A DNA stretch of 64,000 nt from Parcubacteria group bacterium Gr01-1014_3 (lineage in GTDB: Bacteria > Patescibacteriota > Minisyncoccia > UBA6257 > WO2-44-18). The translations under genes were made by a program, and so were the position numbers. The notes below the pieces were generated by a model that saw only the letters and a list, made by a program, of their open reading frames with translations, was not told where the DNA came from and searched no databases. Positions 1 through 64,000 of this stretch are shown one piece after another; positions within the stretch are counted from its first letter, which is position 1, and the number at the start of each line of letters is the position of its first letter. The stretch spans positions 188,203 to 252,202 of the forward strand of contig VMGF01000001.1 in assembly GCA_007376445.1 (NCBI GenBank). Reading direction: 5' to 3'.

Positions 1-462
1 GATGAATCGCAAGAAATGGCTCGCCACCCACATAACCGATACCCAAGCAATTGCCGCGCCGACGTGTATCTTTAAGAACTTTTTAAAATCCATTTTTTGC
101 CAACCAGCCATCAGTGGCACGAAGCGGTTTACGTAATATAAAAACTTAGAGAAAAAAGCCATCTTCCAATAATTAGAAATGAGATTTTTATTTATCCAGG
201 GTTCATAGCCCTTAGTTTTTTTAGAGAGCCAGATACCCAGCCTTGTGTCTTTCGAAAAACGACCCATATAATACCAGGTAATATCGCCTAGGATCACACC
301 AATTAAGGAAATAATCACGATACGCGTGAGGCTCAGCTCGCCCTGAATCGCGAAAATACTGGCGGTCACGAAAAAAATCTCACCCTCGATGAACATCCCG
401 ACAAATAAAATTAAATAAGCGATCGCCGGATTAGACACAACGAATTGTTCTAGAAAACCCAT
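1..462 (-). CDS. DedA/SNARE-associated family membrane protein (partial, runs off window start)
   Basis: Reverse-strand ORF starting at ATG (complement 460-462); translation MGFLEQFVVSNPAIAYLILFVGMFIEGEIFFVTASIFAIQGELS... matches the DedA-family pattern; not in the ORF track because it is truncated by the window edge. Confidence 0.55.
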   Translation of the reverse strand, partial: MGFLEQFVVSNPAIAYLILFVGMFIEGEIFFVTASIFAIQGELSLTRIVIISLIGVILGDITWYYMGRFSKDTRLGIWLSKKTKGYEPWINKNLISNYWKMAFFSKFLYYVNRFVPLMAGWQKMDFKKFLKIHVGAAIAWVSVMWVASHFLRFI

Positions 463-545
463 AGATACTATTATAACTTTTTTAAAGCAAAAAAACTGCC
501 TAGATTGAAAAATTAGTTTTCTCGTGATATAATATCGAGGTTGAT

Positions 546-620
546 GGTGCCCATAGTGTAGCGGCAACACTAGAGTTTGTGGAACTCTCATCACGGGTTC
601 GAATCCCGTTGGGCACCCCA
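546..620 (+). tRNA. tRNA-His (anticodon GTG) with extra G-1 and encoded CCA
   Basis: Cloverleaf: G-1, acceptor GTGCCCA/TGGGCAC, D-stem GTGT/ACAC, anticodon stem AGAGT/ACTCT, loop TTGTGGA, T-arm ACGGG-TTCGAAT-CCCGT, discriminator C then CCA. Confidence 0.85.
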
Positions 621-694
621 TACCTTACAGAAATAAGTTTTTCCGTTGCGTGGTAGATTGACTTTTTTAAAAAATTAGCCTAAATTACCCTGTA

Positions 695-1273
695 ATGCCT
701 TTTATTAACATGGTTGTTTCTGCTTTAACAAAAATAATTTCCTTCTTTGATCAACATCAATGGCTGATCGCTCTTTTAGCGGGCCTCGTAGCGGTTTTTA
801 TCTATTACAAAGGGAGGAGTGATAACAAAAAAGACGCGGCGAAGCTCATTCTTCAAGAAATACGCTACGCCGATCAAAAAGTGAGGAATTATAGAACATA
901 TGACAGCTATAATTTTACCGAAAAGATATTGCCGACCAATAGCTGGCATAGAAATATCAATTTGTTTATCAGAGAATTGACGGAGTCGGAGCTTGATCTG
1001 ATCAGTAAGTTTTTCTCAAGCGCCACATATCTAGATGAGATAATTAAATCCATCGCTGAATCAAAAAATAGTCGATTTATCCAGGTTGAGGCTCCTGCTG
1101 TTGTGGGTGATACGCCGGTGGCGGTAGCTATGGGTACAGGTGGCCTGTCAGCGAATGACCCGTCCAAAAAATTAATTGAGGCCATTTCTAGAGATATTGA
1201 ATCCATATACAATACGCCCGCGGCTGATAAGTTAAGGAAAATTTCAGACAAAAAATTCCTCCTGTTTTTCTAG
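695..1273 (+). CDS. hypothetical N-terminally membrane-anchored protein, cargo of the tRNA-His-flanked islet
   Basis: 192-aa ORF with one N-terminal TM helix; no recognisable domain. Confidence 0.45.
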   Translation: MPFINMVVSALTKIISFFDQHQWLIALLAGLVAVFIYYKGRSDNKKDAAKLILQEIRYADQKVRNYRTYDSYNFTEKILPTNSWHRNINLFIRELTESELDLISKFFSSATYLDEIIKSIAESKNSRFIQVEAPAVVGDTPVAVAMGTGGLSANDPSKKLIEAISRDIESIYNTPAADKLRKISDKKFLLFF

Positions 1274-1312
1274 TGCTCTCGTGATACAATATTTATATAA
1301 AATTCATTTAAT

Positions 1313-1615
1313 ATGGCTGTCAGAATAACACATATCGCGCCTAAAATCGTACCTGTTCCCACATATAAGGTTCAGGCCCATTTGACTATCGAAAACTTCA
1401 AGTGGATAAATGAACAGAGCCTTGAAAGCGGCTTATCTTCACGGACCACGATGTTTGATTGGATTGTAAACAAGAAAGGCCAGGCCTATATTAAGGTCGG
1501 CGACACCATCATCTCTGTATTCGGCGCTGTTTCGCCAACTGGGCAGCAATATATTCGGTGCATAAAAGGCAATCAGTGGTCAGACGAACTTCTCGACCTA
1601 CCATTGGTAAACTAG
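1313..1615 (+). CDS. hypothetical protein (islet cargo)
   Basis: 100-aa ORF; its stop codon lies at the first bases of the tRNA-His 3'-half duplicate. Confidence 0.35.
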   Translation: MAVRITHIAPKIVPVPTYKVQAHLTIENFKWINEQSLESGLSSRTTMFDWIVNKKGQAYIKVGDTIISVFGAVSPTGQQYIRCIKGNQWSDELLDLPLVN

Positions 1616-1661
1616 AGTTTGTGGAACTCTCATCACGGTTTCGAATCCCGTTGGGCACCCC
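1611..1661 (+). repeat. direct duplicate of the 3' 50 nt of tRNA-His (att-like), 49/50 identical
   Basis: actagagtttgtggaactctcatcacggtttcgaatcccgttgggcacccc matches tRNA-His from the D-stem 3' side to the discriminator, with one G>T change in the T-stem. Confidence 0.8.
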
Positions 1662-1665
1662 GGAA

Positions 1666-1697
1666 TAAAAAAACCACCCATTAATGGGTGGTTTTGG
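1666..1697. terminator. rho-independent terminator hairpin (ccacccattaatgggtgg) with flanking A/T runs, bidirectional
   Basis: Perfect 7-bp stem with 4-nt loop followed by TTTTGGTTTT. Confidence 0.6.
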
Positions 1698-1699
1698 TT

Positions 1700-3064
1700 T
1701 TAGTATTCTTTCCGCTCGGGGAGTTTCAGCGGTAGTTCGAAGCTGCCGAAAGCCTTATCGGCAAAAGCTTCCAATTCTTTGGCTAATCGATAACGTGGCC
1801 AAATCACCACTCTCCTGTCGTCATTGCGATAATCGTAGTCGGCCCTCGAGGCATAGATCACTACAAATTGTTCTTCGCAGAACTTTTGAAGAACAGCGTA
1901 ACCAGTCAGCTTCTTAGCCAGATCTCTGTCTAAGACCGGTTCATCGCCCTGCTTCAATGAATAATAGCCTACTGGCTTCCGATCAAGGTCAACATAAAAA
2001 CTGGTATCTCCAGTGTTGTAAGTTTCATCAGTCCGGCTCCAGCGACGCTCCCTATGATGGTCAGAAGCGCGAGGAATAAACAAACCGAGATTGCCAGAAT
2101 AGCTCGGAACCCGAATTACCCAGCCACCGATCTCCATGAGATGAACTCTGCCAAGCTCTATCCGAATCTTATCAGGAGATGTGTTTTTTATGATTTTCTC
2201 GTCTGAACTCCAGGAACCCCCGCAGTGAAATTTGATCTGTGCGGCTGCCTCTTGATCACACAAGATCCGCATTCCTCTTTCGTTATAACCCGTCCCGACA
2301 ACAGCGTAATCGCTGGCTTGAGGAAAAAAGTAAATCATCTTGTAATAACGAAGGCTTGGAATCTGTCCGGTGCGCCAATCGTGAATGGTATATGCCCGGC
2401 AGAAAGCGTCTTGATATTTCTTCATGAACGCAGCGTTGCTTGGATTTTTTTCCAGGCGGGCCGGTGATTCGACCTTGGTATTGCTATCCTTGCCGATCGG
2501 ATAAATGAAGTAGCCACTCTCCGTAACGACTCCATAATCATCATGATTCTCTCGCCTCTCAAAGATCAGCCAGCAATTTTCCGGCGGATACTTCTTGATC
2601 AGCTCGCGTTGTTCGTCGGTAGAACAAATGCTTTCTGGCGATATGTTCTGAGTCGCGATATTCTCAGCCTCTTTAGAATCAGTTTTTGATTCAAAAACTG
2701 GCATGAGCGTTAAGATGATAAAGATTGTTAACGAGCTGACCAGGATGGAGAATATAAAGATGTACCATGCTATTAGTAACTTTGAGATCTCTTTTTCTTC
2801 TGCCGGCGGCTTAATACGCTTTGCTACGGCATTATTCTCTTCAACCTTCATACTCACCAGCTCATCAGCTATCTTATGTGCCTGCTTAATATCGTGCCGA
2901 TCAATTGCCTCCTGCAATCTCGATCGCATCGGTTCGTACCTTGGGTCGTCAAAATCCAACATGAAGTTACACAAAGAATTGGCAGCACGCTTAGCCCTAT
3001 GGAAATCTCCCTGATCAATCGCGTTATGAAAAGATTTCAATAGATCGCCATCGTGTTCGTCCAT
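1700..3064 (-). CDS. hypothetical membrane protein: ~80 aa cytoplasmic helical N-terminus, one TM helix, ~330-aa external domain
   Basis: 454-aa ORF with a hydrophobic segment LLIAWYIFIFSILVSSLTIFIILTLMPVF; no domain recognised. Confidence 0.55.
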   Translation of the reverse strand: MDEHDGDLLKSFHNAIDQGDFHRAKRAANSLCNFMLDFDDPRYEPMRSRLQEAIDRHDIKQAHKIADELVSMKVEENNAVAKRIKPPAEEKEISKLLIAWYIFIFSILVSSLTIFIILTLMPVFESKTDSKEAENIATQNISPESICSTDEQRELIKKYPPENCWLIFERRENHDDYGVVTESGYFIYPIGKDSNTKVESPARLEKNPSNAAFMKKYQDAFCRAYTIHDWRTGQIPSLRYYKMIYFFPQASDYAVVGTGYNERGMRILCDQEAAAQIKFHCGGSWSSDEKIIKNTSPDKIRIELGRVHLMEIGGWVIRVPSYSGNLGLFIPRASDHHRERRWSRTDETYNTGDTSFYVDLDRKPVGYYSLKQGDEPVLDRDLAKKLTGYAVLQKFCEEQFVVIYASRADYDYRNDDRRVVIWPRYRLAKELEAFADKAFGSFELPLKLPERKEY

Positions 3065-3119
3065 CGGAGCACCTCCAAATAGGTTTCAAGAAACTGGGTA
3101 TATATTATCAAAAAAATGG

Positions 3120-3250
3120 CAAAAGTCAAACAATAAAAATCCCCCGCAGATGGCTTGGGTTGTGATTGCCATACTGCGGGGGCTGCCCCGGGCCAGAATC
3201 CACTTATTGTGTGGCCATGGCCCGGGGCGGGGGTGGGGAGGGAGAGCTTG
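3120..3250. terminator. two consecutive GC-rich hairpins downstream of the 3251..3700 gene
   Basis: tcccccgcagatgg...ccatactgcggggg and gccccgggcc...ggcccggggc inverted repeats. Confidence 0.45.
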
Positions 3251-3700
3251 TTAGGCCGCCGAGGACTCGAACTTGCGCTCGAGGTCCAGCAGGGTCGCCG
3301 TCACCTCGTCCTGCTCGCTCGAAACCTCGAGCTTGCGGGAGATCGGCGTCGGCTTCGGCTCCTTCATCGGAGGAACATCCAGCGGCGTTCCGTTCAGGAG
3401 ATACACGAGGTATGCCTTCCGACGGATTCGCTTGCCGTTGAACAGACGGATGATCGCTCGACGGCCCTTCTTTCGCTCAAGTCTCCCGAGGGAGAACTCC
3501 TTGTGATTGCCCGGAATGTCGAACCAGAGCACCAGGCGCCCATCGAACTTTCTCTCCGTCGCCGTGTTCGTTGGGGTTTCCTGATCGTCCTGCTCTTCCT
3601 GCTTGTGCCTGCGCGCCGAGACCATCTTGATCAGGGACACGATCCCCAGGATCGCGAAAATGATCGCCAGGGAAACCAGAACCACCGCTTCGATCTTCAT
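3251..3700 (-). CDS. hypothetical membrane-anchored protein within a GC-rich islet
   Basis: Start MKIEAVVLVSLAIIFAILGIVSLI preceded by GGAGG 7 nt upstream; local GC far above the window average; the overlapping plus-strand ORFs are judged artefacts of GC-rich sequence. Confidence 0.5.
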   Translation of the reverse strand: MKIEAVVLVSLAIIFAILGIVSLIKMVSARRHKQEEQDDQETPTNTATERKFDGRLVLWFDIPGNHKEFSLGRLERKKGRRAIIRLFNGKRIRRKAYLVYLLNGTPLDVPPMKEPKPTPISRKLEVSSEQDEVTATLLDLERKFESSAA

Positions 3701-3776
3701 TGTTTTGCCTCCAAAAGGGGGTTTTGAATCTCTATCTCCACTCCTCATTACGAGGAACTGGTTGAATTATAGCACA

Positions 3777-4460
3777 CTATTCCAGGCTTGTCAAGACCCG
3801 CCATTTTACGCTATTTGTGTGGGTAATGACCTCTCTTAAATCCTCTGGTATGCCCAACACGACCCATTCCGAAAGTCGAGGGACAATGCGCCGAATACCC
3901 CTAAACCGCCTGACGTCTTCAGTAAATCTTGATAGAGGCGCAAGGCACAATCCCTCACTGGGAGTCATGTGAATAACGCTCAAGCCATTACTCTCCACCA
4001 CAATACCCACATGACCAATACCGGCCCCAGGGTCGTTTTCGAACCTATCTTTCTTTCCAGATTTGAAAATCAAATCTCCAAACTGTGCTTCGGAAACCGA
4101 CACTTCTTTGCTTATCTCAGATTGTTCGATAGATAGCCTAGGGATTTCCACACCAATTCCTCGATAGAAATACTGCACCATACTAGAGCAGTCCATACAT
4201 AATGGAGCCTCACTTGGTTTTGCGCCACGCCGATATTGATATTGACCAGAAAGAAGTAGGGCCGCTTGTAAATTCATGGCTAAAAGTATGTTGGCTTGTA
4301 CTGGATTAAACGGAACGGGTAGAATACTTCTCCCGGGTCTTATGGCCTTGAAGCCTAACTTTTCCAGAGAACCCATGACCTCTTCAACCGGCTTATCTAT
4401 AGATTTATAGTTGAAAAGCACCAAGTCTTTGGTCGCGTGAAAGTTGATCTTGAGATCCAA
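3777..4460 (-). CDS. NlpC/P60 (C40) family cell-wall peptidase
   Basis: Catalytic Cys context CMDCSSMVQYFY and His context GHVGIVVE...VIHMTP typical of the NlpC/P60 fold. Confidence 0.6.
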   Translation of the reverse strand: MDLKINFHATKDLVLFNYKSIDKPVEEVMGSLEKLGFKAIRPGRSILPVPFNPVQANILLAMNLQAALLLSGQYQYRRGAKPSEAPLCMDCSSMVQYFYRGIGVEIPRLSIEQSEISKEVSVSEAQFGDLIFKSGKKDRFENDPGAGIGHVGIVVESNGLSVIHMTPSEGLCLAPLSRFTEDVRRFRGIRRIVPRLSEWVVLGIPEDLREVITHTNSVKWRVLTSLE

Positions 4461-4549
4461 GATTCCCTCCTTATTGTTAATAAACTAGCTCGATTTTACC
4501 ATATTTTTTGCCTTAGGTCAAATGACCGGCTTCATATATAATAGGCATT

Positions 4550-5428
4550 ATGAACCAGCTTAAAACCACTTTACTACTCGGCGGACTGACCGGCCTCCTC
4601 CTCGGCGCCGGATATTATCTCGGCGGGCAAAATGGCCTGACGATGGCTTTGGTTTTGTCTGTTGTGATGAACCTCGGCTCATACTGGTTCTCCGATAAGA
4701 TCGTGCTCGCGATCTACGGAGCTAAAGAAATCCCGCCATCCGACAATCCCCGCTTGCATCAGATGATTGAAAAACTGGCCGCCGAAGCCCAGATGCCAAA
4801 ACCAAGAATTTATCTCGCCAATTTGCCAGTACCAAATGCCTTTGCCACCGGACGGAATAAAAATCACGCCGTGGTTGCCGTCACCCCGGCCATTCTCCAG
4901 CTTTTGGATGAAAAAGAACTGGAAGGCGTACTGGCTCATGAGATTTCGCATATTCAGAACCGGGATATTCTAATATCCAGCATCGCCGCCACGCTGGCTG
5001 GCGCGATTTCTTATCTCGCGCAGATGGCTTATTGGGCCGGTATGTTCGCTGGTGGCCGGAGCGATGATGACCGCCGCGGTAGCCCGATCGGAATGCTGGC
5101 GCTTCTCATTTTAACTCCATTAATCGCTACCCTGCTCCACCTGGCCGTCAGCCGATCCCGCGAATATCAGGCCGACGCGACTGGCGCGAAAATTTCTAAG
5201 AATCCGGAAGGCCTCGCGAGCGCGCTCATCAAACTTCACCAGTCTTCCAAGATGCGTCCGCTCCTCGGCCAACCCCGCCACGCAGCGAGTTTACCCGCCG
5301 AGGTGGGCGCGCATTTGTTTATCGTTAATCCGTTCAAAGCTTCTTTGGTGATGTCGTTATTGTCTACCCACCCACCCGTTGAAGAAAGAGTTAAGCGATT
5401 GCGTGAAATAAAATCACCCACGTACTAA
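4550..5428 (+). CDS. htpX: HtpX-type M48 zinc metalloprotease
   Basis: HEISHIQNRD (HExxH) motif, N-terminal TM helices, C-terminal EYQAD. Confidence 0.85.
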   Translation: MNQLKTTLLLGGLTGLLLGAGYYLGGQNGLTMALVLSVVMNLGSYWFSDKIVLAIYGAKEIPPSDNPRLHQMIEKLAAEAQMPKPRIYLANLPVPNAFATGRNKNHAVVAVTPAILQLLDEKELEGVLAHEISHIQNRDILISSIAATLAGAISYLAQMAYWAGMFAGGRSDDDRRGSPIGMLALLILTPLIATLLHLAVSRSREYQADATGAKISKNPEGLASALIKLHQSSKMRPLLGQPRHAASLPAEVGAHLFIVNPFKASLVMSLLSTHPPVEERVKRLREIKSPTY

Positions 5429-5663
5429 TTTTGCTTTTTCAATATTCAAATATTTTTTAATCTTAAGTCTCTTCTAAATTAAAACAGCGATACGCTAGAG
5501 ATCACGGCTATTCGCCGCCCGCGTATCGCTGTTTATATATCGGCAAAATTAGTACGGGGTTTAATTCCGGTGGCTTAATTTTCTGCGCTTATCAGCTTGA
5601 AAATTCAGACCGGAATTAAAAAAGCCCCGGGAAGAAAATATATCTCCAGGGGTTCAATGTCCA

Positions 5664-5912
5664 CTAACTTCTTGGCTCACACAGATTATAAGCATGGAAC
5701 AGCTTAATTGATCCCGTGAAAAGCCACAGTCCAATCCCCGCCGGAGTGAACCACCAGCTATTTCCGGTAACGGCCTGGGCGATGTAGGCAATCACCACGC
5801 CAAAACAGGCCATGCCGCAAAAAAGATTAAATGACCTAGATCTTCGAAGGGAAGGCTGAAGTCCAGCGGATATTAACACTGCGACGATCACCGATAACAA
5901 CGCCATGATCAT
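5664..5912 (-). CDS. small hypothetical membrane protein
   Basis: 82-aa ORF with two hydrophobic helices. Confidence 0.35.
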   Translation of the reverse strand: MIMALLSVIVAVLISAGLQPSLRRSRSFNLFCGMACFGVVIAYIAQAVTGNSWWFTPAGIGLWLFTGSIKLFHAYNLCEPRS

Positions 5913-6022
5913 TCCGACCTCCTTTCAAGATACGGCCATGTACTGGGATGGATGATACCATACCACTTTGATACAGTCAATTGTAAATTTTCTAGTAAAC
6001 TTGTATAATAATCAGGTTCAGC

Positions 6023-6093
6023 GCCCTCGTCGTTCAATGGAAGGACGCAAGATTGCGGATCTTGCAATTGAGGTTCAATTCCTCACGAGGGCA
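6023..6093 (+). tRNA. tRNA-Arg (anticodon GCG as read)
   Basis: Acceptor GCCCTCG/CGAGGGC, anticodon stem CAAGA/TCTTG, loop TTGCGGA, T-arm TGAGG-TTCAATT-CCTCA, discriminator A; extended -10 TTGTATAAT upstream. Confidence 0.7.
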
Positions 6094-6178
6094 CACTTCG
6101 ACAAGCTCAGTGCGAGCACTTCGGAAATCATTACAGAAAACTTGTAGTGAGCAAGGCCGAACTACTCAGTGCGAGCAA
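6094..6178 (+). repeat. tRNA 3'-trailer repeat: 24-nt linker (cacttcgacaagctcagtgcgagc) plus one 59-nt unit
   Basis: Reverse-complement match to the unit of the 3x59-bp tandem array at 10041-10239; same position relative to the tRNA as at the tRNA-Ser locus. Confidence 0.75.
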
Positions 6179-6179
6179 T

Positions 6180-6647
6180 CTAGAATTTCATCAACTTTCC
6201 TAAATGCTCCACTAAAGACTCTTCGTAATCCAGCTCCGGAAGGTGCTGATGGATAAAATCTTTGATCCTCTCAAAATCAGAGGTACTGCATAACATTTTA
6301 ATATGCGGAGAAAACTGTCCCTTTTTGGTCAAAACTAACTCGCTACTTATTTCGTCCAATCGGCGCATAGAGAATCCGCTCAAGTCAGCGTACTGATAGA
6401 ATTTGTGATCATGGATCGCCACGCCCTCTTTGGTCAATCTAAATTCCACGAACTCCGGCTCGCGGGTACCCCAGACGATGATCATGATCTCGGCTAGTAC
6501 CGCGAAGACGGCAAAAAGAAAATTCCCTTGCCAAAGCGCGATACCGATGATCACAATAGCCAAAATAATGCTCAACCAATGCCAATCCGCGCCCTTGCTG
6601 AAATGCTCATACTCCGGCGCTGTCCATTTGATCTCCTTTTCACTCAT
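6180..6647 (-). CDS. bacterial PH-domain (YdbS/bPH_2-like) membrane protein
   Basis: 155 aa, two TM helices then a PH-like beta domain. Confidence 0.5.
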   Translation of the reverse strand: MSEKEIKWTAPEYEHFSKGADWHWLSIILAIVIIGIALWQGNFLFAVFAVLAEIMIIVWGTREPEFVEFRLTKEGVAIHDHKFYQYADLSGFSMRRLDEISSELVLTKKGQFSPHIKMLCSTSDFERIKDFIHQHLPELDYEESLVEHLGKLMKF

Positions 6648-6764
6648 TGTTTCATTATACTAAATCTCTACAAAAATCTCTGTAAGATAATTTTAAATTA
6701 TAATTTTTAAATTTAAAATTAAATTAAAATTTCAAAATTTGAAATTGAAAATTATTGATTTAGA

Positions 6765-7715
6765 TCATGACTTACTCAACACAGAATCAACTATATTGCC
6801 CAACAATTCTGAAAAATTGATTCCCGCGGCCTTAGCTTGTTGTGGGAGCAAGCTCGTCGCCGTCATGCCGGGAATGGTGTTGATTTCCAGGACATAATAA
6901 TTTTTATCTTTATCCTGGATCACATCGGTGCGGGAAAAATGCCGGGCGCCGATAGCGCGGTGGGCTTTGATGGCGATCTCCTGGATCTTCTCGATCTCCA
7001 CGCTCGGGATCTCCGGCGGCGTGATCTCTCGGGTGACTCCGGGTGTGTATTTCGCTTCGTAATCAAAAAAATCTGAGTGATAAGTGATGATTTCGGTTGG
7101 AGGAAGCGCCTGAATCTCGCCGTTGATCTCCGCCACACCGCAGGTAAACTCCCGGCCCTTAACATATTCCTGCAACATTATTTTTTTAGAAAACTTGGCG
7201 GCTTTCTGAAGAGCTGGAAGTAAATCCTGAACTTTTTTAACGATACTTATGCCCACGCTCGATCCCCGGTCGGCTGGTTTGACCACCATCGGGAAAATAA
7301 ACCGGATCTGCTCTAGGCTGATCTTTTTCGGATCTTTAATGGTCATTAATGTGAATTTCGGCGTCCGCAAACCGGCCTTTTCAAAAAACTTAGCTGATTC
7401 GGCCTTATCAATACCGATCCCGCTGGCGCGCGAATCCGAACCGGTATAGGGAATCTGTGCTTTTTCCAAAATTTTCTGAATCTGACCATCTTCACCGTAT
7501 TCTCCATGCATCGCTACAAAAGCCACGTCAAAATTCGCCTTCACTTTCGCGAGCGTGACCGGCCACTTCCCTTTTTTGCTGATGACCACGGCCTTGGCGG
7601 AATATTTTTCTTTATCCAAAGACTCCAGTACTTTTTCACCGGTCGCTAAAGAAATGTCGTGCTCCGCCGACGGCCCGCCCATCAGAACTACTACGCGAAT
7701 TCGTTTATTTTCCAT
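6765..7715 (-). CDS. ddl: D-alanine--D-alanine ligase
   Basis: ATP-grasp pattern: MENKRIRVVVLMGGPSAEHDISL, HGEYGEDGQIQ, C-terminal INTIPGMT. Confidence 0.85.
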   Translation of the reverse strand: MENKRIRVVVLMGGPSAEHDISLATGEKVLESLDKEKYSAKAVVISKKGKWPVTLAKVKANFDVAFVAMHGEYGEDGQIQKILEKAQIPYTGSDSRASGIGIDKAESAKFFEKAGLRTPKFTLMTIKDPKKISLEQIRFIFPMVVKPADRGSSVGISIVKKVQDLLPALQKAAKFSKKIMLQEYVKGREFTCGVAEINGEIQALPPTEIITYHSDFFDYEAKYTPGVTREITPPEIPSVEIEKIQEIAIKAHRAIGARHFSRTDVIQDKDKNYYVLEINTIPGMTATSLLPQQAKAAGINFSELLGNIVDSVLSKS

Positions 7716-8859
7716 TCTTGTTTTCGGAAATGCGTTTTACTAATTTCGGCCAGCGAGCCAGCGGTTCAATAATTAAAAGTCCGATGACTTTATCTTTGGT
7801 GTAACCAGCCCGCTCTAACGCCATTACCGCCTCGATGCCGTCTTTAATCATTTCGTGATACTCCTCCACTAGAATTTTCTGGACGGATTCTCCTACGACT
7901 GGCGCGTAGCGTTTATAGATCTTAGGGTCTGGATTCGCGTATCCCTCGCGAAGCGATTTGAGGTAATCATAAAGCGGATTTTCTGTTAATGAATGATAGA
8001 TTTTTTCCTTGGCCGTTCCCCCTTTAAAATAAGCGAGAATTTCGTCTTTAGCGTGACGATCCGCCGCATCTTCACGTAAACTCCGAAGATTTTCGGAGAA
8101 CCTTTCTCTGAACTGCTTTTCATTCATCTTGCTTCCCTTTTTATTCAGCTCATGAACTTTTTCTTCGTCAAACAATCTTTTAATAACATGCTGTTCCTCA
8201 TGCTCGAATATGTCGCTTTTCGGATCTTCTCCGTATTTTACACCAACGCGCGATGAGTTTTCCGCCGAAATTAAACCCTTAACGCTCGGTAAATTGGATC
8301 CGTGAATAGCCATGCCATAGGCCATAGCGGCTACTTGTTTTTCGTCGTCTGACAGATCTTCTTTGCCGGTAAATTCTTCAGTGCTCAAATACGCGTAATC
8401 CTCCGGATCGAAGCACTGCACATAGATCATTGCGGGCGTAGTCCGGATTTTTATCTCGCCCTTGGGTTTTCGTCCAAATAATGCCACAAACATATCCTCG
8501 TCCTTTTTAAAGGTCGCGCTCACCCGCTCAATGGCTTTGTGTTTTTCTAAAAACCGGCCGATCACTTCGCGGCTGACGGTTTTTTGATAATCATCGAGAT
8601 CGTATTCTTTCGCGTACTGCTCAAGCGCCGTTTCTAAAATAATTCCAAGATCCTTAAGCGGCATCTTGCTCTCGCGGTGGATTATCTCCGTAAACTTCTC
8701 CTGCATATTAGCGAGGCCTAGCTTCTGCTCGACGATTTTTTCCTTGAATTCTTGGATACGCGAACGCCGCTCTTCTTTCGGAAGTTTTTTGATTACCTCA
8801 AGCTCCGCCTTAAGGTGCGAATTTGATTTGTTCCCCTCCGGTTGTTCGAATTTCGTCAT
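7705..8859 (-). CDS. hypothetical protein, 384 aa, charged and helical
   Basis: Long ORF with uniform coding bias; no domain recognised. Confidence 0.5.
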   Translation of the reverse strand: MTKFEQPEGNKSNSHLKAELEVIKKLPKEERRSRIQEFKEKIVEQKLGLANMQEKFTEIIHRESKMPLKDLGIILETALEQYAKEYDLDDYQKTVSREVIGRFLEKHKAIERVSATFKKDEDMFVALFGRKPKGEIKIRTTPAMIYVQCFDPEDYAYLSTEEFTGKEDLSDDEKQVAAMAYGMAIHGSNLPSVKGLISAENSSRVGVKYGEDPKSDIFEHEEQHVIKRLFDEEKVHELNKKGSKMNEKQFRERFSENLRSLREDAADRHAKDEILAYFKGGTAKEKIYHSLTENPLYDYLKSLREGYANPDPKIYKRYAPVVGESVQKILVEEYHEMIKDGIEAVMALERAGYTKDKVIGLLIIEPLARWPKLVKRISENKNGK

Positions 8860-8887
8860 AGCTTAAATTACCTATAATTTAACAAAT

Positions 8888-8916
8888 AAAAAGCCGTCAG
8901 CCCAGGGCTGACGGTT
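8888..8916. terminator. hairpin ccgtcagccc-aggg-ctgacgg downstream of the cupin gene
   Basis: 9-bp stem with a T-rich flank. Confidence 0.45.
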
Positions 8917-9343
8917 ATAACTTCGGTCCCCATTTTTTGGTCAGATTCTCTTTGGGCGGCCAGGACTTCCGGCGCCGCTTCTTTTTTAGCTTCGGCATTC
9001 CCGGCCATTTGAACATCGCCAGCGAATAATATTTCATCACTAGCTTCGGCGTGTAAACATGGAGCGTTTCGGCGATCTCGGTCTTCGAATCGTTGCCCAT
9101 GATATGGATCAGATCCGGGGTCTCGATCATCACGTCGCCCGCCACCATCACATCACGGCGCAAGAACTTCTTGGTCTTCTTATCAAAAACCAGCTGGAAA
9201 ACTTTACCGCTCAAAACCTTTACCTTGCCGTACGACTTACCATGATCATGCGGCCGGCTTTCAGCCCCCGGCGGCCATTTGATGTGAACCACCTCGATCT
9301 TTGGATTCTCGTGAAGAACATGCCGGTCGTATTTTTTCACCAT
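8915..9343 (-). CDS. cupin-fold protein (cysteine-dioxygenase-like)
   Basis: HDHGKSYGKVKVLSGKV metal-binding His cluster on a cupin beta-barrel; Lys-rich C-terminus. Confidence 0.45.
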   Translation of the reverse strand: MVKKYDRHVLHENPKIEVVHIKWPPGAESRPHDHGKSYGKVKVLSGKVFQLVFDKKTKKFLRRDVMVAGDVMIETPDLIHIMGNDSKTEIAETLHVYTPKLVMKYYSLAMFKWPGMPKLKKKRRRKSWPPKENLTKKWGPKL

Positions 9344-9404
9344 CTCGCCAACTCCTTTGAAGTGCTGAAAATAGCTTAATAGAAATTACGTTAACGGGCA
9401 AATG

Positions 9405-9602
9405 CTATTTTTCCATCCAATTAGCATTCACAAAGCTTTCACGAATTTTATCAGCCTCTGCATTGGTCAAAAATCCCGCAAAACAAGCGAGCATGACAAG
9501 GTTGCCAACGGCGGCGGCCTGTAATCCAAGCTGTTCTCTAAATTTTTCTCTAATTTCTTCCATGCTTGGCTTCTGTTCTGCTGGTTCCATTTTCTCTTTC
9601 AT
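9405..9602 (-). CDS. small hypothetical protein (65 aa)
   Basis: ORF only. Confidence 0.3.
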   Translation of the reverse strand: MKEKMEPAEQKPSMEEIREKFREQLGLQAAAVGNLVMLACFAGFLTNAEADKIRESFVNANWMEK

Positions 9603-9663
9603 TTTTTTAAATTAGTTAATTTATAATATACAGAGATAACGACTAGATGATTGTATCATATTA

Positions 9664-9681
9664 GCGGTGAGGGAGAGATTC
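9664..9681. repeat. 18-bp exact duplicate of the tRNA-Ser 3' end (gcggtgagggagagattc), att-like
   Basis: Identical to 10239-10256 at the tRNA-Ser gene; bounds a ~557-bp insertion. Confidence 0.65.
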
Positions 9682-9719
9682 CCTTCGGCTTTCGGCTCGC
9701 ATTGAGCTCGCCGAAATGC

Positions 9720-10019
9720 TCAGGACAAGTCATCACCCCTCACTAAGACTTCGATAAGCTCAGTACAAATATTATATCCCAATTTTCCATCTATCAACAT
9801 CTGCTTCTTTGCGCGAGACCATCCTTTGATTTGTCTTTCGCGCATCGCGGCTTCATGTTTCCCCGGCCACTGCTCGCAATAGACGAACTTTATATCAGAA
9901 AACTTTTTTGTAAAAAGCGACTTTCCGTTTCTATGCTCTAATAATCTTTCCGTGGGGTTATCTGAGATGCCTACATAAAAAGTTTTCTGATCGCAAAGAA
10001 GCAGGTATACGTGCCACAT
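9720..10019 (-). CDS. stand-alone GIY-YIG nuclease (YhbQ/UPF0213-like)
   Basis: MWHVYLLLCDQKTFYVGISDNPTERLLEHRNGKS shows the GIY...YIG, R and E/N catalytic pattern; the C-terminal 18 aa read through a copy of the dispersed motif. Confidence 0.65.
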   Translation of the reverse strand: MWHVYLLLCDQKTFYVGISDNPTERLLEHRNGKSLFTKKFSDIKFVYCEQWPGKHEAAMRERQIKGWSRAKKQMLIDGKLGYNICTELIEVLVRGDDLS

Positions 10020-10040
10020 TTTAGTTATTCCACAATTGGC

Positions 10041-10239
10041 TTGCACTGAGTAGTTCGGCCTTGCTCACTACAAGTTTTCTGTAATGATTTCCGAAGTGCT
10101 TGCACTGAGTAGTTCGGCCTTGTTCACTACAAGTTTTCTGTAATGATTTCCGAAGTGCTTGCACTGAGTAGTTCGGCCTTGCTCACTACAAGTTTTCTGT
10201 AATGATTTCCGAAGTGCTTGCACTGAGCTTGCCGAAGTG
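10041..10239. repeat. 3 x 59-bp perfect tandem repeats plus a 22-nt partial unit/linker abutting the tRNA-Ser 3' end
   Basis: Unit ttgcactgagtagttcggccttgctcactacaagttttctgtaatgatttccgaagtgc x3 with one C>T in unit 2, then ttgcactgag + cttgccgaagtgc. Confidence 0.9.
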
Positions 10240-10329
10240 CGGTGAGGGAGAGATTCGAACTCTCGATACGGGTTTAAATCCGTATAACAGGTTAGCAACC
10301 TGCCGCCTTCAGCCTCTCGGCCACCTCAC
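10240..10329 (-). tRNA. tRNA-Ser (anticodon GCT), long variable arm
   Basis: Acceptor GGTGAGG/CCTCACC, anticodon loop TTGCTAA, variable arm TTATACGGATTTAAACCCGTATC, T-arm GAGAG-TTCGAAT-CTCTC, discriminator G. Confidence 0.85.
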
Positions 10330-10377
10330 CAAAACTACCATTATACTAGTGCTTTTTCGCCAAAATTAAAAGACCTT

Positions 10378-10647
10378 GCCCATAATCCCGATATCAGCTC
10401 TCGCCGCGTTGTTGGCTACAAATGTTCAGATCGCGAAGAAGTGAATCTGAAGCTGTAGAGGTCTACTGCTAGGATTCATCTTTGAAGCGAGCTGACATTT
10501 TAGCAACAACCCGAAGGGATGCGCGGATTTTAATTCATAACTTTGTTGCTCGGATTCGGAGTAGATTTCCACACCTTCATCCTCGCAACTTCGTTCTGAA
10601 AATAAAATCTGCCGCATCGCGGCAGATATTGATATCGGGATTATGGG
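10378..10647. mobile_element. 270-bp element bounded by perfect 19-bp terminal inverted repeats (GCCCATAATCCCGATATCA); MITE-like
   Basis: Left IR 10378-10396, right IR 10629-10647; carries the rho-independent terminator of the upstream minus-strand gene (atctgccgc-atc-gcggcagat + U-run on the minus strand). Confidence 0.5.
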
Positions 10648-10893
10648 CTACTTGGGTCCTTCTTGATCAGTCTCGGCTTTACATCCTTCGCAAGCACAAT
10701 GCTCGCAATGATCCGCGCCCATCAAAACCCGGATGCCGATAAAAATGATCCCGAACACCATCAGCCCTAAACTGCTGATCATCGGTATGATCGGCGCCTT
10801 GTCGAGTGGCAGACAAAAACCGAAAAGAACGATCAAGCCGACACAGATCATCGTGAATGCGATCCGGAGCAATAGCTCGCCGAAGTTCTTCAT
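10648..10893 (-). CDS. small membrane protein with a C-terminal Cys/His cluster
   Basis: Start MKNFGELLL preceded by AAGAGGTGG; two TM helices; ADHCEHCACEGCKAE tail. Confidence 0.45.
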   Translation of the reverse strand: MKNFGELLLRIAFTMICVGLIVLFGFCLPLDKAPIIPMISSLGLMVFGIIFIGIRVLMGADHCEHCACEGCKAETDQEGPK

Positions 10894-10955
10894 CAACCAC
10901 CTCTTTTTAAGAATCCGGCTAAAGAATAAGACTATTTTCATGCTGCGTCAATCGA

Positions 10956-10986
10956 AAACAAAAAGACCCAATGGATGGGTCTTTTT
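10956..10986. terminator. hairpin aaaaagacccaatggatgggtcttttt
   Basis: 7-bp stem flanked by A and T runs (bidirectional). Confidence 0.55.
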
Positions 10987-10996
10987 CAAATTGATT

Positions 10997-11602
10997 TTAA
11001 ACTCTGCCGAAGTCATCGGCGATCCTTCGTTCGTCCATGTCGTCGGAGGGATAATCGGGATCCTTATCCCGTGAAATCTCGGCAAGAATCGCCCAGCCAT
11101 TGGTGCTGCCAAGCCGGTGCCGAAGGAGCGGAGGTATTCTGATCAAGTCGCCGGCGATCGCTTTGGTTGGACGCGGTTCTAGATCCGACCAGCTAACATA
11201 TACATTCACTTCGCCGCGAAGAACTCTCAGATAAGCATCTTTTCGCTCATGGACATGCCATGAAAGCCGCCTGAACTCTTCGATCGCTAAAATCTTTGGA
11301 CCAACCGGATGAAGTAATACTTCCTGAAGCCGACTGCTCTTTTCAAAGAAAGTTTCCAGAAATTTCGCCGCCTGGCTTTCGTGAATTTTGAATTCAATAC
11401 CCCATGGCTTGTTAACCTCGCTCATCGAGAATCCTTTCTCGGCTAAAGAAATGCTAACGTGTTCCGCTACCATTTCCTTCGGGGAATCATTGGCTAACGC
11501 CTTATCAATTTTGTAGGCCTGATACGCCTCGTGCATCCGAACCCCGAGAAGTATCAGCGCCAAAACAGCGACCATCATTCCGATGACAGCGAAGCCGCTC
11601 AT
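10997..11602 (-). CDS. membrane-anchored cupin-like protein
   Basis: Start MSGFAVIGMM after a GGGAG RBS; C-terminal beta-rich domain with HERKD...HRLGSTNGWAILAE. Confidence 0.45.
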   Translation of the reverse strand: MSGFAVIGMMVAVLALILLGVRMHEAYQAYKIDKALANDSPKEMVAEHVSISLAEKGFSMSEVNKPWGIEFKIHESQAAKFLETFFEKSSRLQEVLLHPVGPKILAIEEFRRLSWHVHERKDAYLRVLRGEVNVYVSWSDLEPRPTKAIAGDLIRIPPLLRHRLGSTNGWAILAEISRDKDPDYPSDDMDERRIADDFGRV

Positions 11603-11704
11603 TTTTTTCTCCCTTCGGGCGATCAATTCGCACAAACGAATTGATTTAGCCTTGTGAAAAAGCTGACTATACCCTAACAGCTTAGTCGAAAATAAAAAAG
11701 CCCC

Positions 11705-12334
11705 TTATTGGGGCTTCCCGGATTTTTGCATCGCGCAATCAAAAAGTTCTTTCACTCGCTTATCGCCAGACTCCGCAGATTGCTGATAATGGTATGAAAT
11801 AGTCTCACCGAAAGCGGTGTCGCATCGGAAATTCAGCGAATAAGTTCCCGCTACTTCTTTCATCCATACTTCTAGCAATAGCGTTCGCCTTGAGCCGCTC
11901 CCGATCTCTTCGGGGGTGTAATTCTTATACAGAATTTTGGTAAAGCCATCCCCGTGTACTTCTTCCATCATCCAGCGCAATCGGCCATCCTCTGTCGCTT
12001 TTATCAAATCAGAAAACTGATCTTGATAGCCGAATTCGGCAAGAACTTCTAGGAGTCTGCGCTCATCATATCCTGCCATCTCCTTGAGCCTGGATTCGAT
12101 TTCTGCCTGGCGCGCTGCCTTTTTCTTATCAGCGTTCTTCCGAATTTCGCGAATTAGAACTCTTGTAAAAAACACGGGCGCGGCCGGCAAGAGCAAGCCT
12201 CCTACTAAAAAGACAATGTCATACCGATGGTCAACATGTTCAGACTGAATAAAACTTAATGATAATACGACGGTGATTACAAAAATGGCCCAGCTTAAAG
12301 CCGCCAATAGCCAGAGTCGCCAACTTGCTTTCAT
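11705..12334 (-). CDS. hypothetical membrane protein
   Basis: Start MKASWRLWLL after AAGGAGGAAGG RBS; two TM helices then a cytoplasmic domain. Confidence 0.5.
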   Translation of the reverse strand: MKASWRLWLLAALSWAIFVITVVLSLSFIQSEHVDHRYDIVFLVGGLLLPAAPVFFTRVLIREIRKNADKKKAARQAEIESRLKEMAGYDERRLLEVLAEFGYQDQFSDLIKATEDGRLRWMMEEVHGDGFTKILYKNYTPEEIGSGSRRTLLLEVWMKEVAGTYSLNFRCDTAFGETISYHYQQSAESGDKRVKELFDCAMQKSGKPQ

Positions 12335-12382
12335 GCCTTCCTCCTTGTTAAAAATCTGGCTATATATTATCATTTTGTTCAA

Positions 12383-13822
12383 ATGAAGTCAACTTGGTTA
12401 GATATAAAAAAGACCATACAGGCCGCTCCGAAAGACCCGGGAGTGTACATATTCTATGCTGATAAAACTCCTATCTACGTAGGCAAGGCGGCCAATTTGC
12501 GCGGTCGGTTAAAATCCTACTTAAAGATCACAGACTACAAAACCGAGGCTCTTCAAAATGAATCAACTTCACTAGAACCGATCGTACTCCGTTCGGATAT
12601 CGAGGCGCTCATCGAAGAATCCAGGCTGATCAAGGAATTAAAGCCGAAATACAACGTCCTTCAGCGCGACGACAAGTCTTATAGTTATGTCTATTTCACC
12701 AAGGATGTTTTTCCTAAAATTCTGATTGGTCATCAAAAACCTAAACCCTATACCCTAACCGCTAAACGCTATTCCCGCATCGGCCCCTTCACCGACAGTG
12801 GCTCGCTCCGGACCGCTCTCAACACCATCCGCCGGTACTTTCCATACTGTACGTGCATGCATTCCCACTTGCGGGATTGTCTTAACGCGCAAATTGGAAA
12901 GTGCCTGGGGTTTTGTTGTCTCGCTACGCGAGATCCCGCAAAGCGGGACAAGAAAACCGATCCCGCCGTCATTGCGAGTGAAGCGAAGCAATCTTACAAA
13001 AATTTAGGTAAGATCGTCCCGATTCTTTCAGAATCGAGGACTCTCGATCGTGTAACGATCGGAGCCACGTCCGCGACTAAAGTCGGGACTCGCGATGACA
13101 AAAAAGCGGAATATGCCAAAAACATTCGCAAAATAAAGGCGATTTTGCGCGGCCAAAGCCAGAAGCTCTTGAAAACTCTAAAAAATGAGAATGAAAAAAT
13201 GGCGCTCGAAAAAATTTTTGAACACAAGCCCTATTTGGTAGCCAATGGCCAATCGGGTTTAGCCAAAAGAGTTATTAGAAAAAACGAGAATCAGAATTCC
13301 CTATTGGCTAATCGCTATACCCTAAACCCTACCCGTGTCGAATGCTTCGATAATTCGCATCTGACCGGCAAAGAAGCCGTCGGCGCGCTGACCGCGCTCG
13401 TAAAAGTTAATGGCACCTGGCAGTCCGACAAAAACTCTTATCGGAAATTTAAAATAAGATCGGCCGACACGCAAGACGACCCGCGAATGATGGCGGAAGT
13501 CGTAGGGCGCCGCTTGCGCCATCCCGAATGGCCCTACCCAGAACTGATGATCATCGATGGCGGCATTACCCAGTACCGCGCGGCGAAATCCGTGTTTGAA
13601 AAATTGAAAAATGAATTCCCGGAAATCCAAAAAATTAAACTGATCTCAATGGCCAAACCACAAAAACTGGTTTACGGTCTCGCGGAAAATGATCTACCGA
13701 CCTCAATCGAAAAACTCGACAAAGAACTCCGCCAAGTTATCGAACACGCTATCTACCAGACCCACCACTTTGTAATTCGTTATCACCGCAACGTCCGCAA
13801 TAAGGCTTTTCTAGGCAAATAG
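12383..13822 (+). CDS. uvrC: UvrC-like excinuclease, short form (GIY-YIG + Cys cluster + RNase H-like endonuclease; no C-terminal HhH)
   Basis: N-terminus PGVYIFYADKTPIYVGKAANLRGRL; Cys cluster YFPYCTCMHSHLRDC; endonuclease-domain ECFDNSHLTG...IIDGGITQ; only 479 aa. Confidence 0.7.
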   Translation: MKSTWLDIKKTIQAAPKDPGVYIFYADKTPIYVGKAANLRGRLKSYLKITDYKTEALQNESTSLEPIVLRSDIEALIEESRLIKELKPKYNVLQRDDKSYSYVYFTKDVFPKILIGHQKPKPYTLTAKRYSRIGPFTDSGSLRTALNTIRRYFPYCTCMHSHLRDCLNAQIGKCLGFCCLATRDPAKRDKKTDPAVIASEAKQSYKNLGKIVPILSESRTLDRVTIGATSATKVGTRDDKKAEYAKNIRKIKAILRGQSQKLLKTLKNENEKMALEKIFEHKPYLVANGQSGLAKRVIRKNENQNSLLANRYTLNPTRVECFDNSHLTGKEAVGALTALVKVNGTWQSDKNSYRKFKIRSADTQDDPRMMAEVVGRRLRHPEWPYPELMIIDGGITQYRAAKSVFEKLKNEFPEIQKIKLISMAKPQKLVYGLAENDLPTSIEKLDKELRQVIEHAIYQTHHFVIRYHRNVRNKAFLGK

Positions 13823-13870
13823 GTTGTCATATGATAACCATTGACGGCCTGGTTGTCATATGATAACCTT
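13823..13870 (+). promoter_or_regulatory. two direct copies of an 18-bp near-palindrome (GGTTGTCATATGATAACC) flanking a TTGACG -35; likely operator of the downstream TA operon
   Basis: Exact 18-bp repeat at 13824-13841 and 13852-13869, spaced 10 bp. Confidence 0.5.
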
Positions 13871-13876
13871 CCTAGT

Positions 13877-14140
13877 ATGAACACTGATAAAAAAGAGTTT
13901 TTTTCAACTTCAGAAGTAGCCCAAAACCTCGGTATATCCAGGACGGCTGTGCTTAAAAAAATTACTTCTGGAAAATTGAAGGCCCAAAAAATTGGCCGTA
14001 ATTATGTTATCCACGCCGACGATTTGCCTATAAAGCATGGCGGAAAACTTACCAAAGAAAAAAAGGAGATCATCGATCAGGCTATTAAAAAAACAGTGAA
14101 GGATTACGGCGAGGCCTTGAAGTTGCTTGGCAAAGAATAA
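13877..14140 (+). CDS. HTH (excisionase/MerR-like) DNA-binding protein, antitoxin candidate
   Basis: FFSTSEVAQNLGISRTAVLKKITSGKLKAQKIGRNYVI helix-turn-helix; ends 3 nt before the Doc gene. Confidence 0.55.
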   Translation: MNTDKKEFFSTSEVAQNLGISRTAVLKKITSGKLKAQKIGRNYVIHADDLPIKHGGKLTKEKKEIIDQAIKKTVKDYGEALKLLGKE

Positions 14141-14143
14141 AAT

Positions 14144-14563
14144 ATGAACACCGTCTCTGTTCAAGAAGCTGAATATGCCGCGCATCGATTAGCAAAAGAG
14201 TGGATGAGTTGGAATGAGCCAATTCCAGATTTCGGTACACGTTTTCCTAATATTCTTGAAAGCTGTTTAGCTGCGCCATTTCAAGAGTTTGCCGGCCAAT
14301 CCCCGTATAAGGGATTGCTGGGTAAGGCGGGTATTTTATTTTATCTAATGATAAAAAATCATCCATTCCAGAATGGCAATAAAAGAATTGCCGTTACAAC
14401 CATATTGATTTTTCTTTTCAAGAACAAAAAATGGCTTAGCGTTGATAACACCAGCCTATACAACTTTGCTAAATGGGTTGCGGCCAGCTCCCCAGACGTA
14501 AAAACATCAACTGTTCTTGCCGTAGAACAATTCCTGGGAAAATATATTGTAAACTTGGAATAA
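14144..14563 (+). CDS. doc: Doc (death-on-curing) / Fic-fold toxin
   Basis: HPFQNGNKR matches the Doc-type HxFx(D/N)GNKR motif. Confidence 0.7.
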   Translation: MNTVSVQEAEYAAHRLAKEWMSWNEPIPDFGTRFPNILESCLAAPFQEFAGQSPYKGLLGKAGILFYLMIKNHPFQNGNKRIAVTTILIFLFKNKKWLSVDNTSLYNFAKWVAASSPDVKTSTVLAVEQFLGKYIVNLE

Positions 14564-14622
14564 TTTTCTAAATAAAAGAGGCCGCCTGGGGCAGCCGCTA
14601 AGTTATGATATTTTTTCGATCC

Positions 14623-14829
14623 TTACTCATCGAACACCCAGTTGATGATAATTCCCTTGCCGCCCAACCCAACCAGCATCTCGATGGCCGCCTGCGAAGC
14701 CGATCCGCGCACCATCATCATTCCTTTAATAGGTCCGCCCACATCCAGCTTGATAAACCCGCACTCTTCCAGCCGAGCTACCACCTGATCTAGTGTGGTT
14801 GTCCAGCAGACTACCTTGATCTTAACCAT
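14623..14829 (-). CDS. small P-II-like/DUF2007-like protein
   Basis: 68-aa beta-alpha-beta ORF; weak family resemblance only. Confidence 0.3.
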   Translation of the reverse strand: MVKIKVVCWTTTLDQVVARLEECGFIKLDVGGPIKGMMMVRGSASQAAIEMLVGLGGKGIIINWVFDE

Positions 14830-14884
14830 TGGCGCCTCCTAAAAGACTGTCCGCAGAATATCACCAATCTGTTATAATTCAAAT

Positions 14885-15241
14885 ATGCTCAAGTTAATTA
14901 TCTCCTTAGTCTCTAATATAGTAGCTATCCTGGCCGCTGAATATTTCGTGACCGGCTTCCAAGTTACCCATGAACCGATCGGATTCGCGATCGTGGCCGT
15001 GCTTTTTATGCTCGCGAATGGCCTAATTCTCCCGATGTTGCGCTTCATTTTAAAGCCGATCATCCTGATTACCTTCGGCCTATTCTCTTTAGTCCTCAAT
15101 GGCGCTACTATCTATCTAGTTGATTTTTTCTCCGCAAACATTACAATAAGTGGACTAATGCCGTTGCTCTACGCGACAATCATTATCGGCATGGTCAACG
15201 CGACCTTCGCCTACGGAGCTAAAGTATTCAAACAAAGCTAA
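14885..15241 (+). CDS. DUF360/holin-family-4-like small membrane protein
   Basis: 118 aa with four hydrophobic helices. Confidence 0.4.
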   Translation: MLKLIISLVSNIVAILAAEYFVTGFQVTHEPIGFAIVAVLFMLANGLILPMLRFILKPIILITFGLFSLVLNGATIYLVDFFSANITISGLMPLLYATIIIGMVNATFAYGAKVFKQS

Positions 15242-15245
15242 ATTT

Positions 15246-15464
15246 ATGTCAGATCTTATCCCAATCGCGCAAATCGTAGTTTCCGTTATTCTTATCGGCC
15301 TCATTTTAATCCAGGAGCGCGGCTCCGGCATGGGCGGACTTTTTGGCGGTGGCAACGATCAGGCTTATCAAACCCGCCGTGGTATGGAGAAAACTATTTT
15401 CGTACTCACGATCCTATTAGTAATAGCATTCGCAGTGTTAGCCTTACTGAATCTTGTTCTATAA
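15246..15464 (+). CDS. secG: preprotein translocase subunit SecG
   Basis: Two TM helices with central LIQERGSGMGGLFGGG. Confidence 0.7.
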   Translation: MSDLIPIAQIVVSVILIGLILIQERGSGMGGLFGGGNDQAYQTRRGMEKTIFVLTILLVIAFAVLALLNLVL

Positions 15465-17097
15465 AATAGCTTACATATTAAAGTCTTTGTCTAAGACCGA
15501 GCGAATGATCTTTTTCATCGCTTCGGCAATTTTGGCCGTCTCCGGTTCCATCTGGATCGTTTATCTTTACTACACCAACACTGTTCCCACTCCGATCCGC
15601 GGTGGCACCTACACCGAAGGCATGGTTGGCCAGCCGGTTGCCATTAACCCGCTCATCTCCTCTGAAAATGAAGCTGACCGCGACTTGATGACCCTGACTT
15701 TCGCCTCTTTGGCCGATCTCGCCGAAACCATTAAAATGGACGACACCAAAAAGATCTGGACCATCACGCTCCGACCGGAGTTAAAATGGAGCGATGAGGA
15801 ACCGCTGACCAGCGATGATGTGGTCTTCACCCTCGGCGTGCTTCAGGATTCGGAAAATCGCTCCTGGCAAGGTGTCTCCGTGGAGCGCCTTAGCGAGCGG
15901 GAATTCCGTTTTAACCTGAAAAATCCATACGCTTTCTTCGCGGACAATCTGAAAAATCTGCTGGTAGCCCCTCAGCATATTTTCGACAACATCCCTCCGC
16001 AAAACTACCGCCTTTCTAATTTCAATCTCGAACCAGTCGGTAGCGGCCCATACAAATATGCCGGTTATGAAAAACGAGCCGACGGTTTTATCGATAAATA
16101 CTATTTGGTCATTAATCCGTTCTACGCGCTGGAAAAACCGCTGATCAAAAATTTCAACTTCCGCTTCTTCCCGTCCCGCAAAGACGCGCTCGAAGCTTTT
16201 GATCGCCGCGGTATCGATGGCCTGGGCGGCTTGGATTACGCGGAAGCGGAAAGCCTCAAGATCTCTCACCAAGTCTTGGAGGCTGACTTGCCGCGCTACT
16301 ATGCGATCTTCTTCAACCAAAGCCTGCACGCGGCTCTGAAAGAAAAAGAAATCCGCGCCGCGCTGGACGCCTCCATTGATCGTGCCCGTATCTTGAAGGA
16401 AATTTTCAAAGATAACGCCGTCCGGGTTGATGGCCCGATCCCGCCGATCGTCGCTGGGTATGATCCAGAAATTTACGATGACGCGAAGCCAACTATCGAT
16501 CAGATCAAAGCCAGCCTCGATAAGGCCGGCTGGAAAGCCGATGATACAGGCCTCCGCTCTAAGGTTATCTCGAAAAATAAAGTAATCTTGGAATTTGAAA
16601 TGGTGATCCCCGACGCTAAATTCCTGACCGATACCGCCAATCTGATCAAAGAAGACTGGCTGAAGATCGGCGTAGTTTTGAAACCGGTAATCCTAAAATC
16701 CAGCGAGGTCCGCGACGTTATCAAGACCAGAAATTATAAAATGGTCATCTTCGGCAACATTCTTCACAATGGCAATCCGGATCTTTTTGACTTCTGGCAC
16801 TCCTCCAAACGCTTCGATCCAGGCCTGAACCTGGCTTTATATAGCGACAAAGTGATGGATACTCTGCTGGAATCGGTTCGCCAGAATTTTGATGAAACTG
16901 CCCGTCAGACCGATCTGTTTAAGATCCAAACTCTCATTTATCAGCAAAAGCCGGCTAGCTTCCTATTCTCTCCGAAATACTTCTACGCGGCCCCGCAAAA
17001 CCTGGGCGGTTTCAGCGCTAAACTGATCACCACCTCCGCGAATCGGTTTGAAAACATCAATCACTGGTATTTGAAGACCGCGAGAGTATTTAAATAA
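15454..17097 (+). CDS. ABC-transporter substrate-binding protein, family 5 (peptide/nickel type), N-terminal TM anchor; orphan (no permease/ATPase adjacent)
   Basis: 547 aa with SBP_bac_5-like layout after a single TM helix. Confidence 0.65.
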   Translation: MFYKIAYILKSLSKTERMIFFIASAILAVSGSIWIVYLYYTNTVPTPIRGGTYTEGMVGQPVAINPLISSENEADRDLMTLTFASLADLAETIKMDDTKKIWTITLRPELKWSDEEPLTSDDVVFTLGVLQDSENRSWQGVSVERLSEREFRFNLKNPYAFFADNLKNLLVAPQHIFDNIPPQNYRLSNFNLEPVGSGPYKYAGYEKRADGFIDKYYLVINPFYALEKPLIKNFNFRFFPSRKDALEAFDRRGIDGLGGLDYAEAESLKISHQVLEADLPRYYAIFFNQSLHAALKEKEIRAALDASIDRARILKEIFKDNAVRVDGPIPPIVAGYDPEIYDDAKPTIDQIKASLDKAGWKADDTGLRSKVISKNKVILEFEMVIPDAKFLTDTANLIKEDWLKIGVVLKPVILKSSEVRDVIKTRNYKMVIFGNILHNGNPDLFDFWHSSKRFDPGLNLALYSDKVMDTLLESVRQNFDETARQTDLFKIQTLIYQQKPASFLFSPKYFYAAPQNLGGFSAKLITTSANRFENINHWYLKTARVFK

Positions 17098-17165
17098 GCC
17101 TACTTGATAAATTTGGAGTAGCGTGCTATTATCAAGTTAACGTTTACTTCTCCTCAGAAATATAT

Positions 17166-17249
17166 GCCGAGGTGGCGGAACTGGCAGACGCACTGGCTTC
17201 AGGTGCCAGCAGTCGCAAGACTATAGGAGTTCAAATCTCCTCCTCGGCA
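17166..17249 (+). tRNA. tRNA-Leu (anticodon CAG), long variable arm
   Basis: Acceptor GCCGAGG/CCTCGGC, anticodon stem CTGGC/GCCAG with loop TTCAGGT, T-arm GGAGTTCAAATCTCC, discriminator A. Confidence 0.85.
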
Positions 17250-17296
17250 CACAACTGTTTATTTAAACGTTGAATATAAACTAATTAAAAAAATTA

Positions 17297-19102
17297 ATGA
17301 TTAAACTTAATAAACCCGCCTCGCCGGCTAATCACGCTGACTTACCCGCTGAAGCAAGCCCCACTAGGCGAACTCGCATGGGTGAGCATGCAAAAGCTGA
17401 TCCGTCCGCCGAAGGCGCGAAGCCGAAAGCAGGAAGCGGTAACAAAGACGCCCTTCGCTTTATTCCGCTCGGCGGATTTGAGGAAGTTGGCCGCAATTGC
17501 GCCGTCTTCGAATATAAAGATGAGATCGTCATTCTGGACGTTGGCTTGCAGTTCCCCGAAGAAGAAACTCCGGGTATCGATTTTATTATCCCAAACGTTT
17601 CTTATCTCAAAGATAAAGTTAAAAATATCAAAGCCATCGTTCTGACTCATGGCCACTACGACCATATTGGCGCCATTCCTTATCTGATGGAGAAATTGGG
17701 CAATCCGCCTATCTACTGCACCGAACTCACGAAAGCCATCGTCCTGAAACGCCAGGAAGAGTTTATTAATGCTCCTAAACTTCAGATCCATGTCGTTAAA
17801 AATTGGGATGAGATTAAATTCGGTGAACATTTCTCCGCGCAATTCTTCGGAGTAGAACACAATATCCCGGACACCACCGGCGTAATTCTCAAAACCCCGG
17901 TCGGTAACCTGGTTCATTTTGCCGACTTCAAGATCGGCTATGACGAAGCGGGCAATCCGGAAAAATTGGATGAATTCGAGAAAGTCGGCAAACAAGGCAT
18001 TTTGGCGTTATTGCTCGACAGCACCAACGCGGAAGAAGAAGGCCGGTCCCTTTCCGAGCGCGTGGTAGAAAAAAATCTGGAAATTCTATTTAAAGCCGCG
18101 CCAGGCAGAATTGTCGTGGCTATTTTCGCTTCACTCTTAACCCGCATCGCTGAAATTATAAAAATCGCCGAACGAATGGGTAAGAAAATCATTCTGGGCG
18201 GACGCACTATGATTAGCAACGTGCAGATTTCCCAAAACCTCGGCTACATCAAGCCAAAAACTGGCACGATCGTGCCAGTCGAAGAAATGCACAAATATAA
18301 AGACGATAAGATTCTGATGCTGACCACCGGCGCGCAGGGCGAACCGAACGCCAGCTTGATGCGCATCGCCAACGGCGAACATCGCCAGGTCCGGGTCAAA
18401 AATACCGATACCTTCATCTTCTCTTCATCCGCTATTCCTGGCAATGAACGCAGTATTCAGGTTTTGAAAGACAATCTCTGCCGTCAGGGCGGTAAAGTTT
18501 ATCATTCCCGCATTGTGGATATCCACTCCAGCGGCCACGCTCCACAGGAAGAATTGAAAACCGTTATTAAACTGATCAAGCCGAAATTCTTAATTCCGGT
18601 ACACGGCTATTTCTTTATGCGCGCGACTAATTCAGAGGTCGGCCAAAGCGTCGGCATTAAAAAAGAAAATTGCATTCTCATCGACAATGGCCAGGTAGTT
18701 GAAATGACGAAAGATAGCTATAAGGTCACGAATGAGATCGTGGACACCTTCTATATCATGGTTGATGGCCTTGGTGTTGGTGATGTCGGCGAAGTCGTTA
18801 TGCGCGATCGATTAGCTCTGGCCGAGGAAGGCATGTTGGTTATTATTACTACGCTCAGCCGGCAAACCGGACAATTGCTTAAAAATCCAGACATCATCTC
18901 CCGCGGATTTATCTATTTGAAAGACAATCAGCACGTCTTAGATGATATCCGCCGCAAGATCCGGAGTATTCTTGGCAACATTAAACAGAAAGAGGTAGAT
19001 GGCGATTACTTAAAGACTATCCTTCGAGACCAAATTGGCCAGTTATTGTATACTAAGACCAAGCGACGCCCGATGATTCTCCCGGTCGTCATTGAAGTAT
19101 AA
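17297..19102 (+). CDS. rnj: ribonuclease J (MBL / beta-CASP) with a low-complexity N-terminal extension
   Basis: HGHYDHIGAIPYL metal motif, beta-CASP and C-terminal domains; the start may be the internal MGEH at 17378. Confidence 0.85.
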   Translation: MIKLNKPASPANHADLPAEASPTRRTRMGEHAKADPSAEGAKPKAGSGNKDALRFIPLGGFEEVGRNCAVFEYKDEIVILDVGLQFPEEETPGIDFIIPNVSYLKDKVKNIKAIVLTHGHYDHIGAIPYLMEKLGNPPIYCTELTKAIVLKRQEEFINAPKLQIHVVKNWDEIKFGEHFSAQFFGVEHNIPDTTGVILKTPVGNLVHFADFKIGYDEAGNPEKLDEFEKVGKQGILALLLDSTNAEEEGRSLSERVVEKNLEILFKAAPGRIVVAIFASLLTRIAEIIKIAERMGKKIILGGRTMISNVQISQNLGYIKPKTGTIVPVEEMHKYKDDKILMLTTGAQGEPNASLMRIANGEHRQVRVKNTDTFIFSSSAIPGNERSIQVLKDNLCRQGGKVYHSRIVDIHSSGHAPQEELKTVIKLIKPKFLIPVHGYFFMRATNSEVGQSVGIKKENCILIDNGQVVEMTKDSYKVTNEIVDTFYIMVDGLGVGDVGEVVMRDRLALAEEGMLVIITTLSRQTGQLLKNPDIISRGFIYLKDNQHVLDDIRRKIRSILGNIKQKEVDGDYLKTILRDQIGQLLYTKTKRRPMILPVVIEV

Positions 19103-19171
19103 TCAAATTTTAAGTTCTAAATTTTTAATTTTAAATTAAATTAAAATTTATAATTAAAAATTTAAAATTCA

Positions 19172-20218
19172 ATGTCAGTTAAACCCGTTTTAATATCAGG
19201 AATCCAACCAACCGGCCGGCTCCATCTCGGTAATTATCTTGGCGCTCTCAAAAACTTCGTAGAGCTCCAGAATTCCGGTAAATATCAGTGCTATTTTTTC
19301 ATTGCTGATTTGCACGCCTTGACCGAAAATCCTGCCGCCGAAGATTTGAGAAAAAACATTTATAGTTTGGCCGCGGATTTCTTGGCGGTCGGACTGGATC
19401 CTAAAAAATCAATTATTTTTCAGCAATCCCAAATTAAATTTCTTCAAGACCTCAAGTGGATTTTAAGCACGCTCACTCCGGTAAGTGAGTTGTTGCGCAT
19501 GACCGCATTTAAAGAAAAGGTTTTGCAGGCGCTCAAACCATCAGAACGGGAAAAGATTACCAAAGAAAAGTTTGATGAAATAGTGGAGCAAACAAATTTT
19601 GGACTGATAGAATATCCAGTTCTCATGGCCGCGGACATTCTAATGTACGATGGACAACTTGTCCCAGTTGGCAATGATCAATTACAACATCTTGAGTTTG
19701 CTCGTACGTTAGTCCGTAAATTCAACAGAAAATTCGGTCAGACCTTTATTGAACCGAAGGCTTTAATGACTTCCACGCCAAGATTAATGAGCCTGGATGA
19801 TCCGAGTAAAAAAATGTCCAAGTCTCGACCTACAGGATGCCTTTTCATTGACGATGAATCAAAAACTATTGAGGAAAAAATAAAATCGGCGGTAACCGAT
19901 TCGGGTAGCGAAGTTAGATACGATGAAAAAGAAAAACCCGGCATATCCAATTTGTTGGTTATAATGTCCGGCCTATCCGGGCAACCCATTACAGCCATAG
20001 AAAAGGAGTTTGCCGGCGCGAATTATGGAAAATTCAAACAATCACTCGCTAATTTAGTTAGCGATCATTTTGCCATATTCCGTAAGAAGAAGGCGGCGCT
20101 TCTTCAAAAACCAGCCGGAATCAAAAAGATTATAGATGCCGGATCAAAAAAAGCAGCGAAGGTAGCCGCGAAAAAAATAATAGAAATAAAGGAAAAGCTT
20201 GGTTTACAGAAAATATAA
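19172..20218 (+). CDS. trpS: tryptophanyl-tRNA synthetase
   Basis: PTGRLHLGN (HIGH-class) and KMSKS motifs. Confidence 0.9.
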   Translation: MSVKPVLISGIQPTGRLHLGNYLGALKNFVELQNSGKYQCYFFIADLHALTENPAAEDLRKNIYSLAADFLAVGLDPKKSIIFQQSQIKFLQDLKWILSTLTPVSELLRMTAFKEKVLQALKPSEREKITKEKFDEIVEQTNFGLIEYPVLMAADILMYDGQLVPVGNDQLQHLEFARTLVRKFNRKFGQTFIEPKALMTSTPRLMSLDDPSKKMSKSRPTGCLFIDDESKTIEEKIKSAVTDSGSEVRYDEKEKPGISNLLVIMSGLSGQPITAIEKEFAGANYGKFKQSLANLVSDHFAIFRKKKAALLQKPAGIKKIIDAGSKKAAKVAAKKIIEIKEKLGLQKI

Positions 20219-20247
20219 AATCCGCTTAACGATTAAGCGGATTTTTG
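20219..20247. terminator. bidirectional hairpin aaatccgcttaacgattaagcggattttt
   Basis: 9-bp stem between convergent genes. Confidence 0.55.
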
Positions 20248-20603
20248 TCATTTAATTTATTCCCGATTCGATAGAGACGGGCGAACACCATAAATGCTCC
20301 GGCCATGCACATAAACGTAGTCACTATCAGCGCTCCGATAGTCTTTTGATCAAAGAGCGCGCCAAAGGCCAGTAAAGGCCAGACTACCCAGAGCGCCAAG
20401 AGAGTTGCCGGAAAATAAAGCATCGCGGAGGTAAGGCCCACGATCACCCCCGCGATTATCCCAACGGCCATCAGAATAAATTGATCTGAAAAAAGCATAT
20501 GGCCCACAATCGAAACCGTGAAACAGATGGTAGCTATCCGCGCGATCTCTAGTATCGAGTAGCCAATATATTCTCTCGGCGTGAGCTTGGGCTTTTCTGC
20601 CAT
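20226..20603 (-). CDS. hypothetical four-TM membrane protein
   Basis: 125-aa hydrophobic ORF. Confidence 0.4.
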   Translation of the reverse strand: MAEKPKLTPREYIGYSILEIARIATICFTVSIVGHMLFSDQFILMAVGIIAGVIVGLTSAMLYFPATLLALWVVWPLLAFGALFDQKTIGALIVTTFMCMAGAFMVFARLYRIGNKLNDKNPLNR

Positions 20604-20716
20604 TTGAGAACCTTTCTATATTCTAGAACTGCCCAAACTTTAACACTCCGCGGTAAAATTGACAAACCGCCATCTCCAGAATATCGTAATTAAGCTCTTT
20701 GAAGCTGGAGGAACAA

Positions 20717-21319
20717 ATGAAGCTGAAGGATTGCGCCAAGAATATGCTGAAGGTTACGGCTTGGTTTATGGGTATTTATACCGCTGTCTGGCTACTTATT
20801 TGGCTGAGTATACCGGTATTATCCGCTAGTTATGAATTCAAAACCTTCGGATATTCTTGGAATGTTAGTCGTTGGCTTGATCTGATTCTTGTGGCCTTGC
20901 ATCTCAACCTGATACTGGCCGGATTCTTTTGGATCATTCCCCGCGTCAAAGAATTGGACACATCCACCGACTCAGAAAGCGCGGCCGCGGTCGGTAGCAG
21001 TTTATTCATTTCATTTGTAGCTGGTCTGGTTCTGATAGGAAATCCAAGCCTGGAGAATTGCATTACTGGAGCGGCCTTGGCGGGTGTACTGGCATTTTTG
21101 ATCGGTATCACCACTACAAAATACGCCCAGTCGATGTTAATCGCTACCGGCTCCGCGGTCATGACCCCCTTCCTGCCTGGCGCGTTAGGCGGCGGCGCTC
21201 TCAATGGATTGTATGCCGGACTAATCATGGCGCTGGCGGTCTTCCTGGCCGGAATGATCCCTTATGCCATCGTAAAACCAATCCTGCTGAAATACGAGAA
21301 ATCAAAACCCCCCGAATAA
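20717..21319 (+). CDS. hypothetical multi-TM membrane protein
   Basis: ATG preceded by GGAGG; the track start at 20699 is a TTG within the RBS. Confidence 0.45.
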   Translation: MKLKDCAKNMLKVTAWFMGIYTAVWLLIWLSIPVLSASYEFKTFGYSWNVSRWLDLILVALHLNLILAGFFWIIPRVKELDTSTDSESAAAVGSSLFISFVAGLVLIGNPSLENCITGAALAGVLAFLIGITTTKYAQSMLIATGSAVMTPFLPGALGGGALNGLYAGLIMALAVFLAGMIPYAIVKPILLKYEKSKPPE

Positions 21320-21335
21320 ATCGGGGGTCTTTTTT
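21306..21335 (+). terminator. hairpin ccccccgaataaatcggggg + T-run
   Basis: Canonical intrinsic terminator overlapping the stop codon. Confidence 0.65.
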
Positions 21336-21349
21336 AACAAAGCGGAGGA

Positions 21350-21494
21350 CAACTGATTTTTCGGAACATCCCGGAGGCATGCCGGCTGGACTATCCTATA
21401 ATCGGTCTCCGACCTTTATGTCGGAGCGGCGTGCCGAGGGCGAAGAAAAAACGGCCGCTGGAGCCGTTTTATTCTGTTTCCGAAAAATCAGTTG
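21350..21494. other. 145-bp region closed by perfect 17-bp inverted repeats (CAACTGATTTTTCGGAA) with at least three internal hairpins; structured ncRNA or MITE candidate
   Basis: IRs at 21350-21366 and 21478-21494; internal ggcatgcc, ctccgac/gtcggag and aacggc/gccgtt stems. Confidence 0.35.
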
Positions 21495-21503
21495 CCGGAG
21501 CCC

Positions 21504-24500
21504 TTACTTTCTAACCCCGATCCAGATATCCACGCCGTTTAACTTCGTGGTAATTTCGGCGTCAAACTTATCCGAACGCTTAAAATCAATGGTTTTCGCG
21601 CTGATGTCCTTTTTAAATTCCGCCTCACTTTCTTCGATCGCTTCCCGTACTTCTGGCGGCACTTCCAGCATCAAAAAGATCGGCTCACCGAGCTTATAAC
21701 CGGCTTCCTGCCGCAAACCCTGCACCGCGCGCACCATTTCACGCACCAATCCCTCTCGCTTTAATTCCGCGGTAATTTCAGTGTCTAATTCAACTTCTTC
21801 CTTGATTTTGGAATCTACCACCACTTCTTTCACGTTTACCTCATCAGCCAGAATATATAATAATTCATCATTAATTTTAAATTTAAAATTTTTAATTTTT
21901 AATTTTTGTAGTGGTTGTCGAATTTTTATTCCCGCCTTTTCTCGAGCAGCCAAACCCAGGCTGGCCAGATTGCGGACTTCAGCCATCGCCGCCAAAATAT
22001 CTTTATTGAATAAAGTTTTGTTCAACTCCGGCCAATCCTGTAAATGCACAGAATTACGAATCATGAATGAGGAATTATGCTTTTTGTTTAATTCTTGATT
22101 CTTAATTCTTGATTCTGGATTCAAGGATTGCCACATCGCTTCTCCAAAAAATGGCGCGAATGGCGCGATTAAGCGGCTCATTTCGGTCAGAACCTTCGCT
22201 AGGGTCGCCGAGGCGCCCTTAAAGTCCGATCCCGGATTCTGGAAGCGTTTGCGTGAACGGCGGATGTGCCAACGGGAAAGATCATCTATAAATGATTCCA
22301 ATTCTCTCGCCGCCGGACCGATCTGGAAATTCTCCAGGTCGGTGGTTACTTTATGGGTTACCTCTTCTAATCGCGCCAAGACCCACTGATCTAAGACGTT
22401 CAACTTGCTAATTTCTAGAGTGGTCGCTGATTTATCCGCATAGCTATCCCAGAATACAAAAGAATTATAAAGGATCAGGAAAAACTTCCTCAAAACTTTA
22501 CCAAGATCATTCTCATCGAAACGCTTCGGCTCGCCAGGATCGTTTACGGTGTAGAAATACCAGCGCAAAACATCCGCGCCGTACTTTTGGATCAGCTGAT
22601 GCGGATCAACCACATTTCCCTTCGATTTAGACATCTTCTGCCCATGTTTATCCAGTAAAAGTCCGAGAGAGATCACATTTTTATAAGGCGTGTCTTTTTT
22701 AAGTAAAGTCGCAACCGCTAAAAGTGTATAGAACCAACCTCGCGTCTGATCAATAGCTTCGCAGATATAATCCGCCGGAAACTGCTCTCCTTTATCCAAG
22801 AGATTTTTATTTTCAAACGGATAATGCCACTGCGCGTATGGCATCGCTCCGGAATCGAACCAGACATCCGCCACTTCCTTTACGCGATCCATTTTTTCCT
22901 CGCAGTCTGGGCATTTCAAGGCGACCTCATCGATAAACGGCCGGTGCACGTCCAGTTCGCCGTTCCGGTCAAAAGGCCAGTTGTGAACAGTGATCTTCCG
23001 ATAGTCTCCAGTTTTCGGATATGGCATCTTCTCGGTCTCTTCAGCAGAAACCCCAGCCAACGCTCCCTCCATCACCCAAAGCGGATCGCCGTGGCTGACT
23101 ATTAAAATATTTTTGCCGCTGTGCTGTCCATTTATTTCCCGAACTGCCTCCATCATCCTGGCCCGGATCTGAGAATAATTTTCGCCGTTGGGCGGAGTCT
23201 TTATGAATCGCTCAGCGAAGTTGGCGTAAAACCCAGTATGATCTTTAACCGGCCGGCCGTTAAAGATTCCGGCATTCACCTCGCTTAATCGCTTATCCTT
23301 GATCACCTTGGCTCCAGTGGCTTTGGCGATGATCTTGGCGGTTTGCATCGTTCGAAAATACGGCGAAGCAAAAATCAGATCGATATTCTCCTTTTTTAAT
23401 TCTTTGCCCAATTTTTCCGCGTCTTTTTCGCCTTTCTCGGTTAGCTTAGAAATGTTGTCTCCTTTTTCAGGTCCAGAGGCCACAAAATCTTTTACGTTAT
23501 GATTGGATTCGCAGTGCCGGGCGATGAAAAACTGATTGGCGCTAAGAGCATGCTTATCCAGGTCGGCAAGACCACCAATCACGATCCTCTTCTCACATTT
23601 TTCGGCGGCTTTGCCGGAATGCTCCCAGATTGGTAGAGGCGTACCCCAATAACGCTGACGAGCGATCGCCCAATCTTTAATATCTTTCAACCATTCTCCA
23701 AAACGGCCTTCTTTCAAATGCTCCGGAGTCCAATTTATTTTTTTATTGGCCGCCAAAAGTTCACTCTTCAATTTGCTCATCTCGATAAACCAAGAGTTGC
23801 GAGCAAAATAGATTAGCGGTGTAGAGCAACGCCAACAATGCGGATATTCATGCTCGATAGATGAGGCGGAATAAAGTAGTTTTCGCCCGGTAAGATCGGC
23901 AATGATGTCTTTATCAGCTTCTTTGACGAATTTTCCAGCTCCCGGTAGGCCTTTTTGTACCATACCGCGATCATCGATAGTCACGACAATACTTTCCTGC
24001 CAGTTCTCCCCCTTGGCGTGCTCGCGGAATAAATTAAGATCGTCTTCGCCAAAAGCCGGGGCGATATGAACTAAACCGGTGCCATCTTCGGTAGAAATAA
24101 AGTCGGCCGGTAATACTTCATAGACGCCCTCGGCGCCTTTGAGATCTTTGTGCGGAAAAAGTGGCTCATATTTTTTGCCAACCAGTTTTTTTCCGGAGAT
24201 CTTCTCTACCACCTCCACCTCTATTTTTTTTCCATCCACCTCAACCGACGGCGGATTGCTATATGACCAAAAAAACTCGTTGCCAGCCTTATATTTCGTG
24301 TAAGTCAGCTTCGGATCCACGGCAACGGCCATATTTGCCGGCAAAGTCCACGGCGTGGTTGTCCAAACCAATAAATAAGTATTCTTTTCACCTTTGAGCG
24401 CGAATTTTACGTAGACCGATGGATCTTTAACTTTTTTATATGCACCTGGCTGGCCTAGCTCGTGGCTGGAAAGCGGCGTCTGACAACGCGGACACCACGG

Positions 24501-25040
24501 AACGATCTTATAAAGTTTTTTCAAAAGTCCGCGCTTATTGATCTCGCCAAAAACCCACCACAAAGTTTCGACATAAGAATTCGCGTAGGTAACGTAAGCG
24601 GTATCAAAATCCAGCCAGAGACCGACCCGCTCGGTTAATTTTTCCCACTCGCTTTTATATTTCCAAACTGAATTTTTGGCCTTGGCGTTGAATTCGGCGA
24701 TGCCGAATTTTTCTATCTCGGATTTATTTTTGATGCCGAGTTCTTTTTCCACTTCCAACTCTACCGGCAAACCGTGAGTATCCCAGCCGGCGCGGCGTAG
24801 CACATAGTGCCCGCGCATAGTTTTATAGCGCAAAATGATATCTTTGAAAGCGCGGGTCAGCACGTGGTGCGTCCCCGGGCGGCCGTTAGCCGTCGGCGGC
24901 CCTTCAAAAAACCTGAAAGGTTTTTTGCCCTGAGTCCGCCGAAGGGCTAAAGACTTCTTAAAAATGTCGTTCTCCTTCCAAAATTTGAGGATCTTCTCCT
25001 CGATCTCCGAAAGAATAAGCTGCTTTAATCCACGCAACAT
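21504..25040 (-). CDS. ileS: isoleucyl-tRNA synthetase (type 2) carrying an inserted histidine-phosphatase (PGAM-like) domain
   Basis: GPPTANGRPGTHH (HIGH-class), KMSKSKGN, editing domain, WHYPFENK; 1178 aa with RHCESNHN ... LIVSHG insert between TPLPIW and DVHRPFIDE. Confidence 0.9.
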   Translation of the reverse strand: MLRGLKQLILSEIEEKILKFWKENDIFKKSLALRRTQGKKPFRFFEGPPTANGRPGTHHVLTRAFKDIILRYKTMRGHYVLRRAGWDTHGLPVELEVEKELGIKNKSEIEKFGIAEFNAKAKNSVWKYKSEWEKLTERVGLWLDFDTAYVTYANSYVETLWWVFGEINKRGLLKKLYKIVPWCPRCQTPLSSHELGQPGAYKKVKDPSVYVKFALKGEKNTYLLVWTTTPWTLPANMAVAVDPKLTYTKYKAGNEFFWSYSNPPSVEVDGKKIEVEVVEKISGKKLVGKKYEPLFPHKDLKGAEGVYEVLPADFISTEDGTGLVHIAPAFGEDDLNLFREHAKGENWQESIVVTIDDRGMVQKGLPGAGKFVKEADKDIIADLTGRKLLYSASSIEHEYPHCWRCSTPLIYFARNSWFIEMSKLKSELLAANKKINWTPEHLKEGRFGEWLKDIKDWAIARQRYWGTPLPIWEHSGKAAEKCEKRIVIGGLADLDKHALSANQFFIARHCESNHNVKDFVASGPEKGDNISKLTEKGEKDAEKLGKELKKENIDLIFASPYFRTMQTAKIIAKATGAKVIKDKRLSEVNAGIFNGRPVKDHTGFYANFAERFIKTPPNGENYSQIRARMMEAVREINGQHSGKNILIVSHGDPLWVMEGALAGVSAEETEKMPYPKTGDYRKITVHNWPFDRNGELDVHRPFIDEVALKCPDCEEKMDRVKEVADVWFDSGAMPYAQWHYPFENKNLLDKGEQFPADYICEAIDQTRGWFYTLLAVATLLKKDTPYKNVISLGLLLDKHGQKMSKSKGNVVDPHQLIQKYGADVLRWYFYTVNDPGEPKRFDENDLGKVLRKFFLILYNSFVFWDSYADKSATTLEISKLNVLDQWVLARLEEVTHKVTTDLENFQIGPAARELESFIDDLSRWHIRRSRKRFQNPGSDFKGASATLAKVLTEMSRLIAPFAPFFGEAMWQSLNPESRIKNQELNKKHNSSFMIRNSVHLQDWPELNKTLFNKDILAAMAEVRNLASLGLAAREKAGIKIRQPLQKLKIKNFKFKINDELLYILADEVNVKEVVVDSKIKEEVELDTEITAELKREGLVREMVRAVQGLRQEAGYKLGEPIFLMLEVPPEVREAIEESEAEFKKDISAKTIDFKRSDKFDAEITTKLNGVDIWIGVRK

Positions 25041-25147
25041 AATATCCTTGATGATATATAAAATTTAAGCGTATTTCAACCGCCCTTATGGACTTTACGA
25101 GCCTTAGACTTTAAAATAGCCTTTGTACTTTAAAAGGAGCAAAAACG

Positions 25148-25903
25148 GTGAAACAGATAATCGCGGCCTTCCTGATCTTCGCGATTCCGAAAATAGCCTA
25201 CGCCCAAGAAGATTTTTCGATGTCCGGCGAAGCCAGGGTTAAGCAGTTCGTAGTCATGGATGAACCTGATCTGATGAAGATGGACTATTCAAGCTACGAC
25301 TCTACGCCGGATCAAGAAGTAGGTCTGTCGGGTCATTTCCACTTCTGGAGAAAGCTTCACCTCGATGCTTATCCATATTTCTGGTATTCACAAGAAAACA
25401 AGATCGCCCGCGTCGGACTTTTCGGAGAATTTCATTATGATCTCTGGGGCGACTGGCTAGATGTTGGCTTTGGCCACCACAGCTGGCACAACGCCGACGA
25501 ACATTCTCCGAGCGAAAGCGGTCGGAGCCAGAACTGGTTTTCCATGGAATTGAATTTCTGGAATATCAGTCTCGGCGGCGAGAACCATCTCGATCTTTTC
25601 CTGAAGCCGCTTTACTATGTTCAGAACGCCGAACCCGCAGAGCTTAAAACTATTTACGACGGCGATGAATCGGCCGCTTACGCCAAAATCAGCCTGGGCG
25701 CGAAGCTAAACTATGGCAGTCTGGATCTTCAACTCTGGCCCTATGCGGAATTTTCTGATGGTCCCGACCGCTACGGCCTCAAAGCGGAAATATCCTATCC
25801 GCTCTACCGAGGATTCTCCGCTTTCGGTGATCTCCACTATTTCACCATCGACAACGAAGACCGCTGGATGATCGGAATTGGCATAATTATTAGATTTAAA
25901 TAA
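25148..25903 (+). CDS. secreted hypothetical protein (signal peptide, W/Y/D-rich beta-type)
   Basis: GTG start after AAGGAG; MKQIIAAFLIFAIPKIAYAQE signal. Confidence 0.5.
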   Translation: MKQIIAAFLIFAIPKIAYAQEDFSMSGEARVKQFVVMDEPDLMKMDYSSYDSTPDQEVGLSGHFHFWRKLHLDAYPYFWYSQENKIARVGLFGEFHYDLWGDWLDVGFGHHSWHNADEHSPSESGRSQNWFSMELNFWNISLGGENHLDLFLKPLYYVQNAEPAELKTIYDGDESAAYAKISLGAKLNYGSLDLQLWPYAEFSDGPDRYGLKAEISYPLYRGFSAFGDLHYFTIDNEDRWMIGIGIIIRFK

Positions 25904-25907
25904 AACC

Positions 25908-25937
25908 AAAACCGCCCAAATGGGCGGTTTTTTTATC
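25908..25937 (+). terminator. hairpin aaaccgcccaaatgggcggttttttt
   Basis: 7-bp GC stem + T7 run. Confidence 0.7.
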
Positions 25938-26013
25938 TACGCACGAATCGACTTAAGTCGATTCTTTGCGGGATTCCGTCGCCGCTATTTTAAAATAAAT
26001 AATTGAGGCGACT

Positions 26014-27591
26014 TCACATTTTCTCCGGGGCGGAAATGCCAAGCAAACCAAAAACTTGTTTGAGTACTTTTTCCGTGGCTGCCATAAGAGCCAGGCGGGA
26101 TTGAATTACTTTTCCTTTTTCATCGATCACGCGCTCTTTTTCATAAAAATTGTGCACAGCTCGCGCGATTTCGAGAGCATAGCGAGCCACGCGGCTCACC
26201 TGATAATCGCTGGCGGTCTGCTGGATCATATAGTCATATTTTCCGAGGATCTGAAGCAGTTGCACCTCGGAATCAGCGGAAACATCCGCCAGAGCCGCCA
26301 TTTTCGGCTTCACTCCCGCTTTTTCTAAGATACTCACCGCCCGCACATAGGCGTACTGCGTGTAAAACACCGGATTCTTCGATGACTGCTCTTTCGCCAA
26401 ACCAAGATCGAAATCCATATGCGTATCCGGTGAATGCATCAGGAAAAAGAACCGGGCCACATCTTTGCCGACTTCTTTAATAAGTTCGTCCATCGTCACA
26501 AACTCGCCTTTCCGCTTGGACATCTTCACTTCTTCGCCATTTTCTATCAGGCGAACCAGCTGGGTGATGATTATTTTCAATCTTTCCGGATCCACACCCA
26601 GCGCCTCCACGCCAGACTTCAACCGAGCCACATAGCCATGGTGATCCGCGCCCCAGATGTTGGCGGAGATATCGAATCCGCGTTTTATAAACTTGTCGTA
26701 GTGATAAGCGAGATCGGCTAAGAAATAAGTTGGCTTGCCGTCCGATTTAACTAAGACGCGGTCTTTGTCGTCAGCGATGCCTTCCGTTTTGAGCCAGACG
26801 GCGCCATCGTGTTCGGCCACCAGCTTTTTTGATTTCAAAAATTCCAGAGTTTTTGGGAGTTCTTTTCTCTGATGAAGATTCTTTTGTTCGGAAAACCAAA
26901 CATCAAAGCTGATCCCGGCGTTTTTCACCGATTGTTTAATTTCTTTCAATAATTCCCCCGCCGCCAGCTGGCCGATCTTCAGCGCGTCATCGGTTTTGAT
27001 TTTTGGCTGGATTTTTCGCGCGAGCGTCAGCACATAGGCGCCTTTGTAGTGCTCTTCCTTCGGTTCAGCCTTGCCGATCGCCGCTAAAATACTTTCGCCA
27101 AGCACCCGTACCTGATTGCCAGCGTCATTTATATAGTATTCCCGAGTTACCTTATTACCGACTGCTTCCAAGATATTCGCCAGCGCGTCTCCCAAGAAAC
27201 CGCCACGGCCGTTGGCCATCGTGAGCGGGCCGGTCGGATTGGCGGAGATAAATTCTAAGCAAATTTTTTGCTTACCCTTCGTAGCTTTACGCGAAGAAGG
27301 GAATTTTAAGATGCTTTGCAGTTCCGCGGCGAGCACTTTGGCCGATATCCAGAAATTCACATAACCCGGCGCCACCGCTTCTATTTTTTGAAATATTTTT
27401 TCTTCGTCAGCGGCCCTGATTTTGTCAGCCAGTTTTTTAGCGGCCTCGATCGGCGGAGTTTTCCATTCTTTCGCCAGCAAAAAAGCCGCGCTAGTCGAAT
27501 AATGGCCGTATTCCACGCGGTCGGTCATCATCACCTGGCCCACTTCCCGGCCAAGCGCCTTCGTAACTATGTTCTGGATCTTATTAATCAT
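26014..27591 (-). CDS. argS: arginyl-tRNA synthetase (degenerate HIGH: TMAN)
   Basis: N-terminal Arg-tRNA-synthetase domain, SANPTGPLTMANGRGG, KMSKRKG, DALR anticodon-binding tail FYTQYAYVR. Confidence 0.85.
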   Translation of the reverse strand: MINKIQNIVTKALGREVGQVMMTDRVEYGHYSTSAAFLLAKEWKTPPIEAAKKLADKIRAADEEKIFQKIEAVAPGYVNFWISAKVLAAELQSILKFPSSRKATKGKQKICLEFISANPTGPLTMANGRGGFLGDALANILEAVGNKVTREYYINDAGNQVRVLGESILAAIGKAEPKEEHYKGAYVLTLARKIQPKIKTDDALKIGQLAAGELLKEIKQSVKNAGISFDVWFSEQKNLHQRKELPKTLEFLKSKKLVAEHDGAVWLKTEGIADDKDRVLVKSDGKPTYFLADLAYHYDKFIKRGFDISANIWGADHHGYVARLKSGVEALGVDPERLKIIITQLVRLIENGEEVKMSKRKGEFVTMDELIKEVGKDVARFFFLMHSPDTHMDFDLGLAKEQSSKNPVFYTQYAYVRAVSILEKAGVKPKMAALADVSADSEVQLLQILGKYDYMIQQTASDYQVSRVARYALEIARAVHNFYEKERVIDEKGKVIQSRLALMAATEKVLKQVFGLLGISAPEKM

Positions 27592-27643
27592 GATTTTTAG
27601 CTTTCTTTGGTCTTCGTTGCTCTTAGTGTACTATAATTAACCA

Positions 27644-28087
27644 ATGAGCTTAATAGTAGAAAATAGTAAGGCTTACTTCAACTATGAGATTCTCGAAAAA
27701 TACGAAGCGGGAGTTGAATTGAAGGGGTATGAAGTGAAAGCAGTTAAAGCCGGCCGGGCTCATTTGGCCGGAGCTTTCGCGACCGTCAAAGATAATCAGA
27801 TCTGGCTCACCAACGCCGACATCCAGCCATATCAGCCGAAAAACACCCCCGCCGGCTATGACCATACCCGCCCCCGCCGCCTCCTCTTAAATAGGAAGGA
27901 AATTAACTATCTGATCAGCAAGATGAAGTCCGATAAGTTGACAATAGTGCCTTTAAAGTTGTATAATAAAGGCGGTCGGATCAAGATTGAGCTCGGTTTA
28001 GCTCGCGGCAAGAAGCAATACGAAAAGCGCGAGAAGATCAAAAAACGAGAAGTTCAACGCGAGATCCGGCGCACGTTAAAATCGTAA
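27644..28087 (+). CDS. smpB: SsrA-binding protein SmpB
   Basis: YFNYEILEKYEAGVELKGYEVKA...; Lys/Arg-rich C-tail. Confidence 0.9.
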   Translation: MSLIVENSKAYFNYEILEKYEAGVELKGYEVKAVKAGRAHLAGAFATVKDNQIWLTNADIQPYQPKNTPAGYDHTRPRRLLLNRKEINYLISKMKSDKLTIVPLKLYNKGGRIKIELGLARGKKQYEKREKIKKREVQREIRRTLKS

Positions 28088-28157
28088 CTACGCCAATATA
28101 CTAATCAAGCACTGATATACGAATTCGTATATTCGCGCTATATTCGTATATTAGTGA
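28088..28157. repeat. MITE-like repeat, copy A of a 3-member family (TIR CACTAATATAC / GTATATTRGYG)
   Basis: Reverse-complement similarity to 49234-49325 and 60626-60700; internal ATATACGAATTCGTATAT palindrome. Confidence 0.55.
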
Positions 28158-28165
28158 AGTTTTAG

Positions 28166-28480
28166 GGGGATGAAAGGCCTCGACGAAGACTTTTCTTTAA
28201 TAATCGCAAGCCGAGCTGAACTCGCTCGTAAAACCGGTTCAAAATCTTAATTGCTAACCAAAAATTAGCTTTAGCCTACGCGTAATAGCGTTTGCTCATC
28301 GGCGGCTTGATGTCCTATCGGGTCATCACCGGTGTTATATCTAGGACTTAAGAAATGCTCTCGTGATTCCGGGATCATTTACGAAAACCAATGAATCATT
28401 CGTTCTGATTTATCAGATCTAAGCTTGTAGAAGTTATTACTGAAAATTTTCGGATGTCGGTTCAACTCCGACCATCTCCA
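28166..28480 (+). ncRNA. ssrA: tmRNA (ssrA), tag reading frame (A)NQKLALAYA
   Basis: 5' GGGGAUGAAAGGCCUCGACG and 3' GGAUGUCGGUUCAACUCCGACCAUCUCCA resemble the E. coli tmRNA ends; acceptor GGGGAUG/CAUCUCC; in-frame gct aac caa aaa tta gct tta gcc tac gcg taa; lies immediately after smpB. Confidence 0.75.
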
Positions 28481-28490
28481 CTACTTCGCA

Positions 28491-28530
28491 AAACAAAATT
28501 CCCCCGCTTTGGGGGAATTTTGTTTTGACA
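28491..28530 (+). terminator. hairpin aaaattcccccgctttgggggaatttt + T-run
   Basis: 11-bp stem. Confidence 0.7.
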
Positions 28531-28581
28531 TATTTGTATTTATATGTATAATGATGGCGTACTTTGAAAGGAGGCTACTTT

Positions 28582-28992
28582 ATGGCATGCAATGACAGCG
28601 GGCAGGGCGGACCTGGGAAATGCGAAAAGCGGCATATTAATGAAGCCACGATTGAACAATTGCGCGCCGTGATAAAGAATCGCCTGAAAAGAAAGGTCAA
28701 AAACGAAGAACTTCGCCTCGCAAACGAAGCGAAGGCAATGTTCAAAAAGGGAATTATCGCTGGTTATGTTCAAACCGCCCTCTCTGCCGCAGAAAAGGTT
28801 TCACCTAGACTCGTTATCAACTTCGTGGCTGCCGAAAAGAATCGGACAGAGAGTCTTCAATGGAAGCGTAGTGAGCTTGAAAGCAAGCTGACTAAGTGGT
28901 TGAGCGACTGCGATCCTTTCCCTTTGAAGATGAAATTCAAACTACAGAGAACTCTGGGCCGCTACTTCCTGATCAGCTGGCATCAGCATTAA
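28582..28992 (+). CDS. hypothetical protein
   Basis: ATG after GAAAGGAGG; TTGACA-N16-TATAAT promoter at 28525-28552; 136 aa. Confidence 0.45.
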   Translation: MACNDSGQGGPGKCEKRHINEATIEQLRAVIKNRLKRKVKNEELRLANEAKAMFKKGIIAGYVQTALSAAEKVSPRLVINFVAAEKNRTESLQWKRSELESKLTKWLSDCDPFPLKMKFKLQRTLGRYFLISWHQH

Positions 28993-29060
28993 AAAAATTA
29001 AATCCCCGCTTAACGGCGGGGATTTTGACTTTTCCGGCCTATTCTGTTAAATTTGAAGCT

Positions 29061-29564
29061 ATCGCAAATATCCGAATCAACAATCAAATAACGGCTCCAG
29101 AGGTGCGAGTTACCGACGAAATGGCTCAGTTCATTGGCGTAATGCCGATAGCAGGGGCCTTGAAGCTGGCGAAAGAGAAAGGGATGGATCTCATCGAGAT
29201 CGCTCCCACCGCCAAGCCGCCGGTAGTCCGCGTCATGAGCTTCGATAAATTCCGCTATCAGCAGGAGAAGAAGAGAAAGAAGGAGCGCTCCCAGCAGAAA
29301 GTACAGGAATTGAAGCAGATCCAGATCAGCCCGCGCGAAGCTCTCCACGACCTTCAGGTAAAGATGAAAAAGATCGAGGAATTCCTCGCCGAAGGGCATC
29401 AGATCACGATCATCATGGTTTTGAGGGGCCGGGAAAAGGGAAATAAAGATTACGCGATGGGTAAATTAAAAGATTTCGCGAAGATGATCCCAGTTGAATT
29501 CAAAGTGATCATGGAGCCGAAGATCGGCGGACGCGGCATCGCGATGCTAATAACTAAAAAATAG
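29061..29564 (+). CDS. infC: translation initiation factor IF-3 (non-ATG start; exact start uncertain, 29046-29088)
   Basis: IRINNQITAPEVRV... with IF3 N- and C-domain pattern; a terminator hairpin at 29000-29030 excludes the longer track ORF; no in-frame ATG, consistent with infC's usual AUU/AUC-type start. Confidence 0.75.
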   Translation: MANIRINNQITAPEVRVTDEMAQFIGVMPIAGALKLAKEKGMDLIEIAPTAKPPVVRVMSFDKFRYQQEKKRKKERSQQKVQELKQIQISPREALHDLQVKMKKIEEFLAEGHQITIIMVLRGREKGNKDYAMGKLKDFAKMIPVEFKVIMEPKIGGRGIAMLITKK

Positions 29565-29597
29565 TTCGATAAACTCACTATAAATAAAAAAAATAAA

Positions 29598-29774
29598 ATG
29601 GCAAAAAAATCAGTTACAACTCGAATCAGAATCACCCGAACCGGCAAAATGATCCGGCGTAGAATGGGCGCTAATCACTTCCTCGCCAAAAAGACGGGGA
29701 AGCAGATCAGCAATAAAAAGAACCAAGCCGTCATCGCGGCGGTAGATCTCCGCGCCTTGCAAAGATACCGGTAA
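29598..29774 (+). CDS. rpmI: ribosomal protein L35
   Basis: MAKKSVTTRIRITRTGKMIRRRMGANHFLAKKTGKQ...; 58 aa; missing from the ORF track because under 60 aa. Confidence 0.85.
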   Translation: MAKKSVTTRIRITRTGKMIRRRMGANHFLAKKTGKQISNKKNQAVIAAVDLRALQRYR

Positions 29775-29799
29775 ACGAGTACAATATCTCAATTAACCA

Positions 29800-30144
29800 A
29801 TGACCAGAGTCAAACGAGGCGTAGTTGCCCACAAAAAAAGAGAGCGCCGGTTGAAAGCCACTAAAGGCTATCGCTGGGGCCGCAGCACCAAAGAGAAGGC
29901 CGCTAAAGAAGCGCTTACTCATGCTTATACCCACATGTTCCGTGGCCGCAAGGAAAGGAAGCGTGATTTCCGCGCCCTTTGGAATGTGAAGATCAACGCG
30001 GCTATCCGCCCGCTCGGCATGAACTACAATCAGTTCATCTCCGCTCTCAAAAAGAAGAGCATTAAGTTAGATCGTAAGATATTGGCCCATATGGCCGAGT
30101 TCGAACCAAAAGTCTTCGGCAAAGTAGTGGAAGCAGTGAAATAG
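29800..30144 (+). CDS. rplT: ribosomal protein L20
   Basis: MTRVKRGVVAHKKRERRLKATKGYRWGRS... Confidence 0.9.
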   Translation: MTRVKRGVVAHKKRERRLKATKGYRWGRSTKEKAAKEALTHAYTHMFRGRKERKRDFRALWNVKINAAIRPLGMNYNQFISALKKKSIKLDRKILAHMAEFEPKVFGKVVEAVK

Positions 30145-30162
30145 TTCGGCAAAGCTCACTAC

Positions 30163-30200
30163 AAGTAAAAAACCCCGACTTATGTCGGGGTTTTGGTTTT
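30163..30200. terminator. bidirectional hairpin aaaaccccgacttatgtcggggtttt
   Basis: 8-bp stem. Confidence 0.65.
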
Positions 30201-30602
30201 CGGCCAAGGCCAGAGCACTTCTCCGGTCTCGAGGTCCTTCACTTCGGCCAGCAGTCCCATTTGACCTTCCGGGTCAACGGAGAATATCAGACGCTCCCAC
30301 CAGTTATCATCGCTCTTGTTATGCTCCGGTGGCGGACTGAACATAACGATCGTCTCGGCATGCTCATCCTTAATCTCCTCCTTCTTATAAAGCGTCCAGC
30401 CATCCTTAAGAACAATCACCCGCTTGTCAGCGTCATAAAAATCCAGCTTTTTTAACTGGATGGAATCCTTTCGGCCATCTCGCCGTTCGTACTTAAACTC
30501 AATGCCGGTATTGGGCGGACGAGTGACGTCTTCCTGGATCGAATAAAATTCAAAGGGCACATTGAACCGAAGCTGGTACTTGGCCATTCGGCGCCTCCTC
30601 AA
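30180..30602 (-). CDS. hypothetical protein (140 aa)
   Basis: ORF with coding-like composition. Confidence 0.4.
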   Translation of the reverse strand: MRRRRMAKYQLRFNVPFEFYSIQEDVTRPPNTGIEFKYERRDGRKDSIQLKKLDFYDADKRVIVLKDGWTLYKKEEIKDEHAETIVMFSPPPEHNKSDDNWWERLIFSVDPEGQMGLLAEVKDLETGEVLWPWPKTKTPT

Positions 30603-30658
30603 AGAACGACAACATTATACAACACAATAAATAAAAGTACAAATTCGAAACCGGAATC

Positions 30659-31135
30659 TTAAACCGTTGGGGCTTTTGGCGCTGGCTTTGGGGCGCGGTT
30701 CGGAGCCGCTGGGCCACGATGTAAAAAGTCGTAAACATTCTGGAGAATTTTTATATTTTCTTTATATTTGATCATCAGTTTTTTCGCGTCGTTGAATGAG
30801 AACCAGCCATAGCCCTCATGTTCGTGAGATACGGTGATCTGCGGCTGGCGGGTTTCCGCTAAATATAAAATGACAATTTTTAAAACTTTTTCTTTACCGC
30901 GCGTGAGGAAAAACCGCTCATAAGTTTTAAAGTTCTCGATGAATTTGAGCTCGCTGGATTTTAAGCCAGTCTCTTCCCGGACTTCCCGTAAAGCCGTCTG
31001 CCAGCTCCGCTCGGACATTTCCATTTTGCCTTTGGCGAAATTCCAATATCCATGGCCGTGATAAAGCAACAAAAACTTCGGCCCCTCTGGGGTCTTACGA
31101 AAGATGATTATTCCTGCTGAAATGATTTTTGGCAT
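30659..31135 (-). CDS. NUDIX hydrolase
   Basis: Nudix box GKMEMSERSWQTALREVREETGL. Confidence 0.7.
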   Translation of the reverse strand: MPKIISAGIIIFRKTPEGPKFLLLYHGHGYWNFAKGKMEMSERSWQTALREVREETGLKSSELKFIENFKTYERFFLTRGKEKVLKIVILYLAETRQPQITVSHEHEGYGWFSFNDAKKLMIKYKENIKILQNVYDFLHRGPAAPNRAPKPAPKAPTV

Positions 31136-31163
31136 ATTATTTTAGAATTTTACCACGGAATGA

Positions 31164-31192
31164 ATCACCCCGCTATTTACGGGGTGATGTTA
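31164..31192. terminator. hairpin atcaccccgctatttacggggtgat
   Basis: 9-bp stem. Confidence 0.5.
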
Positions 31193-31354
31193 TTCCTCTA
31201 CGTTTTTCTTATTTCGGCGCATCCACAAAGCCAACACGACATACACAACCACTCCGAATATCGCCAAGCCGCCGATCTTATAACAACCAATTGAGAACAT
31301 AAACGACGCAAATATCATTACTACCGAAAGGATGATCGCCTCTATCATGCCCAT
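31193..31354 (-). CDS. possible small two-TM membrane peptide (~53 aa)
   Basis: MGMIEAIILSVVMIFASFMFSIGCYKIGGLAIFGVVVYVVLALWMRRNKKNVEE; not in the ORF track. Confidence 0.25.
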
Positions 31355-31425
31355 TTGCTCGTCCTCAAAGTACGCTCATATCATACCAGGTTTTTTCAGA
31401 AAATAAAAGACCCCGTTTATAGGGG

Positions 31426-31833
31426 TCATAGGTCGTCGGATATCATTAAATCGGCGCCACAGCCGCACTTCACCATCTGGATCTGCCCAATGCTGGTGTT
31501 GGTAAAAGTGAATGTAAACGCGCCGCCGATCGCTCCCTGATACTTTCCACGATTCTTACAGGGATGCTCGTCCTGCCACTTACGGACTTTTTGCATATCA
31601 AGATTGTCTATAAGGAACATTGTCCCTATAAATGAAGAGTTGTCTTTGGTGTCTATAATTTCATACGCTCGCAAAGTTACACCTAGAGCATGCGCCCAAT
31701 GCTGAAATCCTTTAAATTGCTTTTCGTATTTCGTAATCAGTGGCTCCCCGACTTTCCAGCCTTTTTCCTGAATAGTTAATCCATATTCTAAAAGCGCCTT
31801 CATCATGGCTTCATCCATAGACTCTCCTTTCAA
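31426..31833 (-). CDS. hypothetical protein (135 aa)
   Basis: ORF only. Confidence 0.4.
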   Translation of the reverse strand: MKGESMDEAMMKALLEYGLTIQEKGWKVGEPLITKYEKQFKGFQHWAHALGVTLRAYEIIDTKDNSSFIGTMFLIDNLDMQKVRKWQDEHPCKNRGKYQGAIGGAFTFTFTNTSIGQIQMVKCGCGADLMISDDL

Positions 31834-31852
31834 TGAGCGTTCCTAGAATATA

Positions 31853-33610
31853 CTACTTTTTCAAGAAACTCAACATCTTCTCTACTGGCCAGGCATTGAT
31901 GATGTCTTTTTTCTCCGCCCAGCCGCGGCGAGCCTGGGCGATGCCATATTCGATAGAAGAGAAATGATTAGCGGTATGCGAATCGGAATCGATCGCCATC
32001 TTCACTCCGGCTTCCACGCATTTCTTGATATATTCGTCTTTAAGATCAGCCCGCTCCGAGGCGTTGATCTCTAGTATAGTACCCGTTTCTTTAGCGACTT
32101 TAATGATCTCATCCATATCTACCGCGTAAGGTTCGCGGCGCTGGAGGATGCGGCCAGTCGGATGGAAAAGAATATCCACGTTCGGATTCCGCATCGCCCG
32201 GACAATACGCGCGGTCTGTTCTTTTTGCGGGAGATTAAAGAGCGAATGTACTGACGCGCCAACCACATCCAACTTCGACAAAATCGAATCCGGCAGATCC
32301 ATTGAGCCGTCCTTCAAAATATCGCATTCACTACCCTTCAAAATTCTTAGTTTTAAGTTTTTAGTTTTTAGTTTTAAGTTTAATGCGTCGATCTCTGCCA
32401 TTTGCTTCAGGATCCGTTTTTCATCCAAGCCATTGGTCATCGCTAGTCGCTTAGTGTGATCCGTAATGGCGATATATTCCAAGCCATCCTTAATTGCCGC
32501 TTCCGCCATCTCTTCGATCGAATTTTCGCCATCGGTCCAGTTGGTCTGAATTTGAAGGTCGCCTTTTATCTCGCCGTATTTGATAAGTTTCGGCAGTCCG
32601 TTGGGTTTACCCTGAGCTTGTCGAAGGGAGGCCTCAATCTCACCCGTCATCTCCCGCATCTCCGGTTCGATATAGTCCATTCCCAACGCCTCATAGATCT
32701 CCTCTTCGGTCTTTCCGGCTATCAGCTTCCCTCGCTTCTCGGCGGTGCCTTTAAAAAGGCCGTATTCGCTCAGAGTTAAGCCTTTTTTGATGGCGATCTG
32801 CCGGAGCGCGACATTGTGGGTTTTAGAACCGGTAAAATAATTTAAAGCTGCTCCATAGGACTCCTCAGGCAAAACCCGCAGATCGGCATTCATGCCATTT
32901 CTTAATTTAACTGACGATTTGGTATCTCCATGCGCTAAAACCTTCAAAACTTCCGGCATCGCCACAAAATAATCCATGATTTCCTTGGGCTTGTCAGAAA
33001 TCACTAAAAAATCAGCGTCGCCAATAGTTTCTTTGCGCCGGCGCGTCGATCCCGCCACCTCAACTCGTTTCACATTATTTAAACCTCTTAGTCGATTCTG
33101 TATTTGTCGGATTCCCGGCATTACGGAACCGATCAAAAATCTCCCGCCGAAGCTTTTAGCAAATCCAATACCCTTTAATATATTTTCCTCGCTCTTCGGA
33201 CCGAAACCGGCTAACTTGCCGATCTTTCCAGCTTTCGCCGCCTTTTCCAGGTCAGCCATATCTTTGATGCCAAGTTTTTGATAAAGCTTTTTAATCCCCT
33301 TTGGTCCAAGTCCTTCTATTTTGGAAAGTTCCGATAAATTAACCGGAGTTTTCTTTTTAAGCTGGTCATAATATTTCAGCTTGCCAGTTTTTAAAAGCTC
33401 TTCGATCTTTTCCGCGATCGACAAACCGACACCCTGAATCTCTTCCACGGCTTTCAGTCCGCCTTTTTTGTAAATTTCCAAAACCGGCTCTTCCAAAGAC
33501 TCGATCACTTGAGCGACTTTCTCATAAGCGCGCGGCTTAAAAGGCACCTCTTGCATCTCTAAGTACTCGCCAACTTCGTATAGAATTTTGGCAATCGAAT
33601 TATTATCCAT
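31853..33610 (-). CDS. polX: family X DNA polymerase with C-terminal PHP domain
   Basis: Pol-beta-like N-terminus with HhH, nucleotidyltransferase motif, C-terminal ITDHT...PHP pattern; contains an in-frame AAGTTTT-repeat insert. Confidence 0.8.
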   Translation of the reverse strand: MDNNSIAKILYEVGEYLEMQEVPFKPRAYEKVAQVIESLEEPVLEIYKKGGLKAVEEIQGVGLSIAEKIEELLKTGKLKYYDQLKKKTPVNLSELSKIEGLGPKGIKKLYQKLGIKDMADLEKAAKAGKIGKLAGFGPKSEENILKGIGFAKSFGGRFLIGSVMPGIRQIQNRLRGLNNVKRVEVAGSTRRRKETIGDADFLVISDKPKEIMDYFVAMPEVLKVLAHGDTKSSVKLRNGMNADLRVLPEESYGAALNYFTGSKTHNVALRQIAIKKGLTLSEYGLFKGTAEKRGKLIAGKTEEEIYEALGMDYIEPEMREMTGEIEASLRQAQGKPNGLPKLIKYGEIKGDLQIQTNWTDGENSIEEMAEAAIKDGLEYIAITDHTKRLAMTNGLDEKRILKQMAEIDALNLKLKTKNLKLRILKGSECDILKDGSMDLPDSILSKLDVVGASVHSLFNLPQKEQTARIVRAMRNPNVDILFHPTGRILQRREPYAVDMDEIIKVAKETGTILEINASERADLKDEYIKKCVEAGVKMAIDSDSHTANHFSSIEYGIAQARRGWAEKKDIINAWPVEKMLSFLKK

Positions 33611-33623
33611 GGCTTCAAATATT

Positions 33624-34277
33624 CTAGTTTCTAGATTCTATTTTCCCCTTATCCGGAAAAACTTTTTCCAGATGATTTTTGGCAAGCAGTTTTTTACGAA
33701 TACCAAGCAATAAGAAGGCCGACAAGAACGCGAAGGCCGAAGCGCCTATAAACAAGAGGTCGAAGCCGTAGCTATCGGCGATATAACCGCCCAAAGCGGT
33801 CGCGGCGGCGGCGGAAAGGCCGACGGCAAAGACGCTATCCAAACTCCACTCATAGCTCACCCGCCACTTATCCACGTGCCGGGTAAAGATCCCGTACCAG
33901 GCCGGAACGGCCCAGGCCATACAAAAACCAAACCAAGCATTGATCGCGTAAAGATGCCACGGCTCAGTAGCGAAAAGATAACCGAGTGGCGCGAAGCCGG
34001 CGAAGAAATATCCGGCCACCATCGCCCAAAAATCATCTTTTTCACCATCAGTCTTATCCAAAAACTTGGCGATCGGGAGCTGAATCACCGACTTGGTCAA
34101 CCAATAAAAGGCTGTAGCGAAGCCAACCACCTTAGCGGACCCACCAGTGATAGAATTGGTTATAAAAATAGCCAAAACCGGCGCGAATGAGGCAAAGGCG
34201 AAGTTAAAAAAGAAATCCGCGATCACCAGCAGGCGCACTACCTTATTAATGTGAAAATCAATTTTGAAAAAATCCAT
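33624..34277 (-). CDS. hypothetical six-TM membrane protein
   Basis: 217-aa hydrophobic ORF. Confidence 0.4.
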   Translation of the reverse strand: MDFFKIDFHINKVVRLLVIADFFFNFAFASFAPVLAIFITNSITGGSAKVVGFATAFYWLTKSVIQLPIAKFLDKTDGEKDDFWAMVAGYFFAGFAPLGYLFATEPWHLYAINAWFGFCMAWAVPAWYGIFTRHVDKWRVSYEWSLDSVFAVGLSAAAATALGGYIADSYGFDLLFIGASAFAFLSAFLLLGIRKKLLAKNHLEKVFPDKGKIESRN

Positions 34278-34290
34278 ATGTTCATTATAC

Positions 34291-34878
34291 CTAAAAAGTG
34301 GGTTTCCCGTCTTTCTTTAACAATTCATCAGCTTTTTCGACTATTTTCGGTAAACGCTTCAGGCTCTGCTTAAAAAGATTCAAAGTTTCCGTGGATCGAA
34401 GCGCGGCGGCAGGATGAAAGGCGGGCACAAGCAATCTTTTCTTGCCTATGAACACTTTACCCTGATCCCGAGTGATCTTGGCCTCCGGGAGGAAGTAATT
34501 AAGCGAAAACCTGCCGAGTGTAACAATAATTTTTGGATCTATGATGTCTATTTGCCTGGTCAGATATGGTTTGTAGGCCGCGATCTCATCGGGCAAAGGA
34601 TCCCGGTTATCTGGTGGTCGGCGCTTCACGATATTGGTTATATAAACGTCTTCGCGCTTGATACCAACCTCGCCCAGGGTCTTTGTAAGAAGTTGGCCGG
34701 AGCGGCCCACGAATGGACGCTTAAGTTCATCCTCGGTTTTTCCCGGCGCTTCACCGATGAATAAAATATCGCAATCAATATTGCCTTCACCGAAAACTAG
34801 ATTGGATTCCTGAAGCGGCAAGGCTTTGTCGGCTAAAATTTCTGCCTCCAGTTCTTTTAGTTTCTCCGCCTTGAGCAT
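34291..34878 (-). CDS. uracil-DNA glycosylase, family 4
   Basis: GEAPG motif in DILFIGEAPGKTEDELKRPFVGRSGQLL. Confidence 0.8.
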   Translation of the reverse strand: MLKAEKLKELEAEILADKALPLQESNLVFGEGNIDCDILFIGEAPGKTEDELKRPFVGRSGQLLTKTLGEVGIKREDVYITNIVKRRPPDNRDPLPDEIAAYKPYLTRQIDIIDPKIIVTLGRFSLNYFLPEAKITRDQGKVFIGKKRLLVPAFHPAAALRSTETLNLFKQSLKRLPKIVEKADELLKKDGKPTF

Positions 34879-35026
34879 GCACTGATTATATCTTTTAAAT
34901 TTTCAATTCTCAATTTTGCAATTTTCAGTCAATTTTCAATGAATGAAAGGTCAATTCACTTAAATTAAGCTTATTAAACCTTGAATGAAAATTGGTATTT
35001 GGAAATTGATAATTAAAAACCCGCCA

Positions 35027-35662
35027 TTAGGCGGGGTTAATTTCCTTCTTGGTAAAAATCTTATACAGAAGCCGAAGCGACCAGACGGTCATAGCGGCCG
35101 CGATTACTAGAGAAATGATCGAATCGATGATGGGCTGGTTGAAGATCAGGATCAAGAAAGCTCCCAGGATCACCGCGCAGCTCTGCCAAAGATCGGAGAG
35201 GATATGGAGATGGAGAGCGTCATGTCCTTCATGCTCTGATTCGCTCGACTCCAGAATTTGAGCCTGCCAATAATTCCCGACAGCTCCAATGATCGCCACG
35301 ATGATCAGCGGTAATGGAATAACTTGGCGGGGCGATTCAATGCGCTCAATCGCTTCCAGCACCAGAAAAACCACGATACCGAGGATCAAGATAGCATTCA
35401 CGAAAGCGCCCAGTTTTCTCGCGAAGTTTCTCCGTCCCGGCTTCTTATTGCCAATATGTTCAGCAATGATAGCCACGCTGATCGCGCCAGCATCGGTCAA
35501 TACGTGAACGGCATCAGAAAGTAACGCTAAGCTATTGGAAACAATGGCTCCTAAAATCTCTATCAGAATTATAACGCTGGCTATGGCCAAGATCAGCCAA
35601 TAACGCTTGATATCGCATCTGCAGGGATCCCGAAGACAGCTCCGGAAGTGAGTATCCAACAA
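35027..35662 (-). CDS. cation diffusion facilitator (short, TM domain only)
   Basis: HVLTDAGAI and HxxxD-type TM motifs; 211 aa with no cytoplasmic C-domain. Confidence 0.55.
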   Translation of the reverse strand: MLDTHFRSCLRDPCRCDIKRYWLILAIASVIILIEILGAIVSNSLALLSDAVHVLTDAGAISVAIIAEHIGNKKPGRRNFARKLGAFVNAILILGIVVFLVLEAIERIESPRQVIPLPLIIVAIIGAVGNYWQAQILESSESEHEGHDALHLHILSDLWQSCAVILGAFLILIFNQPIIDSIISLVIAAAMTVWSLRLLYKIFTKKEINPA

Positions 35663-35720
35663 TCACCTCTATTTAAAGAATCTGGCCTCACTCTAACAAA
35701 TTGAAGGAAAAAATAAAGTG

Positions 35721-35791
35721 TGCGCCCGCGAGGAATTGAACCTCGGCCTCATCCTTCGGAGGGATGCGTTATTCCGCTTAACTACGGGCGC
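35721..35791 (-). tRNA. tRNA-Arg (anticodon CCG)
   Basis: Reverse complement folds: acceptor GCGCCCG/CGGGCGC, anticodon stem CATCC/GGATG with loop CTCCGAA, T-arm GAGGTTCAATTCCTC, discriminator A. Confidence 0.85.
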
Positions 35792-35845
35792 TTGCCAGTA
35801 CTATAAGGCTTTGGTATCATTTTTTCTAGTTCTTAGGAGGTGTCT

Positions 35846-36286
35846 ATGAGACAGGCGCGAATCGCGCTGATTGCGATCTTAGCCGTTACGGCAAGTATTT
35901 TTTCGACTGGATGCTTCTTACTTGGAAAGCAAAAACCCACGAAACAGGAGAGTGCCTGGCCTCCCGAGCGCCTACCAACGCTTTGCGGTGAGCATAAGAA
36001 TGGCGTCTGGACGATGGATGTGGGCAAGTGTGGTTATTGCAGTGGCGAGACTTCAAGTGGCGCGTTCAAGTTCTGCACTAAGTGTGCCGAGCATCTCGGA
36101 GTATGCCAATACTGCGAAAAGCGCCTCAGAATCTGCGATGAATGCACAAAACGAGGCTTCTGCGCATCTGAAACAGGAAAGTGTGAGTATTGCGGAGCAG
36201 AAACGCGCATCGATGCATATCGTATATGCGAATCCTGCGCCTACAAGAAAAATCAGTGCAAGGTGTGCGGTAAGGCTATGAAGTAA
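35846..36286 (+). CDS. Cys-rich lipoprotein with two internal zinc-ribbon-like repeats (seven C-x2-C pairs)
   Basis: AGGAGG 5 nt upstream; lipobox ASIFSTGC; repeated module KCxYC(S/G)xET...(F/Y)(K/R)xCxxCA. Confidence 0.55.
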   Translation: MRQARIALIAILAVTASIFSTGCFLLGKQKPTKQESAWPPERLPTLCGEHKNGVWTMDVGKCGYCSGETSSGAFKFCTKCAEHLGVCQYCEKRLRICDECTKRGFCASETGKCEYCGAETRIDAYRICESCAYKKNQCKVCGKAMK

Positions 36287-36291
36287 GCCTA

Positions 36292-37617
36292 TTACCCGGT
36301 CAGACGACCGGGTTTTTTATTTGCTAAAACCAACGCAATCACCAACCACAACATAATTCTTCCGGGCTGAAGAGTCCAAAGAAAGTGATCGAAAAGACCG
36401 AGCAGTAATAATGCCGAGAGCATTGTTGTGGTAATTAGTAATTGGTCATTGGTCATTGGAGCTTTTTTGAAAATTGAAAATTTAAAATTGAAAATTAATA
36501 AACGTCCCAAAAATATCAAAATTGCCAATAACCCTAAAACGCCTACCTCCGACGCTATCAATAAATAGATATTATGTATCGGCTGCCACTGCCAAACTTC
36601 GTTCATGCCAAAGCGCTGATAAACTTCATTTTTGACCGCGTATAAAACCTGATTACCAACACCTACTCCAAGCGGCCGGCTTTTAATAAGTTCAAATGCC
36701 AGCTGGTTATAAGAAATCCTCTGAGTGACAGACGGTTCGCTGACTGAAACCGCCGCGCGCGGAAAAATATACTGCCCGAAGCTAAAGATCAGCAAAATAG
36801 ATATGGCTACTAAAAATATTGCCAAGCGAATACCTTGCCGGAAATTTTCCCTTGAGAAGATCGCCTTGAGTAAGAAAACTGCGAGGATGAATCCGCCGAC
36901 CAGCCAGGCGGCGCGGGAAAACGCCATCACCAATCCCAGCGAAACTGCGAAAATCGGCAAGCCAAATTTAAGATCGCTCAGAATACCATCTTTGCCTGCG
37001 ACGATCGGTCGTTTTAGCCAAAAATAACAGAGAGAGATCAAACCGAGCAATAAAAACGCGGCAAGAATGTTCGGGTGCGGAAATGTGCCGTAAGCCCGGA
37101 GAATCCGGAAACCTTCCACGACGATCTTCGAAGCGCCTCCGATCGTTGGGCCAACTACCGGCTCGCCCAACCAAATAAGTCCCAGGCTTTTTTGGAAAAT
37201 GAACTGACCGAGTGCGATGACCGATTGAATCACGGCCGCGATCGCTATGCCGCCAAATATCCACTCTGTTTTCAAAAATTCTTTTTGAATAAGAATCGCC
37301 GTGGAGACCGCGGCCAGAATCACTAAGAGCAGTCTCGCGAAACTATAAAGGGCGAGCGGCGCGGAAAAAGCGGAGAAAACTGAAATAAAAGCAATCACTA
37401 AAAATCCGGCAATTGAAATATTGGAAAATTTAAAAATTGATTTAAAATTTAAAATTAAAAATTTAAAATTACCAAATACTAAAAGTAATAAAACTAAGTC
37501 GCTCAGATATAGAAAAAAAGACTCGTACTCATCAAACCCCGGCGTGATATGGCCAAGCAGTTTTCTTGTGCCAAAAGTCAGAATAACTATCGAAATATAA
37601 ACTAACCATCGGATCAT
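36292..37617 (-). CDS. O-antigen ligase / Wzy-like polytopic membrane protein
   Basis: About 10 TM helices with a large periplasmic loop; carries two in-frame AT-rich repeat inserts. Confidence 0.55.
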   Translation of the reverse strand: MIRWLVYISIVILTFGTRKLLGHITPGFDEYESFFLYLSDLVLLLLVFGNFKFLILNFKSIFKFSNISIAGFLVIAFISVFSAFSAPLALYSFARLLLVILAAVSTAILIQKEFLKTEWIFGGIAIAAVIQSVIALGQFIFQKSLGLIWLGEPVVGPTIGGASKIVVEGFRILRAYGTFPHPNILAAFLLLGLISLCYFWLKRPIVAGKDGILSDLKFGLPIFAVSLGLVMAFSRAAWLVGGFILAVFLLKAIFSRENFRQGIRLAIFLVAISILLIFSFGQYIFPRAAVSVSEPSVTQRISYNQLAFELIKSRPLGVGVGNQVLYAVKNEVYQRFGMNEVWQWQPIHNIYLLIASEVGVLGLLAILIFLGRLLIFNFKFSIFKKAPMTNDQLLITTTMLSALLLLGLFDHFLWTLQPGRIMLWLVIALVLANKKPGRLTG

Positions 37618-37624
37618 CTTCTAA

Positions 37625-38761
37625 TTATAACCGGGAAACGATTTGGTGTATCAGCACTACCGAAAAAACTGAAACGAGAGCCCAAGCTAAAGGCGAGAAG
37701 CGGCCTTTTAACTTCTGCCACATCAGGGCGATCATAATCCCCTCAATGGACAATAAGATTCCTCCAACCAAACTGATCAAGCCAAGAAAACTGGATAAAT
37801 TCGCGAAATATAAACCCAGCGGCACTCCGAGCACCGCCAAGACCATCAGCCAAGACGGGAATTTCAAATCCGTCTTAAGAACATGCTTAATATCAAAACC
37901 AGCTGCGACATAAGAACTTAATAATGAGATGATCCCTAAAACCCCGATGGTCAGTGCTAGCCAGTTCGGTACCCGCCCATCGGCGGGCAAGCTTGCCGAC
38001 AAGCCAGTAATTGAATCTTCGCTCGCGATTGGCGTCAAACCGATCATACCAATCACAAACAATCCATAAACAACGGCCGGGATGATCGTGCCTAGCGAAA
38101 TAGCCAGACTCGCTTTTTTGAGAGGTTCCTTTTCTCCACGAAAAAGATCGGCGACGGCGTGTAGGCCAACGCGCCCGGAAAGCGCGAACAGGATCGGCGC
38201 GATCGGCGCCAAAAGACCAAGCGAACCACTGCTTAAAAAAGAAAATTCGTTCAGCCTAGCAAAACCAAGATAATGCACCAGAATAATGATCGCTAAGATC
38301 AGAATAGCGATAATGAATTCGATGGAAGCCAGCCGACGCAAACCGATAAAAATTATTGCAGAGCCGAAAAGCCAAAAGATGACCACCTTCAACCAGTCAG
38401 CGATACCCGGGAATAATAAGTTCGCAAAGCTGACTGACAGAATAAGATAAATCGTCAAAACTAAAAATATCTCCACCACCGCTATTAAGATCGCCAGCCA
38501 AAATCCGCCCTTACCGAAATATTTTTCTGAAAAACCCACAAAACGGTGCTCGGCTTTTGAGCTGAAGATAATTTCCGCGTACATCCGGTGAATGATGGTG
38601 TATACCAGGGCGGCCAGCGCCAAATAAAAAAATCCGAGCTTAAAACTCGAATTCTGGAAAACATACGGAAGGGCAAAAACTCCCGCGCCGATGATCGTGC
38701 TGACCAATAAACCGGTCGCCAGAAAGAAATTTTTAATGGTCTTCGTCATCCCGCGCGGCAA
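37625..38761 (-). CDS. amino-acid permease-like transporter (APC/aromatic amino acid family)
   Basis: TIIGAGVFALP motif and about 10 TM helices. Confidence 0.5.
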   Translation of the reverse strand: MPRGMTKTIKNFFLATGLLVSTIIGAGVFALPYVFQNSSFKLGFFYLALAALVYTIIHRMYAEIIFSSKAEHRFVGFSEKYFGKGGFWLAILIAVVEIFLVLTIYLILSVSFANLLFPGIADWLKVVIFWLFGSAIIFIGLRRLASIEFIIAILILAIIILVHYLGFARLNEFSFLSSGSLGLLAPIAPILFALSGRVGLHAVADLFRGEKEPLKKASLAISLGTIIPAVVYGLFVIGMIGLTPIASEDSITGLSASLPADGRVPNWLALTIGVLGIISLLSSYVAAGFDIKHVLKTDLKFPSWLMVLAVLGVPLGLYFANLSSFLGLISLVGGILLSIEGIMIALMWQKLKGRFSPLAWALVSVFSVVLIHQIVSRL

Positions 38762-39245
38762 CGCCCTGGAGCTTCTTCACAAATTTATGCTCGATGTACC
38801 ACATCACCACCAGCACGAAGATCGTTAAAGCCGTTGAAAAAAGAGCGATCGAATACAGCTTATAACCTACTGCCATGCCGATCGCCGCCGCTACCCAGAG
38901 TCCGGCCGCGGTCGTTAAGCCCTTCACCTTGGACTGACTAAAAATGATCGAACCGCCGCCGATAAAACCGATACCGACAACGACCTGGGAAGCGATACGA
39001 GATGGATCAAATCCTGACAATCCGATCAAGGATTTAAACCCGTAATTGGAAATAACTGAAAACATCGCCGCTCCAAGCGCTACCAGCGCGAATGTGCGCA
39101 TACCAGCGGTTTTTTTGGCTAATTCTCTTTCAAAACCGATCAGTCCACCCAATAAAACAGCCAAGGAAAGCTGCATGAAGATCTCTAAGATATCGCGCTC
39201 GGTTCCCGTAAATATTCCAGAAAGAAAATTTAATATAAAATCCAT
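38733..39245 (-). CDS. MgtC/SapB family membrane protein
   Basis: LAVLLGGLIGFERELAKKTAGMRTFALVALG. Confidence 0.7.
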   Translation of the reverse strand: MDFILNFLSGIFTGTERDILEIFMQLSLAVLLGGLIGFERELAKKTAGMRTFALVALGAAMFSVISNYGFKSLIGLSGFDPSRIASQVVVGIGFIGGGSIIFSQSKVKGLTTAAGLWVAAAIGMAVGYKLYSIALFSTALTIFVLVVMWYIEHKFVKKLQGVAARDDEDH

Positions 39246-39246
39246 T

Positions 39247-39576
39247 TTATTTTACTTCGTAGACCTCATCACCCTGGCGGACCTTGTCATCCACTTTAAT
39301 ACCCACATCCTGGCCTTTTTTGGCCACGGGGACGGATTTATGATTGTACTGCATCTCTTTTATGACCTGTTCAAAATCAGTGGTCGCGCCACGGAAATTC
39401 ACTTTGACGCCAACTTTCACCAGTTTTTTAAATTTCACGATCGCGACTTCAATGTTGCCGTAGAAATGAGTGACTGCGCCGATCGGCTTTTCACGCTTGA
39501 TCGCCTTAACTTTCGGTTTAGCTTTTTTCACAACTTTCTTTTTTATAACTTTCTTCTTCATGGTATTTATTCGCAA
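39247..39576 (-). CDS. Lys-rich hypothetical protein with a beta-barrel C-terminal domain
   Basis: 109 aa; KKKVIKKKVVKKAKPKVK N-terminus. Confidence 0.35.
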   Translation of the reverse strand: MRINTMKKKVIKKKVVKKAKPKVKAIKREKPIGAVTHFYGNIEVAIVKFKKLVKVGVKVNFRGATTDFEQVIKEMQYNHKSVPVAKKGQDVGIKVDDKVRQGDEVYEVK

Positions 39577-39604
39577 TATTAATTTTTTATTTGTACATTC
39601 GCGA

Positions 39605-40198
39605 TTACTTGGTTTTATGATATCCGTTTTTTTCTTTATCTTTATCTATAAGAGCGATGACTTTTTCCAGTAACTGCTTCGGGTTTGAATCAAAGACTAC
39701 TTTACCCGGACCGCGATGCGATTTCTCCACGATGTCTTTCAGAGAATCCGCCATCCCGCCTGTGCCCGTGAGCACTCCGATCGGTTTATTATCTTCAAAA
39801 GCAATCGTGAATTCGTTAAGCGTTCCCATGCGGCCGCAGATCGTGATTACCGCGTCCGCCGCCCTGGTTAAAAGTAGGTTACGGCCAGAATAATCGAAAC
39901 CGGTATATATAATGAGGTCCATATAATCCATCGGAAGCTTGTACGACTTGATATGGGCTAATTCCGAGGACGCCGGTGAAAGACCGATAGAAATACCACC
40001 AGCCTCTTTCGCGCCCTTGGCTGACCAATAGGGAATGCCGGTAGTCGCGCCGGTAACCGTCACCATTCCGGCTCTGGCGATCTCTCTGCCCAGCTCTTCG
40101 GCTTTCTCTACCGCGTCGATAGCGCAATGGCCAGTTTCGGCCGCGCCGGAAACGGCTATTTTATATTTCAGATGGTTTCGCTGACTCAACTTAGACAT
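39605..40198 (-). CDS. LOG/TIGR00725-family Rossmann-fold protein
   Basis: AVSGAAETGHCAI...GMVTVTGATTGIPYW...ICGRMGTLNEF pattern. Confidence 0.5.
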   Translation of the reverse strand: MSKLSQRNHLKYKIAVSGAAETGHCAIDAVEKAEELGREIARAGMVTVTGATTGIPYWSAKGAKEAGGISIGLSPASSELAHIKSYKLPMDYMDLIIYTGFDYSGRNLLLTRAADAVITICGRMGTLNEFTIAFEDNKPIGVLTGTGGMADSLKDIVEKSHRGPGKVVFDSNPKQLLEKVIALIDKDKEKNGYHKTK

Positions 40199-40200
40199 AT

Positions 40201-41595
40201 CTAAATTATATCATACGAATCCCCCTGGGCTGGAATCTCCACGCTCACCGCGAGATCATCAACCAGCTTCTGCTTTAAGCCAGTTTGATTGTCCGATTCG
40301 CCGTGCGTCAGAAAAACTTTCTTAACTTTCTGCCGAATCGGACCTAGCCACTCTAAAAGCTGGGGCTGGTCGGCATGAGCGGAATAACCGCCGATGGTTT
40401 TGATCTGGCATCGCACCGCGATTTTCTCGCCAAATATAGAAACTTCCTTTTCACCGTTCAAGAGCCGCCGCCCTAGCGTGCCTTCGGCCTGATAGCCGAT
40501 AATCAGCAGGGAATTATTTGGATCGGAAAGATATAGCTTTTCATGATGCAAGATCCGGCCGGCATTAGACATGCCCGCGCCGGCGATGATCACTTTCGGC
40601 GGTGGAACTTTATTAATATGTTTCGATTCCTCGGTAGTCAGGGTCATTCTCAAGCCAGGGAATTTAAAAAGCTCGTCGCCGGACTTCATCTGTTTCATCG
40701 AAGCCGCGTCCCAATATTTATGATGGCGGTTATAAACTTCGGTCAGCTTGATGGCGAGCGGACTATCCAGATAAATCGGTATCTTGGGAATCCGGTCATT
40801 TTCTACCAGCTCGTTCAATTCATATAGAAGCTCTTGGGTGCGCTCCATCGCGAAAGCCGGAATCATCAATATTCCCTTCCGCCGCACGGTATCTTCGATC
40901 ATGTCTTCCAGCACACTTTTCCTTTCCACCATCGGTTCATGAACTCGATTGCCGTAAGTTGATTCAATGACGCAATAATCCACGTCTTCCGGCGGATCCT
41001 GGCGTTTACCGATGATCGGCGCTGGAGAGTTGCCAAGATCTCCGGAGAAAAGAATTTTTATTGCTTGCCCTGAGCCCGTCGAAGGGGCCTCTATAATTAC
41101 AAAAGCGGAGCCCAAAATATGACCGGCGTTATAAAAGGTGACGGTAAATTTCCCAACCTTGGTCGGCTGGAGATATTCGGCGGTCTGCCAGCGAGTCATC
41201 AGCTCCTCTACCTCGCGGATTCCATAGAGATACGGCATTTGAAACCGCTCGGCCGCTTCGATTAGGATATGCTCAGAATCCAAAAGTAAAAGATTTCCGA
41301 AATCTTTGGCTGGCGGAGTGGAAAGAACAGTTCCACGAAAACCATCCCTATAAAGCTTGGGAAGCAAACCGATATGATCCACGTGCGGATGCGTCACGAT
41401 CACCGCGGAAATTTCTTTCGGGTTATACGGAAATGGATCGAAGTTGTGCTTCTCCACGAAACTGCTGCCTTGATGAAGACCGCAATCAATCAAAATCTTT
41501 TCTGGCCCTGAGCCCGTCGAAGGGTCGCCGTCCAGCTCAAGTAAATAATTGGATCCTGTAACTTGCTGTGCCGCCCCGTGAAATGTAAGTTTCAT
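40201..41595 (-). CDS. MBL-fold beta-CASP RNA-metabolising hydrolase, with two 21-nt (7-aa PSTGSG) insertions
   Basis: VTHPHVDHIGLLP metal motif; DPSTGSGP and APSTGSGQ are encoded by copies of the dispersed motif. Confidence 0.7.
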   Translation of the reverse strand: MKLTFHGAAQQVTGSNYLLELDGDPSTGSGPEKILIDCGLHQGSSFVEKHNFDPFPYNPKEISAVIVTHPHVDHIGLLPKLYRDGFRGTVLSTPPAKDFGNLLLLDSEHILIEAAERFQMPYLYGIREVEELMTRWQTAEYLQPTKVGKFTVTFYNAGHILGSAFVIIEAPSTGSGQAIKILFSGDLGNSPAPIIGKRQDPPEDVDYCVIESTYGNRVHEPMVERKSVLEDMIEDTVRRKGILMIPAFAMERTQELLYELNELVENDRIPKIPIYLDSPLAIKLTEVYNRHHKYWDAASMKQMKSGDELFKFPGLRMTLTTEESKHINKVPPPKVIIAGAGMSNAGRILHHEKLYLSDPNNSLLIIGYQAEGTLGRRLLNGEKEVSIFGEKIAVRCQIKTIGGYSAHADQPQLLEWLGPIRQKVKKVFLTHGESDNQTGLKQKLVDDLAVSVEIPAQGDSYDII

Positions 41596-41722
41596 CCCGT
41601 TAGAGGCAGACTGCCATTAGGCAGTCGTACTTTGGCCGTTTATTTTTAGTCGACATATTAATTGTATATACCATAGCATTATACATTGAATTCTTATTGC
41701 CTCTAACGGGATTTCATTCCAT

Positions 41723-42952
41723 CTACTTTAGTTCCTCTTCCACAATCCCACGCTCGTCCCACGGAATAGCTTTGCCGCCAGCGATGTGGAGCCAGGACTC
41801 ACTACCTTTGCCGGTGATTATCACGGTATCGCCTTTTTTCGCCGACCGGATGGCTTTATGAATGGCTTCGCGGCGATCCAGTACTACATGCAGATTAGAA
41901 ATCGGAAATTTAGAGTTAAGAACTCCAGATTTTATATCGGCTAAAATCTGTTCCGGATCTTCATCGTAAGGATCTTCGTTGGTCAGAAAAATCTCGCGGC
42001 AATATCTGGCCGCCGACTCCCCCATCACCGGCCGTTTCCATTTATCGCGCCCACCGCCCGCGGCCCCGAGAACGCAAATTAACTTCTTCGTTTTATTTTT
42101 ATCCTCTGAAAGTCCCCGATAAAGTTTTTCCAGCGAATCTGGCGTATGCGCGTAATCCACGATTACCCGGAAAGGTTCGGTCTGGATAATTTCCATTCTC
42201 CCCGGCACGCCTTTAAAATTCTCCAGAGTTTTATGGATCTTATCCCAGCCGATACCCTGTGATTCCGCGAAAGCCGTGGCGGCGGCGGCATTTTCCAGAT
42301 TAAAACTATTCCCGATCCAGTCACTGACCGAATCCCGGCCATTATCCAGCTTTTTCTCAATGAAGTCCTCTCGGCTGAAATAAATCGTGCGGCCGGCGCC
42401 AGCTACCAAGTTGGCAAAATATTCCCGCGCCGGATCTTCTTCGTTGATGATGAAAAGTTTTTTAGCTTTGCGGGAATCTTTGGCGGCGTAGCGGAAAAAT
42501 TCCAATTTGGCGTTGCGGTATTTATCAAAAGAACCGTGAGCTTCGATGTGCTCTTTGTGAAGATTCAAAAACATCGCCGCGTCCCAATCGATAAAGCGAT
42601 GCCGGTGCTGAAGCGTGCCCTGCGAGGTGACTTCAATGATCGCGTACTCACAGCCTTTATTCACCGCCCGTCGGAGCAAGCTCTGAATAAAAAACCGGCC
42701 GGGCATAGTCATGGAAGTAGCGTTTTTCACGCTCTCATCGCCAACCTTAAACCGCACCGAAGAGATCAGCGCTGTTTTTTTACCGGCGGCTTCCAAAATC
42801 GCGTTAATCAGCTCCGCAGTAGTGGATTTACCCTTAGTGCCAGTCACGCCGATCACAAAGAGCTTCCTGGATGGGCGCCCATAAAAAATACTGCCGAGAA
42901 GTGCCAGTGTGTAGTGATATATATTTTTGAAAAAAGAAAACATCGCTTTCAA
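41723..42952 (-). CDS. Mur ligase family protein (MurE-like, short N-terminus)
   Basis: GVTGTKGKSTT P-loop, DYAHTPDSLEKLY, C-terminal LGAAGGGRDKWKRPVMG. Confidence 0.6.
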   Translation of the reverse strand: MKAMFSFFKNIYHYTLALLGSIFYGRPSRKLFVIGVTGTKGKSTTAELINAILEAAGKKTALISSVRFKVGDESVKNATSMTMPGRFFIQSLLRRAVNKGCEYAIIEVTSQGTLQHRHRFIDWDAAMFLNLHKEHIEAHGSFDKYRNAKLEFFRYAAKDSRKAKKLFIINEEDPAREYFANLVAGAGRTIYFSREDFIEKKLDNGRDSVSDWIGNSFNLENAAAATAFAESQGIGWDKIHKTLENFKGVPGRMEIIQTEPFRVIVDYAHTPDSLEKLYRGLSEDKNKTKKLICVLGAAGGGRDKWKRPVMGESAARYCREIFLTNEDPYDEDPEQILADIKSGVLNSKFPISNLHVVLDRREAIHKAIRSAKKGDTVIITGKGSESWLHIAGGKAIPWDERGIVEEELK

Positions 42953-42958
42953 GGTAAA

Positions 42959-43540
42959 TTAACCCTTCGTTTTCTTCAAGGCTTCTTTCAGGCGATCTTT
43001 GAAACCGGAAATAGCCGGATCGATCTTAGAGATGGCGATCTTGGCTTGCTGGCGGGAATAGCCAAGGCTAGCGAGAGTTTCTTCGAGCTCTACATCCGAC
43101 TCCATCAGACTCAAGGCTTGGCGGGATTCCGGACCTTCTATGCTTAGTTTTCCTTTAAGATCCAAAACTACCCGCTCGGCGGTCTTTTTACCTACGCCCG
43201 AAGCGCGGGTGAGCAGTTCCACTTTGCCGCCATTGATCGCCGCCACCAGCTGATCGATCTTGGTGACGCTCAAAATGCCGAGAGCCGACTTTGGACCGAC
43301 GCCGTTAACCGAGATCAGCCTCTCAAAAAGCCGTAATTCCGCTTCGCTAGCGAAGCCATAAAGATCCAGGCCGTCTTGCTTGAGGTTTAGATAAGAAAAA
43401 ACTTTGACCTGACTGCCTATCGGTGGTAAACTTTGGGCGACATTTTCGGCGACAAACAGCTTGTAGCCAACTCCTCCCGCTTCAACCACGATGAGGTTTT
43501 CCCGCTTCAAGCTGAGGGTCCCGGAAACCGAATAAATCAT
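42959..43540 (-). CDS. ruvA: Holliday-junction helicase subunit RuvA
   Basis: MIYSVSGTL...VGYKLFV OB domain, HhH pairs, C-terminal domain III. Confidence 0.85.
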   Translation of the reverse strand: MIYSVSGTLSLKRENLIVVEAGGVGYKLFVAENVAQSLPPIGSQVKVFSYLNLKQDGLDLYGFASEAELRLFERLISVNGVGPKSALGILSVTKIDQLVAAINGGKVELLTRASGVGKKTAERVVLDLKGKLSIEGPESRQALSLMESDVELEETLASLGYSRQQAKIAISKIDPAISGFKDRLKEALKKTKG

Positions 43541-43561
43541 ACTTTCAGTATACTATGACAA

Positions 43562-45385
43562 ATGACAAACGACATGTTCAAACTAGTCTCAAGTTTTAAA
43601 CCAAAAGGCGACCAGCCGCAGGCGATAGAAAAGCTGGTCAACGGCATCGACACCGGTCATATAAACCAGGTGCTTTTGGGCGTGACCGGCTCCGGCAAGA
43701 CTTTCACGATGGCCTCGGTCATCGAAAAAGTCGGCCAGCCGACCCTGATCATCTCACCAAATAAGATCCTGGCCGCCCAGCTTTACCAGGAATTTAAGCA
43801 GTTCTTCCCGCACAACGCCGTGCATTATTTCGTATCTTACTACGACTATTACCAGCCGGAAGCCTTCATTCCGCAAACCAATACATATATACAGAAGGAC
43901 GCGCGCATCAACGCCGAGATCGATAAGCTCCGACATGCCGCCATTCAGAGCGTGCTTTCTAGAAAAGACACCATCGTCATCGCTTCGGTGTCTTGTATTT
44001 ACGGCATCGGCGACCCGGATGAATATAGCCGCGCTCGGCTGGAGCTTAATGTTGGTCAAACCCTTGCCACCTCCGATCTCTTCCGCCATTTAAACTTCCT
44101 TCAATATATGAGAAACGACGCGGACTCTAAGCTCGGCGAATTTTCCGTGAGCGGCAATAAAATTAAAATTCATCTGGTCACTGATGAGATTATCGAGATA
44201 GTTGTCGAAAAAAAGAAGGTTGCTTCAATCAAAAAAATCGTCGACGTGAATTCTTCAAGCCCTATACCCTATACGTTAAACGCTATTCAGATCTTTCCAG
44301 CCAAATTCTGGGTCACTCCGCAAAATAAAATGAGGCTGGCTCTTCAAAATATCCGGACCGAGATGGATGAGCGCGTGGAAGAATTGCAATCCGCCGGAAA
44401 ATTCGAAGAAGCCGAGCGTATTGAAAAGCGGACTATGTTCGACTTGGAAATGCTGGAAAAGAAAGGCCATATCAACGGCATCGAAAATTATTCTCGTCAT
44501 ATGGGATTCCGAAAACCAGGTGAGCCGCCGATGACCCTGATCGATTATTTCCCGAAACCGTTTTTGTTATTTATCGACGAATCTCACATCACGATGCCCC
44601 AGCTAAACGCGATGTCGGCTGGCGATCGTCAGCGCAAAGGCACCCTGGTTGATTATGGTTTCCGCCTGCCATCAGCCATCGACAACCGGCCATTAAGATT
44701 TGATGAATTCAGATCGAAAGTCGGCCAGGTCATTCATGTCTCCGCCACACCAGGTCCATATGAAATGGAGATCAGCCAGCAAACTGCCGAACAGATGGTC
44801 AGGCCAACGGGTATTTTAGACCCGGAGATCCGCATCAGCCCGGCCAAAGAGCAGGTGAAGCATTTGCTGACGGAAATTCAAAAACGCATTAAAAGTAATG
44901 AGCGCGTGCTGGCTTTGACTTTGACCAAGCGCTCCGCTGAAGATCTGACCGAATACCTTTTACAAAATGGCATTAAAACAAAATATCTGCACTCGGATAT
45001 TAAAACGCTGAAGCGGCCGGAAATTTTGTCGGCTTTGCGCCGAGGCGAGATCGATGTGCTCGTCGGCGTGAACTTGCTCCGCGAAGGCTTGGACTTGCCG
45101 GAGGTTAGCTTGGTCGCGATCTTAGACGCGGACCGGGAAGGATTTTTGCGAAACTATCGTGGACTGATCCAGATGGCCGGCCGCGCGGCCCGATCCATCA
45201 ACGGCCAGGTAATCTTGTACGCCGACCTAATGACCGACTCTATTAAAAAGACTATCTCGGAAACTGTGCGCCGACGGCAGATCCAGATCAAGTTCAATAA
45301 AAAAATCGGCATGGTGCCGACTGCTTTGAATAAGCCGATTATGGAAGATCGGCTGACTCAGCTTTCGAATTTAGACGCGGAATAG
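43562..45385 (+). CDS. uvrB: excinuclease ABC subunit B (C-terminally short)
   Basis: GVTGSGKTFTMA, YVSYYDYYQPEA, helicase motifs; 607 aa. Confidence 0.9.
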   Translation: MTNDMFKLVSSFKPKGDQPQAIEKLVNGIDTGHINQVLLGVTGSGKTFTMASVIEKVGQPTLIISPNKILAAQLYQEFKQFFPHNAVHYFVSYYDYYQPEAFIPQTNTYIQKDARINAEIDKLRHAAIQSVLSRKDTIVIASVSCIYGIGDPDEYSRARLELNVGQTLATSDLFRHLNFLQYMRNDADSKLGEFSVSGNKIKIHLVTDEIIEIVVEKKKVASIKKIVDVNSSSPIPYTLNAIQIFPAKFWVTPQNKMRLALQNIRTEMDERVEELQSAGKFEEAERIEKRTMFDLEMLEKKGHINGIENYSRHMGFRKPGEPPMTLIDYFPKPFLLFIDESHITMPQLNAMSAGDRQRKGTLVDYGFRLPSAIDNRPLRFDEFRSKVGQVIHVSATPGPYEMEISQQTAEQMVRPTGILDPEIRISPAKEQVKHLLTEIQKRIKSNERVLALTLTKRSAEDLTEYLLQNGIKTKYLHSDIKTLKRPEILSALRRGEIDVLVGVNLLREGLDLPEVSLVAILDADREGFLRNYRGLIQMAGRAARSINGQVILYADLMTDSIKKTISETVRRRQIQIKFNKKIGMVPTALNKPIMEDRLTQLSNLDAE

Positions 45386-45418
45386 AAAAGGCCCGCTTTT
45401 TAAGCGGGCCTTTTTGCT
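45386..45418. terminator. hairpin aaaaggcccgctttttaagcgggcctttttgc
   Basis: 9-bp stem + T-run, bidirectional. Confidence 0.7.
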
Positions 45419-45725
45419 ACTTGGGCTGGAGCTGATCAAGGATCTTGTTCTGCGCGCACTCGAACATTAGCTCCAGAGATTCCGCATTGACGACCTGGAC
45501 ACCGCAGTTCCCATAGGATCGGGAAGGAAGGACGTCGGTCTTGTACTTCTTCAGATCCATTCCGTGACTCTTCGCAAACGTCTCGACCGTCCCTTGTAGG
45601 GCGGCCTCGATGGTTTCGAAGGAGAGAACCTTCCCGGACTCTGCGTCCCTCAGAACATCCTCCCATCCTCCGCGAGGTCCTTCGTCGTAGTCCGGATACG
45701 TGAAAGCGAAAACGATGAGTCGCAT
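45417..45725 (-). CDS. hypothetical protein in a GC-rich islet
   Basis: 102-aa ORF with GC-rich codon usage unlike its neighbours. Confidence 0.4.
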   Translation of the reverse strand: MRLIVFAFTYPDYDEGPRGGWEDVLRDAESGKVLSFETIEAALQGTVETFAKSHGMDLKKYKTDVLPSRSYGNCGVQVVNAESLELMFECAQNKILDQLQPK

Positions 45726-45859
45726 CTGAACCCTCCATGAAAATGTAGTGAGTCTTGTGTTGAAACATTCAACGTTCTGCTTGGATTATAGCATAGTCTT
45801 ATTGTTCTGTCAAGGCACTTGCCCTTAGCCTGTTTTGCGTGTATTCTGTACTTACTTAC

Positions 45860-46102
45860 ATGCCAGTCACACGCTCAGCTAAAAAAGCCTTACGACAAAC
45901 CAAGCGCCGCCACGAGCGGAATGTTGTGGTAGCCAGGGCTTTGAAAGATGCCATCAAAAAGTATAAAAAAGCTCCAGCCGCTGATCTTCTTTCCTTAGTT
46001 TTTCAGAAATTAGATAAAGCCGCGAAAGTTAATGTCATTAAAAAGAACACCGCTTCCCGTTTAAAGTCCCGCCTTTCCAAACACTTAAACCCTAAACGCT
46101 AA
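45860..46102 (+). CDS. rpsT: ribosomal protein S20
   Basis: MPVTRSAKKALRQTKRRHERN... Confidence 0.8.
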   Translation: MPVTRSAKKALRQTKRRHERNVVVARALKDAIKKYKKAPAADLLSLVFQKLDKAAKVNVIKKNTASRLKSRLSKHLNPKR

Positions 46103-46872
46103 CCGCTAATCGCTAGTTCCAAAAGGGCTTCCTCATAATCAAGTTTTCCAGACTTAATGGCCGCATCATAATCGGCCATTTGTCTTTTTTGGATCACATC
46201 CGCCTGCGAAGCGATCATATTAAAAACTTTCGCCGCGTCTTCAAAATTCAGCAAAGCCTCCAGCGCCGGCAAACGATATCGGGCCTCGCCGACTCTTTTT
46301 ACTTTCATAAGAAGATCAAAAAAGTTCCCCCGCTCAAAATGTTCCTCCAATTTGCCGCCGAGAGCTAACTTATCTAAATCAGTCACGATCCCCCAGAGAT
46401 TTGAACCATGCATTCCTAGTAAATTCTCCGCGACGCCTTTATCCAGCGCAAGTTTCCGATTAGTTGCCTCTTTTTTAATGAAAGACAGAATTTCCGCCAT
46501 CGTCGGCTCCTCGAATACCTCCACCGCGAAAGATTGCTTGAGTAGAAAATCAAATTCTTTAGTTAACTTTTTGTCCTCGGAGATTATTAAAGTAATTTCT
46601 TTAGTTTCTAAAATAGATTTCAAAATTGGGATCAGCTCCTTGCCATCATATTCCGAAACATTATCCAAAACTCCTAGCTTAGCCTTTACGAATAAAGACT
46701 GACTGGTCGAAAAGTCCTTGAGCTTGCTCAAGTCCTCCGAAGCCTTGGCGGAGGAGGATAAATCAAAGCTACTAATAGTCAGCCCGGAGTGCTTTTCCCG
46801 GAATTTATTCAGATACCAGTTTAATTTTTGCCTACGCCGATAGGAGTCTGGGCCGTATAAATATAGAATCAT
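46099..46872 (-). CDS. holA: DNA polymerase III delta subunit-like
   Basis: MILYLYGPDSY N-terminus and helical C-domain; weak. Confidence 0.45.
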   Translation of the reverse strand: MILYLYGPDSYRRRQKLNWYLNKFREKHSGLTISSFDLSSSAKASEDLSKLKDFSTSQSLFVKAKLGVLDNVSEYDGKELIPILKSILETKEITLIISEDKKLTKEFDFLLKQSFAVEVFEEPTMAEILSFIKKEATNRKLALDKGVAENLLGMHGSNLWGIVTDLDKLALGGKLEEHFERGNFFDLLMKVKRVGEARYRLPALEALLNFEDAAKVFNMIASQADVIQKRQMADYDAAIKSGKLDYEEALLELAISG

Positions 46873-46946
46873 GAATCAAGAATTATGAATTAAGGATAAC
46901 GCTTTTGAGTTTTTCGTTCCATGATTCTTAATTCTTTATTCCTAAT

Positions 46947-47879
46947 TCACGCTTTTTGGCACTTTGGGCAGAAATGCGCGGAACGGCCGCCCATACTAAC
47001 CCGCTTAATTTTCGTCTTACAGCGGAAACAGGGCTCGCCTCCTCGCTGATAAACCAGAAGCTCATTGCCATATTTGCCCTTCATCCCGTCCGTATCACGG
47101 AAATCGCTAGTGGAAGTCCCTCGGAGTTTCAGGGCGCGGGGCAAAATTTTTCGCGTCGCCCTGTATAAGTTTTTAAGTTGGGAAGTTGTAAGTTTATAAG
47201 TTGGTGTCAGGGGGTAAACTTTAGCGAGCCACAATATCTCATTAGCGTAGATGTTGCCAATACCAGCAATAACCTGCTGATCCATTAAAACCTGATAGAT
47301 TTTCTTGCCCTGAGCTTGCCGAAGGGTGGCTCCAAATTTCTCAACTGTAAGATTCGGATCCAGCGCGTCGGGCCCGAGATTCGTCAGCTCTGGCAGATTC
47401 TCGATTTCTTGGACAGAACCGGCAATGACCTTCGCGAATTTCCGCAGATCAGAAAGGGCGAGCATCTTCCCATTATCAAGATATAAAATAAGATGCACGT
47501 ATTTATTATAAGGGTCGGTTATCATAGCCTTCGGTTCCAGTGGAATAACTTCCTGATTCTTGATTCCTGATTCTTTATTCTTGATTCGCCATTTCCCCAC
47601 CAGCATATGCCCGGTCATTTTTTGGTGGACCAAAAGCAGTTTGTCGTGAGTTAAGTAAATTAAAATGTTTTTCGCGCGACGCTTCGCTTCAACGATCTTC
47701 TCGCCCGTCAAAAATTTTTCAAAAACAGCGACGTGCTTATGGGCCACTTTATTTTTGCTCTGATCCAGCGGGTCCTTTATCATCTTCGGCCAATCAAACC
47801 ACGCGCCGGTGATCTTCCGGCCAACTACTTTTTTGTTTAAGTCGTTAACAACCGTTTGTACCTCTGGAAGTTCCGGCAT
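46947..47879 (-). CDS. mutM: formamidopyrimidine-DNA glycosylase
   Basis: MPELPEV N-terminus, H2TH, C-terminal zinc finger CFRC...CPKC; contains two in-frame simple-repeat segments plus one dispersed-motif copy. Confidence 0.85.
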   Translation of the reverse strand: MPELPEVQTVVNDLNKKVVGRKITGAWFDWPKMIKDPLDQSKNKVAHKHVAVFEKFLTGEKIVEAKRRAKNILIYLTHDKLLLVHQKMTGHMLVGKWRIKNKESGIKNQEVIPLEPKAMITDPYNKYVHLILYLDNGKMLALSDLRKFAKVIAGSVQEIENLPELTNLGPDALDPNLTVEKFGATLRQAQGKKIYQVLMDQQVIAGIGNIYANEILWLAKVYPLTPTYKLTTSQLKNLYRATRKILPRALKLRGTSTSDFRDTDGMKGKYGNELLVYQRGGEPCFRCKTKIKRVSMGGRSAHFCPKCQKA

Positions 47880-49225
47880 TAAATTTCCGACCAGTTCTTG
47901 CCAATTGCGCTATCGACTTTCAGCGGCACAATTAATTCGTAAGCCTTTTCCATTTCCGGGCGGATCAGCTCCTCGGCTTCTTTTGCCAGATCGTCAGTCA
48001 CCTCAAAAATAAGTTCGTCGTGAATGGTTAAAAGCATTTTCACCTTGTCCTCAAGTTTTTTCTTTTTCAGCATCTCCGCCACGCGGATCATCGCCAGTTT
48101 AATAATGTCCGCCGCCAAACCCTGGATCGGCATATTGGTCGCCATCCGCTCGGATTCCGCCGCGAACCGGCGATTGCCGGCCATGATATTTGGTAGCCAA
48201 CGCTTCCGGCCATTAAGAGTTTCCACATATCCGGTCTGACGAGCCTTGTTGATAGTTTTTTCCTGCCAGCGTTTGATATCGGCGAAGTCGGCAAAATATT
48301 CCGCGATGAATTTGGCTGATTCTTCCCGGCTCATACCGCTAGCCCGCGCCAATCCATCCGCCCCCATGCCATAGATCACGCCGAAGTTTAAAGTTTTCGC
48401 CATCTGCCTCTGCTCTTTAGTAACTTCTTTCAGCGGGATATTAAAAACCTGCGAAGCGGTGAGGCGGTGAATGTCTTCGCCTTGCCTGAAAGCCTCGATC
48501 ATCTTTTCATCGTTCGCCACCGAAGCCAGCACCCGTAATTCGATCTGAGAATAATCCAAAGAAAGCAGACTATGGCCTTTTTCGGCCACGAAAGCTTCAC
48601 GAACCCGCTTACCCCAATCGGAAAGAACTGGAATATTTTGCAGATTCGGATCTTTCGAGCTCAACCGGCCGGTTGAAGTAATTGTTTGAAGAAAAGTAGT
48701 GTGTATCCGGCTCTCTTTATCTGCTTTGGCCAGCTCCAATAACGGCTCGGCGTAAGTAGACTTCATCTTATATAGCTCCCGGTATTTTAAGATTGAGGCT
48801 ACAACGGGGTTGCGGTCTTTTATTTTATCCAAAGTTTCCGCGTCAGTGGAAAAAGCGCCGGTTTTCCGCTTTGGCACTCCTTTGGTGTCGATCTTTAACT
48901 TTTCAAATAGCACTTCCGAGAGTTGCTTCGGAGAATTTAGATTGAACGGCAACCCAGCGGCCTTATGTATCTGCTCTTCAAGCGTGGCGATCTCTTTGTT
49001 CAGCTCTTTAGCGACTTTCTCCAGAATCTTCGCGTCAACTTTAATGCCCAGCTCGTGCATTGAATCTAATATCGGCACAAGCGGAAGCTCAATCTCCCGA
49101 TAAACCTTATCCAAACCCTCCTCGGTAATCTTTTTTTCTAAAGACTCCAAATCATCCGGAAGATTTTGCTGATTCTCGGCGTCAAGCAACCATTTGGCGA
49201 TTTCAATTTTCTTTAAATCGGTCAT
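47879..49225 (-). CDS. polA: DNA polymerase I, polymerase (family A) domain only
   Basis: RELYKMKSTY, LLSLDYSQIELRVLA (motif A), IHDELIFEV (motif C); begins within the vestigial 3'-5' exo region. Confidence 0.8.
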   Translation of the reverse strand: MTDLKKIEIAKWLLDAENQQNLPDDLESLEKKITEEGLDKVYREIELPLVPILDSMHELGIKVDAKILEKVAKELNKEIATLEEQIHKAAGLPFNLNSPKQLSEVLFEKLKIDTKGVPKRKTGAFSTDAETLDKIKDRNPVVASILKYRELYKMKSTYAEPLLELAKADKESRIHTTFLQTITSTGRLSSKDPNLQNIPVLSDWGKRVREAFVAEKGHSLLSLDYSQIELRVLASVANDEKMIEAFRQGEDIHRLTASQVFNIPLKEVTKEQRQMAKTLNFGVIYGMGADGLARASGMSREESAKFIAEYFADFADIKRWQEKTINKARQTGYVETLNGRKRWLPNIMAGNRRFAAESERMATNMPIQGLAADIIKLAMIRVAEMLKKKKLEDKVKMLLTIHDELIFEVTDDLAKEAEELIRPEMEKAYELIVPLKVDSAIGKNWSEI

Positions 49226-49233
49226 ATATACTC

Positions 49234-49325
49234 CACTAATATACTAATAAAGCGCGAATATACCAATTCTGCTCACTGGTTTGTTTTATAAGTATATTAG
49301 TGCTCGATTCGTATATTGGCGTAGT
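49234..49325. repeat. MITE-like repeat copy B, filling the gap between the two polA-derived genes
   Basis: cactaatatactaat...gtgctcgattcgtatattggcgtag; related to copies A and C. Confidence 0.55.
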
Positions 49326-50198
49326 CTAAAGTCTGTTGATGAGGCTGCTAAAGTTATATTTCTTGAAAAATGCCATAAGACCTTCGCGATCCAGGGGCTG
49401 AACCTTGAGACTTTCCAGCGCGCCGATCTCGATCGGCACATCCCGCTTGATCGTCGCCAATTTTTTAGACATTAAGGCGATCTCTTTCTGCCCCTCCAGT
49501 TTTTTAGAGATTTTTGGATTGATGATGGCTAAGCTATCGAAAATTTCTTCGATCGTGCCAAAATCTTTTAATAAAGTAACGGCGGTTTTCGGCCCAACGC
49601 CCTTCACGCCAGGAATGTTGTCGGAAGTATCGCCGATCAAGCCTTTGTAATCCGGCAGGCGCTTTGGCCCCAATCCGTCGTACTTTGCCTCCACGCCCGG
49701 TTCATCATACAAAACCGTCTCGCTCATGCCGGTTTTGATGATCTGTCCGAGAACTTTCTGGCCTTCGACGAGCTGGAGCACATCGTTGTCGCCAGAAAAA
49801 ATAATGATCCGCCCGCCGGCCATTCCTGGATCATTCTTAAACTTTTCAACCAATGTACCGATAATATCGTCGGCCTCATAGCCCGGAATCTCAAAAGTTT
49901 TAACTTTAAAAGCGTCAAAGACTTCCCGGGTTTTTTGAAGTTGCGGGATCAGGTCGTCGGGAGCCGCCGGCCGCTGGGCCTTATATTCTTTGAAAGCCTC
50001 TTTGCGGAAAGTCGCCTCCGGCCGATCAAAGGCCGCGGCGATGTAGTCCGGTTTATTTTCTTTCAGAATCTTTAGAGTAGTCGCCGCCACGCCATAAAGC
50101 GCGTTGGTCGGAGTGCCGTCGCTAGCCGTCAGCGGCGGCAGGGCATGATAAAACCGGTGGATCAGCGCGTGAGAATCGATAAGGAAGAGGGTCTTCAT
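49326..50198 (-). CDS. 5'-3' exonuclease (FEN / Pol I N-terminal domain) as a separate gene
   Basis: MKTLFLIDSHALIHRFYHAL, H3TH region. Confidence 0.85.
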   Translation of the reverse strand: MKTLFLIDSHALIHRFYHALPPLTASDGTPTNALYGVAATTLKILKENKPDYIAAAFDRPEATFRKEAFKEYKAQRPAAPDDLIPQLQKTREVFDAFKVKTFEIPGYEADDIIGTLVEKFKNDPGMAGGRIIIFSGDNDVLQLVEGQKVLGQIIKTGMSETVLYDEPGVEAKYDGLGPKRLPDYKGLIGDTSDNIPGVKGVGPKTAVTLLKDFGTIEEIFDSLAIINPKISKKLEGQKEIALMSKKLATIKRDVPIEIGALESLKVQPLDREGLMAFFKKYNFSSLINRL

Positions 50199-50243
50199 TT
50201 GTATTTACTATGACAAATGACTATGAGGATGACAAATTAAAAA

Positions 50244-50268
50244 GCCCTCCGACTTTAAGTCGGAGGGC
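50244..50268. terminator. hairpin gccctccgactttaagtcggagggc
   Basis: 9-bp stem downstream of the 50296..50985 gene. Confidence 0.6.
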
Positions 50269-50295
50269 TAGGCGTACAAAGAACAGAGAACGGGA

Positions 50296-50985
50296 TTACA
50301 AAACTGCTACACGACCGCGCATGTCCTCGTGCCGGCCGTCGGCATAGCGCCAGCCGACGCGGACCTCGCCGCCGCACGGACTCCAGCCCATGCCCGGAAC
50401 GCTGCCATCCCGATCACGCGAGCCGGCACAGAGCGTCCAGTTCTTCTCGTCGAGGTGCTTGCCAGTTTCGGTGAAGAACTTCAACTCGTAGAGTAGACGC
50501 TCGATGAGAGTGATGCAGTTGATGCCCTCGCTCTTGAGATCGTCTGCCGATTTGTTCTTGATCTCTTCGTCGGCCTCGACTCTGTCTCTCACCCAGATGA
50601 CGTAGGTCTTCTTGGTGTCACGCACCGACGTAATCGTGTCGAGGTTGTCGGTGTACTTCCAGACCTGCATCTTCTTCTTGAGAAGGGCGAACGCCTTGTT
50701 GGGGGTCAGGCCTTCCGGGACGAGGATCAGCCTGGTGAAGCCGGGCTCGGGGGCCGGGATCTTGAGATTGGTGATCTCTACCTTGAGACCCAGCTCGAGG
50801 TAGAGATTCTGCCACGCAGCGAGTTGGGAGTCGACATCGAAGGCCGTCTCCTTTTTCTTGCCGTCCTTGATGGCCTGGAGAATGTCGCAGACCTCCTCGA
50901 GGCTCCGCCTCCCTTCTCTCACCAACTCCATCACGCATGCCCAGAGGTCGAAGAACCTCTTCCAGGGGTCGGTTTTCGCGACCAT
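50296..50985 (-). CDS. hypothetical protein in a GC-rich islet
   Basis: Start MVAKTDPWKRF after AAAGGATGG; the overlapping antisense ORFs are judged GC artefacts. Confidence 0.5.
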   Translation of the reverse strand: MVAKTDPWKRFFDLWACVMELVREGRRSLEEVCDILQAIKDGKKKETAFDVDSQLAAWQNLYLELGLKVEITNLKIPAPEPGFTRLILVPEGLTPNKAFALLKKKMQVWKYTDNLDTITSVRDTKKTYVIWVRDRVEADEEIKNKSADDLKSEGINCITLIERLLYELKFFTETGKHLDEKNWTLCAGSRDRDGSVPGMGWSPCGGEVRVGWRYADGRHEDMRGRVAVL

Positions 50986-51126
50986 AGAACACCATCCTTT
51001 CAAATGTCCCGGTTCTAGCGGGACAACCTGATTCCTGCCTGAAGGCGAAATACCTCCAGAAACACAAGAATCATACATCAATGAACGCTCGAATTGTACC
51101 GCATAACCTCCAAAAAGTCAAATTTT

Positions 51127-51369
51127 TTAAAAGTCGCGATAAGTCTTCTCGGAACGGCGGTCTATCTTTAATAGAAAAACTTTATCGTTTTTGGTCTGAT
51201 AAATCACCCGAATGTCGCCTTTACGAACTCTGTAAATATTGTCGCTTCCTTTCAGTTTTTTAATGTTTAGATTTTTAAAAAGCCCAGCTTCTAACCGGGC
51301 TAGAATCTCCTCGATTTGTTTCTGTTCTTTGACGCTTAACTTTTTGAACGCTTTTTCGAATTGGTCCAT
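51127..51369 (-). CDS. relE: RelE/ParE-family toxin
   Basis: 80 aa; ...NIYRVRKGDIRVIYQTKNDKVFLLKIDRRSE. Confidence 0.7.
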   Translation of the reverse strand: MDQFEKAFKKLSVKEQKQIEEILARLEAGLFKNLNIKKLKGSDNIYRVRKGDIRVIYQTKNDKVFLLKIDRRSEKTYRDF

Positions 51370-51593
51370 GATCGCAACTTGGCGAGAACTTCTTCCACCG
51401 GAACGCCTCCTTTTTTAATTTTAGTAAAGTCAATGACTTCTTCCCAAATTTCATCTTCCTCGGAAAGCGGGACTATCTTGAATATCGGTTTAGACCGACG
51501 AACAATGACAAAAGAATCGCCCTTCTTTTGGATAGCGTCAATGTATTGCTCTGTGTGTTCTCTTAATTCTCTTAAACCGGCTATTTTGTTCAT
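51336..51593 (-). CDS. Phd/YefM-type antitoxin
   Basis: 85 aa; overlaps the toxin start by 34 nt; IAGLRELREHTEQYIDAIQKKGDSFVIVRRSKP. Confidence 0.6.
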   Translation of the reverse strand: MNKIAGLRELREHTEQYIDAIQKKGDSFVIVRRSKPIFKIVPLSEEDEIWEEVIDFTKIKKGGVPVEEVLAKLRSWTNSKKRSKS

Positions 51594-51623
51594 ACTTAAA
51601 GATTATCCTAAGATTATCTTTTG

Positions 51624-51935
51624 TCAACCCCGCACCTTTCAAGCACCGAGAAGGCTATCGCGTATCCGTCCTTTTAATTGACCGTATGCTTTTCCAAAAT
51701 ACTTTAGATTATGTTCTCTTCGTATAGCGTCTTCTTTAGAGCGATAGCCTTCTGTGTAGACTAACCTCCACGGTTTATAACGCTTAGTCGCTTTAGATAG
51801 ACCATCGTTATGCTCTGTTAGTCTATTTTTTAAATCATTCGTATAGCCTATGTATAAAGTGTCGTTCACGGCACTTTTTATTATATATATCCAGTACATG
51901 GAAGAAGTATTGTGCTTGAAAGGTGCGGGGTCAAG
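51624..51935. mobile_element. GIY-YIG gene enclosed by 20-23 bp perfect inverted repeats (TCAACCCCGCACCTTTCAAGCAC)
   Basis: Left IR 51624-51646, right IR 51912-51935; the ORF stop lies inside the left IR and the start 13 nt from the right IR; an empty copy of the palindrome is at 57779-57847. Confidence 0.6.
51639..51899 (-). CDS. stand-alone GIY-YIG nuclease (YhbQ-like)
   Basis: MYWIYIIKSAVNDTLYIGYTNDLKNRLTEHN... Confidence 0.7.
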   Translation of the reverse strand: MYWIYIIKSAVNDTLYIGYTNDLKNRLTEHNDGLSKATKRYKPWRLVYTEGYRSKEDAIRREHNLKYFGKAYGQLKGRIRDSLLGA

Positions 51936-51944
51936 ACGAGCCAA

Positions 51945-52412
51945 TTAAAAATGAATTTTCCGCTCTTTTTCTTGAGAGCCGTGCTCAAAGCGAATCCAGA
52001 TAGTGTCTTTAGGTAAAATCTTTTTTATCTGATCAGCCCATTCGATGACCACAATATTCTTCGGATTTTTCAGGACCTTATCGAAATGAAGAGTTTTTAA
52101 TTCGGCGGTTTTTTTAATCCGATAGGCGTCAACGTGATAAAAAGTTGTAAGTTTTAAGTTAGAAGTTGTAAGTTTTGGAATTGGATATGTGCGAAAGATC
52201 AAAAAAGTTGGACTCACCATGCGCCTTTTAATTCCTAGTGCTTTTGCGAATCCTTGAGTAAAAGTGGTTTTACCGGCGCCAAGATCCCCAACCAGACCGA
52301 TGATCCGGGCGTGCTTTTGGTGGGGTCCTCCGCCAGCTGGCGGACTTAGGATCTCTTTAGCTAGCTTAGCTGCTAGTTTTTTAGTTTGTTCCGCTTTCTT
52401 GGTCGTATACAT
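51945..52412 (-). CDS. tsaE: tRNA t6A biosynthesis ATPase TsaE
   Basis: IGLVGDLGAGKTTFTQGFAKALGI P-loop; contains the in-frame repeat PKLTTSNLKLTTF. Confidence 0.8.
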   Translation of the reverse strand: MYTTKKAEQTKKLAAKLAKEILSPPAGGGPHQKHARIIGLVGDLGAGKTTFTQGFAKALGIKRRMVSPTFLIFRTYPIPKLTTSNLKLTTFYHVDAYRIKKTAELKTLHFDKVLKNPKNIVVIEWADQIKKILPKDTIWIRFEHGSQEKERKIHF

Positions 52413-52875
52413 TCTTTAAAATATAAACCGCTAGTGATGCCAAAATCATAGCACTCAAAATCCAGAAAATGAAAACGCTGGCCGTAGCTTCATTTTTCGC
52501 CAATGGTCCGGCTGAAATCGGCGACAACTTCTCGAATATTCCGGAATAAGTCCCGGAATTTAAATCTACATCATGCTGGGCCGGAAAACCTTCCGATAAA
52601 TTACCGGAGGTTAAGCGATCAATCTCTTTACCGGCTGGATCAATTAAATAAATAGTCTCTTCAGAATTATTAAGAGAAATCTTGGTGGTGGCGTAATTCA
52701 GCTTTAATGGCTGATTAGCCGTCAGCTTCCCGCTCAACTTAAAAATCTTGCCGCTCGCGTCTTTGAGTGACCAGCCGTCCAACGACACCGCGCCAGCGGA
52801 ATCGTTAAATAATAAAATGTATTCGCCATCGGTATCTTTCCCGACAGGATTAGGAAGAAATTCTTGAATTATCAC
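52381..52875 (-). CDS. lamin-tail-domain protein with C-terminal TM anchor
   Basis: EFLPNPVGKDTDGEYILLFNDS...VSLDGWSLKD. Confidence 0.5.
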   Translation of the reverse strand: MIIQEFLPNPVGKDTDGEYILLFNDSAGAVSLDGWSLKDASGKIFKLSGKLTANQPLKLNYATTKISLNNSEETIYLIDPAGKEIDRLTSGNLSEGFPAQHDVDLNSGTYSGIFEKLSPISAGPLAKNEATASVFIFWILSAMILASLAVYILKNVYDQESGTN

Positions 52876-52879
52876 CGCC

Positions 52880-53890
52880 CTATATTAGCAATCCTTCTGG
52901 AGGATTCAAGCCCAAATGCCGGTAGGCGGCTTCGGTAACTACGCGGCCAGAAGGAGTGCGGTGAAGTAATCCGATACTCATTAAATATGGCTCGTACATT
53001 TCCTCGATATTCCCACGCTCATCATTTAAGGCGGCGGCGAGAGTGCTAGCGCCAACTGGCCCACCTTTGAATTTCTGAATAATCGCCAATAAAAGCTGGC
53101 GATCCTGTGGTTCAAGGCCAAGTGAGTCTATTTCTAATAGATCTAGAGTTTGTTTGGCTGATTCACCGTCCACGAATTCTTTTGAATTAACCTGAGCGTA
53201 ATCCCGGACACGTTTTAATAAGCGATTGGCTACTCGAGGAGTAAACCGGGAAGCCTTTGCGATGATCTTAACAGCCGCAGAATCCACCTTAATTTTTAAC
53301 AGATCCGCGGAACGCTTCACGATGGCTTCGATATCCGGGTTTTCATAGTAGTCGAGCTTATAAGAAGCGCCGAAGCGAGAGCGGAGCGGGCCGGACAACA
53401 AATCCGCTCTGGTAGTAGCGGCAATGAGAGTGAAGGCTGGGAGATCAAGCGTGATCATTCTAGCCGCCGGACCCTTGCCGACCATCAGATGTAGCTTCCG
53501 CATCTCCATGGCCGGGTAAAGCACCTCTTCAATAGTCTTATTGATACGATGCGCCTCGTCGATAAACAAAATATCGTTCTTTTCGATATTGGTCAGCACG
53601 GCCGCGAGATCCCCCATCTTCTCCAGTGCCGGACCGGAGGTAACTTTGATATTCGCGCCAAGCTCACGAGCGACCAGGTAAGCTAAGGTGGTTTTACCGA
53701 GACCGGCTTGGCCATAAAACAGCAAATGATCACAGGCTTCACCCCGTTTTTTGGCGGCTTCCAGGATGATCTTCAGATTCCGCTTAACTTTGTCCTGACC
53801 GACATACTCCGACCAGCTGGTTGGACGTAAAAGTGAGTCTACGGTCTGATCTTCGCCTGAATTTTTGATAACTTCGATTTCGTTTGACAT
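52880..53890 (-). CDS. ruvB: Holliday-junction helicase RuvB
   Basis: LLFYGQAGLGKTTLA Walker A, AAA+ and winged-helix domains. Confidence 0.9.
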   Translation of the reverse strand: MSNEIEVIKNSGEDQTVDSLLRPTSWSEYVGQDKVKRNLKIILEAAKKRGEACDHLLFYGQAGLGKTTLAYLVARELGANIKVTSGPALEKMGDLAAVLTNIEKNDILFIDEAHRINKTIEEVLYPAMEMRKLHLMVGKGPAARMITLDLPAFTLIAATTRADLLSGPLRSRFGASYKLDYYENPDIEAIVKRSADLLKIKVDSAAVKIIAKASRFTPRVANRLLKRVRDYAQVNSKEFVDGESAKQTLDLLEIDSLGLEPQDRQLLLAIIQKFKGGPVGASTLAAALNDERGNIEEMYEPYLMSIGLLHRTPSGRVVTEAAYRHLGLNPPEGLLI

Positions 53891-53973
53891 TTTTTCCTAA
53901 ATTCTCTATAAGTATATATCCTGGGCGCTTAGCCCTTTTTTAATTATACACCCAGTTGAGGAGAATGAGGGGG

Positions 53974-54002
53974 TTGACAAATTAAAAAAACTGTGCTAGA
54001 AT
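53974..54002 (+). promoter_or_regulatory. strong sigma-70-type promoter TTGACA-N17-TGcTAGAAT with no downstream plus-strand ORF
   Basis: Exact -35, 17-nt spacer, extended -10. Confidence 0.45.
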
Positions 54003-54029
54003 ATCGGCAGTTCCTTAAGGTTGAAGATA

Positions 54030-54180
54030 TTGATCTGTGGGCGGGAATTCTTCTTAGACACTTTGGATGGCCTGGCTCCGGCTGGACCACTCCTCGGAAT
54101 AATTCTAACCTCTTTTAAAATTTATTTTAGAAGAGTCTCTACTTTTTGCCTCTAACCGGGCATTTTGCCCACAGATCAAT
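54030..54180 (+). other. 151-nt region closed by a perfect 14-bp inverted repeat (ATTGATCTGTGGGC), downstream of the orphan promoter; sRNA candidate
   Basis: IR arms at 54029-54042 and 54167-54180. Confidence 0.3.
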
Positions 54181-54305
54181 GTTCTCAACTCGAAAATCCT
54201 TGAATTTTAAATTTCCAATTTTAAATTTTTAATGAATGATTTAATTTTGAAATTTATAAATTAATTTAAAATTAAAAATTTAGAATTTAAAATTATTCAA
54301 AGAAA

Positions 54306-55979
54306 TTAATATTGTAAAGGTCCAGTGACGCCTTCCACTTCCTCGAAGGTAGTAAGACCAGTAATCACTTTCAAAATTCCATCTTGTTGCAGGGTAACCA
54401 TGCCCTGTTTGACGGATTGTTGCTGAACTTTCAACTCGGAAACATCCGGCTTGATCAAATCCTCCATTTCATCGCCCACTTCCATCAGTTCCATTAAAGC
54501 TACCCGGCCACGATAACCCATCCCGCTGCATTTCGGGCAGCCTTTTGGTTTAAACATCTCAACTTTTTTATAATCACCCTTATTAACCCGGGCGGGAAGA
54601 CCGTTTAAGAACTTTTTGATCTTGGTCGCATCCGCGTCGGAAACTTTTTCCGGAAGTTTACACTCGCAAAGCCGGCGAACTAAACGCTGAGCAATAATTA
54701 AATTCACCGCCGTACCAATACTGGCGGCTTTTACACCTAAGTCTAAAAATCTCGGAATCGCGCCGGCGGCGGAGTTGGCGTGAACCGTGGAAAATACCAA
54801 ATGACCGGTTAAGGCGGCCTGAATGGCGATCTCGGCCGTTTCTTTGTCGCGTACCTCACCTACCAGGATCACATCCGGGTCTTGGCGCATCAGCGAACGA
54901 AGACCACTCGCGAAGGTATATCCCGCTTCCGGCTTTACCTGGGTCTGCTCGATGTCCTCGAGGCGATATTCGATTGGATCTTCAATAGTAATGATCTTAG
55001 TTTCCGGATCCCGTTTGTGCAGTAAAAAAGCATAAAGCGTGGTCGTCTTGCCGGAGCCGGTCGGACCGGTGTTCAAGATCATGCCGTTCGGTTGTTTGAG
55101 CTCGGTTTCGATAATAGCGAGATCGTCGTTACGCAAACCAAGCTGCTGGAGCGAAAGCTGGATGCCCGATGGGTCTAGCACGCGCATTACGACGGCTTCG
55201 CCGAACTCGGAAGGGTTAATGGAGACACGGATCTCAATTTCTTTTTTCGGAAGCGCGATCGTGAAGCGGCCATCTTGCGGCGCGTCGGCCACGTTAAGTT
55301 TTAAATTAGAAAGTAGCTTGATGCGGGAAAGTAAAAATCTATAAATATCCTTAGAAAGGTCCGGAACGATATCATGGAGCAGTCCATCAATGCGGTAACG
55401 TAGACGAACGCCGTGTTCCTCAGCTTCAAAGTGAATATCTGAAGCCCGGTTGGAAATCGCGCCAGCCAGCGCGACCTCGAGGATCTGCCCAGTCTGGAAA
55501 GTTTTAAAATCAAAGTCCGTGATCGCTTTTTTAACTTTTTGAATATCGGTAAGCTCGGCGGTGAGTTCGTTGAATTTTTTTTCTTCAATATTTACTTTGC
55601 CGGTAATATTTTCCGAGACCTCGCCGACGTATTTATAATAAGTCCAAGCATAAGAGAGAGCACTCGCGGAGACCACGAATAATTTTACTTGATAACCATC
55701 GGCCTGAAGTTTTTTTACCAGATCTGAAACCGCGGAAGCGGCCGGATCCACCACGGCCAGCGCCAACTCTTTCGCTTTTAATTGAAAAGGCGCGACCTGA
55801 AGACGGCGCGCCTCTTTCTCGGAAACTATTTTCAAAGCATCCACCTGAACCGGAGAAGTGGATAGGTTTAAATACGACAGCTTGGCCTGCTGCGCTGTCT
55901 TTTCAGCCGCTTTTTCTTCAGCCTCACGGCGAATCTTAGCCAACTGATCATTCAGTCCTAGTTTTGGATCCGGAACCAT
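54306..55979 (-). CDS. pilB: type IV pilus / T2SS assembly ATPase (PilB/GspE family)
   Basis: N-terminal GSPII_E domain, Walker A GPTGSGKTTTLYA, C-terminal Zn finger CPKCSGMGYRGR. Confidence 0.85.
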   Translation of the reverse strand: MVPDPKLGLNDQLAKIRREAEEKAAEKTAQQAKLSYLNLSTSPVQVDALKIVSEKEARRLQVAPFQLKAKELALAVVDPAASAVSDLVKKLQADGYQVKLFVVSASALSYAWTYYKYVGEVSENITGKVNIEEKKFNELTAELTDIQKVKKAITDFDFKTFQTGQILEVALAGAISNRASDIHFEAEEHGVRLRYRIDGLLHDIVPDLSKDIYRFLLSRIKLLSNLKLNVADAPQDGRFTIALPKKEIEIRVSINPSEFGEAVVMRVLDPSGIQLSLQQLGLRNDDLAIIETELKQPNGMILNTGPTGSGKTTTLYAFLLHKRDPETKIITIEDPIEYRLEDIEQTQVKPEAGYTFASGLRSLMRQDPDVILVGEVRDKETAEIAIQAALTGHLVFSTVHANSAAGAIPRFLDLGVKAASIGTAVNLIIAQRLVRRLCECKLPEKVSDADATKIKKFLNGLPARVNKGDYKKVEMFKPKGCPKCSGMGYRGRVALMELMEVGDEMEDLIKPDVSELKVQQQSVKQGMVTLQQDGILKVITGLTTFEEVEGVTGPLQY

Positions 55980-56048
55980 AAAATTAGAAGAGTCTCTAAA
56001 TAAAGAGTATCGTGCTTTTTAATAGCTGACAAGCCAAATCACAAGTAG

Positions 56049-56077
56049 TTTGACTTTTTTTCAAGAGTATGCTATAA
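56049..56077 (+). promoter_or_regulatory. promoter TTGACT-N17-TATAAT for the lipoprotein gene
   Basis: Consensus spacing. Confidence 0.45.
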
Positions 56078-56116
56078 TCTCCTGGTAACTTAACAACTAC
56101 TTTTGGGAGGTGCCAG

Positions 56117-56461
56117 ATGAAAATCGTGATGCTGGCGCTGATGGGCCTGTCGCTCATTGGCTGTGGCCTGATCTCGATCGACACCGACATCCCGTTGATG
56201 TTCGGTTGCCAGATCAACGTGTTCAACGACTCCGGCTTCGTGCTGGAAATCCGGCGCAACGGCCGGCTCGTCGACTGGGTCAACCCAGGAGAGTCATATC
56301 AGGTGCGAGTGCCTTACGGACGTTCGTGTCTGATGGTGCTCGCCAAAGATGAGTGCCATGAAGTTGTCGGTACGGCTTCGTATCGGTACTGGTACGATGG
56401 TCAGCGTCCCGTCTGCGAACAGTGGGTCGTGAGCAGTAATGACCTTCGGGCGAGGCCGTAG
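56117..56461 (+). CDS. small lipoprotein (GC-rich islet)
   Basis: Signal + lipobox LIGC; GGGAGG RBS. Confidence 0.5.
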   Translation: MKIVMLALMGLSLIGCGLISIDTDIPLMFGCQINVFNDSGFVLEIRRNGRLVDWVNPGESYQVRVPYGRSCLMVLAKDECHEVVGTASYRYWYDGQRPVCEQWVVSSNDLRARP

Positions 56462-56474
56462 GCAGGTGGAATTG

Positions 56475-56551
56475 GGGGGAGTGACGGAACAGGCATACGT
56501 ACCGGGTTTAAAACTCGGGTTTTGTGGGTTCAATTCCCACCTCCCCTACCA
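56475..56551 (+). tRNA. tRNA-like element, 74 nt + encoded CCA; anticodon reads UAA on a class-I scaffold; possible foreign or pseudo tRNA
   Basis: Acceptor GGGGGAG/CTCCCCT (G1-U72), weak D-stem ACGG/ACGT, anticodon stem CCGGG/CTCGG with loop TTTAAAA, T-arm GTGGG-TTCAATT-CCCAC, discriminator A, CCA. Confidence 0.35.
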
Positions 56552-56708
56552 CCGAGGGTTCATCTGGTCATCCGACCGGATGTGGAGTCGGATGACTCCA
56601 CAATTCCCCTCCTGGCCATTCCCCGAAACAAGAAAGGCTAAACCTAATTCGCTATGTGGCGAATTAGGTCGCCCGATCAAATCAGTGATTTGATTTAGGG
56701 AGAAGCGC

Positions 56709-56876
56709 ATGCTCAAGGTGAAGATCTTTGCTGGACATTACGAAAAACTCGAAGAAGAGATGAATAAGTGGCTCTCACAACAAGAACGCATCAAGATTGA
56801 CAAGGTCATGACGAAGACAACGGTAGATACCAGATGGCTGGTCATCGTCATCCTCTACCGCGATGGTGGAAGCTAG
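56709..56876 (+). CDS. small hypothetical protein (55 aa, GC-rich islet)
   Basis: AGGGAG RBS; MLKVKIFAGHYEKLEEEMNKW...; under the ORF-track size cut-off. Confidence 0.35.
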   Translation: MLKVKIFAGHYEKLEEEMNKWLSQQERIKIDKVMTKTTVDTRWLVIVILYRDGGS

Positions 56877-56889
56877 AAAGGAGAAACGA

Positions 56890-57123
56890 ATGATCCATTA
56901 TTGGATGGACGGCAAGATTCCGGTGCAAGTACCGGAAGAGGACGTGGAGATCGCAAAACTCTACGTCCAGGAAGGCAAGCCGCGAATGGAAATCATCAAG
57001 ATGTTCGTCGCGGCCTACAAGGCAGAGGATCCGGAACACAAGAACTGGAGCTTCGGAAGAAAAACCGAGCGCGCGGTGTGCGTCGCCCATGTGGCAGAAC
57101 AACAGCTCGGCATCGTAAGGTAG
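56890..57123 (+). CDS. small hypothetical protein (77 aa, GC-rich islet)
   Basis: GAAAGGAG RBS; followed by a terminator. Confidence 0.4.
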   Translation: MIHYWMDGKIPVQVPEEDVEIAKLYVQEGKPRMEIIKMFVAAYKAEDPEHKNWSFGRKTERAVCVAHVAEQQLGIVR

Positions 57124-57125
57124 TA

Positions 57126-57158
57126 ATAGCCCGCTCAGAAATGAGCGGGTTTTTTATT
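57126..57158 (+). terminator. hairpin agcccgctcagaaatgagcgggtttttt
   Basis: 9-bp stem + T-run. Confidence 0.7.
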
Positions 57159-57219
57159 GACGGTCATTAAACAAATCCACTTTATAGACTTTATAAACTT
57201 TCGACTTTAGACTAGGGGT

Positions 57220-57705
57220 ATGAAGATCCTAGGTATTGATCCCGGAAGCACCCGAATCGGTTATGGAATTATAGAAGATGCCGTAGGCTTGAAGCTCCTT
57301 GATTATGGAGTTTTAGAAATCAAAGAAAATAATTTGCCCAGCCGGCTCAATCGGTTGTCAGTTTTATTTGATGAACTTATTAAAAAACATCGACCAGAAC
57401 TGGCGGGCGTAGAAAAAATATTCTTTGCTAAAAACACCAAGACCGCCATCGATGTATCGCATTCCCGCGGAGTCATACTCGCGGCCATACAGAAGAATCA
57501 GATTCCGATCATGGAGTTCACTCCGAATGAAGTTAAGCTGGCTGTTTCCGGGTATGGATTGTCGGATAAAAAAGCGGTGGCTAAAATGGTGATGCGAATA
57601 TTAAATTTAAAAGAGCTTAAAGGATATGACGATGCCAGCGACGCGATCGCGATAGCGCTGACAACGGCTTTTAATAAAAAGCTGGCTGGACTTGCCAGGA
57701 AGTAG
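57220..57705 (+). CDS. ruvC: crossover-junction endodeoxyribonuclease RuvC
   Basis: MKILGIDPGSTRIGYGIIE, RNase H-like fold. Confidence 0.9.
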   Translation: MKILGIDPGSTRIGYGIIEDAVGLKLLDYGVLEIKENNLPSRLNRLSVLFDELIKKHRPELAGVEKIFFAKNTKTAIDVSHSRGVILAAIQKNQIPIMEFTPNEVKLAVSGYGLSDKKAVAKMVMRILNLKELKGYDDASDAIAIALTTAFNKKLAGLARK

Positions 57706-57961
57706 AAGTTCGACCGTTTTGGAATGCGCTCGCGAAGCGAGAAGTCGAACTTTCACTTCCTGGCTTGCTTAAATGGGGGTTGACCCCGCACCTTTCCAAG
57801 GGCATTATCCAAATTGGGTGCTACCCTTGGAAAGGTGCGGGGTTGACAGTAAAATGAGTTTATATATAATTCACCTAATAAATTACATTTAAAACCAGGT
57901 AGTAGAAGTTCGATCGCTTTGAATGCCTCGCGAAGCGAGAAATCGAACTTTCACTACCTGG
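57694..57961. repeat. composite palindromic repeat cluster: two ~70-bp hairpin repeats (57694-57764 and 57895-57961) flanking a 23-bp-arm hairpin (57779-57847) that matches the GIY-YIG-element IR
   Basis: ccaggaagtagaagttcgac...gtcgaactttcacttcctgg twice; ggttgaccccgcacctttccaagg / ccttggaaaggtgcggggttgac. Confidence 0.65.
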
Positions 57962-58004
57962 AAAAGGTCGCGAACAAATTTCTATATCTATAAAACAAGT
58001 TTCC

Positions 58005-58172
58005 ATGCTTTTAGAAATTGAAAACGCCCGCAAAGCCAAGAAGCCTGATGGCGATGAGGGTATCGATGATGGCGTTAGCACAGGCGGTGGCAGTACAGAC
58101 GAGGAAGAACTTGGTGATGAGCTCGTAGAAGATGCGGAAGAGCTCTCCGAAGACGAAGAAGGGATACAATAG
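58005..58172 (+). CDS. possible small acidic protein (50 aa)
   Basis: ORF followed by terminator hairpin caaaacctccatttaggaggttttg at 58178-58204. Confidence 0.3.
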   Translation: MLLEIENARKAKKPDGDEGIDDGVSTGGGSTDEEELGDELVEDAEELSEDEEGIQ

Positions 58173-58233
58173 CGCTCAAAACCTCCATTTAGGAGGTTTT
58201 GACTTTTTTAGACTATAATGTGTATATATACCA

Positions 58234-60621
58234 ATGCGTAAGATCGTTATATATGGTGGTGGGGCTATTTTTGGCTTTTTTTTAATCGGCGTAATCAGTT
58301 TTTTTGTGATCACCAGCGACCTTCCAGGCCCGGAAATTTTGAGCAGCCGGCAGGTTTCGGAATCCACTAAGATCTACGACCGGACCGGGGAAGTTTTGCT
58401 GTACGAAATTCACGGAGAAGAAAAACGAACCTTGGTGCCGCTGGAAAAAATCCCAGAAGTCGTAAAGCAAGCCACGATCGCTATTGAAGATGTGAACTTT
58501 TATAATCACGGCGCTTTTGACCTGAAGGCTCTGCTCCGGGCAGTTTATTCCAACCTGACCGATGGCTACGGTAGTCAGGGCGGCTCCACGATCACCCAAC
58601 AACTGGCGAAAAAAGCTTTCTTGTCCGATGAGAAAAAACTCACCAGAAAGATCCGAGAATTGGTTCTCGCTATAAGGTTAGAAAAAGAATTCACCAAAGA
58701 TGAAATTTTAACTCTTTATCTGAATCAGATCCCGTATGGCTCAAACGCTTACGGCATCCAGGCCGCGGCGCAAACTTATTTTTCTAAAAATGTAGAAGCT
58801 TTAACTCTGCCCGAAGCAGCTATTCTAGCCAGCTTGCCGCAAGCGCCGTCTTATTATTCGCCGTGGGGCGCGAATTATCAGGAGCTGCTTGATCGTAAAG
58901 ACACGGTTCTGGAGAAAATGTTCCAGCTCGGTTATATCGATGAAAAAACCAAAGATCAGGCTATAAAACAAAAGTTAAATTTCTCTTCCCGCTCGGTGGG
59001 CATTAAAGCTCCGCATTTCGTCGTCGCGGTCCAGGATTATCTTAATGAAAAATACGGCGAAGGCTTCGTGCAAACCGCCGGACTGAAGGTTATCACCACT
59101 TTAGACTGGACCCTTCAGCAGATCGCGGAACGGGTCGTTTATGACGGCGCTAAACGCAACGAAGAGTTGTATGCCGGCAAGAACGCGGCTCTGGTGGCTC
59201 AAGACGCGACTACTGGCCAGATTTTGGCGATGGTCGGCTCTAGAGATTATTTCGAAGAGGGAGTCGGAAATTTTAACGTCGCCACTCAGGGATTGCGCCA
59301 GCCGGGTTCCACGATCAAGCCATTCGCTTATCTAGCCGCTTTTAAAAAAGGCTTTACGCCGGACACGATGGTCTTCGATCTGGAAACTGAATTTGACGCG
59401 ACCGGCGATCCGGAAAAAAGTTATAAGCCGCAAAACTTCGATGAAATATTCCGGGGTCCGGTTACTTTACGCCAAGCGCTCGGCCAATCAATCAATATTC
59501 CCTCAATCAAAACACTTTATTTAGCCGGTATCGATAATTTACTAAAACTTTTAAAGACTTTCGGCGTAACCACGCTCACCGAGCGAAGCCGTTATGGTTT
59601 ATCTTTAGTTCTCGGCGGCGGCGAGATGAAATTAAATGAGATCGTCGGGGCTTATTCGGTCTTCGCCCAGGAAGGCATTTACCATAAACAAGCGATGGTT
59701 CTTTCGGTCGCTCAAAACGGAAAGATGCTGGAGCAATATTCTGATGAATCGGAGCAAGTCATCGAATCGCAATATACTCGCTTGATCACCGATATTTTAA
59801 CTGACATCGATATTCGTTCCGGTTTATTTGGCGGAAGTTTAGGGTTAACGATGTTTCCAAATCATGAAGTAGCGATGAAAACCGGTACGACCAATGATTA
59901 TCGCGATGCTTGGACAATCGGCTACACGCCGTCGTTCGTAGTCGGCGTCTGGGCCGGTAACAACGATAACGCTCCGATGCAAAAACGCGGTAGCAGTCTT
60001 TTAGCCGCCGTTCCGATCTGGAGCGCTTTCCTCCGGGAAGCTTTACCAACCCAGCCGACCACGACTTTTAGCCGTCCCGATCCGATCTTCACCGATAAAC
60101 CGATGCTAAACGGCCAGTATATCGTTAATTACTCCGTGGCCGGCCAGAATTATCCACAGATCCATGATCTTCTTTACTATGTGGATAAAAGCGATCCGTT
60201 AGGTCCGGCGCCGGCGAATCCGGAAGAAGATTCTCAATTTACCAACTGGGAAGATCCGGTAATTGAATGGGCCAAGACTCATCTGCCTAATTTTGATACT
60301 TATAATCGCCCGGTTCCTAGTAATGCCACCGCGCAAGTTTCGGAAGAAATCATCAGTAATAATATTATTTCTCCAAAAAACGGATCTTTTCTTAAAAATC
60401 CTCTTTCGGTTTACGCGGAAATAAAAACAAACTTAAATATTAAAACAGTAGAGGTTTATTTTAATAACCAATTAATAGATCGGGTTTTGAATGTCGGGAA
60501 ATATTATATTTACACTAAAAACCTCTCGCTTCAGAATATTGAACTTCAGAATACTTTAAAAATCCTAGTATTAGACGAACTGAATAATAAATCGGAGAAA
60601 GAAATTATTCTCTATAAATAA
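58234..60621 (+). CDS. class A penicillin-binding protein (transglycosylase + transpeptidase)
   Basis: N-terminal TM anchor, GT51 motifs (IAIEDVNFYNHGAFD), SxxK/SxN-type transpeptidase domain. Confidence 0.85.
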   Translation: MRKIVIYGGGAIFGFFLIGVISFFVITSDLPGPEILSSRQVSESTKIYDRTGEVLLYEIHGEEKRTLVPLEKIPEVVKQATIAIEDVNFYNHGAFDLKALLRAVYSNLTDGYGSQGGSTITQQLAKKAFLSDEKKLTRKIRELVLAIRLEKEFTKDEILTLYLNQIPYGSNAYGIQAAAQTYFSKNVEALTLPEAAILASLPQAPSYYSPWGANYQELLDRKDTVLEKMFQLGYIDEKTKDQAIKQKLNFSSRSVGIKAPHFVVAVQDYLNEKYGEGFVQTAGLKVITTLDWTLQQIAERVVYDGAKRNEELYAGKNAALVAQDATTGQILAMVGSRDYFEEGVGNFNVATQGLRQPGSTIKPFAYLAAFKKGFTPDTMVFDLETEFDATGDPEKSYKPQNFDEIFRGPVTLRQALGQSINIPSIKTLYLAGIDNLLKLLKTFGVTTLTERSRYGLSLVLGGGEMKLNEIVGAYSVFAQEGIYHKQAMVLSVAQNGKMLEQYSDESEQVIESQYTRLITDILTDIDIRSGLFGGSLGLTMFPNHEVAMKTGTTNDYRDAWTIGYTPSFVVGVWAGNNDNAPMQKRGSSLLAAVPIWSAFLREALPTQPTTTFSRPDPIFTDKPMLNGQYIVNYSVAGQNYPQIHDLLYYVDKSDPLGPAPANPEEDSQFTNWEDPVIEWAKTHLPNFDTYNRPVPSNATAQVSEEIISNNIISPKNGSFLKNPLSVYAEIKTNLNIKTVEVYFNNQLIDRVLNVGKYYIYTKNLSLQNIELQNTLKILVLDELNNKSEKEIILYK

Positions 60622-60625
60622 ACTC

Positions 60626-60700
60626 CACTAATATACGAATATAGCGCTAATATACTAATACATAAATTCGAATATTCGTGCTTGATTAGTATATTCGTTG
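60626..60700. repeat. MITE-like repeat copy C, filling the convergent PBP / dnaN gap exactly
   Basis: cactaatatacgaatatagcgctaatatactaat...gtgcttgattagtatattcg. Confidence 0.55.
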
Positions 60701-60702
60701 AG

Positions 60703-61818
60703 TTACACCGATTTGATCGGCATCAAAATATAACTATAAGACTCGTCCTCCGGAGATTTAATATTCGCCGGTTTAACACTGCCGTTGATTCCAAATAAAA
60801 GATTTTCCGAATCCACCGCTTTCAAACCATCCATCAGATAACGCCAGTTGAAAGATATTTCGCTGACTTTCTCTCCTTTTATTTTCGCCGGGATCAGATA
60901 TTTGTTTTCTCCCAAAGACTGGCTCACGGAATAAATCTCCACCACCTTCGATCCTTCGTCTATTTTTAATTTAATATCGTTGGTCCGGCCGGCGAAGTTA
61001 CTAACTAGTTTTAAAGCATTCACTAGATAATCTTTATTTAAAATAATCTCCGTTTCGATTCCTTTTGGAATGATCTGTTCGTAGTCAGGATAATCCCCGT
61101 CTATAATCCTTGAAATTAGCTCTAATTCCTCGTTTTTAAAAAGAATCTGCGTATTATCCATATAGATCTTAATCGGCTGATTATCGCCAAAAATACGCAC
61201 AACTTCCGAGATAGTTTTTAATGGCACAATCACTTTAAAACCATGATTAAAATTGTGTTTGAATTGATTGGTATTGATCGTTTTATAGGCCAAACGGAAA
61301 GCATCAGTTGCCACTAGTTTCATCAGGGTCATCTGAAAATCGATCAAAACCCCGCTGATCTCTGGCCTAATTTCGGAAATTTGAGCCGCGCTAACCACTT
61401 TAAACACCCCGTCTTTAAAGATCGGCGCCTCTATTTCCATATTGTAATCCTCGTTCTCAATCTTCGGAATGATTGGGAACTCTTCCTCTGTAACTCCTTG
61501 GATCTTGGCTTCGTAATTATCGGTTTTGAAAATAAGGGTATTATTTTTCGTCTCAAGATTGATCCTTTCGCTGTCGGTATTATTAACAATGCTATATAAA
61601 GTCGAGAATGGCACAGTAATGCCGCCTTCTTCGATGATCTTTCCGGAAGTGAATTTCGTAATGCCTAATTCTAGATTGGTCGCCGCGATCTTAATTTTAT
61701 TATTATAAGTTTTAATTAAAACGTTCCTTAAAATCGGTAAATTATTATTATCCGATACAGCCCTCTCAACGGCTGACAATCCTTCTTTTAAATTACTTCT
61801 TAGGATGATGAGTTTCAT
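60703..61818 (-). CDS. dnaN: DNA polymerase III beta sliding clamp
   Basis: MKLIILRSNLKEGLSAVERAV...; three-domain clamp; located beside dnaA. Confidence 0.9.
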   Translation of the reverse strand: MKLIILRSNLKEGLSAVERAVSDNNNLPILRNVLIKTYNNKIKIAATNLELGITKFTSGKIIEEGGITVPFSTLYSIVNNTDSERINLETKNNTLIFKTDNYEAKIQGVTEEEFPIIPKIENEDYNMEIEAPIFKDGVFKVVSAAQISEIRPEISGVLIDFQMTLMKLVATDAFRLAYKTINTNQFKHNFNHGFKVIVPLKTISEVVRIFGDNQPIKIYMDNTQILFKNEELELISRIIDGDYPDYEQIIPKGIETEIILNKDYLVNALKLVSNFAGRTNDIKLKIDEGSKVVEIYSVSQSLGENKYLIPAKIKGEKVSEISFNWRYLMDGLKAVDSENLLFGINGSVKPANIKSPEDESYSYILMPIKSV

Positions 61819-62019
61819 TCTCTTAGTATTATTATTTATTTAATATAAAGAATTAGTAGTAGTAGTACTAGTAACTGTGGATTTGTGTATAAGTCTTTTT
61901 CTTCATAGCTAGTCTGGTTTAATTTGATTTAGAATTTCCGGTTAGTCTGTTAATAATTTTCGGATACTGTTTATAACTTCCGGGTTTCATGAAATTCATT
62001 GAAGTTATCCCCAAAATTA
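61819..62019. promoter_or_regulatory. candidate oriC segment (dnaA-dnaN spacer) with an AT-rich unwinding element and imperfect DnaA boxes
   Basis: tattattatttatttaatataaag; TGTGGATTT and TTATCCCCA box-like 9-mers. Confidence 0.4.
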
Positions 62020-63381
62020 TTAACTTTTTACTAACTTTTCTTTAATCATCAGAATTTTATGGTTCAACCCGGTATTTTTGTTGATTTCCTGGTTAATTTT
62101 CTCGAAAGCGTACATCGCGGTGGTGTGATCTCTCTTCCCCAGCTTATCCCCAATAAAAGGAAACGAAAGATCTAACATGTCACGCAATAAAAACATCGCC
62201 ACTTGCCTTGGTTCCACTATTTCCTTCTTGCGGCACCGGCCGATAAGGTCTTTGTCGGAAATATCGTAGAATTCCGCCACTGCCTTTATAACCATCGCCG
62301 GATTAGTTTGGCTACCGACGTCCTGAACGTTCTCGCTGATGATCTGATCGACGATCTTTGAGGTTACCGGCATGTTTTTAGCCTGCTGATAGAATACTAT
62401 CCGGTTCAAAATGCCCTCCAATTCACGGAAATTCTTCTTAACCTTAGTCGCCACCTGATCAATGATCTCTGGAGCGATCACCATCTCCTTTTCGGTCATT
62501 TTTGACTTCAAAACTGCCAATCTAAGCTCATAATCCGGCTGACCGATGTCGCAGATCATTCCACCCTCAAAACGTGAGCGCAGGCGCTCCTGGAGCGTTG
62601 GGATGTAGTTTGGCGAGCGGTCCGAGGAGATGATGATCTGTTTATTGTTTTCGTATAAAGCGTTGAAGGTATGAAAGAACTCTTCCTCGGTCCGGGTCTT
62701 GCCGCCGATGAACTGAATATCATCGATGATCAGCACGTCTACCATCCGGTATTTTTCCTTGATAGTTTCCATCCGCTTATTTCGCATCGCCCAAATTACT
62801 TCATTAGTGAACTTCTCGGACGGAACATATTTAACCTTTATTTTGTTTTGAGATAAATTCTTTATTTCATTTCCGATTCCCTGGATCAAATGAGTCTTTC
62901 CCACGCCAACACCGCCATAAATAAACAATGGATTGTACTTTTTACCGGTGTCTTTGATGATCGCGAGCGCGGCCGCGTAGCACATTTCATTTGCCGATCC
63001 GACTACGAAGGAACTTAACGAGTAGCGAGGATTAAGATTGGTTTCCGGATCAACTTTCATCTCGTTGAAGATCATTTGGTTGGAGGCATCCACCGGCTTT
63101 GAAGCTTGTTGGACGATCTGTTTAGGCGGATTGTTCTTGTTGTGTACGATAAACTCCACCTTCTTGGTGGTGTCGTCGATATTCCTTAAAATTCCTAGAA
63201 TTGTTTTGGAATATTTTTGCTCCACCCACTCTTTCGCGAAAGTGCTGGGAAAACTTATCAAAACTCCCCCGTCTTGTTTTTCCAATAACTGGCTGTTGCG
63301 AAACCAAGTAATAAAATTAGCTTTTGAAACTTGTAATTCAATTTCAGCTAAAGCTTTTTTCCAAAATTCATCGAGCTCCAT
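62020..63381 (-). CDS. dnaA: chromosomal replication initiator DnaA
   Basis: GGVGVGKTHLIQ Walker A, AAA+ sensor motifs, C-terminal DNA-binding domain; start taken at MELDEFWKK because the 49-codon upstream extension is AT-rich noncoding with a DnaA box. Confidence 0.9.
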   Translation of the reverse strand: MELDEFWKKALAEIELQVSKANFITWFRNSQLLEKQDGGVLISFPSTFAKEWVEQKYSKTILGILRNIDDTTKKVEFIVHNKNNPPKQIVQQASKPVDASNQMIFNEMKVDPETNLNPRYSLSSFVVGSANEMCYAAALAIIKDTGKKYNPLFIYGGVGVGKTHLIQGIGNEIKNLSQNKIKVKYVPSEKFTNEVIWAMRNKRMETIKEKYRMVDVLIIDDIQFIGGKTRTEEEFFHTFNALYENNKQIIISSDRSPNYIPTLQERLRSRFEGGMICDIGQPDYELRLAVLKSKMTEKEMVIAPEIIDQVATKVKKNFRELEGILNRIVFYQQAKNMPVTSKIVDQIISENVQDVGSQTNPAMVIKAVAEFYDISDKDLIGRCRKKEIVEPRQVAMFLLRDMLDLSFPFIGDKLGKRDHTTAMYAFEKINQEINKNTGLNHKILMIKEKLVKS

Positions 63382-63436
63382 GTTTTTTATTCTATTCTTG
63401 TTTAGATAAGTAATGAAACTAAGAAACTTAATAATC

Positions 63437-63445
63437 TGTGCACTA
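63437..63445. promoter_or_regulatory. perfect DnaA box (TTATCCACA on the minus strand) in the dnaA / rpmH divergent region
   Basis: tgtggataa. Confidence 0.5.
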
Positions 63446-63529
63446 CCTGTGGATAAGATTTCTAAATAAAGAACTGATATTGATAAAATTATAGCAAAGG
63501 AGTAATATATCTGTATACAATAAATCACT

Positions 63530-63664
63530 ATGTCACGGACTTATCAGCCTAAAAAAAGAAAAAGAGCACGAACCCATGGTTTCTTGAAGCGGAGCCGGAA
63601 ATTTGGCGGACGCCGGGTATTGAAGGCGCGACGGCAGAAGGGACGCCATAAGCTGTCTGTTTAA
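63530..63664 (+). CDS. rpmH: ribosomal protein L34
   Basis: [44 protein letters not shown]; under the ORF-track cut-off. Confidence 0.9.
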
Positions 63665-63975
63665 TGTTAGCTAAGAAATATCGCTTACCAGTTCAGATAG
63701 CGCTTAAAAAGCGCTATCGTTCGCTAAAAAGCTCTTATTTTTCGGTTAAAATACTGCCCGGCGACCTTGAATATAGCCGCTTTGGCGTGGTGATTAGTAA
63801 GAAAACGGCCAAGAAGGCCGTAGACCGGAACCGGCTGAAGCGAATAGTTTATGACCTAGTGGGAACTAAAAAAGATGACATTTCGGTTGGCGACTATATA
63901 ATAAGTATATTGCCTCCGGCGGCGAGCTTATCAAAAGAAGCTCTCAAAACCGAACTCTTAAAACTTTTAACTTAA
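63664..63975 (+). CDS. rnpA: RNase P protein component
   Basis: KKYRLPVQ...RNRLKRIVYDLV; start overlaps the rpmH stop (TAATG). Confidence 0.85.
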   Translation: MLAKKYRLPVQIALKKRYRSLKSSYFSVKILPGDLEYSRFGVVISKKTAKKAVDRNRLKRIVYDLVGTKKDDISVGDYIISILPPAASLSKEALKTELLKLLT

Positions 63976-64000
63976 AACTTATACCTTACAACTAACCATG

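Follow-up and report, generated by a model that had tools for sequence, protein, structure and literature searches.

A hairpin repeat inside four genes of a Parcubacteria bacterium and at the ends of a miniature GIY-YIG element at tRNA genes

How does one short DNA sequence come to lie in frame within unrelated conserved genes and also immediately behind tRNA genes? The question is posed by a window of 64,000 nucleotides (the whole stretch analysed here) from a Parcubacteria group bacterium, and the near-identical copies that a preliminary description saw dispersed through it are real: a pattern search allowing up to 3 mismatches gives 7 matches where 100 dinucleotide shuffles lead one to expect 0.00, and CNCTTCGRCRRGCTCAGNG(YAAR) has 8 copies against 0 expected, counts that cover 64 kb of the source genome and are not genome-wide. 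The matches are at 6094-6116 on the + strand and, on the - strand, at 10217-10239 and, within genes, at 24924-24946, 32606-32628, 41064-41086, 41502-41524 and 47304-47326, to which a search with the 15-nt core (at most 1 mismatch) adds 9749-9763 (+); a further copy, interrupted and degenerate, is at 9681-9724. Coordinates given previously were accurate to 1-4 nt. The host genes, earlier counted as five, are four by Pfam, those for IleRS, PolX, Fpg and a beta-CASP MBL hydrolase with two copies. The peptides and frames claimed for them, LRQAQGK in fpg and polX, LRRTQGK in ileS and PSTGSGP or PSTGSGQ in the MBL gene, are all as described, and the repeat DNA is read in two frames (LRQAQGK, PSTGSGQ), in reverse (CTELVEV) and also as non-coding tRNA trailers.

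The repeat is about 23 nt long, with a covarying stem of 4-5 bp and a conserved 11-nt loop, TCGRCRRGCTC. The three base pairs next to the loop are Watson-Crick in 95%, 87% and 94% of 302 copies, and C-G, A-T, G-C and T-A pairs all occur in the stem. The isolated hairpin is weak, about -3 kcal/mol, and not better than shuffled sequence. Insertions nested within the loop are seen in the 59-nt unit and the 9681-9724 copy described below and at loci L162 and L200.

At tRNA-Ser(GCT) (10239..10330, - strand; ARAGORN, Rfam tRNA 57 bits, sequence read) the repeat delimits a small cassette. The last 18 nt of the tRNA, GAATCTCTCCCTCACCGC (10256-10239, -; sequence read), form a left direct repeat, and from the tRNA 3' end onward runs the left-end repeat CACTTCGGCAAGCTCAGTGCAAG, of CAC/GTG stem type (10217..10239, -; pattern search), with three tandem 59-nt units beyond it (10040..10216, -; TRF period 59, sequence read). 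That a 59-bp repeat stands beside the nuclease gene is confirmed by TRF, which finds 3.2 copies with 98% matches at 10039-10227; each unit is itself a copy of the repeat (CACTTCGG...CTCAGTGCAAG) whose loop accommodates a nested stretch of about 36 nt, in which there is a segment, CTTGTAGTGAGCAAGGCCGAACTAC, resembling the motif in reverse, and the RNA fold of the units gives -13.7 kcal/mol (z = -2.0). The gene (9720..10019, -; Pfam PF01541, E = 2.7e-13) has its ATG at 10019 and its stop codon at 9722-9720 and encodes a GIY-YIG nuclease of 99 aa, whose catalytic residues are invariant among homologues (Y5, Y15, G17, R25, H29, E61) and whose C-terminal codons, CTELIEV, come from a reverse copy of the repeat. 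Its best homologue in one database is 87% identical, the figures for Fpg and the MBL protein being 81% and 70%. Two copies were formerly placed on either side of this gene; one of them, ACTTCGATAAGCTCAGT (9747..9765, +; 15-nt core search), reversed with respect to the gene, is in fact inside the 3' end of the ORF, and the other, 9699-9719, is just downstream. The distal right-end repeat, of CCC/GGG type and likewise reversed (9681..9724, +; sequence read, 36-locus right-end consensus), is split by a nested degenerate repeat, holds the GIY-YIG stop codon and adjoins the right direct repeat (9664..9681, -; sequence read), which reproduces the tRNA-Ser 3' end exactly over 18 nt, from T-loop G57 to the base past the discriminator. 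At tRNA-Arg(GCG) (6023..6094, +; ARAGORN, Rfam, sequence read) the repeat CACTTCGACAAGCTCAGTGCGAG and one 59-nt unit follow directly 3' (6094..6175, +; pattern search, sequence read), with neither a GIY-YIG gene nor a tRNA-end duplication at that site. As had been proposed, the tRNA-linked copies adjoin their tRNAs, beginning exactly at the two 3' ends.

The architecture of this cassette is widespread. In about 75 of 80 Patescibacteria GIY-YIG loci, from many lineages, a gene for some 95 aa is bracketed by inverted repeats, the forward one preceding the ATG by 40-50 bp and the reverse copies at +253/+256 and about +295. The same repeat makes both ends, which upholds the suspected tie between the motif and the small GIY-YIG/59-bp-repeat element: it constitutes the imperfect terminal inverted repeats of a miniature Patescibacteria element that encodes only this nuclease. 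A tRNA end coincides exactly with the repeat in 45 loci, involving 12 tRNA types, and 37 of these 45 have a tRNA-end direct repeat of 16-19 nt, running from the T-loop (after GTTC) to the last bases of the tRNA at its 3' end. Since the direct repeat matches whichever of the 12 types is local, it behaves as a duplicated target would, and not as an att site brought along with the element. The distance between the flanking duplications is about 330-410 bp (557 bp in the window), and the position directly 3' of a tRNA places the nuclease gene for read-through from the tRNA promoter. Movement of the element from one tRNA gene to another follows from the finding that a locus and its closest GIY-YIG relative share a tRNA type in no more than 15 of 40 cases. 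About 30 GIY-YIG loci are without an adjacent intact tRNA, and L172 has a 165-bp duplication to which homologous or Campbell-type integration is a better fit than a staggered cut. Solo copies are not enriched in the flanks of GIY-YIG loci, where there is roughly 1 per 250 kb, as in MBL loci. The repeat is also abundant in IMG/VR contigs of 32-73% GC, and no GIY-YIG of the element's subfamily is near it in 1.1 Mb of their flanking sequence; in those organisms another enzyme, or none, may spread it. It is confined neither to the GIY-YIG element nor to the source genome.

What, then, are the copies within genes? In fpg (ORF 46947-47879; copy at 47304..47326, -; pattern search, orthologue comparison) the peptide ATLRQAQGK belongs to 15 codons in place of about 14 native ones, and in ileS (ORF 21504-25040; 24924..24946, -; pattern search, Pfam), with ALRRTQGK, there is a net gain of 2 aa with respect to Thermus IleRS; with net changes of +1 and +2 aa, both overlay native residues, as had been surmised. 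CCCTTCGRCARGCTCAGGG is retained in Fpg orthologues that share 66-73% identity with the protein of the window, while synonymous sites to either side have changed, and the flanks, TxEKFK, co-vary with the motif. The polX copy, LRQAQG (ORF 31853-33610; 32606..32628, -; pattern search, Pfam), inserts 6 aa into the linker joining the polymerase and PHP domains, and it is absent from all 150 representative homologues.

The MBL gene (ORF 40201-41595) has site B, PSTGSGQ (41064..41086, -; pattern search, homologues, AlphaFold2), and site A, DPSTGSGP (41502..41524, -; pattern search, L203 comparison, AlphaFold2). The 86%-identical gene of L203 is empty at site A, and relative to it CGACCCTTCGACGGGCTCAGGGCC is a clean insertion of 24 nt in the window; this is the sole solo copy with an empty-site comparison, and it shows no target duplication. 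Four other loci (L212, L214, L217, L231) keep the repeat nucleotides at site A while synonymous sites around them vary. Solo copies recur at orthologous sites with their nucleotides conserved, and the site A copy is polymorphic for presence; occupancy of the two MBL loops is patchy among homologues. L203 holds a different repeat of about 100 nt at site B. AlphaFold2 places both inserts in beta-hairpin turns, with mean pLDDT of their blocks dropping to 66 and 76. The preliminary description was right that the MBL copies are insertions relative to homologues, to which the 24-nt indel can be added, but a uniform 7 aa does not hold. Nor does a fixed 21-nt unit apply across the genes, whose lengths change by +24, about +18-21, +18, +6 and +3 nt.

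Our preferred reading, with a probability of roughly 0.62, is a mobile hairpin repeat like REPs or Rickettsia palindromic elements (RPEs) and linked to the miniature GIY-YIG element. Right-end-type repeats (CCCTTCGRCRRGCTCAGGG-YAAR), a type recognised in the solo copies by their shared 3' extension, would have entered protein-coding genes by insertion or patching; the surviving copies keep the frame, are within beta-turns or linkers and encode bland peptides (PSTGSGQ, LRQAQGK). The GIY-YIG protein may nick DNA at hairpin loops, the tRNA T-loop or the repeat's own, a targeting favoured by the insertions nested in the repeat loop and by the T-loop start of the duplication, with host repair then installing the element or one repeat unit and sometimes replacing a few target codons, and motif-bearing patches probably also pass between orthologues via homologous recombination. 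Both the mobilising enzyme and the mechanism are what we infer, the role of the GIY-YIG protein being suggested by co-location, and a 95-aa catalytic domain devoid of a DNA-binding domain is unlikely to be a complete transposase. Recurrence at identical sites could in part reflect old insertions under nucleotide-level selection, or allelic patch transfer. No published description of this repeat was found in the literature. Essential repair and translation proteins of an ultra-small bacterium carry in-frame copies in surface loops, which would be selfish DNA able to colonise coding sequence without destroying genes.

An alternative, unlikely in our estimation, is that the full element entered genes and was excised, leaving repeat-derived scars of which those that are multiples of three survive. 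The net changes, though variable, are all divisible by 3, some of the target codons have been replaced, which imprecise excision and repair would lead one to expect, and the intragenic solo copies match the element's right end, having a right-end-type 3' extension, GGGTAAAC(C) or GGGCAAG. However, each solo copy is a single complete unit with stem and loop intact, and not a composite of left-end and right-end junctions, and the intragenic sites have no 17-18 bp duplication of the tRNA type and no tRNA-like remnant, which together argue against simple excision footprints. Furthermore, in about 1.3 Mb of Patescibacteria loci no full element is within a protein-coding gene; it is located at tRNA ends or tRNA-like remnants. 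From the earlier proposal that the copies are 21-nt footprints or targets of the GIY-YIG element, the link to the element remains and the scar is disfavoured.

Similarly improbable is a selected cis-acting RNA or DNA signal that benefits the host, mobility being secondary, for instance a hairpin that processes or stabilises tRNA 3' trailers, a protein-binding site or a DNA-uptake signal. Nucleotide-level conservation across orthologues and widely differing GC contents, a conserved loop with covarying stem, the position exactly at tRNA 3' ends and a 15:1 co-orientation with the gene in ORFs >250 aa (Patescibacteria loci, whose copies are not independent) would all suit it. Yet a wider data set has both orientations (47 same, 34 opposite), the hairpin is weak, the copies sit in arbitrary surface loops of proteins that have no relation to each other, and related genes differ in having it while function is evidently kept either way. 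With one copy in about 13 kb in the window and one in about 60-250 kb in relatives, the density is far below that of known uptake signals, and as 0 of 36 tRNAs in MBL loci have the motif directly after them, tRNA processing does not generally involve it.

That homologous recombination is mainly responsible, with one or a few ancient insertions per gene spread as short allelic patches and no ongoing 23-nt transposition, we consider quite unlikely. The Fpg motif does travel as part of a broader co-varying patch, (L/F)TxEKFK-xALRQAQGK, which relatives at 66-73% identity have and the closest ones, at 75-81%, lack, and the same site is occupied in many MBL and Fpg orthologues. But the site A indel is exact with no diverged flanking patch, the same loop in different lineages has +7 or +8 aa with differing position and junction codons, the PolX copy is without counterpart in the 150 representatives, and the same 26 nt occur in an unrelated gene, a putative Mur-ligase-like ORF of L206 (by sequence resemblance); an original insertion mechanism would still be needed. 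The least probable proposals, a convergently encoded conserved peptide, for which it can be said that LRQAQGK resembles native Fpg there (KLRKSTKKIK in L. lactis), or an assembly artefact, can be dismissed, the former being refuted by frame and codon evidence and the latter countered by identical contig sequence in independent ENA and Logan assemblies, the exact Fpg protein also listed from NCBI, and orthologous copies in many unrelated samples. Use of two frames and the opposite strand, the non-coding tRNA trailers and the nucleotides conserved in orthologues, whose within-motif codons stay fixed while neighbouring synonymous sites drift (the check that the preliminary description had named), support a dispersed nucleotide-level repeat and not a protein motif.

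Among known systems, REP/REPIN sequences with RAYT in Pseudomonas and E. coli are likewise short palindromic repeats (20-40 bp) with conserved sequence and a stem, with many solo copies beside one or a few copies of a small nuclease or transposase gene that the repeats flank in inverted orientation, and in nested and clustered arrangements. In contrast, the flanked gene here is for a GIY-YIG nuclease instead of an HUH/Y1 (IS200/IS605-like) transposase, copies are inside coding sequence whereas REPs are outside genes, the GTAG or CGTC tag is absent, and one sequence spans very different GC contents where REPs are lineage-specific. RPEs share the character of selfish palindromic repeats in frame in housekeeping genes, tolerated thanks to their position in surface or permissive protein regions, but they are about 100-150 bp to the 23 nt or so here, are limited to Rickettsia and relatives while the present repeat is far more widely distributed, and have no known associated enzyme gene, whereas this repeat is linked with a GIY-YIG cassette at tRNA genes.

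Integrase-borne genomic islands at tRNA genes reportedly have a T-loop sublocation, in work that Williams is said to have presented in 2002. They resemble the element in a direct repeat from T-loop to 3' end that leaves the tRNA intact on one side; the element, though, has no integrase and measures only about 0.35-0.55 kb.

CPR rRNA genes carry non-intron insertion sequences that encode GIY-YIG proteins, according to a study that locates most rRNA insertion sequences at the top or the base of a stem-loop (PMC11270868). With these, and with free-standing or intron-encoded homing endonuclease genes such as those of I-TevI and the T4 Seg proteins, the element has in common a GIY-YIG domain whose catalytic residues are intact, and the form of a small selfish cassette in or beside highly conserved structural-RNA genes. 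It departs from both groups, for which dispersed solo repeats have not been described, in that its protein, of only 95-99 aa, is without a separate DNA-binding domain, in that it ends in terminal inverted repeats between flanking duplications of 17-18 bp, not a product of homing by double-strand-break repair, and in that its target is the 3' end of a tRNA.

The repeat is a real, non-random feature: the consensus CCCTTCGRCRRGCTCAGGGCAAG has 7 matches in the window with at most three mismatches, where 100 dinucleotide-preserving shuffles of it gave an expectation of 0. A search with the 15-nt core, allowing one mismatch, adds an eighth copy at 9749-9763, and a ninth, interrupted copy is at 9681-9724. 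Five of the eight are within intact ORFs of housekeeping genes assigned with Pfam, namely IleRS (21504-25040), PolX (31853-33610), a beta-CASP MBL hydrolase with two copies (40201-41595) and Fpg (46947-47879), and a sixth is within the 3′ end of a GIY-YIG ORF. A preliminary description had proposed a dispersed repeat beyond chance expectation, in frame in five genes and linked to tRNA genes and a 59-bp repeat. Apart from the hosts numbering four, this is borne out: the translations LRQAQGK, LRRTQGK and PSTGSGQ are seen in the in-gene copies, and a copy begins exactly at the 3′ end of both tRNA-Arg(GCG) and tRNA-Ser(GCT). The 59-bp tandem repeat is likewise real, and is made of the motif ends CACTTCGG and CTCAGTGCAAG with about 36 nt nested between them. 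The tRNA-Arg locus has the repeat and one 59-nt unit, without the GIY-YIG gene and without a duplication. Rfam at gathering threshold matched the tRNAs and tmRNA of the window but no other part of it, neither the motif nor the 59-nt unit. The reading preferred here, with a probability of roughly 0.6, is of a mobile repeat that belongs to a family of GIY-YIG elements.

Each repeat unit is a 4-5 bp stem with a conserved 11-nt loop, followed by YAAR. When IMG/VR was scanned with CNCTTCGRCRRGCTCAGNG, the two free positions were Watson-Crick in 113 of the 140 matches listed (C-G 88, A-T 15, G-C 8, T-A 2). The loop TTCGRCRRGCTCA occurs 302 times over all loci collected, and there the three pairs next to it are Watson-Crick in 95%, 87% and 94%, with compensatory types at each position, and pairing is at background level past the fourth pair. 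The isolated hairpin folds at about -3 kcal/mol, no better than shuffled sequence, and a stable hairpin or terminator was rejected on this ground. Covariation despite so weak a fold makes recognition by a protein, of a hairpin or cruciform or of a dyad, more likely than a self-stabilizing RNA. The motif also occurs in IMG/VR contigs of 32-73% GC. Neither phmmer nor an HMM of the GIY-YIG family found a relative near the motif among all ORFs of 120 motif-bearing IMG/VR loci, and a scan of viral contigs for the family gave one weak relative. Two IMG/VR contigs classed as viral, with GC content far from that of Patescibacteria, carry tandem arrays of the CCC stem type with a period of 21-23 nt (L121:3219-4081 and L102:4638-7902; e.g. 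CCCTTCGACAAGCTCAGGGACCG, 3 copies).

The GIY-YIG domain protein of the window is 99 aa long (9720-10019; PF01541, E = 2.7e-13 in Pfam) and is matched by no NCBIfam model. Across 48 such sequences Y5, Y15, G17, R25, H29 and E61 are invariant, and the protein, of 95-99 aa, consists of the catalytic domain and a short C-terminal tail, without a separate DNA-binding domain. In one database its best homologues are 86-87% identical, closer than those of the housekeeping MBL (70%) and Fpg (81%), which is suggestive of horizontal spread. A one-genome-per-species scan gave 301 relatives, and architecture was taken from 80 of their loci, with titles including Levy-, Pacei-, Jorgensen-, Roizman-, Gottesman-, Woese-, Collier- and Saccharibacteria. 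The loci share one layout: in about 75 of the 80 a forward repeat, (C)ACTTCGGCAAGCTCAGTGCAAGC, is 40-50 bp upstream of the GIY-YIG ATG; a reverse copy is at +253/+256 in most, and another at about +295 in many. The conserved C-terminus GYNxCTELVEVL is a reverse copy translated, and the mis-called N-terminal extensions ALRQAQCKH or TSASSGQAK are the upstream forward copy. The proposed link between the motif and a small element with the GIY-YIG gene and the 59-bp repeat thus stands, as cassette ends and 59-nt unit alike are built from the motif.

In 45 of the loci a co-oriented tRNA ends exactly at the start of the repeat, with 12 tRNA types represented (Asn, two Gln, two Glu, Tyr, four Ser, Arg and Lys). 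In 37 of the 45 the last 16-19 nt of the tRNA, mostly 18, recur as a direct repeat right after the distal reverse copy, the duplicated segment running from T-loop G57 (GAATCC..., preceded by GTTC) to the base after the discriminator, and the two direct repeats are 326-706 bp apart (median about 364 bp). The repeat bounds a GIY-YIG cassette at both ends in inverted orientation, and the tRNA end is duplicated. The window example, of 557 bp (10238-9682), is between direct repeats at 10256-10239 and 9681-9664 and has the 99-aa GIY-YIG protein as its sole ORF, with no tyrosine or serine integrase encoded. CA follows the right-hand copy in 11 of 36 loci, the largest single group; there that copy reads as an encoded CCA end, and the tRNA itself is then followed by ACTTCGG. 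Mimicry of a T-arm by the right junction was rejected, base-pairing being only partial. Only 15 of 40 GIY-YIG proteins share their tRNA type with their nearest neighbour, so the cassette has moved repeatedly between tRNA genes, and every move created a fresh duplication. Among 36 tRNAs in 661 kb from other Patescibacteria loci, no example has the repeat behind it, so tRNA genes do not carry it as a rule.

RNA genes of the window that do not encode CCA have native trailers CAC, CAC and CT, at 17250 (tRNA-Leu(CAG), GCA-CAC-AACTG), 35720 (tRNA-Arg(CCG), GCA-CAC-TTTATT) and 28481 (tmRNA, CCA-C-TACTTCG). The left repeat opens with CAC, three bases that overlap this pattern, and its exact left boundary is therefore ambiguous by 1-3 nt. 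Repeats of 23-24 nt are in tandem at L159 (5 copies) and L128 (3 copies), and foreign sequence interrupts the loop of the repeat within the 59-nt unit, at 9681-9724 and at two further loci (L162 and L200); repeat loops, like the tRNA T-loop, accordingly appear to be preferred insertion points. Two independent assemblies of window positions ~8900-10000 from the same organism, found via the neighbouring CDO_I protein (L289 and L290), break in or beside the GIY-YIG/59-bp-repeat element, as multi-copy or tandem-repeat DNA would be expected to do.

In about 30 loci the cassette is not directly preceded by an intact tRNA. In these (L139, L140, L145, L149, L160, L171, L181, L183, L187, L196 and others) the 30 nt upstream of the left repeat are a degenerate sequence resembling a tRNA 3′ end, GTTC[GT]AA...GGAGCA or GGGTCA, often 5-11 nt longer than the real end, and on the right the tRNA 3′ end is well formed. 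At L183 and L187 this right-hand end has an exact match in a real tRNA 1-2 kb upstream, and at L149 it matches the real upstream tRNA but for one inserted base. At L172 a 165-bp duplication (1121-1284 and 4323-4485, 94% identity) comprises the last 17 nt of a tRNA and 147 nt downstream and brackets about 3 kb with the GIY-YIG cassette at its end, which, to judge from the sequence, looks like integration by homology rather than by a short staggered cut. Degenerate left flanks, displaced tRNAs and L172 fit integration by homology, secondary rearrangement or nested insertions, and a simple staggered-cut model fails to explain every locus.

The copies away from cassettes, here termed solo, have the CCC/GGG stem and a 3′ extension GGGTAAAC(C) or GGGCAAG, which is the reverse complement of the right-end repeat of the cassette. 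A clean insertion is at site A of the MBL gene, where L203, a locus with 86% DNA identity, has the empty site ...TTGGACGG joined directly to AGAAAAG..., and the window has exactly 24 extra nt, CGACCCTTCGACGGGCTCAGGGCC, with no target duplication. In other homologues the repeat is in the same beta-turn with different junction codons and a net gain of 7 or 8 aa; some have decayed remnants and most are without an insert. At site B most homologues read AEGK and the window APSTGSGQAI. An AlphaFold2 model of the protein (pLDDT 86.5) places both inserts in beta-hairpin turns, with local dips in pLDDT to 66 and 76. The PolX copy adds 6 aa in a linker after GEIEA(A/S) and was found neither in Thermus PolX nor in any of 150 representative homologues, and in IleRS ALRRTQGK is aligned to ENR--KGG of the Thermus enzyme, a net gain of 2 aa. 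That IleRS, of 1178 aa (21504-25040, minus strand), also has a His_Phos_1 domain inserted mid-synthetase (residues 505-677, E = 1.7e-35).

Other DNA has entered the same places. L203 has at site B (754-869) an unrelated palindromic repeat of about 100 nt inserted in frame, GTCATTGCGAGGAGCGAAGCGACGAAGCAATC ... GATTGCCACG...ACTCGCAATGAC, translated as VIARSEATKQS...IATSA...TRNDG, so that at least two repeat families have invaded one protein loop in sister lineages; literature searches with its peptides gave chance matches only. The PolX homologue P0364 has a long low-complexity or repetitive insert after GEIEAA (RIISPQSQIRSTAVYLPQVQRKIRSTAVYLPP...), and an MBL homologue (L213:6001-7437) has a 38-aa Ala/Lys-rich insert at site A. 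The motif-bearing loops of PolX and MBL look like general sinks for inserted DNA. Solo copies are gained and lost over time, and survive only in frame and at permissive sites. In Patescibacteria loci the copies in ORFs of more than 250 aa are co-oriented with the gene by 15 to 1, many of these being orthologous and not independent; in the IMG/VR contigs of 32-73% GC the ratio of same to opposite orientation is 47 to 34.

Spread by recombination alone, from a few old insertions, is real for one gene. In the closest relative of the window Fpg (P0242, 81% identity) KYADFKKRILKKSQ stands opposite the TVEKFGATLRQAQGK of the window, for a net gain of 1 aa in the latter, and (L/F)TxEKFK-xALRQAQGKKIKQ is at the same position in many more distant Parcubacteria; the copy looks like a replacement patch and, on these alignments, may move by recombination. 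Such spread cannot account for an MBL indel that is exact, for junctions that differ or for a PolX copy without counterpart. The preliminary view that MBL gained 7-aa insertions, and that in fpg and ileS the motif may have overwritten native codons, is to be kept in part: the MBL copies are insertions relative to homologues, and both other copies overlay native residues, but the inserts are not uniformly 7 aa. With net lengths ranging from 1 aa in Fpg to 24 nt at MBL site A, a fixed 21-nt unit is untenable.

The solo copies could instead be scars left by excision of the full element. This is weakened by each of them being a complete single unit, by their lack of a tRNA-type duplication and by no full element being seen inside a protein gene in about 1.3 Mb. 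Retention by selection as a signal acting in cis is weakened too: copies are polymorphic for presence and absence, their host sites are arbitrary, the fold is weak and density is low. That density is about 1 intragenic copy per 13 kb in the window as against about 1 per 60-250 kb elsewhere, and with the higher window density the genome of Gr01-1014_3 may have had a past burst of copies; L001 and L002 are identical to the window, and there is no polymorphism between them.

The motif is a repeat at the nucleotide level rather than a protein motif. One frame yields LRQAQGK or LRRTQGK and another PSTGSGQ, the opposite strand yields CTELVEV at the C-terminus of the GIY-YIG protein, and the same DNA is present in untranslated tRNA trailers. 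All four Fpg genes compared (that of the window and three orthologues at 68-73% protein identity) share the motif codons (A/G)CC CTT CGR CAR GCT CAG GGY, and the codons of equally conserved flanking residues differ freely. At MBL site A four loci with 55-60% protein identity (L212, L214, L217 and L231) have 0 mismatches in the motif core while flanking codons drift. An identical 26 nt, CCCTTCGACAAGCTCAGGGTAAACCC, is in the window polX and in a putative Mur-ligase-like ORF of L206, which is from another genome. A convergently encoded peptide, which the preliminary description had raised, is refuted by these comparisons, and an artefact of one data set by the identity of the window sequence to ENA contig ERZ27284378:k139_87659 and to a Logan contig, and of its Fpg protein (100%) to that of Parcubacteria group bacterium Gr01-1014_3.

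How a mobile repeat of this kind would move can be sketched from the target sites. In both the T-loop TTCGAAT and the repeat loop TTCGRCAAGCTCA, the 5′ stem strand is followed at once by an initial TTCG. The nuclease, with its invariant catalytic residues, may recognize hairpin loops of the form stem-TTCG... and nick there, with host repair then installing either the cassette or a single repeat unit; that the GIY-YIG protein is the mobilizing enzyme is put at somewhat less than an even chance. Variable net lengths and partial replacement of target codons suggest that insertion would be repair-mediated or templated rather than by precise cut-and-paste. Sitting immediately after a tRNA would provide the nuclease gene with a strong promoter and a safe harbour. 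Taken to its limit, the protein of about 95 aa and its 23-nt hairpin ends would be an unrecognized class of bacterial transposable element of about 0.35 kb, below any known autonomous IS, that inserts, with a duplication of 17-18 bp, at hairpin loops in genes of structured RNAs, such as the T-loop of tRNA and perhaps stem-loops of rRNA. Its single-hairpin derivatives would be mobilized in trans into coding sequences in frame, and its loop sequence would be maintained across bacterial phyla and their phages; as one joint reading this is rather unlikely to hold in every part.

If the main reading is correct, selfish repeats would live inside essential genes even in the most reduced bacterial genomes, almost without intergenic space. 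The peptides PSTSSGQ, LRQAQGK, FDKLRA and LSLSKG of metagenomic proteins would then be insertions at the DNA level and not protein features, which would bear on annotation, alignment-based phylogeny and structure prediction. A minimal GIY-YIG nuclease and a 23-nt hairpin would be candidates for a system that directs DNA insertion to hairpin loops, and a pair so small could be of interest as a tool. The GIY-YIG insertion sequences in rRNA genes of CPR bacteria, so far unexplained, would also be tied to a wider family of elements. Those non-intron insertion sequences are the nearest published observation found, in a paper that puts most rRNA insertion sequences at the tops or bases of stem-loops (PMC11270868); terminal repeats, tRNA association and dispersed solo copies are not described there, and the window and compared loci are without an rRNA gene. 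Full-text literature searches with the motif DNA and peptide strings gave nothing relevant, with incomplete coverage, and an earlier description is possible.

Among known systems the REP/REPIN-RAYT pairs are similar in logic, with solo hairpins and a flanked enzyme gene, and in form, being short (20-40 bp) imperfect palindromes in many copies (here 23 nt with a covarying 4-5 bp stem, 8 in the window and 302 over all loci). Their flanked gene is the single-copy RAYT, an HUH/Y1 transposase, whereas here it is GIY-YIG (PF01541), and no transposase-like gene was among the window ORFs examined; REPs are extragenic, whereas most window copies are intragenic. MITEs have terminal inverted repeats around a non-coding unit of about 50-500 bp and a target-site duplication at each insertion. 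The solo copies, in contrast, are single 23-nt units, with no duplication between filled and empty MBL site A; terminal inverted repeats are confined to the full GIY-YIG cassette, which does carry a 17-18 bp duplication. Rickettsia palindromic elements are also inserted in frame at permissive sites of protein-coding, including housekeeping, genes, but are of about 100-150 bp in families specific to Rickettsiales, compared to 23 nt in a Patescibacteria host and in contigs of 32-73% GC. A DNA uptake sequence (DUS/USS), at about 1 per kb in both orientations and lineage-specific, was rejected on density, here about 1 per 13 kb and in relatives 1 per 60-250 kb, and on the spread of the motif over phyla and over 32-73% GC.

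GIY-YIG homing endonuclease genes share the catalytic domain with its conserved Tyr, Tyr, Arg, His and Glu. Their products have a separate DNA-binding domain and a long recognition site, unlike the protein here, and they home into a cognate empty allele without flanking duplication, whereas the cassette ends in inverted repeats and is flanked by a tRNA-end direct repeat at 37 of 45 loci, across 12 tRNA types. Integrase-mediated islands at tRNA genes likewise have a direct repeat made of a tRNA 3′ segment, but encode a tyrosine or serine integrase, which this element does not; an integrase att site carried by the element was rejected, as the direct repeat matches 12 different local tRNAs. Set beside these systems, the repeat belongs best with selfish hairpin repeats that are accompanied by a nuclease gene; it is unusual in its extreme brevity, in its in-frame residence in essential genes of a streamlined genome and in the conservation of its loop across very different genomes.

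Follow-up and report, generated by a model that had tools for sequence, protein, structure and literature searches.

What is a small nuclease gene doing inside a perfect inverted repeat that ends a few nucleotides before its start codon and takes in its stop codon, and does the arrangement reflect a gene that entered an existing hairpin or a unit that moves as a whole? The question is raised by a GIY-YIG nuclease gene in the window, a stretch of 64,000 nucleotides from contig VMGF01000001.1 of Parcubacteria group bacterium Gr01-1014_3. An earlier note, made from the letters of the window, had put forward both alternatives. Comparison with other genomes and metagenomes favors the second, and as the best reading we propose that the locus is probably a compact mobile cassette, bounded by an inverted repeat and accompanied by MITE-like derivatives.

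A gene-bearing and a gene-less copy in the window

The repeat finder places the two arms (ACCCCGCACCTTTCAAGCAC at 51627-51646) 265 nt apart (Table 1). The pairing, described in the earlier note as perfect over 20-23 bp, holds for 20 bp and not for 23, since the outer bases, out to 51624 and 51935, are not complementary and a direct repeat is found there instead, reading TCAA on the + strand and TTGA on the gene strand. The start codon (51899-51897) lies near the right arm as had been proposed, at a distance of 12 nt and not 13, and the stop codon (51641-51639) is indeed inside the left arm, together with the final two codons of the gene. The interior has the length first given for it and thus consists of a 12-nt leader and the ORF, not entirely of the ORF. 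The arm on the start-codon side comprises the core CCCGCACC, typical of the arm class designated A below, followed by the lineage-specific stem extension AAGCAC, and flank comparison gives the junctions as cttga CCCCGCACC ... GGTGCGGGG ttgac.

Table 1. Coordinates of the features at the gene-bearing and gene-less loci of the window
Feature	Position	Strand	Remarks
Inverted-repeat arm, start-codon side	51912..51931	-	gene strand ACCCCGCACCTTTCAAGCAC; 20 nt, 100% complementary
Inverted-repeat 3' arm	51627..51646	-	gene strand GTGCTTGAAAGGTGCGGGGT; stop codon inside
Upstream TTGA direct repeat	51931..51934	-	with the first C of the element gives TTGAC, start of a -35-like hexamer
Downstream TTGA direct repeat	51624..51627	-	with the next bases gives TTGACA, a -35-type hexamer before the phd-parE toxin-antitoxin operon
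GIY-YIG nuclease ORF	51639..51899	-	86 aa and TGA stop; single domain, UPF0213/Slx1 type
Candidate promoter TTGACC-17-AATACT	51906..51934	-	9/12 match (promoter scan); ends 6 nt before ATG
Internal 13-bp perfect inverted repeat within ORF	51649..51661, partner 51741-51753	.	repeat finder; in predicted ssDNA fold
Gene-less 59-bp hairpin element	57784..57842	+	termini CCCCGCACCTTTC ... GAAAGGTGCGGGG, same as gene-bearing copy
Left TTGA direct repeat of gene-less copy	57780..57783	+	flank comparison
Right TTGA repeat and perfect sigma-70 promoter TTGACA-16-TATAAT	57843..57870	+	12/12 match; directed away from element

The -35 hexamer of the candidate promoter is built from the flanking repeat and the arm, and its -10 hexamer lies inside the element; the analogous TTGACC-16/17-TAAAAT/TATAAT is present in two gene-bearing copies from other genomes (L015 and L038), and the sequence may serve as a leaderless promoter for the nuclease gene. 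A promoter-like TTGAAA-18-GATAAT at 51642-51613 is directed toward phd-parE, where the Phd start codon lies at 51593 and both Phd and ParE are matched by Pfam.

The ORF-free version of the palindrome that had also been noticed is real, and it is flanked by ruvC (57220-57705) and a gene for a class A PBP (58234-60621). Positions 57780-57847 are predicted to fold into a 24-bp DNA stem (-28 kcal/mol, z=-7.6), and the ends are identical to those of the gene-bearing copy over 17 nt (TTGACCCCGCACCTTTC) and 19 nt (GAAAGGTGCGGGGTTGACA). The 14-mer ACCCCGCACCTTTC occurs four times in the window, in every case at these two loci, compared with an expectation of 0.40, and none of 100 shuffles reaches four. 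Within the 64 kb there are only these two copies. On balance we believe that 51628-51930 on the - strand and 57784-57842 are, respectively, a gene-bearing and a gene-less member of one family of miniature mobile cassettes, and that this family is widespread.

The nuclease, its repeat and their distribution

The encoded protein matches the GIY-YIG family PF01541 in Pfam with 69.6 bits (cutoff 22.6, E=2.8e-19), and in an alignment of 38 sequences Y5 is nearly invariant while Y16-I17-G18, R26, H30 and E62 are invariant. The AF2 model (pLDDT 92.8) has E-E-H-E-H topology. Profile matches in the PDB are to 1zg2 (5.3e-12), 1ywl (5e-8) and SLX1 (3e-4 to 8e-3), with no other family at E<=0.01, and Foldseek retrieves UPF0213, Slx1 (TM 0.64-0.67), I-TevI and UvrC N-terminal domains. 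Judged by sequence and modeled fold, the protein is nearest the YhbQ/YazA/Slx1 branch and not the UvrC, I-TevI or restriction-enzyme branches. Slx1 cleaves branched and stem-loop DNA in a structure-specific manner, and its family takes in YhbQ and YazA (PMC7017083). We rejected a two-domain homing enzyme of the Seg/I-TevI kind, the protein being a single domain of 86 aa that scores 22.5 bits against TIGR01453 (cutoff 56.05) in a match confined to profile positions 4-49 of 215. Among the anti-phage defense profiles of PADLOC there were only partial matches to PDC-S14 (E=0.008, 13 bits), and no membership in a defense system was found.

A scan for TTGACCCCGCACCTTTC across 185,579 species genomes returned 62 loci, 30 of which, in several phyla, have an inverted partner 24-304 nt downstream; a GIY-YIG ORF is enclosed in two of the 30 (L015 and L038). 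Starting instead from the protein, the repeat was present at all four independently fetched close homologues (L064, L068, L072 and L074), including one between leuC and leuD (L072) and one between priA and yicC (L074). In metagenomes, searched with a profile of 20 closer sequences, a flanking inverted repeat scoring at least 12 was found at 67 of 80 relatives and at 2 of 263 shifted controls. In the 67 repeat-bearing relatives, which represent many phyla and genomic contexts, the repeat hugs the start and stop codons. Once the genome scan and the metagenome relatives are included, copies number many more than the two alone that, by the terms of the earlier note, would have spoken against its proposal; the cassette exists in hundreds of copies over several bacterial phyla. 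The repeat is missing from the more distant homologues P0062, P0065 and P0067 and from E. coli yhbQ, and we therefore rejected the idea that it is a general property of UPF0213 genes. Two of these three distant homologues are entangled with tRNA genes in another manner.

A full cassette measures ~300 bp and consists of the 86-aa ORF and an inverted repeat of 12-22 bp that lies 0-27 nt from the start codon and no more than about 40 nt from the stop codon, with a C-run at the left outer end and a G-run at the right (CCCCGCACCTTTCAAGCAC / GTGCTTGAAAGGTGCGGGG in the window copy). In several units the arms include the ATG itself (CCCCGCACCTTTTATG / CATAAAAGG...). The arms fall into five sequence classes, and the nearest protein neighbor belongs to the same class in 63 of 70 cases. 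The ORFs of 18 non-redundant class-A units show 56% identity (45% at third positions), while the 8-nt core CCCGCACC/GGTGCGGG is conserved in all, with paired changes adjoining it. By these comparisons the class of the repeat follows the protein clade, conservation is far stronger in the repeat than in the gene, and the two are inherited together as one unit in Patescibacteria, Omnitrophota, Nitrospirota and other groups.

Cognate gene-less or tandem copies accompany the gene at 12 of ~65 loci, two of them as 100%-identical tandem copies. Gene-less and gene-bearing units on the same contig have 20-30 nt of lineage-specific ends in common, the loops of gene-less copies range from 24 to 117 nt, and one Omnitrophota MAG carries four dispersed, near-identical gene-less copies. 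Two different classes are also seen to flank a single tRNA gene; this arrangement and the identical tandem copies are represented by L095, L148 and L120. Orthologous insertions whose sequences have diverged, between leuC and leuD in L072/L091 and beside a common downstream gene in L116/L131, show that a copy can be of considerable age and be passed on vertically.

The C-run and G-run ends are adjoined by direct repeats of 3 nt or more in 55% of units, against 5% of permuted pairs, and by repeats of 4 nt or more in 43%, against 2%; ~45% of units have no clear flanking duplication. The direct repeats are 3-7 nt long, reaching 11-12 nt at tRNA genes, and mostly contain TGA, TAA or TAG; a range of 3 to 12 nt is unusual for a single transposase mechanism. 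Insertion sites comprise promoter -35 boxes, operon junctions at which stop and start codons overlap as ATGA, and the outermost bases, at either end, of tRNA genes. At -35 boxes, as in both window copies, each flanked by TTGA, this tetranucleotide occurs in duplicate and the right end restores the -35 of the host; at ATGA overlaps, the terminal G of the element and the following TG recreate a GTG start; and class-C elements extend with their right arms over nt 1-5 of tRNA-Ala/Val/Lys genes, 10-12 nt of tRNA sequence being repeated on the left side. A full -35/-10 pattern extends from the right arm in 21 of 31 related elements, against a baseline of 14% for any TTGAC in those loci, and a TTGAC in the right flank proves to be a genuine -35 in 21 of 25 cases. 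The copies occupy positions where harm is avoided.

Population data on presence and absence, also suggested in the earlier note, brought no polymorphism to light: exact-protein look-ups with the nuclease, its 99% relative P0001, TsaE and RuvC returned contigs of the population (L001 and L171-L175) that are all 100% identical to the window, with no empty site among them. The window itself is part of contig k139_87659 (264,686 bp) of ENA ERZ27284378. One weak match among 2.9 M viral contigs, four distant matches in 50,697 phage records and three distant matches in a plasmid collection led us to reject phages or plasmids as the vehicle of transfer, the element being essentially absent from the phage and plasmid collections; its context is one of chromosomal housekeeping genes.

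A proposed mechanism and the alternatives

The earlier proposal of a self-contained, hairpin-bounded mobile unit is favored by the frequency of the repeat among relatives, the agreement of repeat class with protein neighbor, the common ends and the direct repeats that flank gene-bearing and gene-less copies alike. We infer, rather than observe, mobility and the role of the nuclease in it. The nuclease would recognize the ends of its own cassette, most likely as a DNA hairpin or cruciform; for a structure-specific enzyme of the Slx1 type, recognition of such a structure as a dimer on two identical half-sites is expected. A cut at the donor ends and/or the target would then lead to copying or insertion, finished by host repair. 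GIY-YIG enzymes are hydrolytic nucleases that are not known to carry out strand transfer, and for any transposition the cassette would have to depend on repair by the host. Gene-less hairpins would be non-autonomous partners of the MITE or REPIN kind, or derivatives formed by deletion. The nuclease gene of the window copy may have a promoter of its own, made up of the duplicated TTGA, the arm and the internal AATACT. More tentatively, and with less than even confidence, we suggest that these cassettes form an undescribed class of prokaryotic transposable element, in which the sole protein, an 86-residue Slx1-like GIY-YIG nuclease, recognizes and cuts the hairpin or cruciform of its own C-run/G-run termini, which has MITE-like non-autonomous copies and a preference for TGA/TAA/TAG sites (-35 boxes, operon junctions and tRNA gene ends), and which occurs in Patescibacteria, Omnitrophota, Nitrospirota and other phyla. 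To our knowledge, no prokaryotic element has been demonstrated to be moved by a GIY-YIG enzyme, and the literature searched contained no published description of a GIY-YIG gene enclosed by an inverted repeat as a cassette.

The other alternative of the earlier note, a gene dropped into a pre-existing hairpin, is less favored and in our judgment unlikely. The hairpin family would here be independent of the gene; the nuclease would cut gene-less hairpins, in which the two half-sites are near each other, and repair from a gene-bearing copy through homology of the 20-30-bp arms would spread the gene from filled to empty sites, filled copies being immune with their half-sites 265 bp apart. Homing endonuclease genes of the GIY-YIG type are well established as selfish genes, the cassette gene is always in the loop, and gene-less and gene-bearing copies in one genome match over 17-30 nt per end, all as homing would have it. 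Homing leaves unexplained, however, how hairpins arrive at new sites with apparent target duplications, and many gene-bearing units lie at leuC|leuD or at tRNA position +1, where no prior hairpin is expected; gene-less loops of 24-117 nt fit poorly with a dimer needing fixed spacing, and the DNA-binding domain found in known GIY-YIG homing enzymes is missing from the protein, as its TIGR01453 score also indicates. The repeat could, alternatively, act in RNA to regulate a small nuclease gene that is in other respects ordinary, its arms pairing in the transcript around the ORF so that the start codon is sequestered, or forming an RNase III site that excises the cassette from an operon mRNA. The closeness of the arms to the ATG, which several of them include, the complementarity kept by paired changes, and the 32 of 67 units in which a co-directional ORF ends at most 80 nt upstream, such that read-through RNA would hold both arms, are all compatible with this explanation, which we nevertheless regard as very unlikely. 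Gene-less copies retain their arms with nothing to regulate, and mismatches compatible with G-U pairing on the sense strand are not in excess (12 vs 10). The candidate -10 of the window copy, L015 and L038 is located downstream from the left arm, which would leave that arm out of the gene's own transcript, and class-C right arms, which overlap the 5' strand of the tRNA acceptor, would be in competition with the folding of the tRNA; Rfam gave no match, and the flanking direct repeats are left unexplained.

More doubtful still is a domesticated, vertically inherited system analogous to REPIN-RAYT, in which a single-copy nuclease maintains hairpins that serve the host, for example upstream of promoters or as insulators, and is no selfish transposon. 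The geometry is that of RAYT genes between inverted REPs (PMC3116915, PMC3337134), promoters and start codons are restored by the right ends, and the orthologous insertions in L072/L091 and L116/L131 have been kept through divergence. Against domestication stand the 100%-identical tandem gene copies and the two classes around one tRNA gene, close protein relatives in different phyla, the report of GIY-YIG proteins among genes transferred from Patescibacteria (PMC12455944) and the low copy number in the window. That the hairpin is coincidental, or a generic terminator or REP-like structure unrelated to the nuclease gene, is scarcely credible. GC-rich stems are common in intergenic DNA and T-rich sequence follows some right arms; yet the contrast between relatives and shifted controls already refutes such an origin, the terminator scan flags neither window copy, and class-C arms directly adjoin a tRNA gene. 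The palindrome is tied to the gene and is not the generic terminator that the earlier note had named as a refutation.

Several specific identities were also rejected. An intrinsic terminator is incompatible with a loop of 265 nt (the gene-less loop is 21 nt), and the stem is followed by TTGACA and not by a T-run. A covariance search of Rfam yielded nothing at the gathering threshold, and the matches to miRNA precursors that did appear are of a generic hairpin kind and score far below it. The consensus of the integron attC core and inverse core is GTTRRRY / RYYYAAC; the cassette ends do not fit it, and an attC-like site was rejected. The arms resemble tRNA 3' ends (…CCCCGCACC, …CCCCCACACCA), but mimicry of the acceptor stem was rejected because the strand order is reversed, with the C-strand first and the G-strand second.

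Should the nuclease indeed mobilize the cassette, the latter, with ~300 bp and one 86-aa protein, would be the smallest autonomous bacterial mobile element known and the first among prokaryotic elements to rely solely on a GIY-YIG nuclease. One branch of the large, uncharacterized UPF0213/YhbQ family would gain a function, and conserved intergenic hairpins that annotation pipelines ignore in genomes of candidate phyla would be accounted for. The family would also provide very small nucleases whose DNA recognition sequences are readable and co-evolve with them, in five arm classes so far. Its insertion logic, in which the TTGA of a -35 box is duplicated, GTG or ATG is recreated and tRNA genes are left intact, would be that of a nearly cost-free selfish element in streamlined genomes.

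Comparison with known systems

Within the UPF0213/YhbQ/YazA/Slx1 branch, the best sequence and fold matches are BH0048 (1zg2), EF2693 (1ywl) and the Slx1 domain. Bacterial stand-alone proteins of the UPF0213 type (85-100 aa) are of comparable size and have the conserved Y...YIG...R...H...E in common with the cassette protein, which lacks the RING/PHD finger and the Slx4 partner of Slx1. The cassette family is set apart from UPF0213 by the enclosing repeat, which E. coli yhbQ lacks, and by its gene-less copies and putative target duplications. Homing genes of the Seg or I-TevI kind resemble the cassette as selfish GIY-YIG nuclease genes wedged between host genes, and T4 SegB, too, is located among tRNA genes. 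Their products, unlike the cassette protein, have 200-250 aa with a linker and a DNA-binding domain, and the genes are phage- or intron-borne and free of bounding inverted repeats. The 5'-UTR hairpins of 'fractured gene' endonucleases are local and do not span the gene (PMC2677866).

REP/RAYT (REPIN) systems likewise place a small nuclease-type gene between two inverted, hairpin-forming repeats that are also found gene-less elsewhere, and hairpins at the DNA level are the likely substrate there, as they may be for the cassette. RAYTs, however, are HUH Y1 transposases of the IS200/IS605 type, and REPs bear GTAG/CGTC tags and number hundreds of copies, whereas the cassette has a GIY-YIG enzyme, CCCC.../...GGGG ends without a GTAG tag, a low copy number and flanking direct repeats. 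With insertion sequences and MITEs the cassette has in common terminal inverted repeats, flanking direct repeats that may be target duplications, gene-less derivatives with the same ends, and tandem and nested copies; its outward promoter context is like that of some MITEs, e.g., Correia elements. Insertion sequences encode a DDE, HUH, serine or tyrosine transposase, whereas the only ORF of the cassette is the GIY-YIG nuclease; the cassette is smaller than any autonomous insertion sequence, and the length of its duplications is variable. IS200/IS605 elements come close in having hairpin-capable ends and in inserting beside a short specific sequence (TTAC/TTGAT there; TTGA, TGAA or TAA here). 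In these elements, however, the left and right hairpins are subterminal and non-complementary, the enzyme is TnpA (HUH) and the target is not duplicated, whereas in the cassette one repeat spans the whole element and flanking direct repeats are present.

Gene-bearing and gene-less copies

Direct reading of the sequence and a repeat finder place an ORF, assigned by Pfam to GIY-YIG, within a palindrome and its stop codon within one arm, as the earlier note had claimed, the ATG being separated from the other arm by 12 nt. The palindrome had been described as perfect over 20-23 bp; 20 nt are indeed fully complementary, but the further 3-4 outer bases are noncomplementary and constitute a direct repeat, TTGA, at either side (gene strand). 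On the minus strand the order is ruvB, an LTD-domain gene, tsaE, the cassette and a phd-parE toxin-antitoxin pair, and the cassette abuts the TTGACA preceding phd. The ORF-free version of the palindrome, also reported earlier, was recovered between ruvC and a class A PBP gene; it has its ends in common with the gene-bearing copy (TTGACCCCGCACCTTTC and GAAAGGTGCGGGGTTGACA), forms a 24-bp stem when folded as DNA (-28 kcal/mol, z=-7.6), is likewise flanked by TTGA and abuts a perfect promoter, TTGACA-16-TATAAT. Within the window, a 14-mer core occurs only at the four arms of these two copies (0.4 expected; 0 of 100 shuffles reached four).

The GIY-YIG ORF contains a perfect 13-bp inverted repeat (codons for EGY and DSL), of which a 10-bp version is found in L015 (L-numbers denote loci or contigs from other genomes and metagenomes). 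Adjoining phd-parE is a GC-rich ORF (55-64% GC vs ~40% in the surroundings) that had no match in a Pfam search and is possibly foreign DNA. Two copies of a different hairpin flank the gene-less element, and the same-population short-read contigs L174 and L175 terminate at this pair. Elsewhere, tRNA-Ser(gct) is followed by three tandem 59-nt repeats and then by a second GIY-YIG ORF, divergent in sequence; the region as a whole (9664-10330) has the appearance of DNA inserted at the 3' end of the tRNA, with a duplication resembling an att site. On the other strand, the 59-nt unit borders tRNA-Arg(gcg) at its 3' end as well, which makes two loci where this repeat family accompanies a tRNA 3' end. 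The region 547-1661, in which tRNA-His repeats enclose ~1 kb with two ORFs of unassigned function, is probably a small island integrated at tRNA-His. One member of an AT-rich palindromic repeat family lies directly 5' of the tmRNA gene.

Coordinates of the cassette copies and other repeat-associated features in the window
Feature	Position	Strand	Remarks
Inverted-repeat arms, gene-bearing copy	51627-51646 / 51912-51931		20 nt, 100% complementary, spacing 265 nt; repeat finder
GIY-YIG ORF, 86 aa	ATG 51899 to TGA 51641-51639	minus	Pfam E=2.8e-19
Gene-less copy	57780-57847		
ORF-internal inverted repeat	51649-51661 / 51741-51753		13 bp
GC-rich ORF, 261 aa	50296-51081		
Hairpin CCAGGAAGTAGAAGTTCGA...TCGAACTTTCACTTCCTGG	57695-57766; 57896-57961		66-72 nt
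Second GIY-YIG ORF	10019 to 9720	minus	34% identical; Pfam E=2e-13
tRNA-Ser(gct)	10330-10239		
59-nt tandem repeats	10039-10227		three units
tRNA-Ser(gct), last 18 nt	10239-10256; 9664-9681		
tRNA-Arg(gcg)	6023-6094		
59-nt repeat unit, two loci	6094-6177 / 10156-10239		84 nt, 96% complementary
tRNA-His, 3' 51 nt	569-619; 1611-1661		98% identical
ORFs between tRNA-His repeats	695-1273; 1313-1615		
AT-rich palindromic repeats (ATATACTAAT...)	28084-28162; 49226-49325; 60618-60706		
tmRNA gene	28166-28483		

Association of the nuclease gene with its arms

The palindrome is not private to the window's genome. An exact scan for TTGACCCCGCACCTTTC in one genome per species (185,579 species) returned 62 loci, approximately the chance number for a 17-mer, and 30 of them have an inverted partner (≤2 mismatches in 13) 24-304 nt downstream. 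These paired loci are found in MAGs labelled Patescibacteria, Omnitrophota, Bdellovibrionales, Planctomycetaceae, Elusimicrobia and Gammaproteobacteria, and some MAGs in the scan hold three or four copies each. Two of the 30, L015 and L038, enclose a GIY-YIG ORF in the geometry seen in the window, their proteins being only 46-59% identical to the window's. In these copies the inner stem extension varies from one to the next yet is complementary (AAGCAC/GTGCTT, AGGCAT/ATGCCT, GGGGTTT/AAACCCC).

Gene and repeat are inherited as a unit. Among the 68 homologues found in a protein search with the nuclease, four placed on contigs lie in unrelated contexts (after ksgA; beside a DsbA gene; leuC/leuD in an Omnitrophota MAG; priA/yicC in a Nitrospirota MAG), and all four are flanked by CCCGCACCT... 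arms; many homologues end in KGAG, which is translated AAAGGTGCGGGG, and over-extended gene calls start with DPAPF, translated GACCCCGCACCTTTC. A metagenome scan with a 20-sequence alignment as query yielded at least 540 relatives, and 67 of the 80 loci analysed have an inverted repeat scoring ≥12 at 0-27 nt from the start and ~40 nt from the stop, a score reached in only 2 of 263 controls of the same geometry shifted by 1.2-3 kb. Among close relatives, the gene was not found without the repeat; in more distant homologues, including E. coli YhbQ, the flanking repeat is absent. Two loci with distant homologues that lack C-run arms involve tRNA genes: in L084 (3001-3620) tandem nuclease genes alternate with them, and in L088 (2900-3410) the nuclease gene lies between partial and complete copies of tRNA-Asn.

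The arms fall into five sequence classes, all with a C-run at the start: CCCGCACC (the window's class, A; 20 loci), CCCCACAC (21), CCCCTCAC (20), CCCCTCTTTT (4) and CCCCCACC (5). Arm and protein co-vary, the class being the same as that of the nearest protein neighbour (<95% identity) in 63 of 70 cases. Across 18 non-redundant class-A units, ORF nucleotide identity is 56% (45% at third positions), an 8-nt core is invariant at both sides, and the positions beside the core change pairwise (outside, T...A vs C...G; inside, TATC/GATA, TTTT/AAAA, TTCT/AGAA). Non-coding conservation that tracks the protein clade in this way suggests that the arms are recognised by the protein which the element encodes, and not by some host factor common to all.

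Possible mobility and insertion sites

Cognate gene-less copies and tandem identical copies both occur. In 12 of ~65 loci, additional cognate arm pairs are present at a distance of up to 5 kb, whereas about two single hits overall would be expected by chance; gene-bearing units are in tandem and 100% identical in L095, L120 has a nested pair, a 592-bp segment of L148 (2040-3010) is tandemly duplicated at 100% identity, and gene-less hairpins of 48-200 nt lie near cognate units in L099, L105, L132 and L161. Where a contig has both gene-less and gene-bearing units, these match over 20-30 nt at each end, lineage-specific stem extension included, and one Omnitrophota MAG carries four gene-less copies with unrelated distant flanks. 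In L148 the GIY-YIG gene is not enclosed by arms and carries a Shine-Dalgarno sequence; 25 nt downstream of it is a class-A hairpin, separate and gene-less.

With element ends set at the C-run and G-run, direct repeats of ≥3 nt abut both ends in 55% of 60 non-redundant units vs 5% of permuted left/right pairs, and repeats of ≥4 nt in 43% vs 2%. They differ from site to site (TAA, TTGA, TGAA, CTAA, CATAA, TATG, NNNNTAG and others), and most contain a TGA, TAA or TAG triplet. Against mobility, however, these duplications are variable in length and often absent, and certain insertions (L072/L091, L116/L131) are old. The contigs of the window's population are all identical to the window and show no insertion polymorphism, and phage and plasmid collections contain almost no copies of the element. 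We know of no strand-transfer chemistry in GIY-YIG enzymes.

Three types of site recur, namely promoter -35 boxes, ATGA stop/start overlaps and tRNA gene ends. Of 31 non-redundant elements seeded with TTGAC on the left, 25 also have TTGAC no more than 3 nt from the right arm. In 21 of these 25 it is followed at 15-18 nt by TAnnnT, a pattern shown by 14% of all TTGACs in those loci; the -10 and the spacer vary from one site to the next and so are host DNA. Six units with class-B arms read ...cATGA|ACCCCC...GGGGG|TGAAA..., such that the terminal G of the element and the duplicated TG form a GTG start for the downstream gene, and in L072 and L091 the right arm is overlapped by the ATG of leuD. 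In class C, GGGGC of the right arm forms the first five nucleotides of a tRNA-Ala, -Val or -Lys gene, and the left side carries a repeat of 10-12 nt from the 5' end of the tRNA; a single tRNA-Ala in L120 has a class-C unit 5' and a class-B unit 3', and a gene-less class-C hairpin precedes tRNA-Val in L132. About half of all units lie within 80 nt after a co-directional ORF, often at 0-8 nt.

Both window copies have a strong predicted fold as single-stranded DNA. Among 1,223 arm pairs there are 39 mismatches, 12 of them G-T/T-G and 10 C-A/A-C, and thus no sense-strand bias of the type expected from an RNA stem. The gene-less copies have nothing present to regulate, and a transcript from the candidate promoter formed by the left TTGACC and a -10-like hexamer 16-17 nt after it (window, L015, L038) would exclude the left arm. 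An Rfam search gave no matching family, and a terminator scan of the window flagged neither copy. On these grounds a DNA-level role is favoured, with an additional RNA effect possible in read-through transcripts.

The nuclease, a proposed mechanism and related systems

The AlphaFold model of the 86-aa protein is confident (pLDDT 92.8), and homologues show little or no variation at the catalytic Tyr, Tyr-Ile-Gly, Arg, His and Glu. A profile search of PDB sequences matched only two UPF0213 structural-genomics proteins (5e-12, 5e-8) and Slx1 (3e-4 and weaker), and Foldseek ranked UPF0213 and Slx1 (TM 0.64-0.67) above the I-TevI and UvrC nuclease domains; by sequence and predicted fold, the protein is assigned to the UPF0213/Slx1 branch. 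It lacks a DNA-binding extension, falls below the cutoff of a group I intron endonuclease model (22.5 bits; cutoff 56) and had no match in a defence-family profile search.

We infer every enzymatic step of the following mechanism. The cassette would be a mobile unit with ends CCCC... and ...GGGG, whose nuclease, probably a dimer, would recognise both ends, which are identical, most plausibly in an extruded form (hairpin or cruciform), and cut at the ends and/or at a target containing TGA/TAA/TAG. Host repair would then finish copying into the new site and generate short duplications that vary in length; gene-less hairpins would borrow the nuclease in trans or be deletion derivatives, and selection would retain only insertions that regenerate promoters, start codons or tRNA genes.

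A full-text literature search found no account of GIY-YIG genes in inverted repeats with gene-less copies, the nearest published items being 'fractured gene' endonucleases with local 5'-UTR hairpins (PMC2677866) and GIY-YIG proteins listed among genes transferred from Patescibacteria (PMC12455944). The cassette is akin to known selfish nuclease genes and miniature inverted-repeat elements, and we lean against its being a categorically new class of transposable element, while giving that reading a real chance. In operation it comes closest to a REPIN-RAYT pair or to an IS and its MITEs, but has neither the HUH nor the DDE transposase that defines those systems. With the phage Seg and I-TevI endonucleases it has in common a selfish GIY-YIG gene, whereas those enzymes are two-domain proteins resident in phages or introns, and the cassette protein is neither.
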